Shown: in pieces, positions 1 to 64,000 of the stretch
Position numbering within the stretch: position 1 is the stretch's first letter
Layout of the letters: every line of letters starts with the position of its first letter
NCBI GenBank assembly: GCA_051362555.1
Contig: CM120646.1
Location: forward strand, 7,626,001 to 7,690,000
Direction: 5' to 3'
Length of the DNA: 64,000 bases
Source: Lingula anatina
Lineage: Eukaryota; Animalia; Brachiopoda
Program-made: the position numbers and the translations under genes
The notes under the pieces: model-generated
Databases searched by the model: none
What the model saw: only the letters and a program-made list of their open reading frames with translations
Told to the model about the DNA's origin: nothing

Positions 1-261
1 CTGTAATGGCAATTTAAATATATGACATGAGAAATAACAAATAATACACTCATTCAAATCACACATGCATGTATCTACATGATATTAAAATTTAAGAAAA
101 GCAAAACAATCACCAAGTCCTTAAGAGCAATCAATTTTCATTGAATGAAAATTAACCAATTATTCACATAAAAGTATAGTAAATGTATATCCTTCCACTA
201 TTCGTGCAACCATCCACTTAAATTATATTTTGGGGCATTAATATAAGTAGGCAATACCTAC

Positions 262-3200
262 TGGATTCACAGTTAACACCAGTATAGCCTGGATTACAAT
301 TGCAGGTATAGGAGTTTACACCGTCTACACAATTTCCATTCTGACATGGGTGAGATGAACATTCATCAATATCTGTAATGGCAATTTAAATATATGACAT
401 GAGAAATAAATAATACACTCATTCAAATCACACCTGCATGTAACTACATGTCAATAGAATTTAAGAAAAGCAAAACAATTGTCATGTGTCTTTAAGGCCA
501 ATCAAAAACTTGTCCCAATGAATGGAAAATAACGAAATTATTCACATAAATTGTATATCAAATATACATCCTTCCATATTTCGTGCAACTACCCACTTAA
601 GTTATGTTTTTTGGCATGACTTTAAATAGCCAATACATACTGGTTTCACAGTTAACACCAGTGTAGCCTGGATTACAATTGCAGGTATAGGAGTTTACAC
701 CGTCTACACAATTTCCATTCTGACATGGGTGAGATGAACATTCATCAATATCTGTAATGGCAATTTAAAAATATTACATGAAGAATAAAAAAAGACTCAT
801 TCAAATCATGCTTATACGTTACTAAGTATTATTGTGAGAAATAACAAATAAAAGACTCGTTCAAATCATACTTATATATTATTAATTAATATTATATAAA
901 AAACAAAGCAATCATCGTGTGTCTTCAATAAATATCAAAAATATTTATCCTGAATGAAAATTAACCAAATATTCACATAAATAGTAGAGTAAATGCATAT
1001 CCTTTCACTATCCGTGCAACCATTCACTTAAATAATATTTTGGGGCATTAATAGGTAGCCAATACATACTGGATTCACAGTTAACACCAGTGTAGCCTGG
1101 ATTACAGTTGCAGGTATAGGAGTTTACACCGTCTACACAATTTCCATTCTGACATGGGTGAGATGAACATTCATCAATATCTGTAATGGCAATTTAATAT
1201 ATGACATGAGAAATAACAAATAATACACTCATTCAAATCACACCTGCATCTAACTACATGACAATAGAATTTAAGAAAAGCAAAACAATTGTCATGTGTC
1301 TTTAAGGCCAATCAAAAACATGTCCCAATGAGTGGAAAATAACGAAATTATTCACATTAATTGTAAATTAAATATACATCCTTCCATATGTCGTGCAACT
1401 GCCCACTTAAGTAATGTTTTTGGCATAACTTTAAATAGCCAATACATACTGGTTTCACAGTTAACACCAGTGTAGCCTGGATTACAATTGCAGGTATAGG
1501 AGTTTACACCGTCTGCACAATGTCCATTCTGACATGGGTTAGATGAACATTCATCAATATCTGTAATGGCAATTTAAATATATGACATGAGAAATAACAA
1601 ATAATACACTCATTCAAATCACACCTGCATGTAACTACATGACAATAGAATTTAAGAAAAGCAAAACAATTGTCATGTGTCTTTAAGGCCAATCAAAAAC
1701 ATGTCCCAATGAGTGGAAAATAACGAAATTATTCACATTAATTGTAAATTAAATATACATCCTTCCATATGTCGTGCAACTGCCCACTTAAGTAATGTTT
1801 TTGGCATAACTTTAAATAGCCAATACATACTGGTTTCACAGTTAACACCAGTGTAGCCTGGATTACAATTGCAGGTATAGGAGTTTACACCGTCTGCACA
1901 ATGTCCATTCTGACATGGGTTAGATGAACATTCATCAATATCTGTAATGGCAATTTAAATATATGACATGAGAAATAACAAATAATACACTCATTCAAAT
2001 CACATATGCATGTAACTACATGATATTAGAATTTTAGAAAAGCAAAACAATCACCATGTCTTTAAGAGCAATCAATTTTCATTGAATTAAAATTAACCAA
2101 TTATTCACATAAATAGTATAGTAAATGTATATCCTTCCACTATCCGTGCAACCATTCACTTAAATAATATTTTGGGGCATTAATATAAGTAGCCAATACC
2201 TACTGGATTCACAGTTAACACCAGTATAGCCTGGATTACAATTGCAGGTATAGGAGTTTACACCGTCTACACAATTTCCATTCTGACATGGGTGAGATGA
2301 ACATTCATCAATATCTGTAATGGCAATTTAAATATATGACATGAGAAATAACAAATAATACACTCATTCAAATCACACCTGCATCTAACTACATGACAAT
2401 AGAATTTAAGAAAAGCAAAACAAGTGTCATGTGTCTTTAAGGCCAATCAAAAACTTGTCCCAATGAATGGAAAATAACGAAATTATTCACATAAATTGTA
2501 TATCAAATATACATCCTTCCATATTTCGTGCAACTACCCACTTAAGTTATGTTTTTTGGCATGACTTTAAATAGCCAATACATACTGGTTTCACAGTTAA
2601 CACCAGTGTAACCTGGATTACAATTGCAGGTATAGGAGTTTACACCGTCTACACAATTTCCATTCTGACATGGGTGAGATGAACATTCATCAATATCTGT
2701 AATGGCAATTTAAATATATGATATGAGAAATAACAAATAATACACTCATTCAAATCACACATGCATGTAACTACATGATATTAGAATTTAAGAAAAGCAA
2801 AACAATCACCAAGTCTTTAAGAGCAATCAATTTTCATTGAATCGAAAATTAACCAATTATTCCCATAAATAGTATAGTAAACGTATATCCTTCCTCTGTA
2901 CAGATATTGTTTAAGAAAAGCAGAGCAATCAACATATAAAATAGTATAATAATAAACGTGCATCATTCCACCATACGTGCAACTTTCCACTTAAATAATA
3001 TGTTTTGGGGCATTAATATAAGTAGCCAATACATACTGGTTTCACAGTTAACACCAGTGTAGCCTGGATTACAATTGCAGGTATAGGAGTTTAAACCGTC
3101 CACACAATTTCCATTCTGACATGGGTTAGACTCACAGTCATCAATATCTGTAATGGGAATTAAAAATATTGTGAGAAATAAAATAAAAGCTCATTCAAAT

Positions 3201-3567
3201 AACACGTGTATGTGACTACATGACAGAATATTACAAAAGAAAAACAATCATCATACGTCTTACGTATTTTACGACATGACGATTCTTAGAAAAGAAAAAT
3301 AATCATCATATGTCTTTAAGAGCAATCAAAAACATTTCCATTGAATGACATTTACCAATAATTCACATATTGTAATAAATGTACATTAATACACTATACG
3401 TGCAACCATCCACTTAAATAAGGTTTTTGGTTTTACTATAAATAGCCAATACATACTGATTTGGCAGTTAACACCAGTGTAGCCTGTGTTACAATTGCAG
3501 CTATAGGAGTTCACACCGTCCACACAATTTCCATTCTGACATGGGTTAGACGCACAGTCATCAATAT
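262..3567 (-). repeat. Tandem array of nine exon+intron units (~375-450 bp), each encoding one calcium-binding EGF domain
   Basis: Exons at 262-372, 641-751, 1070-1180, 1450-1560, 1831-1941, 2204-2314, 2586-2696, 3037-3147 and 3457-3567. Consensus [36 protein letters not shown]; introns are also similar to each other. Confidence 0.95.
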
Positions 3568-6500
3568 CTGTAATGGCAATTAAAAATATTGTGAGAAATA
3601 AACAATATGCTCATTCAAATAACACGTGTATGTGACTACATGACAGAATATTACAAAAGAAAAACAATCATCATACGTCTATAAGAGCAGTCATTTCATT
3701 GAATGGAAATTTACCAATAATTCACATGGTAGTATATTAAATGTAATATAATCATTCTTGAAAAACTGGTCCAATTCTGCGGGGACTCCAAGTGATTGTA
3801 ATCAGATGTAAGTAAAATCAGTTCTTCTCCGTCTGTTCTGTAGAATACAAAAAAGCTTGTGTTTAACATTTACAGGTACTGAGTATATGGGTTTACGAGC
3901 GATCTGCAGGATATTTGAATTAAAGGGTTGAGGTGGGGTATCGGATCAATGTAAGTAAAATCAGTTTTTCATTGGGATTGAGCCCTTAAAATAAAGCCAT
4001 AAATCATATAACCAACAGTTTTCAGGAATGCTTTCAAACATATTCTTAATTAATTCAAAACTGTAAACTAACTGTGAGCAAGATGGTGTATGAAATTCAC
4101 TAAAAGAAATTTTAAGAAACATGACATTGTTATATGGTACATGTACATATAAGATCACAAGTCAGGAAACGCATTGTTCAACCGATAAGAAGTTCGTTTG
4201 ATATACGTCATAAGCTCTACCTCCTTCTGTATGGTTTCTTTTGAGAAATAAATTTTAATGATGCCGAAGCGGAACTGACGCCAAAGTTCCATTATTTCTA
4301 TGGGGGTGGGGGGGTAGGGGGTAAGGGATTGATAGATCTCATCCCCTTGACGTCAGGTTCAGGGCATGCTAGAGGGTCCCGAAAAAAAATGGTGTTGTGG
4401 AGGGCAAATGGCGTCATTCAGTACGGTTTAGAACTACAATTCAGCTAGGCGATTTTTTTTGTACGTTATTTAAAATAAAAAATGGAAAGGGGGGCAGGAC
4501 CCCCTGACACCCCTCTAAATTCGCCACTGTATTACACCTTTTCATGCAGGTGAACATGTATATGCGGATAAGACAAACATTCATTGTGAGATCATCAAAA
4601 TGTGCAAAATGTGCAAAAAACAAAAATAAAATAAAATAAAATAAAGAATAGTAAATTATGTGTACATTCATGCGATATTCACGAATCTGTCATCACCCAC
4701 TTGAATAATGTTTTGAGACATTTGCCAAAGGAACAAATGCATACAATTTTCACAGTTAACACATATGCAGCCTGTATAGGTGTTTAAACCATCTACACAA
4801 TGTCCATTCTGACATGAGTTAAACGAACATTCTGCACTGTAAAAGCAATTAAAAAAGAGCGGTTATGAGAAATAACAAATAATACACATATTCAATTTAC
4901 ACTTGTTTGTGCATGACTTTTTATTAAAAAAAAAAACAAACAAAAACAATCATTATGTTTAAATCTTTAAAGGTAATCAAACAAGAACCGTCGAATGAAT
5001 ATTAATCAATGCTTCACTACCCGATTAAAACTTGAATATTTTCACAAAATTTGGATGATGGGACCAAAACAATTACGGAGACAATTGTGTTTATGTAGGA
5101 AGGACGTAGGTAACCAATTAAATAATTAAACCTGTAAAAGCTGTTTCTTAAAATGCTAAACATTATTAAGAGTTCTGATTTGTGTATATTAAATATTGTA
5201 TCAAAACTCACATAATAAAATACAACAGAACGAGTAAAATTAGGATTCTATACATTATTGTTTTTTGCTTAGGTCAAGAAAACCACTTATTGACCAAATA
5301 CGAAAGACATTATATGATTTAAAACTTGAGTCAGATTTAGAAAGGGCGATTAGAACTAACATGTTAATAAGCCTAACCTGTTCATTAATTCTTAAAACAC
5401 TGGTTAATAAAACGACGTTTAAATCTGCGTTGTATAAAAGTAGTTAAACAGCCAGTTAGCTAAAAGGCATTTAAACTTTTTAACAAAAGTTGGTTGCTAT
5501 GTGAACTTGCTCAGACCATATTGGAAATAAAATTGCCTGGGATGCATGTCGTTAAGATTATAGTATTCTTAGAAATACACATTGTCCCAGGCCACGACTT
5601 AGATATCTAGCATTGACGGTTCCTCAGGAAACTCAGGTTTTGGTCCGTCACAGAATATGCTGACATCGTTTTCTTTTGATGACAAATCTTGAAGGGAACA
5701 CGATCCTTTCACATCGTAGTTTTACAGTGGCGACCTATGCTGCAGCCTATTCACGTATGTTGCTTTTTACGATGCTGCTAGATGATTTTACAGACAAATA
5801 TTTGAGTGATTTTTTTCTTAAGGAATCGAGAAAATCATATGATACGGGAGCATACCTATCGATTTATATTACAAAAGGTCAAACAGGGCAAAATATGCCA
5901 GGGTACTTCCTGAGTGTTATCAAAGCTTTAATATTCGGATAGAAATCAGACTTAAAGCTAAATACGTTGTATATACCCTGTAATAATAATTGGTTAGCAG
6001 TACTACCACGCTATATGTGCATGCCCGTCCCCAAGTATCAGTGCTAACATGTTGCTATAAAACCTGCCCAGTCTATAATACTTTATGTATGATAGGATTA
6101 AAGCTTTATTCATGCAAAATAAGGCGAAAAGAAATCAATTCCAAACTTACTTGTACACACACCATTCACGTCCACATACCATCCATTACAAGTACAGCTG
6201 ATGCAAGTTAAATGTGAAAACCCTGTGTCTAAACGAACTAGTCCGTATTCGGCACAAGGGCAGTTTGCATTGGGATCAACTGAAACAAAACCAGTAAAAT
6301 TAAACATGAGCGTGAAGTTGAATTCATCATGACTGTTTATACAATTTTGTTCAATTTAAAGCCCTTGTCAGAAACGCCAGAAAATCACTGCTATGTCCCT
6401 CACAACAATTTCAATTATTTGTAAATTAACCTATACTGTTAGTGTAAGAAAATCACTATAATTGCCATCTAAAAGAGTTTAAATTACTTTAACTACCCGC

Positions 6501-9500
6501 ACGAAAATGCAGTAGTATCGAAGTAGCAAAGAAGCATTAACGCAGTAGAGGTGTGGAGCATATTTGCAGTAGAAATGCAGTATAGCCTACTGCAATTCTA
6601 CTTCAAAAATTACATAGGGTTATACAGAGGAGGAGCATCAATGCAGTAGATTAGCAGCATGATAGAAGCATGTTTCAAATATGCTAATTAGCTCCCACAT
6701 CGAAGCAGATTTGAAGCATGTTTGCAGTATGATTGCAGTAGTCTACTGCGCTGGAGTATCTACTTCGTTTTTATGCGGGTAGTTTCACACGTGCCCCAAA
6801 AGGCAAGTGCAGGTGTAACTGGAAGAACGATTGGTGTAACAGGTGCCGACAGTTTTACATAACAATAGCTTCCGATATTTTCTTTACACTCGCACATTAC
6901 TTTAATCACACCGCTGCGCACGAGAGTGTATGGGAATCATTTGGAGGAATAGGAACAAATGAAAAGTGTCACATAGTAAAACCATAACTTTCTTAACCAT
7001 TTGGATCAACAGGACAGAAACTCTTTATAAAAGTAAGTTTTAAAGATATAAAGCTGATGTTAAAGCAGATTCAATGCCTGATAAAGAGTTATCGAGGCTA
7101 TTATTTGTTTTCCCTTTTGAGGAAACGCATGGAAATTGCATCAATGTAAATGTGTTGATTGAAAACTATTAGAAAAGCATTTACATATCACAAATAGATT
7201 TGATAGTTATTTAATATGGAATTATCACAATGTGCATGAAAACAATTAAATAATAATTTCCCATATGCATGAGCCTAACATTATCCTCATCATAATCATT
7301 CATATGTTTTAGAGTATGTATTTCAGTTTGAATCACGTACCAGTGTCGCAGAGAGTGCCAGTGTAGCCTTCATTACAACTGCAGGTGAATGTGCCCAAAC
7401 TACCTACACACTGCCCATTTTGACACGGATTAGGTTGACATGGATCGGAGCTTGAAACTGCAATAATACAAAAAGTACATAAAAACAAAGGACGCAGATA
7501 TCTAGTTAAATATTTTAACCTGTAAAAGCAGTCTCATAAATTGCTGAATATTATTAAGAGTTCCGATCTGTGTATATTAAATATTGTATCAAGACTCACA
7601 TAATAACATACAATAGGACGAGTAAAATTAGGATTCTATACATCACAGTTGCTATAGAGAACTTGCTCAGACCATACTGGAAATGAAATGGCCCAGAATG
7701 CATGCCGCTGCTTTACATTTAATACACATTATACATTTTTTCACTGTCTACACACAATATTTAAAAATTGCCATCCAGGGTAACAGACATAGGATGAAAA
7801 ACAAATTCTTAAAAGAATGATTTAGACACCAACCAAACTTCAGTCTAGTCAATCAACATCAGTTGATAAGCTTAATTGAAATGAAAAGCAGCACAAGTCT
7901 GTAGGTTACCCGATGCTAGTGCGAGGTTCCCCGCGCTGCGAGAAGAGACTTGACGCCTAAATCAAGCCTAGCTAGCGGTCACGTCACCAGATGTTGTGCA
8001 GATATTAGATATATGTATTAAACTTTTCTGTAATTGTATGTCATGTTGTCGGTTCTTTTCAGGGATAATTATCCAATCCGGGAAGCGTTTTTTACCCTTC
8101 TATTTTTCAGATAAACCCCGAGGCCCATCTAGAAAGAGGGTACTGCCGCGACAGCTGCGACTACCTCGCCGACTTTCCGCCGTGATCCATCCGACTTCCA
8201 CGCCACCATTCTTTCACTACGCCACCAAAACAACAGTGACTGGGACGTTTCGACAGCTCCGCCAGACTGTCTGAGTTATAAACAAAGCCGATACGCCGAT
8301 ACGCATTCGATTGAAAACGACACGCTGAATAGTTCGATAGAAAACCGATACGCTAAACCGTGAACTGTTCTTATGACAAATGTACGCTAGGAAATGTTCC
8401 AGTGAATAACGGATAACAAACAACAATAGGCGTGGACACTTTCCCCACGAAGGGTTTAGACGAGTTTTTCCTCACGTCCCGAGAGCATCGGGTACCATGG
8501 CAATATCCGCGTTACTGGAACGCGCGTGTCCAGATGGCTTTACTGTATGGCATTACGATAGTGAGTTGTAGCAATCAGAAAATTTTTATGCGTCAATTTA
8601 TCGATTAAAAAAAAATCGGGACTTTATGAAGATAAGAGTGTACATATTTCTGTATTGACCGACATAACATGTAGTTAGCAGAATTGTTTTAATATATTAT
8701 CATTATTTCATCTTTAAATAAACGATGGTTACATCTTTTTTATCAAAATTAGACAGTTAAAAATTTGTATTTCATAATTTTTGGGTGTAAAAATTGAAGG
8801 CGTATGCAGACCACAGGAAATTTCTGATACGTGTAATTATTTTTAATTGAGTTGCAGGCATGGGCACGCAGCTCGTATTATTAATGTAATTGTCCTTATC
8901 ACTTTAATTGGAGCCGGTCAACTTACATTTAACTCACTTTGTTACCCTTTATCTAAATTTACGATAATTTGCGGCCACGCGGCCTGACACCCCAATATCG
9001 GAGGTATAAAGCCAGGTAGCAGCCAAGAAATAAACGGAGTTTTAGATTTTATAACGAAGCTGTGGTGTTGCGTTGCTTTTCTCTCATAGACTAAATTATA
9101 CCCCGCGGCATCTGTAATAACTCGGTGCACTGCACTCATCCTTTCAATGGAAGGACATGTAGGTTCCGATCTACCTTAGCCAATAGAATAACAGATATAT
9201 ATATTTTTTTTTTTTTTTTTTTTTTGTTGATTGAATGATGTGTTTCATCAGACCTCGAATTCTCGGATATAAGATACTCATTACATAATAATATACTTAA
9301 AAATAATATACACTATACTTATTACATCATAATATCTGTCGTTACCACTTTGCTACCTATAAAATCTTTCCCGACTCTCTATAATCCCCAATTTTTGATT
9401 TATTATATGTCGGAAAAAAAAAAAAACAATTCCAAACTTACTTGTACACACACCATCCACGTCCTCATATCCTGCATTACAAGTACAGCTTGAAGTGATG

Positions 9501-10181
9501 CAAGTATAATGTAAAGACCCAATCTGACCGCTTACAGGAACAAGTCCTCGAGCGGCGCAAAAACAGTATGCATTGGGTTCTTCAAGATAAACTGAAACAA
9601 AACCAGTAAAATTAAACATGAGCGTGAAGTTAAATTTATCATGGGAATAAGTTGAATTGATCATGGACTTAAGTTAATACGACTTTTCAACTTGGGTTCC
9701 TTTTCAGAAACGCCAGGCAATCACTACAAATTTGATATGCCCCTAAGAATAATTTTATTTTAAGTAAATTAGTTTCCCTTGTAAGTGGAAAAATCACTCT
9801 TACTGCCATCGTCTGAATAGGGGTTAAATTACACATACCAGTCTCACACGTATCCCCTGTATACCCCAGAGTACAAATGCAGGTTTGACCATCGGTGGAA
9901 TAGGTACCGCCATGCTGACAGGGATTTAATGAGGACGCGCTTATCCCTGGAAAATAGATATGGGATCTAATGTTTGATGATAATAAAAATAAAGTCAGAT
10001 ATAAACACATATGCGAATGAGGATACTATGAAAACATGTTTAAATGATACTTATTTAATTGAAATGATTATTGATGTTGTGCGTAAGGTTTCTCGGCTGA
10101 CATTTAATCTAATAAAGGAGACATCACTGCGACTATCTAGGTATTATCTAACCGTGATATTCGCCGTCTTGGTGTAAACCT

Positions 10182-10239
<58 letters not shown>

Positions 10240-12014
10240 AAGTGTGTATTTCACGACAATCCAGGATGTCTGTCATTTGCCATATTAACACTTTTTCACG
10301 GGTTTCAATAATCCACATACCCACAAAGAAGATAGAGTTTATACTTATATTACATTAAAATTAAATCTATTTTGCTAATCAGTGTTTATCACGTCCTTAT
10401 AACTTCTCTCATATATTTATGGTGGGTCACAAGTGTGCATTTTAAGAAAACCCAATATGGCTGCAAAGCACCCTAGGAATTCTGTTTCTCAGGTTTCAAT
10501 TGCTTCCAGAGAAACAAACGGTTAATAATAAAATTTAAATTTATATTAATTAAGATTGGTTCTCGGTCTACGTCACATTATTATTACCCCTATAATACAG
10601 ATCTGGTGAAAATAAGTGTGTATCCTTTGGTATTTGAGAAAAATTCACGATGGCTGCCATTTCCGGAGACATACTAGAACAAGGGTTTCAATTATTGACA
10701 GAGATACATATAATGTCCATTATGAAATGAAGTTAACTTGTGGATAGCAAGTGTTCATTTTAACTAAATTCAAGATGGCTGTGGTTAACCGTAGGAATAC
10801 TAACTAGTACATTGGGTTTCAGTTAGTAGGGAGATATGTATACATTATCAAATTTGTTTTGTTTGTCAGTGTTTTATCACATCTTAATCATCCCTTTGAT
10901 AAACATATGTTGTGTATTAGTATATACTAATGGATTTTATGAGAACGGCGCAAGGCGACTGCCATTTGCCTTGGGGATACTACTAAATCCCCATATACTA
11001 GTATTCCAAAAGGACATGACGGCCATCACTTTTTCTCAAAATGCTTAGGATGGCAAGAAAAAGACAGACATTGCTAGACAGATTCTGGTGTGTCACACAG
11101 AACGGTCCGCACAGTTTTATAGTCATGCCCAGACTGATGTACCTACAAAGATGCCACGCCCAATGCATCAAAATCTTACCACCAGGTTCCAGGACTCACT
11201 GTCCTTCTGGATATGCTGCTGCATAAAACCACCCCGGCCGTTCAGAATGAGGGACAAATTGCCACCAGAACGTGTTTTTCAAGGCCCTTAGCTAACATCA
11301 AACTGCATGGTCTCAGGGGGTTAGAATACCAGACGATCTCTGGGAAAGCCACTGTAAACAGGAAAACATCGTCTTCTGTTTCTCTAATGAATTGGGGACC
11401 ATGACACTTATTGGGTAGAACAATGAAAGGGCGTGGCTTTCTTTATTGAGGTCAAATTTCACTTGCACCACTCAACTACTCAAAGCAGAGTTTACAGACA
11501 ACCCTAAGAGGCCTTAGACAAAGCGTGTGCCGCGTCTAAAGTGACTAGGGTCATTGGCCACGTTAGTTTCTGGAGTAGATACCACATTGCTGTCGAAACA
11601 GGTAGTCGTCGATGAAAGCCTGAGCCACATCAAATAAAGAAATAATCTTGGAAACACTTGGTCATTATTATTTGATAGGGGGCCTTAGGAACAACTTTAG
11701 GTTGCACGATGAGATTGTCAGTTCACACAGACCACTTTTAACAGCAGAAAACGTACATAAACAAGGGAACGAACAGCTACCATGGTCACCAAAACTGAAC
11801 CACATAGACAACATTTGGGTAGGTCGTTACTCGCCTAATCAACGCACTGCATGTCCTACAACAAAATTGAACCAAATTGGAGAAGTTTTGTTCTTCCAGA
11901 TTAAACTCTAAAAATCTATCCCAAAGATTGCCCTGTCGCTTGAGAGCCCTGGTAGCAATCAAATGAGGTCAGGTATAACAGCGACCGTAGCTGTGCCTAG
12001 ACACTGACATGAGG

Positions 12015-12045
<31 letters not shown>

Positions 12046-14541
12046 GCAATAGAAAAAAGCAAGTACATAAATTTTACAAGCACACAATATTCATTATAAT
12101 ACCAAAGTCCACAAGGATTTAACGTATAAAAAAATTAGTCAATAACTTGTATACATGCAACTACACAAATCCATATATACCTATCCATTTCTGCCATATA
12201 ACATTGAATTTATCTACGTCTTGAGATACAATGTATTTTTGCTTATAGATTTTGTATATATTTCGGCACGGTCTGACAGGCTGCGAGCGCGTTGTTGACC
12301 CGTGGCATGAATCACATCTTGCTGAGTACTGCTTGTTCCACGTGCCGTGCTCTGATGCATGTCGGGTGGGATATTCTCACGATCGTCAATAAATAATTTA
12401 TCCACCACCAAAACAGCCTTCTTTCCATCCCTTGAGGGTTCTTTGTGGAGTGTGAAACTATGGAGATCCAATGTATTCCTTTAAATGGTTGTCGTATGAC
12501 TTAAAATAGACAATGTTTTTGTTTGCTTCACTGGCGAATTCAATTAATGAACTGGTGTCACAATGACATCAAAGAGATTATGAAAAGTTACTAAAACACG
12601 ATTTTAATCCTTATTTTCATTTTTCAGTTAGCGAAATGGGAAAAAATAGGAAAAATAATCCATATTAAATGTCAAGTCTGTATTATAAGGTATTGAAGAT
12701 ATAGAAAGGACTTTTAGTATGTCATTTTGGGGACTTCATGCAAAAGAACAGTGGTGAAATACAAATTGTTACCTTGACTACACCCATCTTGAACAGGTAC
12801 ATTAAAATCGTTTTAATTAAAAAATGAACGTAGCTGCTGGGCATAAAATAAAGCCTGTAAAATTCACCAAAATTAATTTACTGGAGTACAAATTTTATGG
12901 TAAAAGTCGAATAACTGAATTGCCACTTATCTGTACTGCATAAAAGCCCTAAAATGGCTGCCTTCATGTACTATATAGTTTTTTAGTCGACCACTTTAAG
13001 TCGATTTATAATCATTTAAAAAAACAAAAAATGCAAACATGTATTTCTAGCTGAGTCGTAAGGAAATCCATCTTTCTACCACCCAAATAACGATCGTTTA
13101 TGAAGTTTAAAAAAATATTATGCTTCTGTGACAGAAAACATGTCCGTACATGCAATGTGCGCTAGATCTCAACAAATAAATAAAATGCTGCAGCACGACT
13201 ACTGGCCAAAATCCCTCTCAGATCAAACATTTCACCCATTTTATTCGAACTACATTGGCTTCCTGTACGACAGAGAATTGTTTTTAAATTACTGTTGTTT
13301 GTTTTTAAATTCACCATAGGTGAATGCCCCTCATATTTTAACTCGATGCTACATCCAAGTACACCCAGTCTCACCAGGACTACCAGATCCACCTCCACTC
13401 CTTGTTTCATCAGAAATGATAATAAAAAGAACAACCAAAACCTACGGCCACAGGGCATTTTCAATTTCAGCGCCAATTTTATGGAATCGACTACCCTCAC
13501 ACATTCGGACTATTGATAGTGTTGATGTTTTTAAAAAAGATTTAAAAACATTCTTATTTTCACAGTATTTTAATTAATATTTTCTCATTTTATCAGAAAA
13601 AAAAGTTTTATTGTCCAGACCATTACTCTTTTAACCAGCTTTAATTATTTTTATGGTTTTTTACCTTAGCTTTTATTATCTATATAATTAGTTGTAATCC
13701 TGATAATTTTACCTGTAAACAGCACTGAGACGGAAGTATAGTGCGGTTTTAAGAAATAAATATTATTATTATTATTATTAAAAGCAACTAGGAATTGATA
13801 CAAAATGTCCAACATTGGCCGTTGTCCAAAATGTGTCCGTAACGTTTGGGTTGTTAATACTTTTATGCACATAATTGCTGCCTGAATGGTTGAATGTTTC
13901 TTGGACATGCAGCTTCTTACCATTTTTTACAAACATTAAAAATGGTGATGGTTCATCTTTCAGTTGGTGGTAAATATGACGACTTAAAAACAATGACGAA
14001 AATAAAATGACACGTTTTTGCTTTTCGAGAATATATTAGGGCTATATACCCCTGTATGTTAATGCCATAGTAGCAATGTATCTTTGAGATAATAAGAGAT
14101 AATAGCGATATTCGTTAATTAAAATCGTTTCAGTTTAGTATAGTTACATAGGCTATTTCATTTGTAAAATTACTGCAAAAGTCCATAAGCATAATCATTA
14201 ATGTTTGTGGGTTTGAAGGTGAAAACAAACATGATCTCCCACTTTGCCTATGGCTACCTGGTTCTTGTGAAGGAAAACTCCATTTTTATCACATCTTGGA
14301 TTAACGGTGACTTACCAAAACACCACATTGAGGTACTTAATTCTCAATGCATCTTTTCTGAGACATTGAAAACAAACTAAATCATACGGCATATCAATAA
14401 AATATCAAATACCACTATACATGACACGAAGCCTACATTGCAGGAAAGGATGGAATTCTTGGGCATTCCTCAAGATAAAGATAAATAAAAAAATAACTTA
14501 CCTGCAACGAGCAAACTGCAAACCAAGAATCCTGACAGCAT
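262..14541 (-). CDS. Secreted multi-EGF protein (fibropellin/Notch-like cbEGF array); 3' part lies beyond the left window edge
   Basis: Signal exon 14541-14502 ([13 protein letters not shown]+G|gtaagt), then phase 1-1 exons 9946-9839, 9591-9442, 7457-7341, 6279-6151, possibly 4831-4745, and nine 111-bp cbEGF exons. All have AG/GT boundaries and lengths divisible by 3. Joining exons 1 and 2 gives [23 protein letters not shown], a plausible cleavable leader. Another acceptor (ctg) sits at position 1. Confidence 0.85.
4745..4831 (-). pseudogene. Degenerate EGF exon (pseudo-exon or divergent exon)
   Basis: Reads [29 protein letters not shown]; the CNCNPGYTG core is partly deleted; flanks resemble the array introns. 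Confidence 0.6.
6151..6279 (-). CDS. Atypical 6-Cys EGF/EB-like exon of the multi-EGF gene
   Basis: cag|TT GAT CCC ... TGT ACA A|gtaagt; 129 bp; [42 protein letters not shown]. Confidence 0.8.
6491..6784. mobile_element. MITE-like element with terminal inverted repeats
   Basis: aactacccgcacgaaaatgcagtag at the left end and ctacttcgtttttatgcgggtagtt at the right end are near reverse complements; internal gcagtag/gaagca repeats; no clear TSD. Confidence 0.7.
7341..7457 (-). CDS. EGF exon of the multi-EGF gene
   Basis: 117 bp, phase 1-1; [38 protein letters not shown]. Confidence 0.88.
9442..9591 (-). CDS. Atypical 6-Cys EGF/EB-like exon (paralog of 6151-6279)
   Basis: 150 bp, phase 1-1; [49 protein letters not shown]. 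Confidence 0.82.
9839..9946 (-). CDS. First EGF-like exon (4 Cys) of the multi-EGF gene
   Basis: 108 bp, cag|GG ATA ... GAG ACT G|gtatgt; [35 protein letters not shown]. Confidence 0.82.
10184..10236. repeat. (TA)n microsatellite
   Basis: Direct inspection. Confidence 0.95.
10240..10990 (+). repeat. Degenerate tandem repeat (~130-190 bp units) with aagtgtgtatt...caagatggctgcc core
   Basis: Motif recurs near 10240, 10430, 10615, 10750 and weakly near 10930. Confidence 0.55.
11100..12600 (+). mobile_element. Decayed Tc1/mariner transposase relic, interrupted by a LINE fragment
   Basis: [14 protein letters not shown] (ORF 11648-11911) resembles the Tc1 WPxxSPDLNPIENLW motif; multiple frameshifts; boundaries approximate. 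Confidence 0.55.
12022..12432 (-). mobile_element. Internally deleted Tx1/L1-like LINE copy (ORF1-like piece + 3' end + poly-A) with 12-bp TSD
   Basis: 12022-12263 matches the 3' end of the LINE at 26981-27240. 12264-12432 encodes [17 protein letters not shown], which resembles a LINE ORF1 C-terminus. tgagggttcttt is repeated at 12010-12021 and 12433-12444. Confidence 0.8.
13160..13780 (+). mobile_element. 3' fragment of an L2/CR1-type LINE
   Basis: [12 protein letters not shown] and [18 protein letters not shown]...[10 protein letters not shown] are typical L2/CR1 ORF2 C-terminal motifs; ends in an (ATT)n tail at ~13760-13780. Confidence 0.8.
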
Positions 14542-14659
14542 TTTAGATATCAGCTTTTCAACAAAGGTTGAATATCCTTTGAATGAAGACGCCTGGAATG
14601 GGTTACCAACAACTTTCTCAGCGCTGCTGTGTTGGGTGTACCTCGCCAAAGGTCGTTTG

Positions 14660-14756
14660 ACATATATATAACCCACGCATTTGGATTTCTTTATCCGTAC
14701 AGAATATTCCCGTGCTCTGATTGGACAGCGCGCCTATCATGCAGTTTCAGCCAATG
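14660..14756 (-). promoter_or_regulatory. Putative promoter of the multi-EGF gene (TATA-like box and CCAAT boxes)
   Basis: TATATATATG ~120 bp upstream of the ATG at 14541; attgg at ~14720 and ccaat at ~14751. Confidence 0.45.
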
Positions 14757-15479
14757 GGATCTTTTCACCCCCCCCCCCCCCCCCACCACCACCTTCCCGC
14801 TATCTCTGCCATTCGCTCTCTTTTGATTTCGTAGAATGGAAACAGGAAGGAGACACGATTAAGCTTTTGTCACCAATCTTTTTTTTTCTTTAGCTTGTGT
14901 GCAAACGCGATCATGTAGGTCTGAGAAAAGTTCAAGCCTATCCACTCGCTCATGTTAACTTTATTTAGTTTCGATCCTCTGTCTGCTTCTACACTTTTAA
15001 GTTAAAACATCTTCAACTACCTTGGTACATTGTTGTCGCAAGACCATTTGATTTTGTTTCATGCATCATGTATCATGTCAGCTTTACTTTCTTTACTTTA
15101 CAACTAACGATGGAGGTTATCATAATTTCCATGTATTTATCCAACTCACGGGTTGCGAGATTATTTAATAATAATAAAAGTTAACTGTTCTACCTTTAAA
15201 CATTTTTGCTAGGAGAAATGTACATGTTTATATTTGTTGCTGCCTTTTGCTGACTTTGCTACTGCCACTCAATGGTTTGTCGTATACATCAAATAGACCA
15301 TTGTCTTTATATGGTAAACAGACACACTTTTGTTTCTTTGTATTGTTCACTGCTATTAAGGCGTTCAACAAAAAGTAATTTTATTTCTGTCTTCCTTTCA
15401 ACTTTCATTATTCTTTGTAAACAGTTTGAACAGTTTGAAGCTGGCAGAAAATGTTTATTTGACAAGCAGGTAGGTTGAA

Positions 15480-18400
15480 TAGATTTCAATATTTCCCTCA
15501 TCATTATCAAACTACATGGTTTTTCTCAACTGACCTCCCTGTATGCATATTTTCTTAACAATATTCCTGTTTCGGGGAGGGGGGGGGGGCAATGTGAAGA
15601 AAATCATGGTGGTTACCAGCTAGGCAAATTATTGATAGCTGTCAGTCTTATTCCACTTCCATAAATCTGTTTGAAGCAGACCAGAGATCAGTTGAGGTTA
15701 TTATCACTCTTGACCATTATGAACACCTGTCTATCCTAAATGCTTGTTTATAATGTACTGTAGATACCGTGTTCACTTTAATCTAACGTCAATGAAAATA
15801 GCCTCTTTCCAAGTAATTTTAGAGCTGTGTCTTTATTTTCATTTCCAACAGTTTTTCGATAGTCTGTAGCTGACCAAAACCATGTCTCTGGCATAATTAG
15901 GCAGAATAAACAGATTTGCGATAAATACTTGGGCATAAAGGACGAGAAAAAATATAAGAGCATACTTTTGATGAAAGCAAGTTATTCTAAAAAATAAACA
16001 GATCACCAAGCTACAGGAAAATTATCCGCCAAGGAAAAGGACAATAATATTTCCAAAATGATACAAGCCTGGGTTCAGTTGGAATTGTTATCATTCTTGA
16101 CCACTATAATTAACTGCCGATCCGAAACGATTTTGTCAATATATAAGATACTGGATCTTTTTAAAAAAAGCTACAGCTGATGAATATAGGCTCCATTCAA
16201 GTAACTTGCAATATGTCTATTTTCACTACCATCATTCTCTCGATAGTCTGCATAGCTGACTGAAACCATCCCTCTGACAGAGATAGATGGAATAAATTTC
16301 AATATTTCCCTCATCATCATTATCAAAGTACATTACTTTTCTTGGTAAAACTTCGCATGTTAGACTTGCTTTAGGTTAGGCGAAATAAATATATTATTGC
16401 CATCCAGTTTCAGGGACCCAATAAAAAGAATAGTTTAACCAAGTGCTGATTAAATCAGTGCAAGGTTCATTTTTACCATCCAGGGGGTTTGTTTCATTAG
16501 AACTCTACAGTGGACCGGATACGGTATTATTAACAAGTAAGCGTGCATGTCTCTGTTTTAGATATGCGATAAATACCTGTTCTCAAAGGACGATTAAAAA
16601 TCCAATACCAAAATTTTGATGAAAGTGATATATACAAACATTCGAAAAAACGATAGTCAAGAGTACAGACATCCGCTAAGGAAGAGAAAAAAATTCAAAA
16701 AATTTCGAGATCTTGGTTAGGTTGAAATTGTTATCTATCTTGACCATTGAGAAAATCTATCTATACTAAATGTTTTATCAAGATTTTAGATACCATACCC
16801 GATAAAAGCAAGCTTAGGCTGAAGAAAATAGACTTCTTCCAGGTAATTTGATAGCTTTCTCAATATTTTTATTTTCATCACTTTATCTCGATTGTCTGCA
16901 CAGCTAACTGAAACCATTCCTCTGGTAGATATAAAATAAATAAATTTCAATATTTCCCTCATCATCATTATCAAAGTACATTACTTTTCTTGGTAAAACT
17001 TCGCATGTTAGACTTGCATTAGGTTAGGCGAAATAAATATATTATTGCCATCCAGTTTCAGGGACCCAATAAAAAGAATAGTTTGACCAAGTGCTGATTA
17101 AATCAGTGCAAGTTTCATTTTTACCATCCAGGGGGTTTGTTTCATTAGAACTCTACAGTGGACCGGATACGGTATTATTAACGAGTAAGCGTGCATGTCT
17201 CTGTTTTAGATATGCGATAAATACCTGTTCTCAAAGGACGATTAAAAATCCAATACCAAAATTTTGATGAAAGTGATATATACCTGTACAAACATTCGAA
17301 AAAACGATAGTCAACAGTGTAGACATCCGCTAAGGAAGAGAAAAAAAATGCAAAATATTTCGAGATCTTGGTTAGGTTGAAATTGTTATCTATCTTGACC
17401 ATTGAGAAAATCTATCTATACTAAATGTTTTTTCAAGATTTTAGATACCATACCCGATAAAAGCAAGCTTAGGCTGAAGAAAATAGACTTCTTCCAGGTA
17501 ATTTGATAGCTTTCTCAATATTTTTATTTTCATCACTTTATCTCGATTGTCTGCACAGCTAACTGAAACCATTCCTCTGGTAGATATAAAATAAATAAAT
17601 TTCAATATTTCCCTCATCATCATTATCAAAGTACATTACTTTTCTTGGTAAAACTTCGCATGTTAGACTTGCATTAGGTTAGGCGAAATAAATATATTAT
17701 TGCCATCCAGTTTCAGGGACCCAATAAAAAGAATAGTTTGACCAAGTGCTGATTAAATCAGTGCAAGTTTCATTTTTACCATCCAGGGGGTTTGTTTCAT
17801 TAGAACGCTACAGTGGACCGGATACGGTATCATTAACGAGTAAGCGTGCATGTCTCTGTTTTAGATATGCGATAAATACCTGTTCTCAAAGGACGATTAA
17901 AAATCCAATACCAAAATTTTGATGAAAGTGATATATACCTGTACAAACATTCGAAAAAACGATAGTCAACAGTATAGACATTCGCTAAGGAAGAGAAAAA
18001 AATTCAAAATATTTCGAGATCTCGGTTCGGTTGAAATTGTTATCTATCTTGACCATTGAGAAAATCTATCTATACTAAATGTTTTATCAAGATTTCAGAT
18101 ACCGTACCCGATAAAAGCAAGCTTAGGCTGACGAAAATAGACTTCTTCCAAGTAATTTGATAGCTTTCTCTCTATTTTCAGTTCCATTATTTTTGTCGGT
18201 AGTCTGAAGCTGATCAAAGCCACCTGTCTGGTAGATATAAAATGAATAAATGTCAATATTTCCCTCATCATTATCAGACTTCACTACCTTCCCTAGTAAA
18301 ACTGCCTATGATAGACGGAATAAATTTCAATATTTCCCCCATCATTATCAAACTACATTATTTTCCCCTTGTAAAACTGCGTATGGTAGGTGTGTGTTAA

Positions 18401-18660
18401 GGTTGCTGAAATAATTAAATTGTTTCCATCCAGTTTTTGGGGCCCATCATTAAAACAATAAGACCCCGTGCTGAATAAGCCCCAGCAAGCTGCATTATTT
18501 CCACCCAGGGCAGGGCCTCAACAGAACTCCACAGTTGACCGAAAACGGTATTGTAAACAATCTTACATGTATATCTTTATTCTAGATAGGCGATAAATAC
18601 CTTAGACTTATAGGACGACTAAAAACACAAAACCATAATGTTGGCGAAGCAAGGTAATAA
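15480..18660. repeat. Tandem repeat with ~655-bp unit (three near-identical core copies, diverged flanking copies)
   Basis: aatttcaatatttccctcatcat recurs at ~15482, 16295, 16943, 17598, 18248 and 18323; identical ORFs at 16786 and 17441 are 655 bp apart. Confidence 0.9.
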
Positions 18661-19791
18661 GAATTTTTATATGTAAAATAATTACAAGTATATATCAGTG
18701 AAGTATTAGAAGTAATACAAGTATATATCAACGGATTGGAAAAAAAGCTGCTCAGTCTCATATTGCTTAGAATCTGGAATTACCTTCAGCTGCATATAAG
18801 TCTCATATGTTCTATAATAAACATTTGATTGCTCTGCATGTTTAACTGCAACTCAAATGTGCTATCCCATAGAAAATTTTCCTTGTAGCTTTCCCATAGA
18901 AAATTTTCCTTGTAGCTTTCCCATAGAAATGACCAAAACATTTTCCCTATAGCTGTCCTACGTCTTGTAGAATTCACTTTAGGACGCCCGTTATTTATTT
19001 CACGTTGAACAGGTAAAGCTCCTGAAGGAGTTTAGCTTTTAGACTGAATCTTTTTTTACAATTATTATCTTATTAACATTACCATCTGGTTCTTTAGCCA
19101 GTCTTCTTAAAATTTGCTACGCACGCTGCCTGTAAGGGAACCTCACGGATCTTCAGTGATAGTTTATTCCTATTTATTTATTTGCTTTTTGAGCGGGGGG
19201 CTCTACATGATCACTTTATGATTGAAAGTTTCATAGTCTCCAACATATGATGGAATACAAATGAACATCTGGAGGTTATAGTTGTGCCCCATTTAACTAC
19301 TTCAAAATTGTTCTTCAAGGGTGAGTTCCCAGCGTCATTTATTTAATTAAGATTTTAGAAAGTTACAATCAGTGTTTAATGATATTAGATATCTCAGTAA
19401 GGTGTTCCTAGAAAGATCATTTTCATCAAGTACATCCTCAGACAAGGATACACAAATAATAAAAAGTATGCTGTACTTATTGCGTGTGGTATACCTACGG
19501 TATGATAAGTTAACTGTCACATATATAAAATCCATAACATTATCTACTAGTATACTTTGACCTGACCTGTCACGTCGGCCCATACAGTAAAACCTTTGCG
19601 TGTCTAGAATGCACCATCTCAACTACCACACCTTAGCTATGAAAATCACTAAAGATATATGGGTGCATGTAAAATCAACATCTTTGCGCCGTTCTGCACC
19701 ATTGAATGACTGAATTGTTAGGTGGTCTCTTCTAGTCCGACTATGTACTTTGAGAACCAGAACAATAATTTTGGTCGTTTTTCTATCCTTT

Positions 19792-22700
19792 TTAAGTACG
19801 TCGAGCCTTGTCGATTTCACAAACAAATGGAAGACTAACGGAACAGTCAATGACCTCCCACATGAATGAATGCGTCTTATCCAACATGACGCACCCCCGT
19901 CTCTGTCCCCTCGGGACTTCAGGGATCCATTCGCTGTACAGGGCCGAAGTCGAGTTGTCTGCAAATATGAAGTCAGCTCCACCAGATCTCTCATTGTCAA
20001 GCCCTAGAACAAATAGTGTTTGACCGACAGGAAGTTTTTTATAAGGTACGTGCAGATCCATTTAATATCAAAGGTTTGCTTTGCATTTAAATAATAGATT
20101 GCAAAAGAGATAGAAATGAAGTAAGAATAAAAACCTGCCCGTGTACACGTCATTATTCACTGATCAAAAAAGTACCAAGTTGATAAACACCTATTTAAAG
20201 AAAAAAAGCGTTCATATTTACATATTATTAAAAATAATATAAAATAAATACAAAATAATTACAAAATAATATATGGTAATAACTGTACCAATACAAAAGT
20301 ACGTATCACATTCAGACCCTCCCCCCAAATTACATGTTCCGGACAGCTTTGCCGCTGTTTCCCCACGTCTTCCACCGATTCCCCAATGATCTGCTGTTAT
20401 CCAGTTAAATTAATTCCAAACATTAATGCTTTTATCAATAGTGTGCGGAACATGGATAGGTTATTCATACCTAGTTATTATTATAGTGCTAATACTGCAT
20501 GCTTTTAGTAGTTTTGAATGGGAAAGCAAATAAAGCATATCTGAGAGAGGAAGTGACTGAATGATTAATAAAATCGAAAAAAAAACACGAATATTTGTTT
20601 CGAATTCATAAAAAAATCCGCAGAGAACTGTTGTCCGACCTAGAACGGCTAAGTGAAGAGCTAGTTAGCGACTTTTAAAAGGCAAGAGGCTCGAAGGCAC
20701 TTGAACCAATTACGTAAAAATAATCGCTAGTATTTGACAACAGTGCTGTTCAGGCAAATTCAAAATGAAGTACCGTTTGTGACTTCATAAAAAAACGGAC
20801 CTGGTTGACTGATGCAAACTTACCGATGTAGTAAGAGAAGCGGTATCCAGTCTTTGTGTATATCATCTTCGTTATCGTCTTGTATTCAATCTTCGTCTTG
20901 GCTGTGGCGAGCGTAGCGCTGTAGTGGAGGTCAACACAGCGCTGTCCGGCTTCCGCGTATGACAGGGCAGTGGAAGACACATAGTAGCACTTTCCTCCCC
21001 TCGCGATCCAGTTATTTGGACAGAGAGCTAGAATAAGATAGACTTGGTCAAAGGCATACGGGAGGGGTTTTACATCATATTTCACTTAAATTTATATATA
21101 CTTATTTCCCGTGTGTCAAAATAGTTTGTAATTAAGAACATGAGTTGTCTTAGATACCTGTGCTTTGAATTTTAAAAGAGGGTAGCACATAGCATCATAG
21201 CACATAGGACCCGTTTCCCCGAAAGAACTTTTACTGGGAGAACGTATTCTCACGATGATTGCTTTATCATAGTAGTATATTTGAATAAATTATATATTGC
21301 TCTTATAGGTTAAAACCTTGTCTTTCTTGTTAAAAAACAAGCAAATTACATTTACTTGGACTTCCACTATTTATCTTACGGCAAAATGAAGCTTACAGTT
21401 CCGTCTTTAAATTAAAACAACCTCAAGGGTTTGTTTAAGTGAAACGGGCCCCTGGAATACTACAAACCATTGCAAATCTCCTGCAGAATAACCTCTTGAA
21501 TTGAAGCCAGTGCGTCAAAGTCACCAACATGAAACACGTGCTTTTCTTTAGGTCGAGTCGCTATCCTGTTTAGTTCCTCAAAACGAGTTTCACTGCCAAT
21601 TCCGACAGCAAACATAATAATGTTTTCAGTCTTTGCTAGACGGGCTTCTGAGACGGTAGCGTTGGGATTATCAGAGAAGCCGTCGGTAACCACAATTCCA
21701 ACATGAGGTATTCCGGTGCGCGGTCCTTTTCGGTTTCGGGGGTTAAAGATTCCAACACGCATCATACGGATCCCTCGGTCCGTTCCCGTCGATCCTCCTG
21801 TGTAATTCGAATCCCTTATCCTGGCTAGAACTTCCTCTTTAGTTTCGTATTCTTTTAGATGAAACTCGATTTTGTACCCAGTGCTATAAGTTAAAAGGGC
21901 GATATGGACGTCGTTTGGGCCCACGACAAATCCTCGGACAAGTTCCTCTATAAACCGCAACTGTGTCTCCCAGTTTTTATGACCAATGCTATTGGAATTG
22001 TCCACAACAAAGGCTATGTCCCCCTCGATGCTACACCCTAAGTATAAAATAAAAATCAAAATGAAAAATGCAAGGGATTCCTTTTGTTAGATGTTGATGG
22101 CATTTTATGGATATATACCTTTTTATATAAATGTATACCCTAATATGCTCGTGCTATTGATAACCTCTCTCTCTCTTTTATCTATCTATCTGCCTCACAT
22201 CACCCTGAGCTTCAGAGATAACTTGACACTAACCTCTTCACTATAGCCTATCTTCATCGTGTCAAGTTACCTCTGACCACATTCGATTGCCTTCGCCGCC
22301 CGCCAATCAAATTTAAAGCCCGCACTCAATGACTCATTGAACGAACTAGCCAATGAACGCGAACGAGTCAAAGCGCGCTTTGTTCAAATCCGGACCAATC
22401 AAAGATAAGGCTGAATATCAGGGACTTGCCGTAACCTGTGGGCAGCACGCAAAATACATCATCCCTCAGTAGATAATTATGCAGGGCATCAAACTGCTCT
22501 GGTTTCAATTCCGATATACTCCATGCTTTCTTTGTGTACGGTTATGCACTCGGAACTACTCGGATGTCTCCGCACTCGACAATAACTATGTTGTTAGTAT
22601 GGAGCTTGCGGAATCAGCCGAGGATTGCCGATTGACGGTCAACCAATCAGCGTTTTCACCAAACTTTGGTGAAAATTTTTGAAACATGGATTCGATTGGC

Positions 22701-23080
22701 TTATATAAACTAGGTCAAACTATTTTCGTCAGAGGTAACTTGACACGATGAAGATAGGCTATAGTGAAGAGGTTAGTGTCAAGTTATCTCTGAAGCTCAG
22801 GGTGCCTCACATGCTCCCTCTCTCTATTTCTCTCTCTCTCATGTTATAAATAAAATAAATAGAAATAAACAGTTCACCCACTGCTGTCACAAGGATTATT
22901 TCTACCCTTGGGGCCACAGTGACACATGTCGCTTCAATTAAGATCACAATGCACTGTAACATTATGTTGACGTATATTTATACCTTTTGCTCTTTTCGCC
23001 GGCAGTGAGGAGATCATGTCTTTTCCAAACGATAAAGCAACAAGAGAGTAAAATACTATAATCCTCATGTTGCCTGCCAT
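19792..23080 (-). CDS. Secreted von Willebrand factor A + C-type lectin domain protein
   Basis: Exons: 23080-22984 (leader MAGNMRIIVFYSLVALSFG...AK, AG|gtataa); 22037-21468 (VWA, MIDAS DNSNS...T...TDG intact); 21027-20824 (CTL: CPNNW...CYY...C); 20003-19792 (IGL...W...C...W...DC...FVCE, TAA). All junctions are phase 1. Confidence 0.88.
21206..21452. mobile_element. Old MITE with gggcccgtttc-type TIRs
   Basis: ggacccgtttc at the left and gaaacgggccc at the right are imperfect inverted repeats. Confidence 0.45.
22201..22804. mobile_element. Young non-autonomous TIR element with 8-bp TSD (hAT-like by TSD length)
   Basis: ~77-bp perfect TIRs (caccctgagcttcagagataacttgacac...); cctcacat duplicated at 22193-22200 and 22805-22812; an empty-site paralog lies at ~63690-63700. 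Confidence 0.92.
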
Positions 23081-23870
23081 CTCTGTCCAATAAAATACTG
23101 TGTACTGATTTACACTATCCACGCGGTTATTTAATAGGCATTGATTGCCCAGTGATAGCCCAATCTATTCAAACAGCCAACTGATTATCAAACTTCCAGT
23201 TTCACTGCCTGGATTAGGGGCAATGATTACAGTACTGCGTGATAAAACCACAGCATATCTAAGCTGCATGCCAGATGACATGCCCTGTAATAAATATGAG
23301 TAGCCTACCCCTGCACCGCTTAGTTAACCGCTATCAGTTTGTTGGATAATAGAATCAAATGTGATCATTTAATGTTATCTGCCCAATATTTCACAGTCTG
23401 ATAATATCCTATCATCGATGCATTGGTTCCTTTGGTCTGAAGATAATCGTGTCATGGATGTATTTTTTAAAGGCCAACACCTGTCCTTTCCCAAAACGAT
23501 AGAAAAATACACAGAGGCTCACAGCGAGCGAAATATTCCAGTTGTAATTTTATTGTTGACATACGATACGGGTGATAGACGGTAATAGTGGATAAACAGC
23601 AGATGTATTTGTATCGGCGCTCTCTGTGTGTATATGTACTTAACACATACTGTATATATTAGACGTGTTATGCTATCTTTGCCTAGTTATGAAGCAAAAA
23701 CAAACTGTGGCCTAGCCTCATTAGATAAACTCTACCTCCACCAGGACCAAAGACATATCTATCACTGGATATTTATAGATATATCTCTGGTTAAATCCAC
23801 GGTTATTCTCTGTACTCGCCTCAGAGAAAATATCCGCATAATAACTGCAGTCCTGGTAGAGGGTAGATAC

Positions 23871-24040
23871 ACAGGGGCGGATTTAGGCCGTCTTCTGGGT
23901 CTTCCGGAAGACGGTCAGATTTTCAAGTTTACATTGACGGGTATCTGAATTTTTCTGTCGGAAGACGGTCAAAAATGGAAGATGGATCAACAAAAATAAT
24001 TTGGAAGACTGTCAGAAAATATCTCTGGATCCGCCCCTGT
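23871..24040. mobile_element. Small MITE (acaggggcggat...atccgcccctgt)
   Basis: 12-bp terminal inverted repeats. Confidence 0.7.
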
Positions 24041-24088
24041 ATACAAGCCCCCAGGCTGATAGCATGATGTGTAAGATTCCACGGTATA

Positions 24089-24246
24089 CAGAGCCGTAGC
24101 CTGAGCAAAATGCCAGGGGGGCAGTAAGCGGACAGGAGGGGGGGAAGCCCCCGAGGGGGGAGGGGTTGTCCCCCTACCAGTGTGGAAAATTCTAAATCCC
24201 TGGGGGGGCAGCTGCCCCCCCTGCCCCCCCGGAGGCTACGGCCCTG
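24089..24246. mobile_element. Small GC-rich MITE (cagagccgtagcc...ggctacggccctg)
   Basis: 13-bp near-perfect TIRs, gtata on both sides. Confidence 0.7.
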
Positions 24247-24339
24247 GTATACGTACACATAAGTAAATAACCGCCACGCAGGTGCGCCCGTATCGCACGA
24301 GCGAGCGATGACAGATTTCACTTTCTATTTGGGCTGATT

Positions 24340-25828
24340 GTAATTTTTTACACCGTAATTTCTGCTATCTACCGGTAGATCTTAAGTAGTGTGACTTTGC
24401 AGTCCTTCGGAAGGGGGGTATATTTTTATATCGTTGTTACTGTTATCCTCTATCCATTTAAGTGAGGAACATGAGACGTTGGGGATATTTAAACTTGTCA
24501 TTAGGGATGTGCACGTGTCCTTCGGATTTTTGGTGACTATGGGTGTTGCCGTCCCTAGGGGTGGTTGATTATTATCTTTAAATTGTTTTTTCTGCTATAT
24601 ACCCATAGGTCTTTAGGTTGAGGAAAATAAAATAAAATGCCAGGGTGTGCATAGGCACATCGATTTTTTTTTTTTTTTTTTTTTTTTTTTTGTGTGACTT
24701 GGGGTGTGGCTGTCCCTGGGAACGGTTGACTAATATATTACCGTAATTTATTTCATCTCCTCCTAGACCATTCGAATTAGGAACATGAGTCTTTGGTGTA
24801 TGAGTGGGCTACATGTGAATTTTAGTGTGACTTGGGGTGTGGCCGCCCCTAGGGGTGGGGTGATTAGTAGTTTGTCAGACAATGAAGATGATTCCATAGA
24901 TTGCACTTAAGTCAGATTCCTTGCAGAGTTGGACCGACCCAGTTAGTACGATGTGCGAATCTGAAGGCGGTCTTCGAGTTAGGAAGGAAGGGAAAATGCA
25001 AAGAAAGCAGCAGACAGTACTTAATAACAAACATTCGGTAGTATTCTTGAATAAAGCTCAAGTTAATTAAAACCCATTCAAGACCCATACTCTCAGGAAT
25101 CCTAGGGTCCAAGTCCCGTTGTTCTTTAACATAAAACACACATGTAATAATATTATTACTGCTCTTGGGTAATTAACAGTTTTGTTTTGTGTTAAGACAC
25201 AACAGCAGTTAAACGCTAGGATTCCTGAGTGTGTAGGGCCTTGAATTAGTTTTGAATTGGATTCCCCAAGAATTTGTACAACTTCTTGGATTCCCTGACC
25301 TATATTTATGCATATGGCTGGAAGTCCATTTAGTTCTGTATGTGCTTCTGCTGTTCTCTACATTTCTCAAGGACCCATGCACATTCATTAAAAATGACTG
25401 GTTCATCAATCTCCGTTTCATGTACCTAAAATTTAAGGGTATAGAAGGCAGAAATAACGATGTGAAAAATAGAATCAACCAGCCCCCGGAATAGCCACAC
25501 CTGAAATATCATACTAACATTCCCGGAAACCTATGCATATCCTCAATGGTAAGCTTATCAGCCCGGAAGGTTTTATTTTCTTAACTGTAATGGCGTAAGG
25601 GCAAAAGCACGAATAACGATATAAAATTTAAAATCAACCTCCCCAGGTACGGCCAAACCCAATGTCACAAAAACCCAGAAGGACCCATACATGTACACAT
25701 CCCCAAAGATTTTTCAATCCCCATAGCCTTGCGTTCTCAACTTTATTGGTCTAAGGGCAGATAGCAGGAATTACAATGCCAATTAGACTCAACCGCCCCC
25801 AGGACTCCCCCCCCCCCCAAAAAAAAAA

Positions 25829-25896
<68 letters not shown>

Positions 25897-26107
25897 AAAA
25901 TTGTATGTAGGCACGTTTCATGTTCCTAGCATAAAATACGATGTACAAATTAGAATAGACCACCCCCAGGGTCGACCACACAATTTCATACCCCCAAAAC
26001 CTACAATGATAGGTTTATTAATCCCTGACGTATCAAGTTCCTAACTATGATGGTTTAGGAAATAACAATGTGAAATAGCATGTATATATAATTGTCCACC
26101 CAGGGTA
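24340..26107. repeat. Old foldback-like element with degenerate inverted subterminal repeats
   Basis: gtgacttggggtgtggccgcccctagggg-type motifs in 24500-24860 appear reverse-complemented in 25620-26107 (e.g. ccccaggtacggccaaacccaatgtcac). Confidence 0.45.
25834..25894. repeat. (TA)n microsatellite
   Basis: Direct inspection. Confidence 0.95.
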
Positions 26108-26973
26108 CAGCCCGGGAGCCACTGGTCTGCCGCTAGGTGGCTATTAAACAAACCGGAAGTTCGAGAATTTGAATTGGGCAATATTTTTTGAGATTTATAG
26201 GGTGTCATAAACGGTGTATTATCTCGGCTATTAACGTACTTGGGGTTACAATATGTACATTGTCATATTGAGAAATAAATTTCGAATAAAGTGAGATGAC
26301 CCAAAAGTTGATCTACAGCATATTTAATGTTGAAAAATGAGTTTGAAATCGAAATTTTATTAAAGCTATTACGGAAGTTCGTTTTTGATTTTGATTTTTG
26401 TACCTATAGAGGCCTCCGCACAACTTGAAATTACTACAAGTTGTGGAAAATTTATTCAGCTTTCTGTCAATGTAAGCATGTAAAGAACTTTGCCTTAAGC
26501 TGTGAATGGCACAAATCAATTCACGGCCATGTCAGCCTGAAAACTCTCACTTACGATATCCGCATATAAGCCTCGCTTTGACTTAGTGCTTTCTCATGAG
26601 CTTCAGTCTCGTTTTAGTTTTTCCTTCACACAGTATTACTTATATAGAGCAACTGGGTATTGGGGACAATGAAATAATTTTTTTCTTGGCACTTACCACG
26701 GTGCTAATACAAATGAACTTTAACATTTTTTTTCATTGTAGATAAACCTTTTTATTACATAAGGCCAACTGATGAGGGTATTCCTTTCATTAAATATGAA
26801 AAATAACAAATGAAAGACAATTTACATTTAATCACATTGCTATATATTTTATTTTAATTTTACATAAAATTCAACGAGCCTGAAATATTTTACCAGTGAG
26901 ACGTACATTGCAAAATAGTTATTTTACATTACATTGTACATTAATTACCCAGTAGGTGATAATTCAATGCTAC

Positions 26974-26980
<7 letters not shown>

Positions 26981-27017
<37 letters not shown>

Positions 27018-30000
27018 TGCAATAGAAAAAAAGCAAGTACATAAATTTTTACAAGCACACAATATTCATTACAATACCAAAGTCCACAAGGATTTAACGA
27101 ATAAGAAAATTATAGTCAATAATTTGTATACATGCAACTACACAAATCCATATATACCCCTCCATTTCTGCCATATAACATTGAATTTATCTAAGTCTTG
27201 AGATACAATGTATTTTTGCTTATAGATTTTGTATATATTTTCTAAATAAAGTTGAAGTTTTGTGAGTAACAGTGCGTCTTTCTGACATTTTGTTTTGTAT
27301 ATGAAAAACTTAATGTGTATAGTCATGATTATATTGGATACATTACGTTCATTAATGTCAATTAAAATAAACTGTATATTACTGAAATTTAAATATATAT
27401 TACAAGAAATTAACCATGCTTCTACTTGGCGTAAGAAGTTTTGTACAATATTACAATCCCAAAGTATATGATATATAGTTTCTACCTCCTCGTGGCAAAA
27501 TGTACACATAGGTGATTGACTTAGGCCAGTTTTATATACAAAGTTATTTGTGGTGAGGATTCTATAGAAAATTCGAAACTGGAACCACAGCATTTTTGTG
27601 TCCTTTACCGACACATTGGTTTTCTTATATATCTTTTCCCAAAAACTATGATCCCGAGGAGTAAAAATATTTGACCATTTTTCCTCAAAAATAGGCCTAA
27701 CATTCGAGCTATTTAATATGTCGTACATATCTTTTGATCCCCTTGTTTGTCTTACAATAACTCGTATACCTTCTGGTTGCCACGGACCGTACATTTTGAT
27801 TTTATGTGGATTGAATTTTTTTCTGTATAGATCATTTATTGTTGCGATAATACCATTGTATTGTAAAAAATTGATTTTAATATTGAAGAGTTCAGAAAAT
27901 TCTTTATATGAATAAAGTCTACCTTTTTCATTGATAAGATCGTTCACTTGTCTAAATCCTTTATCATACATCTCTTTATGGAACAGCGTCTCTTTATTTA
28001 TCATCAAAGAGTCACTGTACCATAAGGGGACTTTATTCAACTCGGTCATTTGTTCTTTTTTTTTCAACAATTCCTGCCAAGCTAAAAAAACATCCTTCCA
28101 AAATAAATTCTGTGTGCCTGTTTGACAGAAGCGCAAATATTCACAACCACAGTTTAGCATCAAGTCTAATTTATATCTATGCAAAAGGATATTTTGCCAA
28201 ATACCCTCCCTATTTATCAACCGTCTCACCCAAGTTAATTTTAATGCCATTATTGAAGCTTCTACGTTTATCATATTTAGTCCTCCATCTTTTATTTTTT
28301 TACATACTATTTCCCTTTTTACTTTATCCGGTTTACCTTTCCAAAGAAATCCAAAGATTAGCTTTTTTAGCTCCTTAATTATTTGGTTAGATGGGTTAGG
28401 CAGTGAAATAAAAAGATGGTTAAATTTCGATATTATGAGACTTTTAATCACTGTAATTCTGCCGACGGGGGTCAAAATTCGTCTTTCCCATAGTTTAAGT
28501 AATCGTTCAGTACTTTCAATTTTTCCCCGATAGTTCCTTTCACATATAGTATCTAGTTCGACATAGAATTTAATACCTAATAATTTAAAAGACGTTGCAC
28601 CCCATATTAATGTCCAATTTTTGCACAGTTTCTCATTTGAATTTTTTTTACTCCCTATCCAAATAACCTGAGTTTTGTCATAATTTATTTTTAAACCCGA
28701 AATTTTTTCAAACCATCTTAGATCCTGTAGGGAGGCGTTAAGGGATTGTTCAGAACCATCTAAGATTAAGGACGTGTCATCTGCATATTGCGATATTTTG
28801 TATTCATTTTCCCCAATTTGTATTCCTTTAATTTGAGGGTTATTCTTTATGCTTACCGAAAGAATTTCAGAACATAACAAAAATAAATATGGTGATATCG
28901 GATCACCTTGTCTCAGGCCACGCTGTGGTTGAAACATTTCGGATAAATGACCTCCTTGATTTACTCTTGAAGTAATGTTTTTATAAAAGGTTTTAATGTA
29001 ATTTATTATGTCTGGACCGAAATTAAAGAAAATAAGAACTTGATTTAGAAAGTCCCATGATATACTATCGAATGCCTTCTCAAAATCTATTAGAAGTAAT
29101 ATTCCAGGTACATGGTTTTCCTCAGTATATTGCATGAGATCATAGATTAAACGAGTATTTTCCCCTATGTATCTCCCTTTTAGGAAACCAGTCTGTTCTT
29201 TACTTATCAGTTTATCCAATACCGTTTTTATTCTACTTGATACGACACCTGAGGCAATCTTGTAAACGGTATTCAATAGTGTAATAGGGCGCCAATTTTT
29301 TAAAAATTGTTTTGGTCTATCCTCCTTCGGAATGCATGTTATGATTCCCTCCCTTTGGGTGACAGAGAGCTGCCCATGTGTAAGACCATAATTTAAAGAT
29401 CGTATAACAAAGGTCCCTACTTTCGCCCAAAAAAACTTTAAGAATTCCACAGTAAATCCGTCCGAACCTGGACTTTTATCGTTTCTCATTTTTCTGAGGA
29501 ATATCTTGGCTTCAACATTAGTTATTGGACCTTCTAGGCTTTCCCTATCATCTGTAGTCAGTTTTGGTACATTAAAATCTTTTAAATTTGTTTGCCAATC
29601 AATATCAGCACACTGTGTATTTTCTGAGTACAATTTTTCGTAAAACTTTTTTGTTTCTTTTAAGATTTCATTCTGCTCAGTAATATATTCATTTTCACCA
29701 ACCTGTAGTCGGGGAATGATTTTTTGTGTAAATTTTCTTTTTTCAAGGCTAAAAAAATATTTTGTGGGTTTTTCTCCCTCAGTTAACCATTTCTCGCGCG
29801 ATCTAATAATACTACCTTTTAACCTTGCACTTCTCATCTCAACTAACTGTTGTTTTTTCCTTTCTAATTCTAGTTGAAGACGGGCATCACACTTTTCATA
29901 ATCTTCTGTTAATTGTTCTATTTCTTTCATAAGCCCTTTTTCTACCTCTTGTAATTTTTTCTTTTTAAAACATGCATACGAAATAGTCGTTCCTCTTAAA

Positions 30001-30527
30001 CGTAAAAGCAAAAGTTCTAGAAACATCTGATCATTCACCATAAACTGCAATTCCTGGTCAGGAATGTTGTCAACATTTTCAAGATTGTATATAGGAATGC
30101 AATATTCTTTTTTAAAATCTCGTATGGATTCATTAATTTTTTCGACATAGGTCATGTCGTATAGAAGGGAATTATTAAATTTCCAGAGTCCTCTTCCTCG
30201 CTTAAAACTGTCAAATTTTACTTGAAGTTTAATTGGTGAGTGATCTGATCTATAACTAAGTAGGGTGCTAACTGAGACCAAATTTGGAACTAAATTATCT
30301 GAGGTGAGAAAGAAATCCAGCCTGGCTTGTTTAACTGGATTTCTTTTGCGCCAAGTGAAATTAGACACATTCCCATATAGTTCTCTAAATGGGTCTAAAT
30401 AGCCGTTTTCTTTTATCATATTTAAAACACTTAATCTTGCCTTGGGGTTATTTATCCGTGAATAATTATAGTAATCAGTATCTGGATTCAAAACCAGGTT
30501 AAAATCTCCACAAATTATTTGAAATTC
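26981..30527 (-). mobile_element. 5'-truncated Tx1/L1-clade non-LTR retrotransposon
   Basis: Poly-A (poly-T on +) at ~26979-27015; TSD gctactttactt at 26969-26980 and 30528-30539; ORF2 begins inside the endonuclease (IICGDFN). Confidence 0.93.
27138..30527 (-). CDS. LINE ORF2: partial APE endonuclease, reverse transcriptase, C-terminal zinc finger
   Basis: RLDFFL and SDHSP (endonuclease), KSPGSDG, WRPITLLN, LIDFEKAFDS, GLRQGDPISP, QYADD (RT), CTFC...ETIYHILWDC; more than 1100 codons with no stop. Confidence 0.95.
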   Translation of the reverse strand, partial: EFQIICGDFNLVLNPDTDYYNYSRINNPKARLSVLNMIKENGYLDPFRELYGNVSNFTWRKRNPVKQARLDFFLTSDNLVPNLVSVSTLLSYRSDHSPIKLQVKFDSFKRGRGLWKFNNSLLYDMTYVEKINESIRDFKKEYCIPIYNLENVDNIPDQELQFMVNDQMFLELLLLRLRGTTISYACFKKKKLQEVEKGLMKEIEQLTEDYEKCDARLQLELERKKQQLVEMRSARLKGSIIRSREKWLTEGEKPTKYFFSLEKRKFTQKIIPRLQVGENEYITEQNEILKETKKFYEKLYSENTQCADIDWQTNLKDFNVPKLTTDDRESLEGPITNVEAKIFLRKMRNDKSPGSDGFTVEFLKFFWAKVGTFVIRSLNYGLTHGQLSVTQREGIITCIPKEDRPKQFLKNWRPITLLNTVYKIASGVVSSRIKTVLDKLISKEQTGFLKGRYIGENTRLIYDLMQYTEENHVPGILLLIDFEKAFDSISWDFLNQVLIFFNFGPDIINYIKTFYKNITSRVNQGGHLSEMFQPQRGLRQGDPISPYLFLLCSEILSVSIKNNPQIKGIQIGENEYKISQYADDTSLILDGSEQSLNASLQDLRWFEKISGLKINYDKTQVIWIGSKKNSNEKLCKNWTLIWGATSFKLLGIKFYVELDTICERNYRGKIESTERLLKLWERRILTPVGRITVIKSLIISKFNHLFISLPNPSNQIIKELKKLIFGFLWKGKPDKVKREIVCKKIKDGGLNMINVEASIMALKLTWVRRLINREGIWQNILLHRYKLDLMLNCGCEYLRFCQTGTQNLFWKDVFLAWQELLKKKEQMTELNKVPLWYSDSLMINKETLFHKEMYDKGFRQVNDLINEKGRLYSYKEFSELFNIKINFLQYNGIIATINDLYRKKFNPHKIKMYGPWQPEGIRVIVRQTRGSKDMYDILNSSNVRPIFEEKWSNIFTPRDHSFWEKIYKKTNVSVKDTKMLWFQFRIFYRILTTNNFVYKTGLSQSPMCTFCHEEVETIYHILWDCNIVQNFLRQVEAWLISCNIYLNFSNIQFILIDINERNVSNIIMTIHIKFFIYKTKCQKDALLLTKLQLYLENIYKIYKQKYIVSQDLDKFNVIWQKWRGIYGFV

Positions 30528-32512
30528 GCTACTTTACTTGATTGGTACACATTTATATATATTTAACCATCTATATAACACACAATTTCCCTTTACACAG
30601 TGGACCAGAATTTTTACAAACAATATAATTTCATAAATTTTCCCAAAGATGTCATGTTAATTTTCTTTCAGTGATACCAGGTATCAATCCATATTTGCAT
30701 TTGAATAAACTTGTTTTACTTGTATTCTGATAAGTAGATATTATCTATAAGCTACACATATATAAAAAACCTGCACAGTAAAAATAAAACAATGTATTGT
30801 TAACTTAGTTGCACATACACTTTTAACTAACTTCATGTGGTTAAAACCTAAATTGATTTCACAAACTGCATTTCTATGTACTGATAACCAATAACTATTT
30901 ATATTAGCAAGAGCATATATTTTTCATCCCTTAGAAGTATCCCAGAGGTTGTGGTGTTCATTGCCACACAGCATTTGGAAATGATGGGCGCTTTTGTTAT
31001 GATAATTGCACGGCAAAAGGAATAATCCTGGTCCCATTCATGCTATTCAAGCCTAGAATAAATAATAGAGTTTTTAAAAGAATATCATAAAAAAATTCTA
31101 CCTACATTTATCAATTGCTCACACACATACACACTGAAATTAATCATAATTTATTGCAATCTTTGTAATAGGTAAACTGTAACAATCAATCTTAAACAGC
31201 ACTATATTTACAATCTTTACCTTAAACTGCATTATTTATACTTAATTCATAACAGTGATTATTAAAAAACATTTGAAACTGAACTTTGGGCAAAGTTGCA
31301 CACCCATCATAATTCAAAAACCCAATTTGAATCAAGGCATGAAAAAATTAGAAAACACATGCAAGTCACAGCACCACATCACTATCATATGCCCTCATCA
31401 TTGAAGAGCCTGTTTCATTTAATGTACATACACACATACATATATTATTCACCTTTTTTAAACTTGCATTTTTATGACATTCTTCTCCTCAAAACCCCCA
31501 ACCAATGCAATAAAACTTATTTTGTGTTTACGTTTTTTTTCTAAAAAAATTAACACAATTGATACATTTAAACCCCCCCCCCCCCGGCCCCCAGCAAGAA
31601 AGACATAATTTACGATTCATATATTTCAAAACATGCCTATGGTTAGTTTACAATACTGTATCTTTCACAACTACTGGTACCAATGCCCCCCCCCCCCCCC
31701 TCCCCACCGCTTTGCAAACAAGTACTGGTACACCACGATATGCACATACGTTTTCGTGTATGCAGGTTGGATGACAATGTTATTTCGCAATCCACTTCAT
31801 CCTTTTCACATTAAAACACGAAGAAATTGCATGAGAAGCCAAGATTCAAACATTTCACTTATACGGTGACATTCATTCCATGCATGAGACCAGAAAGCCA
31901 CTGCCATCACTCGATCAACTAAATGATAGGTACCCGGCACGGTGAATATACAGCTTGTTGGAAATGTTGAAATTCTACAAATTACAGGCCATCGCACATC
32001 TTTAAAATTTGATATGTTCAAAAAATATTGCTAAACTAAGAAAAAACAGGAACAGATAAAGAAAAAAACCCTTAAGCTGCATTTGGCACAGTTCAAAAGT
32101 CAATGTTTACAATGACGTTTTGTGTGCGGCCATTTTGCTAATCGCCAGTAACTTTAGAGAATACTCAGTGAAATCGATACACGAAGACTTATTCGGTGTA
32201 TAAAATGTAACTTAAGCATATACTGTATTGTCCCGTCAAATTCATTAGTATTTAAATCTACTGTTCATTCCACAAACACATGTACAACTTACCTGTCTCT
32301 ATGCCTTCGTCTCCCGCCAAATTTTTTTGGGGCTACCACTCCACGTTTTGAAAACGAGGCCAAATCTAATAATTTCCAAAATAACCGTCAAATCAGCCAG
32401 TGGCTCCCAGGCTGGTAAAGCTTGCCCATGTCAGCGTACCTAGCCGAGACAACCCCGTCCCCATTCCGATTCTACCTCTATAGAACTTCACACTATGAAG
32501 TAGTTATCCTTA

Positions 32513-33502
32513 AGCTACTCTTACAACCGGTCGTGCGTGCTTCTACGAGCGGTTTGCGTGCAAAAAATTGGCCAAGTAGTAAGATACACGCACGTGGAGC
32601 GTACTATTTTTGGTGGACGCAAACACGACGCAAAGCACGCAGCCCGAAAACTGACCGGCCAGTTTTTCGCTACGACCTGTCTGCGACAATTAGAACGCCT
32701 GGAGCACGCTCGTAGCACGCAAGACAAAAGTACTTAGTAAGTGCGCTAGGCGTGCGTGTAACGCAGGAAAAGCATGCAGAAATTACGGGGTATTTTACCA
32801 CGAAGACGTACTTACCACGCAAGAGACTCGTAAGTTTAACTGACTTTCAATGTACGTGTTAACAATAAGGGGGGTGAGCGCACTTCCTCCGTGCGTTTAT
32901 CTTACTTCCAAAGTGCGTGGCGAGTACTACTACCATACCTGTGAAGTGCGTCACACTAAGACGACGCACGTGCCCAGCACGATAAAAGTGCAGGCGATCC
33001 CGAGCAACCACTGCCAGCATTGCGTCACGATCTTCGGCCTCCTCTAGCATTAGCAGCTGTAGAAGTCGATGGCGCATCCTTCTTGGAAGTGCCTTGGAAG
33101 CCAAAACAGTGAATGATGAAGAGACTCGGTGCTCCCTTTTATATTATTTTGATTATCCGTGCGTTCCATTTCCGTGCTTATTTCGTTTCTCTTACGTTTC
33201 TCTTACTTCGTAAGTACGGTTTCTGAAAACGTACGCTTCACTTGCAATACACGTATGATTATCTCACTCACTGTGTGCGACACGAGTACAGATCGTACGT
33301 GCTCCTTACTTCTTCCTACTTCCAAAAAAAGGCGTACAGACCACTTGCGGGCCCCACGTTTAGAGCACGACACACCTACTCATAAAGTACTTACTACTTC
33401 GTCCGCTGCGATTTAATTTTCATCCTGCGACAACGCTATGTCTGACGAGAACTCCGAGGACGCACGATCTCTAAGCACGCACGACGGGTTGTAAGAGAGG
33501 CT
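32513..33502. mobile_element. PIF/Harbinger-type non-autonomous element, copy A
   Basis: TIRs agctactcttacaaccggtcgtgcgtgctt / aagcacgcacgacgggttgtaagagaggct; TTA target duplication. Confidence 0.88.
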
Positions 33503-34047
33503 TTATCCTATGAAGTGGTAATATACTATTTACGCTCCGAAAATTGTGCGTGAAGTTGGGGAATCCCCTTTCTTGTATCTATTTGGCGCATGTGCAAGTG
33601 TCAAAACAATAGTAAAACCTGGATTTTTTTTCAATGTGGGATTTGGTTTCGCGTTGCGTGTGTGAACAAGCAAGCAAATCGGATTTTTATCAGAAATTCG
33701 AATTAACAAAATCCGTATTTTTTCAGATGGCAGTATGAACGGGATATCAGACCCATTGGGAAAGGGTCTCAATATACAGATAGGTCTGAAACAATTTATT
33801 TTAAGGACTCACCGTGTGAACACACACGTGTTGGAAATACCCAGTTTCCAGGAGAAGAAAGGACAAATTCTACACTCCAAAACAAAAGTTGCCTGCTTCG
33901 CAGGCGGTTGGACATGTATTTGTATGTCAGCATTTTTCTAAAAATTATAGGTATATTTGATGTTGGTACATGTACTCCAATACTAACATGAATGAAGAGA
34001 CTGTACATAAATGAAGAGACTGTAGGTTATAATGGGAAGCAGCTCAA

Positions 34048-36425
34048 ATGAAGAATTTACATGTAAAACGTCGACCAAAACATACATGTATGCGCGGTGG
34101 AGGGCACGAATCCACGTTATTGGCTGTGGCATTGATATTCATGAGAATTGAAGGTGCGAGTGTAGTTATCTTTATCGCTATTGTTTTAAGACCATATGTT
34201 AACTCTAGTGGGGCTAAAGAATTGAATGTCACATTTGTTGTTAAGTGAGACAACATGAGTAAGCATACATATCCAGTACGTCAGGTCTATTTTTAGATAT
34301 ATTTATCAGTGACTAAAGGGGAATCCCCTTTTTAACTCTACGTCAGGAGGTTACAAAAACTCAACATCTTAAAGTACCCCCCTCTCCCTCCTTCACTGAA
34401 GTTATATCATACCGGTATGTCAACTACTTAATCCTGTCTGGAAACTCCAACACGACGGACGTGCTGGTCCAAAATCTCTTCCACTGGGTCTCAGTCAGTT
34501 GAGTGTGGTTATAGAAGACTCTGATCACATTAACCCCCATTAATATGTGTCTTGATATATAAAGTGATCAGCACTGCTATTAAAAGAGGTGCGTACAAGG
34601 TGAGTGATATGCTTCGGATAGCCAAAAAATAATGAAATAATGGTTAAGGAGGGGGTGGCAGTTGGCGCGCTGCCTTCACGTACATGGCCCAATTAAGCAT
34701 ATTCAGACATGCTTAAGTCCCGTTTACACTGAGCGGCGTCCTTTCAGCGTGTCGTAGCATGACCCAGTTTGAGAATAAAACAAATTATTATTTACGTTCC
34801 GACAACTGGCTAATCATTGCGCATTCATGATTCATTCTGCAAACAAGGCGATTCTACGACCACAGCGATGCCAGTTTCATAGCGGCACAAAGCAGTTTCG
34901 GATTACGGCAGGTCCTGAACCTCCTCCGGTTTCTGAAATAGAAATTTCACCAATATTCCCCTTTTGAAATTAGAATTTTGTCTAGCTAAATCATAGTTCT
35001 AAACAGCACCAAATAATACCGTTCACCTTCTAAAAAAATGCGGGGCCCCGCTTTGAACCCCACGCCAAAGGGAGAGAGCATCGGCTTCACATCCGAAGCC
35101 TGTCATTCCTAAAACACGGACCCCCCAGGCAAAGGACGCAAAAAGGAAGCCATCCAATGCAAATGGGGTTTAAGAGAAGTCAGGTGAGTATACTATTGTC
35201 ACCAATTACAACAACCCCATGGTGACTGACGTCCTGAAAAGCTATCTGTTAGAAAAGTATGCAGTTAATGTTACGCTCTCAATGACATTTCCGGTTTCAG
35301 TTTCAATTCTTTTTAAAATAGCTCATAAAAACTTTATTTTTCTAAGAATATTGTTAGATTTAAAAAACTAAATCGCAGTTTCATTTTCGTTTTAAATAAA
35401 CCTTTATTTATCTATATATTCATTTATTTACTTTTCATTGAATTTCATACAGATATTTCCAAGCAAAAACTTTTATGACATATTATATTATCATTGCTTT
35501 TTCAGATATATATTTTCCGTAAATATTTCCAAAGTATTTGGACTGTATTTGGGATTTGAAGTTTTAAAATAATTACAAACTTTAAGTGCTGGAGGAAAAA
35601 GACACTGAATTCGTTGACAAGAAAGGAAATTCAAAAATATACGGTTCAATTAAATATGACAAATATATTCCACATTTGAAATCCAATGCTGGTCTCGATT
35701 TCATATGTTCCCTCTATTTCAAACACAACCCCGAAAAAAGGGATTTCAGTGTTATGTTTGAAACCCCGTATTAAGGAGTAAAATTTTGCTGTTTTGTGTT
35801 CACTAATTAGGTGTAATACCCGCCCGAGTGCCGGTCGGTGGGACCTTTACCTACGTATGTCCTTCCATAAGCCATTGCGAGAATGTATCAACGCTCCTGG
35901 GAGTGACTTTCTACACCAAACCAAACTTCCTGTTGTTCACTAATGCCACAAATTATACAGAGTACGGTAAAAATTTATCAGTCGACTACAAGAACAGACT
36001 GTCTGCAGAGTACAGGCATCCTAACAGTGTGTTATATATACGGAACATAAGCTGCTCGGATCAGAAACTTTATAACTGCAGCGTACATTGCATAGGAAAA
36101 CCATTTCGCACTTTTACTGAAGATTTGGAAGTTTTAGGTAAGATCGGAGAAAATGTCTATGTGGTTAACGAGCGGCGCCTCTCTTTTAAACTTAGCTGTC
36201 AAACAGAATTCTTTTTTTCTCAGAATTAAAGGATAGGTCGTGCTCGTTAACGAGCTAATTAATTTTGCCTGACTTAATTAAAGTATTTCTTTGATTAGTA
36301 AGTGCACAACGTACTACATGTATTTGGGATGTATGTGGTAAGCATAATATTGTCTGATTTCAACCAAACACAAAAAACAAGAAAGAAAAGAAATACAGTT
36401 AATTATACCGCAATGCCCCTATCCA

Positions 36426-36456
<31 letters not shown>

Positions 36457-39400
36457 TACACACACACACACACGGAAGAAAAAGCAGTTACCTGTATATA
36501 AAGAGGTGAAGGCATGAACAGCATTTCCTGTTTTTTATCAGTTGACTCCGGTCAGCCGTCCATAGATATGAACGTTCTACACGATTCATCTGGTTTGGTG
36601 GAAATCCGTTGCTATGCAAAACTTGGCAAGCCTCCGAAAGCCATTGAGTTACTTCCAGATACCACAGGAATCAACAATTCTACGTTCGACAGTTGCTGCA
36701 GATATGGTGAAAGAAAAGTAAACGTAACGCTGAAGGCCGAAGATGATGGGAAAACTTTTAAATGCCGAGTGGAAAATAGATCGGATTCCGTAACATTTAG
36801 TAATTATCTTATAATTTTAACACTTACGCCTTATACAATTTCGTGACAGACGAGACTAGATTGCAAACTGTGCCTCTTAATTTTACCTCTCTCTCTCTTA
36901 TTTTATTTTAGTTATCATTATTATTATTATTATTATTATTTTTGTATATTAACATTGCAATTTCTCTTTAGTTGCAGCAAAAACTCCTCGAATAAGTCTG
37001 ATCATCAAGAGTGGTAACATAACACATACTTCAGGTGTTATCCGTATGGCGGAGCGATCTTCTATTGTACTAAATTGTTCATCGGAAGGGCATCCGCGGC
37101 CTTTTTACACATGGAGATTCGTGTCGACTGCGTCCAGCAGGGAAAAAACTGAAATGGGGAGTTCCTTGGAGCTAAAGCATAGTCCCAGTGGAGGTAATGG
37201 AACCTGGATATGTCAAGCATATAATTCAGCTGTTGTTCACCGTCCGACAGCCTCCATAAGGATTGAAATGTTACCTGTACACCGGTCGTCAGAAATGGGT
37301 ATGTACAGCAATGGAGCAGGTAGATGAGTATTTTAGCATCTTCATAACCAGTTATGCGTGAATTATGAAGAAGAAAAATGCACGTATAAACCTATTATTG
37401 AAGAAAAAGCAGCAGTTTAATATTTATTTCAATATATTTAAGGTGTAATATCAGATATCCGTTATCGCTATTATCCTGATATATGTATGAATATTTTTAT
37501 GACGGCAGATTATGTTTTCCTACATTCGTTATAAAAATTTCCGTACTGACTTTTATGTTTGCAAGTAAAGTCTTCTTTTTGAGATTTTTTTACCAGTTTT
37601 ATATTGTAAATATTCATAAAATGAAAAATAGTTGGGTCATGTTGAACATAAGTTTATACTTGGTTTCAGTAAAGTTTATTATTACTTTTATTATTATCGT
37701 TATTATTATTCACTATTTACAGTCACCTACGTTCTGTCTATACCGGTTATATTGATAGCAGGCAGCGTATTAACTGTTGTCGGCGGCATTGTCATCTTCA
37801 TCATCCGTACGAGGGTCAGAAGCACTCACTGTAAAAAGTCTACAACGGGCGAAGAGAGTACGTCTACTTTTATAGAATAAGGGGACATTCTAGATTATTT
37901 ATTTATTTATTTATTTTCTGAACTATCGTTAGATTAAACTGTTCGATAATTTAAATCAAGATTACCGGAATGTGATATTTTTAGGAAAAGTGTGGATCAT
38001 GTCTTTGTATAAGTGAAGCATGTGATAAAGACCGGATTTTAAGTATTTGTTTTTATCTATATGCTCAATTGAGTAGTGTTTCCAAATTAACTGGGTTAGA
38101 CTTTGATTTTAGTGTCGTTGAACCCAATGACCAGTATACATGGACCTGACCAAGAGATAAACAACATCCAAATGTAGGTTATAATGGGCTTTTGTTGATA
38201 TATTTACAAAATTTTATCAAATTGATACTGTAAATTTCCCCAACAGTAAAACTTATTAGTATTTCCGTTTATAGCATTATTTCACCAGCTCTGTTGTCGA
38301 AGATTTTTGTCATGAAAGAAAAAAGAAAAAAAGAAAGAAAGAAAACAAAAACAATATTACATGGTAATGTATGTTTTTTATAATCCAGGTGTTTATCTTT
38401 TCACAGTGAAGATGAAGGAGAGGCTGAAAATTACCTAACTCCTGTACCCAGGAGACCCATCCTCGGCGCTTCGGATACCCCTGTAGAGCAAGGCGTTGAT
38501 AGGCGAGACCCGCCATGCCGACAAGTTTCCATTATGGAAGAGATTGGGAGCGGGCACTTCAGTACAGTTCACAGAGCAAACTTGACAACAACCACCGGCC
38601 AAGTTGTCCTCGTGGCAGCAAAACTATGCAGAGGTTCGTGCTTTGTATCTTTGTTTACATGCAGTAGAACAGGCAATTGCATATAATAAAAACATTGTCA
38701 GTGTAACGTAACTGACATGTTAAATGTGATATTGTGCATTCTGCGTGTTTCAAGTTACCGCAGTGCTTGTTTCTGGATGTAGAGACAATTGGCAAACAGT
38801 TCTGAAGAACTCTGCAAGGCAGATAGAGGAGAAAACATCAAGTAATTTAAGTATACAGCTACTTTAGTTATATTTTCTTTTCATCAAATTGGTGGTGCAT
38901 ATGAAAAAAGGGAATTTGAACGAGAAGCCGAAATTATGAAGACAGTCGCCAAACACCCAAACGTCGTGGAATATCTGGGCTTTGCAGAATCGTCGGGTAC
39001 AGTAGTAATTCTGATAATAATATTTATGGATGAGGTATTATGGGCATTTGTCTATTGTAAAAACTAATTCTATGCTTATGACCCACCTTTTATAGTAAGA
39101 TCCTCCTTTGTTTGTAATGGAGTTGGTGGGTGGTCGTAGGGCGGGTCACAAGAATAATACCTTACTTGGCCTGATTCCTTCGGCAAATTTTATACAAAAG
39201 GTGACAAGGGCAATGTTATGATGCAGTACATTTACATTTTCATTCGTTGTGAGGGGAAAAGGGCTACTCTAAGTTTTTAAAGAGGAAGCCCCTATACATG
39301 CACGCATGTGTCTTTGTAGCCTATAGTTTCCTAAAGAGATGGGGGGGGGGGGGGCATTTACCTAGTACTTTCTGATACAAAAATGCACCGTCCCATCCAA

Positions 39401-41857
39401 GTCGGCTTACCATCATTATATGATATCAGATATTGTGATACATGTAAGACATCTTGATCATTTAGGTACATCAGTTCTCCTCCTTGAATTCGCCACTGAT
39501 GGTGATCTGCTCCATTTACTGCGGAACAGTCGTGATGTCGGCTGCTCATTACATCCGGGCAGTACAAAGCTGTCACTAACAGATCTAATTTCGTTTTCCC
39601 TTCAAGTTGCAAAAGGAATGGAACATATATCTCAGCTAAACGTAAGCATATTAACTCTTTAAAAAAGTTTTTTATGATAAACATTTGAGTGACACACGTA
39701 TTTCACTAAATATGGGCCCAGTATTGCTATACAGCGTCAAACAGTTTAAGGGTTTGAAAATTAAGTGTTTTAGGCTCAAGAAAATAAGTAAATACTGACA
39801 TTTTTAGAATGCACATACTGTCCACCTTCAGTAGCATGAATACTATTATTAATTGTTTTACCCTTTACAGAAAATCTGTGATATTGCAAATTTTCACCTT
39901 TTCAGAAACTAATATTTCTTTGCAAATAAGGCAATCAAATAACAGATTTCACGGCAACAAAAATGTCACTTGGAAGGTCTCCTTTAATTTACAGATAGCG
40001 ACATTTTACTGGCATATCTTTAGTGTAAATAACTTTTTATTTGCCAAAGAAGAGTACATCTCGTTGCGATTAGCAATAATGTAGAGTGTATTTTATTTGT
40101 TATTTTTGTTCTGTCACTGTAGTTGCTGCACCGAGATCTTGCTGCACGGAACGTCCTCATGTTTGACAACAGGGTGTGTAAGATATCTGACTTTGGACTG
40201 GCTAGGAATATAGCAGAGAGCAGACAGTATGAGAGGCAGACCTCTGTACGTAGAATAAAATTTCGCTCTACCCCTGATTAACTTAATTTAGGCATATATT
40301 GTCTTTTTAGCCGATACCAGTTCAACAAGAATACAGCAATGCTTGCAGTGCAATCTCTTAAACTTAATCTTTTTCTACACTGTTACCGAATTCAGCCAAT
40401 ATTTATCACCGGATGGTAATTTTAATATTACACAAATAACTGTTTTCTGTGGAAATGCAAAATAATGTATTTCTTTTTCATCTGATAGCGTATTGGGTTT
40501 AAATCGATTTCGCTCAAAATGCAGTATTTGTCGAGCTGTCAAAAATGCAAACCACTAAAACATATACGTCGACCATATATGAAAAAGGTCTAGGTTACGA
40601 TGCGTTCTGGTTTCTTGCCCCCACCCCAACTATGTCCGCCAATGCATTTCTAATTTTAGGGTCCACTTCCTGTCAGATGGATGGCCCCTGAGTCTCTTGC
40701 GGACAACATATACACTACTAGAAGCGATGTTTGGTCCTATGGTGTTTTGATGTGGGAGATTTTCACACTTGGTATGACATTGGATGAAAAAAATAGAATC
40801 ATTTCTTTGAAAAGACCAAGTACTACATAGATTTTGGGGTCTTGGCTCCAAAGTACATATTATGAAGGAACGGGTTTACTACAAGGGTTCTTTCTCTATT
40901 TTAGATATTTTAAATATATGTAAAAAAACAAGAAAACACTAGAGAGAAGGAATCCTTTGAACAATCTTAAAATCAGATTTCACATAATGTTTTTATGCAA
41001 GTACCAACGCCAACACGTGTTATTTACCATACTCGAAAAATGTACTGATATAAATATCCCTGAAATAATTTTAAACTCCACCACCAAATATATTTATATG
41101 ATACATTACACACGCATCAATTTGGTTTCATTTTGGATTTCCAGGAAGAGCCCCCTATGCTGGCTATAGCGGTGCACAGACTTTGGAGTTTGTTATAGCT
41201 GGCCGTACCTCTCAATACTTACGTAGACCAAGCTGCTGCAGTCCTGATATGTAAGTATAGTCTGCTTTATATATTCATTATTTTTTGTCATCTCCTTTGC
41301 TCATAAGTATTACTAATTTTGGTGTTTATCATTATAAACAATGGCCTCGACTCTGACACTCACACCCACCATCAGTTTTATGCCAAACAAGTAGGAAAAA
41401 ACAAAAGGCTGGGTGTAAGCTATCTGAAAACAATCACTTGGGAGTTGGAGCGGGGTATACTCTATATCTATACGTGATTTTGAAAGGCATCATAACTAAC
41501 TTAACTTCAGATGTCGGTACTTCTGGTCTAGTCAGAATATATAAAGAGCTCAGCTGTATGTGTCAAATCAACAGTAAAATGGGTACAGTCAAAGTGTTTG
41601 CTTGCTCGAGAGCGTGCTGCGTTCTTACCAGTTTGTTCAAAATTGATTTTAAAAGTTCAAGTGGTGCACATTGTAGCTGACATAAATATTCATAAATATT
41701 TACACGGCTATTTTGTTGTAATTCACTATTGTTTTCTTTCATATTTAGATACAGAGTGATGCAGCGCTGTTGGGCTGTGGAACCAGGAGCACGACCGAAT
41801 TTTCGGGCGCTAGCGAAAACTATATTCGCCATTTCCATCAGTACAAGTCACGTTTGA
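34048..41857 (+). CDS. Receptor tyrosine kinase with three Ig-like domains, copy 1 (~720-730 aa)
   Basis: Exons 34048-34153 (signal), 35811-36137 (Ig1), 36542-36799 (Ig2), 36972-37298 (Ig3), 37723-37857 (TM), 38113-38173, 38407-38633 (GSGHFS, VAAK), 38892(or 38868)-38996, 39466-39641, 40123-40245 ([11 protein letters not shown]), 40660-40771 ([15 protein letters not shown]), 41145-41250, 41749-41857 (CW...RPNF, ends TSHV*). Phases are consistent; the exon 8 acceptor is abnormal. Confidence 0.88.
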
Positions 41858-43899
41858 CTGCTAATCAGAGTAAAGCCTACGGGCTCTTACGAGCTGTTTG
41901 CGTCCAAATTTTGCGCAGAATCTCACGTCCCACGCAAGTCCTTCTTACGCAATTTCGAGTTCGCAGAACGCCTATAAGCACTTTTCAATGCACTTCAATA
42001 CAGTTTTATTTAGAAAACGTTCATCAAAAAGATTTTCAAGGATAAATCGGAAACTCGTCATATTCACATACATGTATGTACATGTACTTTCAAATTATCT
42101 ATACAGGATTCTGTGGGAGCTTAAGTGTGATAATTTTTTGAAACTTCAAGGAAATCAGTACTGATAGAATAAATTCTGATTTATTTTGTCCTGGTGAAAC
42201 CTTATTTTGCCTGGACTATAACACATAATTAAAAAACGGAGGATGACTAGTACAGCATGCAACAAACTATACGTTCTGTACCTTAAATATACTGAGTTGA
42301 CATTTGACATTCATTAACCAGCTTATAGAAACATGTATAATACTGATTAATTTTATACCGATGTATATAAAACTCTGTTTACTAGCACAACCAATCAAAG
42401 AGCAAAGTAACGCCTGAGTTACAACCGCCCTTACGGGCTGTTCGAGACAGAGAGCCATTGTGTACATGTATCACTTATTTTTTTTTTAAGTTCAAGGCTG
42501 TAAAAATGCAGTTAATAGACTAAAAATATCAAAATTTATTTTATAAATAACATTAGTTATAATTATAAAAAATGTATGTGACTGCAGAAATATGTATATT
42601 TTAGTACTTAAAACGTTTGCTTAAAAGCTATACCTGTACTACATTTTACCAGCTTTGTGTCCTTGTTTGTTATGTATATGTGTCACAAGTTTTCAACTGG
42701 TTGAATCCTTACTAAGAGAAGCCATTGCGGTGTGAATCGCAATATGTACATTCAGGCTATATGTGGCAGTTTAATGACAAACGAGACCTCCACAATATAC
42801 TTCAAAGGAGTTATCCTTCGTCTATGTCTCATCAAAAACACACAGTAACAGCGACTAGAACATTGTCTGCAAATAGTGAGGCAGTGAAAGCTGCAAGGTG
42901 TCATTGTTTTTCAGTATTAAGAATGACAGAATCTGTTTTTTTTTTTTTTATTCATTTTTAATTGGAGGGAGACTCACTTTGATCTTTCTATTTCATTCAG
43001 CTTAAAGTTGGTGGCAGTATAGGCTAAATCTGTCATGTCTGTATGTAGAATATCCCTTGCTCAAATGTCTACATTTATTGAGTGAATTATGAAGTTTCCT
43101 GACTGATTAATGAGGTTACTTGTAGAAATATCTTGCCTACACACAATTTATGATATTTTTTTACTACTTTATACATATGATTATTCACATCTCATCAGTG
43201 GTGTGTGAAAGGTACTTGGTATTTGCATTTTAGAACTGTAGATCTGTGTACCAGCAGGGTTATACTGCAGTAATAGCTGTGGAATTTTCTAAAATAAACT
43301 TGATGTTTATTAATTAATTGGTTTGAAAAAAATTAACAACCCAAATAAAATTAATTCATTTAATATTTCATTTAATCTGTTTTTATATTTTTCTTTTAAC
43401 TAAGCATTTAATCGTAACAGCTCCCGTCATTATACTGTTATTGTGTAATACTGTTGAAAGGTTCCAATTTTTTTTATTAACAGGATGGTGCATATGTATT
43501 AAAAATAAATATAAGCATTACGGCATATTTTCTTACTGAAATATATCAAATGCATCACCGGTATTATAATGGTAGAGATACAGGTAAAGATGACAGCATT
43601 GATAATTGGGTTTACAGCACTGTTACTGCAGCATGGTTAGTGTCAGATTGGTATCTGTTAATGCCACTGGACATTCCTCTCGATTTCTGACCAAATCTAA
43701 TAAAGCCTCAGTTGCTTAACTTTTGCCACATTTCCAATATCTACAGGTTGTAGGCTACGTGTTGTTTAATGCTTGGGGTCTCTTCTCTGTCGGCCGTTAA
43801 TCGGGGACACCTGTGCAGCTTTGCTAGTGCCACATTTTCCATTGCCGTTTACATCAAATTTGTGAATAGAATGAGGAATAATGACAGTAACCTTATGGG

Positions 43900-44145
43900 C
43901 TGTCCTGCCCCGCCTCCACAGGCGACACCTTGCGGAGCAAACCTGCGTAAGCCAGGGTGCAACTGAAAATAATCTTGTCGCGCGACCCTATTGGCGTCCC
44001 TTCTTCTCATGTAGACCCTGCAACTCGTAAGACACACTTGCCCCTTTCCATTTCAAACTTTCCTCTACCTTTACGAACTCTGCACCCTAAATTCGCAGGG
44101 GCCGTACGATCCTAAAATTCGTGCGTCCGGTTGTGACCGAGGCTT
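43900..44145. mobile_element. Older Harbinger-like MITE end, shared by both complete RTK units
   Basis: Ends gtgcgtccggttgtgaccgaggcttta, similar to the 32513 element end; also at ~55670-55893; related sequence follows each RTK stop codon (~41872, ~53494). Confidence 0.5.
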
Positions 44146-44357
44146 TATACATGCAGTATTTATACGTGCATGTGTTTTATTATTTATCGACGAAGTGAAA
44201 ACTATAACCGTTCCGATTGGTAAAAGCCCCAGCACTGAGGATATGGTATGTGAGCTTCCACATTATACATGCACATACGTAAATCAGGAAGCTAGGTGAG
44301 GGGTGGAGGGTATTTCATGAGCGAGCGATGCACTCTCCATTTGGTGCTACAGTATAA

Positions 44358-44793
44358 CACCCAATTTCCATAGATTAGATCGACCTACTTAAGATTGACC
44401 TAACTCCCTGGGGGTTCACGCTAAATAGCTGTCAGCCGGGCGAACACGAAAGTTAATTACCCCCTTACAGCTTGTAGTAGGCGGGACGGACATTTAAGTC
44501 GGATTATCTGAAAGTAATCTAGTGAGACTCCCCGCGGGGATAGATCGATCTAAAATATATGGGAATAGAGCCTTACACCCCATTTCCATAGATTAGATCG
44601 ACCTACTTTAGATCGACCTAACTCCCTGGGGGTTCACGCTAAATAGCTGTCAGCCGGGCGGACACGAAAGTTAATTACCCCCTTACAGCTTGTAGTAGGC
44701 AACACGGACATTTAAGTCGGATTATCTGAAAGTAATCTAGTGAGACTCCCCGCAGGGATAGATCGATCTAAAATCTATGGGAATAGAGCCTTA
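44358..44793. mobile_element. Head-to-tail dimer of a 218-bp MITE-like unit
   Basis: 44358-44575 and 44576-44793 are near identical; each has inverted ends (atttccatagattagatcga / tcgatctaaaatctatgggaat); absent from the paralogous site at ~56400. Confidence 0.8.
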
Positions 44794-45515
44794 GATACGT
44801 GTACTGTCTAAGGCACAGATGTATTGGTTTTTCGTCAAAGCATAATGCACATAATTTTACCCCGATAACAAAATAGAGAGTCGAGAAAGGTCTATAGGTC
44901 TATAAGTTAAAAAAGAAAATAACAGTACACTATTATTTGTTGAATTACAGCCAGCTCACGTAACCAAGTGAAAGGGAAACAAGGCTGTTTTTTTTCCAGG
45001 CCAGAAATAAACACATTGGTAAGGGTTTCAAGGGGCGGGTCCAGTTTTATTACAAGGGGGGTCGAAAACGACACACCTCGGATGCGATGTCGACCATCAC
45101 CCCCATGGTGTGGGGTTTGAGGCCTGCTCAACGGCCCCGACAAAAAATGTGTTTTGGAAAGCAAATAGTGCCCTTTGGTACGAACTATGATTTAGCTAGT
45201 CAAAATTCTAGTTTCAAGAGGGGAATATTGGTGTGATATATTTTTCAGAAACCAAATTTTCAGGACCCCCCTGTCCCCCCTCTAAATCTGCCAGTGGTTT
45301 CAATTTGCAGATAGGTCTGAAAATTTGATGGAGATACCCTTTGAGCCCACATGGGATCACGTGTGGAAATACCCACCCAGAAAAGGAAGCGATAAAATTA
45401 TACACCCCGAAACGAAAGACGACATTTTTATAGAAACATTGATGTATTTTGTGTCGGTACTCCGGTACGCTAATATTAATGAAGAGACTGTACATTATAA
45501 AGGGAAGCAGCTCAA

Positions 45516-48008
45516 ATGAAGAATCTACATGTAAAACGTCGACCAAAACATATGCGCAGTGGAGGGCGCGAATCCACGTTATTGGCTGTGGCATTGATAT
45601 TCATGAGAGTTGAAGGTACGAGTATTGCTATCTTTATCGTACTTATTTTTGACCATATGTTGACTCTAGTGGGGCTAAGAAAAATTTTGAATGTCAAATC
45701 TGTTGTTAAGTTAGACGACATAAGTAAGCATACATATGCGGCACATGTTGTAGTTACTTAATTTGGTCACTATTGACCTACCAAGTATGTCAGGTCTATT
45801 TTTAGAACCCGTATATTTACCAGTAGGCCTACATGTAACTGAAGGGGAATTCCCTTTTTTATAATCTGCGTAAATTTACAGGCAGTAGGGGTTACACAAA
45901 CTCCACATTTTAAAGTAAAAAAATGTAAGTTGCTCTTGACCCCCCCCTCCTTAGTGAATATATATCATACCGGTATGTCAACCACTTAATCCTGTCTGGA
46001 AACGCAAACACGACGGACGTGCTGGTCCAAAATCACTTCCACTGGGTCTAAGTCAGTTGAGTGTGGTTGTAGAAGATTCTGATCACATTAACCCCCATTA
46101 ATATGTGTCTTGATATAAAGTGATCAGCACTGCTATTAAAAGAGGTGCGTGTAAGGTGAGTGATATGCTTCGGATAGCCAAAGACATAGAAAATAATGAA
46201 ATAATGGTTAAGGAGGGGGTGGCAGTTGGCGCGCTGCCTTCACGTACATGCCCCGATTATGCATATTCAGACATGCTTAAGTCCCCTTTACACTGAGCGG
46301 CGTTCTTTCTGCGTCCCGTAGCATGGCCCCGTTTAAGAGTTAAACAAATGGTTATTCACTTTCCGACAACTGGCCAATTTTTGCGAATTCATTCTGCAAA
46401 CAAAGCGATGCTTTTGCCTCCTTTCTACGATCACAGCGTTTCCAATTTTATGGTCGCACAAAGCAATTTCGGAATACGGCAGGGGGTGTCAGGGGGGGTC
46501 CTGAACCCCCTCAGGTTTCTGAAATAGAAATTTCACCAATATTCCAGTTTTGAAATAAGAATTTTGTCTAGCTAAACCATAGTTCTAAACAGCAGCAAAT
46601 AATACCGTCCACTTTCTAAAAAAATTCGGGGCCCCGCCTTGAACCCTAAGCCAAAGGGGGAGAGCATCGGCTTCACATCCGAAGCCTGTCATTCCTAACG
46701 GACCCCTCCCCCCGGCAAAGGACGCAAAAAGGAAGGCAGCCAGTGCAAAGGGGGTTTAAGTGATGTCAGGTGAGTATACTATTGTCACCAATTACAACAA
46801 CCCCATGGTGACTGACGTCCTGAAAAGCTATCTGTTAGAAAAGTATGCAGTTAATGTCACGCTCTCAATGACAATTCCGGTTTCAGTTTCAATTCTTTTT
46901 AAAACAATTTATAAACACTTTATTTTTCTAAGAATATTGTTAGAATAAAAAAACTAAATCGCAGTTTCATTTTCATTTTAAGTAAACCTTTATTTATTTA
47001 TTTATTTATTTATTTACTTTTCGTTGAATTTCATACAGATACACGTATTTCCAAGCAAAAACTTTTATGACATATTATATTATCATTGCTTTTTCAGATG
47101 TATATTTCTCGTAAACATTTCCAAAATATTTGGACTGTTATGGGGCTTTGAAGTTTAAAAATAATTACAAACTTAAAGTGCTGGGGGAAAAAGACACTGT
47201 ATTCGTTGACAAGAAAGGAAATTCAAAAATATACGGTTCAATTAAATATGACAAATATATTCCACATTTGAAATCCAATGCTGGTCTCGATTTCATATGT
47301 TCCCTCTTTTTCAAACACAACCCCCAAAACAGGGATTTCTGTGTTGTTTGAAACCCCGTATTAAGGAGTAAAATTTTGCTGTCTTTTGTTATCTAATTAG
47401 GTGCATCACCCGGCCGAGTGCCGGTCGGGGGGACGTTTACCTTTGTATGTCCCACCATGAGCCATTGTGAGGGAGTATCGACGCTCCTTGGAGTGACTTT
47501 CTACAGGGCAGGACTATTCCTAGTGAACACTGATGCCACAAATTATACAAAGTACAATGATAGTATATCAGTCGAATACAAGAACAAACTGTCCACTGAG
47601 TACAGGCATCCTAACAATGTGTTGTACATACGGAATATAAGCTGTTCGGATCAGGAGAGTTATCAGTGCTACGTATATTGCAGAGGAAAAGATTTTCATA
47701 TTTTTACTGAAGATTTGGAGGTTATAGGTAAGTAAGGAGAAAATGTCTATGTGGTTAACGAGCGGCGCCTCTCTTTTAAACTATGTTGTCAAACAGAATC
47801 CCTTTTTCTCAGAATTAAAGGATAGGTCGTACTCGTTAACGAGCTTATTAATTTTGCCTGACTTCATTGAAGTATTTCTTCGATTAGTAAGTGGACAACG
47901 TACTATTTGGGATGTATAAGGTTGGCATAATGTTGTCCGATTACAACCAAACACAAAAATAAAGAAAGAAAAGAAATACAGTTAATTATACCGCTATGCC
48001 CTTATCCA

Positions 48009-48067
<59 letters not shown>

Positions 48068-48483
48068 ATCACACACGGAAGAAAAGCAGTTACATGTATA
48101 TAAAGAGGTGAAGGTATGAACACCATTTCCTGTTTTTTATCAGTTGACCCCGGTCCACCGTCCATAAATATGAACGTTCTACACCATTCGACTGGTTTGG
48201 TGGAAATCCGTTGCTATGCAAAACTTGGCAAGCCCCGAAAAGCCATTGAATTACTTCCAGATATCACAGGGAGCGACAATTCGTTCGACAGTTGCAGCGG
48301 AAATGGTGAAAGAAAAGTAAACGTTACGCTGAAGGCAGAAGATGATGGGAAAACTTTTAAATGCCGAGTGGAAAATAGATCGGATTCCGTAACATTTAGT
48401 AATTATCTTATAATTTTAACAATTACGCTTCATATAATTTCGGGACAGCCGAGACTAGATTGCAAACTGTTGTCTCTTAATTT

Positions 48484-48525
<42 letters not shown>

Positions 48526-49500
48526 TTTATTTTAGTTATTATTATTATTATTATTATTATTATTTTATTTATTTTTTTGTACATTAACATTGCAATTTCT
48601 CTTTAGTTGCAGCAAAAACTCCTCGAATAAGTCTGATCATCAGGAGTGGTAACATAACACATTCTTCAGGTGTTATCCTTATGGCGGAGCGATCTTCTAT
48701 TGTACTAAATTGTTCATCGGAAGGGCATCCGCGGCCTTTTTACACATGGAGATTCGTGTCGACTGCGTCCAGCAGGGAAAAAACTGAAATGGGGAGTTCC
48801 TTGGAGCTAAAGCATAGTCCCAGTGGAGGTAATGGCACCTGGATATGTCAAGCATATAATTCAGCCGTCGTTCACCGACCAACAGCCTCCATAAGGATTG
48901 AAATGTTACCTGTACACCGGTCGCCAGAAATGGGTAGGTACTTGTACAGTAATGTAGATGAGTATTTTAGCAGCCAGTTATCCGTGTAGTGTGAAGAAGA
49001 AAAATACACGTATAAAACTATTATCGAAGAAAAAGCAGCAGTTTTATATTTACAGTATGTCAATATATTTAAAGATGTAATATCAAATATCGCTATTATC
49101 CTCATATATGTACGGATATTTTCATTACGGTAGGTTATGTATTCCTACTTTCGTAATAAAATTTCCCATACCGACTTTTATGTTTGCACGTTGTCTTTTT
49201 TTTAGATTTTTTTACCAGTTTTATATTGTAAAGTATTCATAAAATGATGAATAATTGGGTCATGTTGAACATAAGTTTATTATTTCTATTATAATTATTG
49301 TTGTTATTATTATTCATCGTTTACAGTCACCGCCTTTCTGCCTACGTCGGTTATACTGATAATAGTATGCAGCGTATTCGCTAGTGTCGGCGGCATTGTC
49401 ATCTTCATAATCCGTGCGTGGGTTAGACGCACAAACTATTACGAATCTACAGCGCATGAAGAGGGTTCGTCTATTTTTTAAGAATAAGGAGGCATTCAAG

Positions 49501-49544
<44 letters not shown>

Positions 49545-52500
49545 GCCTATTATCTGGATTATCGTTACATATAACTGTGCGATAATTCTAATCAAGATTG
49601 CTTTAATGTGATGTTTTAAGGAATTATGTGGATCATTTCTTTGTATAAGTGAAGCAGGTGACAAAGACGGAATTTTAAGTATTTGCTTTTTATCTTTATG
49701 CTTAACTGAGTAGTGTTTTGAAATTAACTGGGTCAGACTTTGATTCTAGTGTCGTTGAACCCAATGACCAGTATACATGGACCCGACGAAGAGATAAACA
49801 ACATTCAAACGTAGGTTATAATGGGCTTTTGTTGAGAAATTTACAAAATTTTATTAAATTGATACTGTAAATTTCCCCAACAGAACAACTTATTAGTATT
49901 TCCGTTTATAGCATTATTTCACTGGCTAGCTAAGAAAACAAAGACAACATCACAACGTAATGTATAGTTTTTATAATTGAGGCGTTTATCTTTTCGCAGT
50001 GACGATGGTGGAGAGGCTGAAAATTACCTAACTCCTGTACCCAGGAGACCCATCCTCGGCGCTTCGGATACCCCTGTAGAGCAAGGCGTTGAAAAGCGAG
50101 ACCCGCCATGCCGACAAGTTTCCATTATGGAAGAGATTGGGAGCGGGCACTTCAGTACAGTTCACAGGGCAAACTTGACAACAACCACCGGCCAAGTTGT
50201 TCTCGTGGCAGCAAAATTATGCAGAGGTTCGTATTTTTTAACTTAGATTACATACTGTACTTATTTGTAATAAAATATTGTTGGAATAAAATATTGTTGA
50301 AATGTTAACGCAAACTGACATGGTAAAGTTGTTATTGTGGATTTTACATGTTTCTAGTTACCGCAGTGCTTCTCTCTGGGTGTTGAGACAAATTGCCAAA
50401 ATTCTGCAAGGCAGGTAGAAGGGAAAACATCAAGTAATTAAAGCATACCGCTAATTTAATTGTAGTTTCTTTTCATAAAGGTGGTGCATATGAAAAAAGG
50501 GAATTTGAACGAGAAGCCGAAATTATGAAGACAGTCTCCAAACACCCAAACGTTGTGGAATATCTGGGCTATGCAGAATCGTCGGGTACAGTACTAATTC
50601 TGATAATAATACTTATGGATGAGGTATATTGGACATTTATCTATTGTAAACATTAATTCCATGACTTATGACCCACGTATTATAGTAAGATCCTCTTTTG
50701 TTTGAAATAGAGTTGGAGGGTGGTCGTAGGGCGGGTCACAAGAATGATACCTTACTTGGCTCGATTCCTTCGGCAAATTTTATACTACAGGTGACTAGGA
50801 TAATGTTACGATGCAGTAAATTTACCTTTTATTTCATTGTGAGGGGAAAAGGGCTACTCTAAGTTTTTAAAGAGGAAACCCCTAAACATGCACGTATGCG
50901 TCTTTGTATAGTTTCCTAAAGAGATGGAGGGGGGGGGGGGGGGGGGCATTTACCCAGTACTTTCTGATACAGAAATGCACCGTCCCATCCAAGTCGGCTT
51001 ACCATCATTATATGATATTAGATATTATGATACATGTAACACATCTTGATCATTTAGGTACATCAGTTCTCCTCCTTGAATTCGCTACTGGTGGTGATCT
51101 GCTCCATTTACTGCGGAACAGTCGTGATGTCGGCTGCTCATTACATCCGGGCAGTACAAAGCTGTCACTAACAGATCTTATTTCGTTTTCCCTTCAAGTC
51201 GCAAAAGGAATGGAACATATATCTAAGCTAAACGTAAGCATATTAACTCTTTAAAAAGTTTTTGTATGATAAATTTTTGAGTGACACACATATTTCACTA
51301 AATATGGGCCCAGTATTGCTATTCAGCGTCAAACAGTTTAAAGGTTTGATAATTAAGTGTTTTAGGCTCAAGAAAATAAGTAAATACTGACATCTTTAGA
51401 ATGCACATACTGTCCACATTCAGTAGCATGAATACTATTATTAATTGTTTTACCCTTTACAGAAAATCTGTGATATTGCAAATTTTCACCTTTTCAGAAA
51501 CTAATATTTCTTTGCAAATAAGGCAATCAAATAAAATATTCCACGGCAACAAAAATGTCACTTGGAGGGTCTCCTTTTATTTACAGAGAGCGACATTTTA
51601 CTGGCATATCTCTGGTGTAAAAAACTCTTTGTTTGCCAAAGAGGAGTACATATATCGTTGCGATCAGCAATAATTTAGAGTGTATTTTATTTGTTATTTT
51701 TGTTCTGTCACTGTAGTTGCTGCACCGAGATCTTGCTGCACGGAACGTCCTCATGTTTGACAACAGAGTGTGTAAGATATCTGACTTTGGACTGGCTAGG
51801 AATATAGCAGAGAGCAGACAGTATGAGAGGCAGACCTCTGTACGTAGAATAAATTTTCGCTCTACCCTTGATTAACTTAATTTAGGCATATATTGTCATT
51901 TTAGCCGATACCAGTTCAACAAGAATACAGCAATGCTTGCAGTGCAATCTCTTAAACTTAATGTTCTTCTACACTGTTAGCGAATTCAGCCAATATTTAT
52001 CACCGGATGGTAATTTTAATATTACACAAATAACTGTTTTCTGTGGAAATGCCAAATAATGTATTTCTTTTTCATCTGATAGCGTATTGGGTTTAAATCT
52101 ATTCCGCTCAACATGCAGTATTGGTCGAGCAGTCAAAAATGCAAACCACTAAAGCATATACGTCGACCATATATATGAAAAAGGTCTAGGTTACGATGCG
52201 TTCTGGTTTCTTGCCCCCACCCCAACTATGTCCGCCAATGCATTTCTAATTTTAGGGTCCACTTCCGGTCAGATGGATGGCCCCTGAGTCTCTTGCGGAC
52301 AACATATACACTACTAGAAGCGATGTTTGGTCCTATGGTGTTTTGATATGGGAGATTTTCACACTTGGTATGACATTGGATAAAAAAAGAAACATTGCTT
52401 TGAAAAGACCAAGTACTACATGTACATAGATTTTGGGGTCTTGGCTCCAAAGTACATATTATGAAGGAATGGGTTTACTACAAGGGTTCTTTCTCTATTT

Positions 52501-53479
52501 TAAATATTTTAAATATATATAAAAAACAAGAAAACACAAGAATGAAGGAATCCTTTAAACAATTTTAAAGTAGATTTCACATAAAGTTTTTATGCAAGTA
52601 CCAACGCCAACATGTGTTATTTACCTTACTCGAAAAAAGTACTGATATAAATATCCCTGAAATAATTTTAAACTCCACCACCAAATATATTTATATGATA
52701 CATTACACACGCATCAATTTGGTTTCATTTTGGATTTCCAGGAAGAGCCCCCTATGCTGGCTATAGCGGTGCACAGACTTTAGAGTTTGTTATATCTGGT
52801 CGTACCTCTCAATACTTACGTAGACCAAGCTGCTGCAGTCCTGATATGTAAGTATAGTCTGCTTTATTTATTCATTATTTTTGTCATCTTCTTTGCTCAT
52901 ATATATTACTAATTTTGGTGTTTATCATTATAAACAACGACCTCGACTCTGACACTCACATCTACCATCAGTTTTATGCCAAACAAGCATGAAAAAAATG
53001 AAAGGCTGTGTGTAAGCTATCCGAAAAACAATCGCTTAGTAGGATTAGGATTGGGGTATACTCTATATCTATACGTGATTTTGAAAGGTATCGTAACTAA
53101 CTTAACTTCAGATGTCGGTAATTCTGGTCTAGTCAGAATGTTATGACATATAAAGGGCTCAGCTGTATGTGTCAAATCAACAGTAAAATAGATACAGTCA
53201 ATAGTGTTTGCTTGCTCGTGAGCGTGCTGCGTTCTCACCAATTTCTTCAAAATTGATTTTTTAAGTTCAATTGATGCTGACATAAATATTCATAAATATT
53301 ATTGGCCGTAAACTACATAATTTACACGGCTATTTTGTTGTAATTCACTATTGTTTTCTCTCATATTTAGATACAGAGTGATGCAGCGCTGTTGGGCTGT
53401 GGAACCAGGAGCACGACCGAATTTTCGGGCGCTAGCGAAAACTATATTCGCCATTTCCATCAGTACAAGTCACGTATGA
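45516..53479 (+). CDS. Receptor tyrosine kinase with three Ig-like domains, copy 2 (~721 aa, apparently intact)
   Basis: Exons 45516-45615, 47401-47727, 48144-48398, 48607-48933, 49327-49464, 49750-49810, 50000-50226, 50481-50585, 51058-51233, 51717-51839, 52256-52367, 52742-52847, 53371-53479. All are GT-AG; total 2166 nt in frame; catalytic motifs intact. Confidence 0.92.
49501..49543. repeat. (ATT)n microsatellite
   Basis: Direct inspection. Confidence 0.95.
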
Positions 53480-56400
53480 CTGCTAATCAGAGTAAAGCCT
53501 ACGGGCTCTTACGAGCTGTTTGCGTCCAAATTTTGCGCAGAATCTCACTTCCCACGCAAGTCCTTCTTACGCAATTTCGAGTTCGCATACAGCCCGTGAG
53601 CACTTTTCAATGCACGTAAATACAGTTTTATTTAGAAAACGTTCATCAAAAAGATTTTCAAGGATAAATCGGAAACTCTTCATATTCACATACATGTATG
53701 TACATGTACTTTCAAATTTTCTATACAGGATTCTGTGGGAGCTTAAAATTAAGTATGATCATTTTTTTTAAACTTCAAGGAAATCAAAACTGAGAAAATA
53801 AATTCTGATTTATTTTGTCCTGGTGAAACCTTATTTTTCCTGGACTATGACACATAATTGAAAACAGGAGGATAACTAATAGAGCATGCAACAAATTATA
53901 TATTCTGGAGCTTAAATATACTGAGTTGATATTTGATATTCATTAACCAGCTTATAGAAACATGTATAATGCTTATTGATTTTATTCCGGTGTATATAAA
54001 ACTCTGTTTACTAGCACAATCAATCAAAAAGCAAAGTAACGCCTCAGTTACAACCACCCTTACGGGCTGTTCGAGACAGAGAGCCATTGTGTACATGTAT
54101 CACTTATTATTTTTAAGTTCAAGGCTGTGAAAATGCGGTTAATAGAATAAAAATTGCAAAATTTCCTTTACAAATAACATTAGTTATAATTATAAAAAAT
54201 GTATGTGACTGCAGAAATATGTATATTTTAGTACTTAAAACGTTTGCTATACCTGTACTACATTTTACCAGCTTTGTGTCCTTGTTTGTTATATGTGTCA
54301 CAAGTTTTCAACTGGTTGAATCCTTACTAAGAGAAGCCATTGCGGTGTGAATCGCAATATGTACATTCAGGTTATATGTGGCAGTTTTATGACAAACGAG
54401 ACCTCCACAATATACTTCAAAGGAGTTATCCTTCGTCTATGCCTCATCAAAAACACACAGTAACAGCGACTAGAACATTGTCTGCAAATAGTGAGGCAGT
54501 GAAGGCAGCAAGATGTCATTGCTTTTCAGTATTAAGAATGACATAATCTGTTTGTTTTTTTTTTAATTTTTTATTCATTTTTAAATGGGAGGGAGACTCA
54601 CTTTGATCTTTCTATTTCATTCAGCTTAAAGTTGGTAGCAATATATGCTAAATCTGTCATGTTTGTACCGGTATGTAGAATATCCCTTGCTCAAATGTCT
54701 ACATTTATTGAGTGAATTATGAAGTTTCCTGACTGATTAATGAGGTTACTTGTAGAAATATCTTGCCTACACACAATTTATGATATTTTTTTTACTACTT
54801 TATACATATGATTATTCACATTATTAATTAATTAATTGGTTTGAAAAAAATTAACCACCCAAATAAAATTAATTCATTTTATATTTCATGTAATCTGTTT
54901 TTATTATTTTTCATTTAACTAGGCATTTAATCATTACAGCTCCCGTCATTATACTGTTTTTGTGTAATAATGTTGAAAGGTCCCAATTTTTTATTAACAG
55001 GTTGGTGCATACGTATAACAAATATATATAAGCATTACAGCATATTTTCTTACTGAAATATATCAAACGTATCACCAGAATTTTACTGGTAGAGATACAG
55101 ATAAAGATGATAGCATTGAAAATTGGGTTTACGGCACTGTTAGTGCAGCATGGTTAGTGTCAGATTGTTATCTGATAGAGTTTGCTCCTAGTACCTGGGA
55201 ACAAAAGGTCTGGGACTTGATAATCAAGTTGATAAAATCGCAAAACGCCGGTAGAGAATAGAGCATACCTGCCCAACATTGATTTGTTCAGATTCTTAAC
55301 TAAGGGGTGCGTTACTTGAGTCGAGGGCCAAGACTTGAACTTAGGGGTTTGGCATGTCACTGTCGTGTCTGCCCAAATCTAATAAAGCCTCAGTTGCTTA
55401 ACTTTCGCCAAATTTCCAACATCTACAGGTTATAGGCCACGTTTGTTTAATGCTTGGGGTCTCTTCTCTGTCGGCGATTAATCGGGGACACCTGCGCGGC
55501 CTGCCAACGTAACTAGACCCAATTTTGCTAGTGCCACATTTTCCATTGCCGTTAACATCATATTTGTGAATAGAATGAGGAATAATTACAGTTATGAAAA
55601 AAAGGTTTGAAAGTACCTGTCACCTTCGCCACAGTAACCATATGGGCTATGCTGCCCCACCTCCACAGGCGACACCTTGCGGAGCAAGCCTGCGTAATCC
55701 GGGGTGCAACTGATAATAAACTTATCGCGCGACCCTATTAGCATCCCTGCTTCTCATGTGGACCCTGCAACTCGTAAGACACACTTGCCCCTTTTCATTT
55801 CAAACTTTCCTCTAACTTTACGAACTCTGCACCCTAAATTCGCAGGGGCGGTACGATCCTAAAATTCGTGCGTCCGGTTGTGACCGAGGCTTTATACATG
55901 TTTTGTTCTATATACACAATTCTACAGTAAATTACAGAAGACCCAAACTGAACAATACGTAACAAAACAAAGTGATACAGTGCACCAGTATACAAACTAG
56001 AGACATTAATGGTTGTGTGTCTTTTAAGATTATATTAAAATATAATATCGTGTATATGCACATTCATACACACATTTTCACATACAACCTCACACACCCG
56101 AAGGCGCACGCACACTGTAGTACACACAAAAAGTTATAATACAGGTACTCAGTCATTGAAATACATCTCTGTTCGGCGTTCTGTACATGTGCCAAACAGT
56201 TGTGTCTATACATGCATGTGTAATATTATTTACTGATAAAATGACAACAAACTATTATTAGATTAAAGCCCGAGCGCTGAGAATATGGTATGCAAGCTTC
56301 AACTTTGTACATGTACATACGTATATCAGGAAGCTAGGTGAGGCGTGGAGGGTATTTCATGAGCGAGCGATGTACCAATTTCACTCTCCATTGGTGCTAT

Positions 56401-56959
56401 TAAATACGTACATCTGCTGGCTTTTTGTTAAAACATAATGTACATAATTTTACCCGATAACAAAAAGGGAGTCAAGAAAGGTCTATAGGCCCGATATTGT
56501 AATGCATTTACCAGTATTTGTTGCAGTACAACACGTTAAACATGAAAATAATAATATACTATTACTTGTTGAATTAAGCCAGCTATATATACATGTATAT
56601 ACGATGTATAGGTCACGTGAACAAGTGAAAGAGAAACAAGGCTTGGTTTTTCCAGTTCGTAAAGGTTTCGATTTAGAGATATATCTGAAAGATTTAATTG
56701 AGGGACTCACCCTCTGAACACACTCCGGAGGTTCTTGGAGAAGGAATTAAGCGATCAAATTATATATCTTACATGTAGTCCGAATGTAAAGTCGTCAGCC
56801 GCGTAGACGGTCAGCATTCGCATATGTTAACATTCTTCTAGAAACATGAATATATTTGGTGTCGGTGCTATAACATAAATGAAGTGACCGTACGTTATAA
56901 TGGGAAGCGCCACAAATGAAGAACCTACATGTAAAACGTCGAGCAGATCATACGTCTAA

Positions 56960-57938
56960 AGCTACTCTTACAACCGGTCGTGCGTGCTTCTACGAGCGGT
57001 TTGCGTGCAAAAAATTGGCCAAGTAGTAAGATACACGCACGTGGAACGTACTGTTTTTGGTGGACACAAACACGACGCAAAGCACGCAGCCCGAAAACTG
57101 GCCGGCCAGTTTTTCGCTACAACCTGTCTGCGACAATTAGAACGCCTGGAGCACGCTCGTAGCACGCAAGACAAAAGTACTGAGTAAGTGCGCTAGGCGT
57201 GCGTGTAACGCAGGAAAAGCATGCAGAAATTCCGGGGTATTTTACCACGAAGACGTACTTACCACGCAAGAGACTCGTACGTTCAACTTGCTTTCAATGT
57301 ACGTGTTAACAAAAAGGGGGTGAGCGCATTTCCTCCGTGCGTTTATCTTACTTCCAAAGTGCGTGGCGAGTACTACTACCATACTTGTGAAGTGCGTCAC
57401 ACTAAGACGACGCACGTGCCCTGCACGATAAAAGTGCAGGCGATCCCGAGCAACCACTGCCAGAATTGCGTCACGATCTTCGGCCTCCTCTAGCATTAGC
57501 AGCTGTAGAAGTCGATGGCGCATCCTTCTTGGAAGTGCCATTTTGGAAGCTAAAACAGTAAATGATGAAGAGACTCGGTGCTCCCTTTTATTTCATTTTG
57601 ATTATCCGTGCGTTCCACTTCCGTGCTTATTACGTTTCTCTTACGTTTCTCTTACTTTCTGAAAACGTACGCATCACTTGCAATACACGTATGATTATCT
57701 CACTCACTGTGTGCGACACAAGTATAGATCGTACGTGCTCCTTACTTCTTCCTACTTCCAAAAAAAGGCGTACAGACCACTTGCGGGCCCCACGTTTAGA
57801 GCACAACACACCTACTCATAAAGTACTTACTACTTCGTCCGCTGCGATTTAATTTTCATCCTGCGACAACACTACGTCTGACAAAAACTCCGAGGACGCA
57901 CGATCTCTAAGCACGCACGACGGGTTGTAAGAGAGGCT
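56960..57938. mobile_element. PIF/Harbinger-type non-autonomous element, copy B
   Basis: Highly similar to 32513-33502; TAA TSD at 56957-56959 and 57939-57941. Confidence 0.9.
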
Positions 57939-58572
57939 TAAGGGAAAGCCCAATTTCACGTTAGTTTTGGTTGCTCTGATTTTCCTGATAGTTAAAGGTG
58001 AGAGCTAGCTATTATTGCTATCTTTATCGTTATTATTTTAAGACGATGGATAAACTCTAATAGGACTAAGATAAAAATTTTAATTTCACTCTTGTTGTTA
58101 AGTGAGACGACATATTATAACCATATACGTGCATTTTTACTTTCAGTTTGGCATAAATTTTCTTACGCCAGGTCTATTTTTAGAAGGCGTAGAAATTTAC
58201 CTGATAAGGGGAATCCCCTTCCTTGAGTCTCTATAGATGAACAGGTAGTCGTAAACATTCCACAGTCTAAATCAAAAACCCACGTACGTAAGGAACAAGG
58301 GATTGAAACTTCAATCTTTAAAACATAAAATGTCTTTATTGAATGCAGGCCTTTTGTCTGATCCGCGCTCGGTCCGTAGACACAAAGGCGTCAAAACTTC
58401 AATTCTTATCACAAATGTAACAATTTAAACAACTTTTATAAAACGCTATAGGTAAATCTCTACGCTTTAAGGTGAATCAATATTTAGTACAATGCATGCT
58501 GCTGTATGGATTTCTAATGTATAAATAGGGAACCTCGTGGTAGATTCGCTCACATTTTGCGCGTTCAAGACC

Positions 58573-60432
58573 ATGAATGAACCACGCTTAGAACCGGGCG
58601 TAAGACGGGGGCATGTGCTTGTTATCCAAGGTATCAAAGGTATCGATATCAAAAACAGAGAGAGAGAGAGAGAGTCATGGCGAATTTGTTTGGCGAAGTT
58701 GGAGGAGGGACTGTCGCACCAAATTAAGGACGAATGCATTCAACGACGGAGTTCAAATTCGGGTGGCAAATATGAATGATGCGCGACATAACCACCCTGA
58801 AGACGATTGTATGACAAGCCGCATTAATATAAGACGGGCGGTGCCGGCAAGGAGGGTCTATGCCGCAGACGTTTCAAGAATGCATCGGCAAGGTGGAGGG
58901 GACCGTCCGCCCGTGCCATCAATGGCGTCTGTCAGAACCTGCATAAAAAGGGTACGCCGGCAAGCACTGCCACCTATCCCACAGGGGATAAATGATGTGA
59001 AGATTGAGAACCAGTGGGGTCAGACCTGGAACCGTGAGGAATTTTTGCTCTACCTGGACAACCAGTGGGGAGTTTGTGTGTTTGCGACGGCAGAAATCTG
59101 AACATTTTGCGGCATTGTCAAACAGTGTATATAGATGGAACTTTTCGTGTATGCCCGAGGCCCTATACGCAATTGCTGGTTATTGTTGGCAATTTCCATG
59201 GGTATGGGCTGCCACTAGTCCATGCCTTGATAGGCCAAAGGACCGTGGGTCACTATAGACAAGTGCTTCAAGCGGTGTGCAGAAGGACGAGGGAACTTAC
59301 CCACCACAGATGGAGACCAACATTGGTTGTGACAGACTTTGAAATAGGCTTGCAGAATGCAGTCCATACGGAAATCCCAACTGCAGACGTACGGGGGTGT
59401 TATTTTCATTTTTCCCAGGCTCTCTGGAGGAAGATCCAGGAGATTGGCCTTTCAAATGCGTACATAAACAATGACCGAGTGAAGGCTCTCGTTCGGAAGG
59501 TAATGGCGCTTGGCTACCTGCCACTCCCTTTGGTGCGCCTGAATTATAATCTCCTTCTGCAGGAAAGGGGCACTCGGCGCCAAATGAGGAGGACCCCTGC
59601 TTTACAAGAATTTTTACAGTGCGTGTCACTCACGTATGTAGATCGAGGAGCTACGTTCAACATTCCTTCGTGGAACGTATTCAAGAGAGGGATGGAGCAG
59701 AGGACCAACAACATAGTGGAATGTAAGTTTTTTGCCGTTTTTCTCACTTTTGTATTACCCCCCCCCCCCTTGATATTGCCATTAACCTTTAATTAACTTC
59801 TATACCACGCCGTAACTGTCCAAAACACTCATGCTAAGTCGAAAATTAAGCTTTAATTTCACCGGTGAAGGGAATCAACCTACTGAAAAAGAGCCCTTTT
59901 TATAAATTCTTATCTTATATATCTTTTCTTTTTCGCAGATTTTAACTCCCTATAATAGTTATAAATAATGAAATTTTCGCTATGCCTTGTGGCATATCAA
60001 ACGGTAGTAAAAAAGTATTTGAAAATTAAAAATTGGGTACTATCTATAACTTCGGTTTATTTTGTTTTACCCACTCTCACGAGGAAAATTATGAAGAGCT
60101 ATTACATTTCCGAATAACATTTCCTATTTATCAATTTTCAATGAATTATTTCCTTTTTGGCACTTTTTTTAGCAATCCATCGTGCCTTCAGTGGGGCCGT
60201 ACAGGTGAGGCATCACATGTTCTGGAACTTTCTCAGACATCTGAAAGACCAACAAGCAATCACAGAACAACAGATCACAGCTGCTCGAAATGGTAATGCG
60301 CCACCGCCACGCAATAGAAAGTGGAGGGATTTGTAGCGAAGAGTTGTCAACCTGAAGAACCAATACAACAACGGGGCGCGTAACCTTGATGACAATTGGA
60401 TGGCCGTGGCTCACTCTGCTTGGGACCCTTGA
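58573..60432 (+). mobile_element. FLYWCH-MULE (Mutator-like) transposase pseudogene with one intron
   Basis: FLYWCH-like WR.C...CRTKLRT...HNH, then YIDGTF, LPLVHAL, VTDFE, GCYFHFSQALWRKIQ, RTNNIVE|gtaagt (59723), and a second exon from ~60173. Frameshifts at the (GA)n run ~58660 and at ~59095; premature TAG at ~60334. Confidence 0.88.
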
Positions 60433-62581
60433 TAGAACTGAAGCCCAGATATTTAACTGTATTGCATAGTAATTTACGTTATCTTATATTACATTTGTTA
60501 AAAAAACATTTCATGTTTTTTATCAGAGAAAAATTTAACGATACCTCACTAGAGAGTGTTTTTATGGTAAAAACAAATGGACATTTTCACAAGAGTGATT
60601 TTATGTGTTACATTGTTTTTCTGTTTGTTATTAGTATATTACATTTGTTACAAAAGACAGAACTTGATGTTTTCCATGAGATTGGAAGTAGACGATATTT
60701 AACTGCAAAGGTTTTTTTTTGTTTGTTTGTTTTTGGTAAAAACAAATGGAAATTTTCTCACGAGTGTATCTACTTTTTGTATAGTACGTTTTGCTTCGTT
60801 TTATTGAATTTGTTACCAGGGACAGCGTTTTTGATGTTTTTCATCAGATTACAAGTTAAACTGTTTTAGAATATTTCAACATGTTCAAACTGCCTTCTCA
60901 CTTGTATTTTACATTTAATAAATAAATAAATAAATAAATAAATAAATAGGCCCTCCGGTTAAGTATTGCGTTGTCCTATTTCTATTTCAGATTATAAACG
61001 TTTCAGCACCTTCAGTAATGCTGGGGAAGAGGGGGTAGACTTAAATATGTATTACTATTACTGGGTATTTGAGCATATTACTGTATTCTGATACAATTTT
61101 ATGTCGAAGTTTAAAGCCCTAGTAAGGGCAAAGTTTGTTCTCGTAAATGCTCGTAATTTGTATTTATATGCCAAGTTTACACTCCCGTTAATTCATCCTC
61201 ATCCCCAAGAGTAATGCAACACTGTTGTCGGAACGGGTTTTTTTTTTTTTTTTTTTTTTTGGGGGGGGGGGGGGAGGGGGGGCTGTGCGAACAATGGTAG
61301 CGAACAATGGTACCGAAAGTCAGGGAAAGATACACGAGCAAATATTGAGCAAACAATTGGTTGCAGCCCCCTCCCCCCGCTTCCGACGGGCCATTGAAAA
61401 CAACATAGTTTTACATACTTTAAGTAATGTGTAGGTTGGGAGAACTCAAACTAAATGTAAAAGTGCTCTTGGATAGTTCGGATTGATGATTTAGAACAAA
61501 AATGGACTGGTAAAATTAAGTCCAGAAAAAATGCAGTTTACCCGGGTGAAATTCGTTTTCTAAGGGAATTCGCGCCTTTTTTTTAGAGCTTACCGTCCCG
61601 TAGTATGGTCCCTTTTGAAAGTAAAACTAATTATTATTCACTTTCCGACAACTGGCCAATCATTGAGCATTCATTCTGCAAACAAAGCGATGGCAGGGGG
61701 TGTCGGGGGGGGGGGGGGTCCTGAACCCCCTCCGGTTTCTGAAATAGAAATTTCACCAATATTCCAATCCCCTTTTGAAATTATAATTTTGTCTTGCTAA
61801 ACCATAGTTCTAAACAGCACCAAATAAAACCGTTCACCTTCGAAAAAAATTCGGGGCCCCGCCTTGAACCCCACGCCAAAGGGGGAGAGCATCGGCTTCA
61901 CATCCAAAGCATGCCATTCCTAACGGACCCCTCCCCCCCCCCGGCAATTGACACAAAAAGGAAGGCAGCCAGTGCAAAGGGGGTTTAATTGAAGTCATGT
62001 GAGTACTATTGTCACCAATTACAACAACCCATGGTGACTGACGTTCTGAAAAAAGTTATCTGTTAGAAAAGTATGCAGTTGTATGTCACGCTGTCAATGT
62101 CAATTCCGCTTTCAGTTTCAAATCTTTTTAAAACAGTTTATAAACACTCTATTTTTCTAAGAATATTGTTAGATTATAAAACTGTCATTCTTTGCTAGTG
62201 GTGCACTGCAGGGGGGGGGGGGCATAACAAGAATGTAATTTAAATTTAGATGGCCAATCAAATTATAATGACATCGTGTATGTCTCAATAACAAATCAAA
62301 GAAGCTGCATGAGCAAGGTGGATGCTGTTATAATAGCAAAAAAAAGAGAAAAAGCAGATAAATCGAAAATACCGTCAAAATGGCGTCCATTTTTGTGGAA
62401 TTCCGACCCTACCTCTTTTAGGAACAGTTTGTTGTTGCAAAGGAAAATCATTTCACACTTTTACTGAAGATTCGGAAGTTTTAGGTGAGGACGGAGAAAA
62501 TGTCTATATGGTTAACGAGCGGCACCTCTATTTTAAACTTGGTTGTCAAACAGAATTCTTTTTTCTCAGAATTAAAGGATA

Positions 62582-62940
62582 CAGTAGCGACTTTTAAAAA
62601 TCACTGTTGGCAAGTTCTTATACTTAAAATCTCCGTATCAGAGTAGAGTGATCAAAGTAGAGTGAAGCCACCGCGCATTAAAGGTCAATTAACGCTTGGA
62701 CGAACACTTAATTGCGACCACGCTCACCTTCGATCTTTATCTCAGCGAGCTAGGGTTAGGCTCTTTTGTTAGCAGAAAGTTTGTCACGATAATTGCCGGA
62801 CGGGCAGGGTATGGAACTATTGTTAACAGAAACCAAACAGCGTATGGATGACAATGTTATTTCCATAGTTACCGAGCCAGGCCGTCCGTACAACCCGCAG
62901 CGACCCGGAGGGTAAGTAAGGGGAGATTCCGGCGGCACTG
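62582..62940. mobile_element. 359-bp insertion at a TA site (Tc1/mariner-like non-autonomous element)
   Basis: Copies 1 and 2 read aaaggaTAggtcgt; copy 3 reads ggaTA-cagtagcg...cggcactg-TAggtcgt. Confidence 0.8.
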
Positions 62941-63140
62941 TAGGTCGTCCTCGTTAAGGAGCTTATTAATTTTCCCTGACTTCATTGAAGTATTTCTTCG
63001 ATTAGTAAGTGGACAACGTACTATTTGCGATGTATGTGGTTGGCATAATATTGTCCGATTACGACCAAAAAAAAAACAAGAAAGAAAAGAAATACAATTA
63101 ATTATACGGCAATGTCCCTATCCATCTTTCTGTCTCTGTC

Positions 63141-63200
<60 letters not shown>

Positions 63201-63895
63201 ATGCGCAGAAGAAAAGCAGTTACATGTATATAAAGAGGTGAAGGTATGAACAACATTTCCTGTTTTCTATCAGTTGACTCCGGCCATCTGGTTTGGTGGA
63301 AATCCGTTACTATGCAAAACTTGGCAAGCCCCGAAAAGCCATTGAGTTACTTCCAGATGCCAAAAGGATCAACAATTCTACGTTCGACATTTGCAGCGGA
63401 TATGGTGAAAGAAAAGTAAACGTTACGCTGAAGGCAGAAGATGATGGGAAAACTTTAAAATGCCGAATGGAAATTAGATCGGATTTCGTAACATTTAGTA
63501 ATTATCTCATAATTTTAACACTAACGCTTTATACAATTTCGGGACAGACAGTTATTCTGAAAAATGCAGGGGGTTCTTCTTGTTAGATGTTGATGACATT
63601 TTATGGATATATACATTTGTATATAAATTCATACCCTAAAATCCTCGTGCTATTGATAACCTCTCTCTCTCTCTCTCTTTATATATCTATCTGTCTCATA
63701 TGCCCCATCATTTTTTCTCTCTCTCATGTTAGAAATAAAACTAGATGGTGTCGATGGGTAGCCATCGCATATCCCCGCACTTCCCCATATTATCAAGAGC
63801 AGCTCACCCCTAGGGATCACTTACCACACACCCACGTACACACGCACCTACACACACACATACACACAACTCACTGCTTCATCCAAAGGTATAAA

Positions 63896-63903
<8 letters not shown>

Positions 63904-63959
<56 letters not shown>
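63904..63959. repeat. (TA)n microsatellite
   Basis: Direct inspection. Confidence 0.95.
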
Positions 63960-63964
<5 letters not shown>

Positions 63965-64000
63965 GCGGGATAACATGATCCCCGACTTTTGTCCCAAAAG

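Follow-up and report, generated by a model that had tools for sequence, protein, structure and literature searches.

The 64,000-nt window of Lingula anatina DNA that was analyzed contains two open tandem copies (A and B) of a receptor tyrosine kinase (RTK) with a V-C2-I immunoglobulin (Ig) ectodomain, and these copies belong to a Lingula-only clade. Sequence comparison indicates that A and B are likely a gene-conversion mosaic. The explanation we favor, to which we give about an even chance, is that tandem duplicates were turned into a patchwork by gene conversion while selection preserved their difference in the V exon, and the two copies would accordingly bind different partners.

Exon models built from the sequence gave open frames in both copies, which, like the third copy, lie on the forward strand. 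Copy A (34048..41857) has 13 exons encoding 723 aa in the order signal peptide, V, C2-like, I, transmembrane (TM), juxtamembrane, and kinase. Its Ig1 exon (35811..36137) encodes the V-set domain, the Ig2 exon (36542..36799) a CD80-like C2-set domain with a weak Pfam match, and the Ig3 exon (36972..37298) an I-set/Ig_3 domain. The TM exon (37723..37857) lies within a 1-kb divergent block (37305–38425), and seven kinase exons occupy 38407..41857. Copy A has no AG acceptor in front of its second kinase exon: intron 7 (38634..38891) terminates in TTG, and in-frame AGs are located 24 and 33 nt upstream. Copy B (45516..53479) has 13 exons encoding 721 aa, including the Ig1 (V-set) exon at 47401..47727 and the TM exon at 49327..49464, and every splice site is GT-AG. 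Copy C (56916..63550) consists of pseudogene remnants. Its signal-peptide exon is interrupted by a 1-kb insertion (56956–57939), intron 1 carries a MULE remnant, Ig1 is reduced to the last 16 codons (62436–62485), and Ig2 has a 34-nt deletion and a Cys to Tyr change; matches to Ig3, TM, and kinase were absent within the window. The damage to the signal-peptide, Ig1, and Ig2 exons confirms the earlier note's description of the third copy as dead, and its proposal of birth-and-death turnover was also upheld.

Both A and B have the plan of a signal peptide, an ectodomain, a single TM segment, and a PK_Tyr_Ser-Thr domain. Kinase competence is marked by the beta3 Lys, the alphaC Glu, [11 protein letters not shown], and the Gly-rich loop. 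All of these are present in A and B, with Ser as the third Gly of the loop, and by these motifs both kinases are probably catalytically competent. The nearest database protein is L. anatina XP_013400754.1 (P0006, "FGFR-like"), with 98% kinase identity and matching exons from Ig2 onward; its model begins within Ig2, without a V domain or signal peptide. Its TM protein sequence is identical to that of copy B (0/45 residues differ) and differs from that of copy A at 19 of 45 residues. Overall, A-type and B-type residues alternate along it in blocks (11 runs in 41 sites, p = 0.013), and 12 of its residues are seen in neither copy; in Ig2 this applies to 6 of 76 residues. An older L. anatina paralog, P0008 ("ephrin type-B receptor 3"), has the same V-C2-I-TM-kinase plan with 51% kinase identity. 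The window proteins and their Lingula relatives form a clade with support of 100/99 in a kinase tree of 40 out of 122 rows, a set without vertebrate FGFR, Ret, Tie, and VEGFR or a trusted EXTK reference. Both database names are automatic and receive no support from the tree. In the kinase phylogeny that had been suggested against FGFR and other families, the arthropod FGFRs formed a 100/100 clade excluding the window proteins, and FGFR identity was rejected. FGFRs are also characterized by an acid box between Ig1 and Ig2 and by twin activation-loop tyrosines; here Ig1 is joined straight to Ig2 and the activation loop has a single Tyr. Cad96Ca/Stitcher was rejected as well, since the Lingula kinases lie in a separate 100/99 clade and have an Ig ectodomain rather than a cadherin one. 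The "FGFR-like" database model, which misses the V domain and is no FGFR, should be corrected.

No A-type protein occurred among the 120 matches listed, and a search at 90% identity returned a single database protein of this receptor type. None of the 62 candidates among longer proteins was an Ig1 relative, and a search of 1.84 billion representatives gave just five weak matches to Ig1, of which four are Ig proteins of fish and the fifth is an unrelated repeat; these two results hint that Ig1 may be lineage-restricted. A sequence search of the PDB with Ig1 gave weak matches only. Domain matches, structural matches, and the kinase tree agree with the proposed lineage-specific family, in which a V-set domain is coupled to an intact tyrosine kinase, and an earlier description of such a Lingula V-C2-I RTK family was not found in the literature searched, which covers few subscription papers.

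Between A and B, 33 of 109 residues differ in Ig1, 12 of 85 aligned residues plus a one-codon gap in Ig2, 4 of 109 in Ig3, and 10 of 318 in the second juxtamembrane and kinase exons, in agreement with previous hand counts (about 33/109, 13/86, 4/109, and about 10/320). The mismatch of the Ig1 exon (66/327, 20.2%) exceeds that of intron 1 (150/1645) and intron 2 (34/397; Fisher p = 2e-8), and the earlier impression that the introns around Ig1 are closer than the exon itself was correct (6–9%). Annotation-blind BIC segmentation placed a peak of 20% at 35795–36144 between adjoining blocks of 9% and 6%. The peak edges fit the Ig1 exon within 16 bp, and a 350-nt segment fitted both ends of an exon equally well in 20–76 of 8827 placements. 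Divergence is higher still in the TM exon (19/45 residues, 31/135 nt) than in Ig1, and introns 4, 5, and 7 are 16–24% apart, with intron 7 at 24%. Synonymous divergence of Ig1 is raised too (dS 0.28, level with the non-synonymous value); it is higher than the divergence of the flanking introns (p = 1e-4) and not distinguishable from that of introns 4, 5, and 7 (p = 0.23). The kinase is homogenized at synonymous sites (dS 0.05) and in introns. The introns are unevenly divergent along the unit (chi-square p = 2e-30). Identical runs surpass those in every one of 2000 permutations, likewise on the 6863 non-exon columns. Indels are frame-keeping in exons (3/3), while 42 of 54 in introns are not. 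Since Ig1 dS is raised and the TM exon and intron 7 are divergent, A and B are read as a gene-conversion mosaic. The contrast of a hypervariable Ig1 with a near-invariant kinase consequently does not stand as it was drawn; with kinase dS at 0.05, homogenized introns, an Ig1 dN/dS of 0.84, and an equally divergent TM exon, it largely reflects the mosaic.

Every selection test was based on two sequences, A and B. Whole-domain dN/dS of Ig1 (0.84, CI about 0.5–1.5) does not exceed 1 (p = 0.59); that of the kinase is lower (0.28, p = 0.036), and the value for the TM exon, 1.7, is not significant. The earlier note had named, as evidence against its reading, a dN/dS well below 1 together with raised synonymous and flanking-intron divergence. 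Half of this was observed: Ig1 dS is indeed raised, whereas dN/dS does not fall far below 1 and the flanking introns show no such rise. An M1a/M2a-type site-mixture test on Ig1 gave a likelihood ratio of 8.07 (p about 0.015–0.035), which was reached in 0, 3, 7, and 23 of 200 null simulations with 0, 4, 8, and 14% doublet mutations, respectively; the introns fit approximately 4–8%. Six structural partitions were compared, of which three were not significant. The front sheet has a dN/dS of 1.2 versus 0.47–0.63 elsewhere (p = 0.005–0.048) and the back sheet approximately 0.5, the CDR-like-loop and all-loop partitions show no excess, and no partition of Ig1 is significantly above 1. Taken as sequence evidence, these results argue modestly that selection keeps Ig1 different between A and B. 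Among duplicates under conversion, an exon-matched peak between homogenized introns is a published signature of selection resisting conversion, and by analogy the conversion across this unit with a peak at the Ig1 exon and homogenized flanks may be of the same kind. Exon 5 of the primate red/green opsins (PMC3924837) shows such a peak of divergence between homogenized introns, which resembles the A/B Ig1 peak; however, the functional residues and population data of the opsins are known, whereas Lingula offers two sequences with two further divergent blocks. These two blocks occur besides the Ig1 peak.

The Ig1 fold was modeled from an 8-sequence input, with a pLDDT of 91.7 for copy B; a 2-sequence input reached only 37.9. 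On the confident model the variable blocks lie at C-C', C''-D, and F-G, which bears out their earlier placement on the C-C'-C'' and F-G face. The best structural matches are the V domains of nectin, CD166, and the CD2-SLAM group (CD166, Z 14.6, rmsd 1.8, 98 aligned; 3alp, Z 14.4; nectin-1, TM score 0.79). A three-Ig V-C-C layout is shared with this group as well, but identity to Ig1 is 10–17%, many V domains tie, and these proteins have no kinase. Lingula Ig1 has Phe at the C-strand site where V domains usually have Trp. A copy B Ig1 homodimer through the GFCC'C'' face was predicted with a score of 0.32, exactly on the mark (best of three controls, 0.02), to which memory of solved nectin/CD2-type V dimers may contribute; contact agreement was 100% and pLDDT at least 89. 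Among animal homodimers 7 of 16 score at least that high, as against 0 of 30 eukaryote single chains. In the predicted interface, 8 of 16 residues differ between A and B, compared with 25 of 92 elsewhere (Fisher p = 0.08; likelihood 0.03–0.06), and two interface residues have three states across the three copies. The site-mixture test and the predicted face thus agree, if weakly, with selection on Ig1.

Under the favored explanation, the duplication would date back roughly as far as the blocks with the greatest divergence (approximately 0.25–0.3 in dS or intron distance), and later conversion would have overwritten the kinase half, Ig2–Ig3, and introns 1–3 while sparing Ig1. The V domain is predicted to bind via its GFCC'C'' face in the nectin manner, possibly to itself, and binding would pair two kinases for trans-phosphorylation, as in the general RTK mechanism. 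An immune or self-recognition role of the pair is possible, and the biological setting could be cell-cell recognition, defense, or gametes. Among the observations that run against this explanation, the TM exon repeats the Ig1 pattern although it has no ligand role, and copy A has no canonical acceptor. The latter also suits a neutral mosaic, which we consider conceivable but doubtful, in which the Ig1 exon, intron 7, and the block around the TM exon escaped conversion by chance, weak constraint accounts for their dN/dS being close to 1, and copy A is beginning to decay as C did. At its synonymous sites Ig1 is as divergent as introns 4, 5, and 7, and it may simply be unconverted; the dN/dS values of Ig1 and the TM exon are both compatible with 1, these two parts are the least conserved relative to P0008 (25% and 13%), and the listed database matches include no A-type protein. 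If this reading is true, A/B is an ordinary conversion mosaic. However, the peak ends at both exon borders and the exon is more divergent than the introns, which purifying selection cannot yield. The back-sheet dN/dS and the frame-keeping indels show past constraint on A, and the site-mixture test also speaks against neutrality.

Following the earlier note's idea of an immune or allorecognition system, the receptor could be highly polymorphic and maintained by balancing selection, similar to Hydractinia Alr with its own kinase; we regard this as unlikely. The distal V-set domain varies on the C-C'/F-G face, as does Alr2 domain 1 (PMC8282982), self-binding is predicted, a pseudogene adjoins, Ig2 of XP_013400754.1 has residues found in neither copy, and scant or no RNA in four runs would suit a cell-type-restricted gene. 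Yet the only known members are the open copies A and B, the dead copy C, and the old paralog P0008, as opposed to 41 Alr genes (PMC11999971). The cytoplasmic tyrosines form no ITAM/ITIM pair, and an FN3 spacer is absent. Moreover, Lingula is a solitary animal that is not known to fuse, so classical allorecognition would have no obvious use. A broader version, to which we give slightly less credence, is an undescribed Lingula family of nectin-like receptors on an active kinase, in which conversion standardizes the signaling half and the V exon serves as a self-binding, polymorphic identity tag under selection, providing kinase-coupled recognition of self, gametes, or pathogens in a lophotrochozoan. 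It is very improbable that the assembler set two haplotypes of a single locus in tandem as A and B, as the single database protein at 90% identity might suggest: the block divergence of 16–25% far exceeds the background of approximately 1–3% suggested by shared-word counts, three copies stand in a row with differing spacers, no sequence beyond the receptor unit is repeated in register, and XP_013400754.1 combines A and B blocks.

Variable recognition receptors were earlier said to lack a kinase, which the RTK of the sponge Geodia cydonium contradicts. This polymorphic receptor (PMC11926128), with a proposed self/non-self role, carries a V-type distal Ig domain on a tyrosine kinase as A and B do, and a polymorphic V-domain RTK has thus already been described. 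The sponge protein has two Ig domains (V-C1) with allelic polymorphism over both, whereas the Lingula receptors have three, with paralog divergence centered on the V exon. In Hydractinia Alr1/Alr2 (PMC9546547, PMC8282982), each domain is encoded by one exon, the V-set domain 1 varies at the C-C' side, and sequence is exchanged with neighboring pseudogenes. These receptors have an FN3-like spacer and, in place of a kinase, ITAM/ITIM tails; they occur as hundreds of alleles, and their homophilic binding is proven. Lingula V-set domain 1 is likewise encoded by one exon, but Ig3 leads to the TM segment and then the kinase, with neither an FN3-like spacer nor paired YxxL/I outside the kinase. Invertebrates have repeatedly and independently expanded FGFR/Ret-related kinases whose function is unknown (EXTK; PMC3342872). 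The nearest tree rows to the Lingula kinases are mollusc kinases of such expansions (89/97, not starred), although the Lingula family is small so far. The A/B pair may represent one such orphan RTK caught while being shaped, with the kinase common to both copies and the V exon held apart. If the V exon is polymorphic and self-binding, this would be a brachiopod recognition receptor merging sensor and kinase, so far known mainly from the sponge example.

Spliced RNA was found at a low level in one study, with two joints in run X18 (3 and 4 reads); the copy B TM exon is joined to Ig3 in 3 spliced reads. Both joints fit a gene with a B-type TM, and the low-level spliced RNA is that of a B-type gene, contrary to the absence of expression that the earlier note had considered. 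Runs X12 and X15 gave almost no exon depth, which was not read as silence since their source tissue is unspecified. The high RNA depth at 41.3–46.7 kb and 53.3–54 kb corresponds to repeats (72–92% of reads continue into unlike sequence). Residues 42, 44, 50, 52, 90, 92, 94, and 97 of the V domain are candidate surface positions to examine.

The window contains three tandem Ig-receptor tyrosine kinase gene copies on the + strand, designated A (34048–41857), B (45516–53479) and C (56916–63550). Self-comparison of the window gave a direct duplication of 9.5 kb (34007–43190 vs 45475–54821, 87.6% identity) and third-copy fragments dispersed over 56.9–63.55 kb. Exon models built from GT-AG splice sites comprise 13 exons each for A and B (open frames of 723 and 721 aa, respectively), in the order signal peptide, three Ig, transmembrane (TM), short juxtamembrane and seven kinase-side exons. 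The product is a receptor that crosses the membrane once, carries its V domain distally and has an intact kinase: Pfam matched Ig1 (35811–36137 in A, 47401–47727 in B) to V-set and Ig2 to CD80-like C2, both weakly, Ig3 to Ig_3/I-set and the remainder to PK_Tyr_Ser-Thr, and the full set of catalytic motifs, as generally defined for kinases, was found. The single abnormal splice site in the models is the 3' end (TTG) of intron 7 in copy A; splicing at either in-frame AG, 24 or 33 nt upstream, would insert 8 or 11 residues ahead of alphaC. Copy C is a dead gene, as the earlier note had stated: a 1-kb element interrupts its first exon, 16 codons of Ig1 are left, and Ig2 carries a 34-nt deletion. 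The ectodomain has 13 N-glycosylation sequons in A (35811–37298) and 8 in B (47401–48933), and Ig1 has five cysteines, with Phe in place of the C-strand Trp typical of V domains.

The earlier note proposed a diversifying immune or allorecognition receptor array with a variable Ig1 and a near-invariant kinase; its observation is confirmed and its interpretation partly supported. A and B differ at 33/109 residues in Ig1, 12/85 plus one gap in Ig2, 4/109 in Ig3 and 10/318 on the kinase side, and also, unremarked in that note, at 19/45 in the TM exon. The residue contrast is real, but the silent sites and introns of the kinase are also near-identical (codon-model dS 0.05, dN/dS 0.28; introns 3–8% divergent), so most of the contrast reflects recent homogenisation and not protein constraint alone. 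Divergence is heterogeneous between introns (p = 2e-30), reaching a previously unnoticed 16%, 17% and 24% in introns 4, 5 and 7, and none of 2000 permutations gave identical runs as long. A kinase exon search gave one protein match among 58 candidates, the Lingula anatina protein XP_013400754.1 (P0006; database name 'FGFR-like'; 98% identity), which spans Ig2 to the end without the V domain. Its A-type and B-type residues alternate in blocks (p = 0.013), its TM exon is identical to that of B, and its 12 private residues mark it as another allele or copy. Together, the intron heterogeneity, long identical runs and P0006 blocks indicate gene conversion or unequal exchange.

Among the best 120 of 4435 matches, the older L. 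anatina paralogue P0008 gave the sole good ectodomain-wide alignment to P0006 (E 4e-35 vs 8e-6 for the runner-up), and its plan is V-C2-I-kinase, as in A and B. In kinase trees (FastTree of 122 rows, IQ-TREE of a 40-row subset; vertebrate FGFR, Ret, Tie and VEGFR outside the set), A, B, P0006 and P0008 formed one clade (100/99), whose closest neighbours were mollusc orphan kinases (89/97, not starred). Arthropod FGFR, in these trees without vertebrate FGFR, and Cad96Ca fell in separate clades (100/100 and 100/99), and membership of either was rejected. On the trees and those best 120 matches, the known family is thus small, with two open young copies (A and B), one dead copy (C) and one old paralogue (P0008).

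The structure model of Ig1 is confident (pLDDT 91.7, alignment with six other V domains) and resembles nectin, CD166, TIGIT and SLAM V domains, with Atlas concordant. A pairwise site-mixture test favoured a model with ~16% of Ig1 codons at high dN/dS (LR 8.07), a value reached in 0/200 null simulations with no doublet mutations, in 3/200 and 7/200 at the two doublet rates compatible with the introns, and in 23/200 when the rate was set higher. The front sheet had dN/dS of 1.2 vs 0.47–0.63 (p = 0.005–0.048; six partitions tried); the CDR-like loops showed no excess, and none of the six partitions was significantly above 1. The predicted B Ig1 homodimer scored 0.32, exactly the threshold mark (best control 0.02), with full contact agreement and pLDDT 89; the mark was reached by 7/16 true animal homodimers and 0/30 eukaryote single chains, and the pass may reflect memory of solved V dimers. 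At the predicted interface 8/16 residues differ between A and B, against 25/92 elsewhere (Fisher p = 0.08; likelihood p = 0.03–0.06), dN/dS is 1.4–1.6, not significantly above 1, and two residues are different in each of A, B and C. Each of these lines is weak; they point in the same direction and all come from the same two sequences.

Annotation-blind segmentation of the A/B alignment gave seven blocks, of which 35795–36144 (20%), 37305–38425 (16%) and 38636–38876 (25%) were high. The last is intron 7, flanked by conserved exons, and fits purifying selection. The first is the Ig1 exon, with block ends 16 and 7 bp from the exon ends (expected in 0.2–0.9% of placements, counted post hoc) and, as the earlier note had seen, more divergence than in the adjoining introns (20.2% vs 9.1% and 8.6%, p = 2e-8). 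The dN/dS and intron check suggested there had a mixed outcome: dN/dS of Ig1 was not above 1 overall (dS 0.28, dN 0.23, ratio 0.84, about 0.54–1.53; Ig2 0.43, Ig3 0.27), with Ig1 dS raised and flanking introns low. Such a peak has been described as a mark of selection resisting conversion (PMC3924837, PMC2588116). We consider it an even chance that conversion homogenises the signalling half while selection keeps two V-domain inputs. The V domain would bind via its GFCC'C'' face, perhaps to itself, and such binding would pair two kinases, as it does in receptor tyrosine kinases generally; conversion would preserve one signalling output and selection two inputs. A neutral mosaic, in which conversion merely missed Ig1, is allowed by the same divergence numbers and is rather unlikely. 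Silent sites of Ig1 exceed the flanking introns (p = 1e-4) and show no excess over introns 4, 5 and 7 (p = 0.23), and the TM block has no selection-type account (TM exon dN/dS 1.69, 0.82–5.3, n.s.). In the TM and stop-transfer exon (49327–49464 in B), B has gained one cysteine in the TM segment together with a pair of juxtamembrane tyrosines, with possible effects on dimerisation or docking.

That A and B arose by mis-assembly is very improbable. Copy A has been constrained through most of its history: 3/3 indels in exons preserve the frame and 42/54 in introns do not. RNA reads, from four runs of nine with 6–26% of each aligned to the window, bear on the B-type gene only and not on A. Nearly no reads covered the exons in X12 and X15; in X18 and X19, from one study, exon depth was about 0.1–2-fold. 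At least two spliced joints at predicted sites were found in X18, one linking Ig3 with the B-type TM exon (3 reads) and one linking the juxtamembrane exon with the first kinase exon (4 reads), and both fit a P0006-like gene with the TM exon of B; a B-type gene is thus transcribed and spliced. That the array encodes an immune or allorecognition receptor with high polymorphism is unlikely. Alr2 of Hydractinia is described as sharing with A and B a variable V domain whose changes fall on the C-C' side (PMC8282982); the FN3 spacer and ITAM/ITIM tail described for Alr (PMC9546547) are absent from A and B, which rules them out as Alr. A polymorphic V-type Ig receptor kinase with a proposed self/non-self role is reported from the sponge Geodia (PMC11926128) and recurrent orphan kinase expansions from invertebrates (PMC3342872), so designs of this kind are already known; searches of an open-access library turned up no account of this Lingula family.

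Elsewhere in the window, an array of ~380-bp tandem units (1–3745, - strand), each with one EGF-like exon and 75–95% alike including introns, probably represents concerted evolution in a multi-EGF gene. Additional exons recognised by eye as EGF-like or C-type-lectin-like (5000–22100, - strand) and a VWA exon (21460–22083, - strand; Pfam E 5e-42) likely belong to one or two multidomain extracellular genes, and self-comparison gave a 650-bp repeat array at 15.9–18.6 kb. An open LINE ORF2 of 1131 codons (27138–30533, - strand; RVT_1 and zf-RVT) looks recent. The element splitting the signal-peptide exon of copy C (56956–57939) is 95% identical to another at 32509–33503, the pair having imperfect terminal inverted repeats, and intron 1 of copy C holds a broken MULE transposase gene (58676–60430, Pfam E 7e-13). 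Two 218-bp tandem repeat units (44357–44793) drew hundreds of RNA reads in 4/4 runs, mostly continuing into other sequence.
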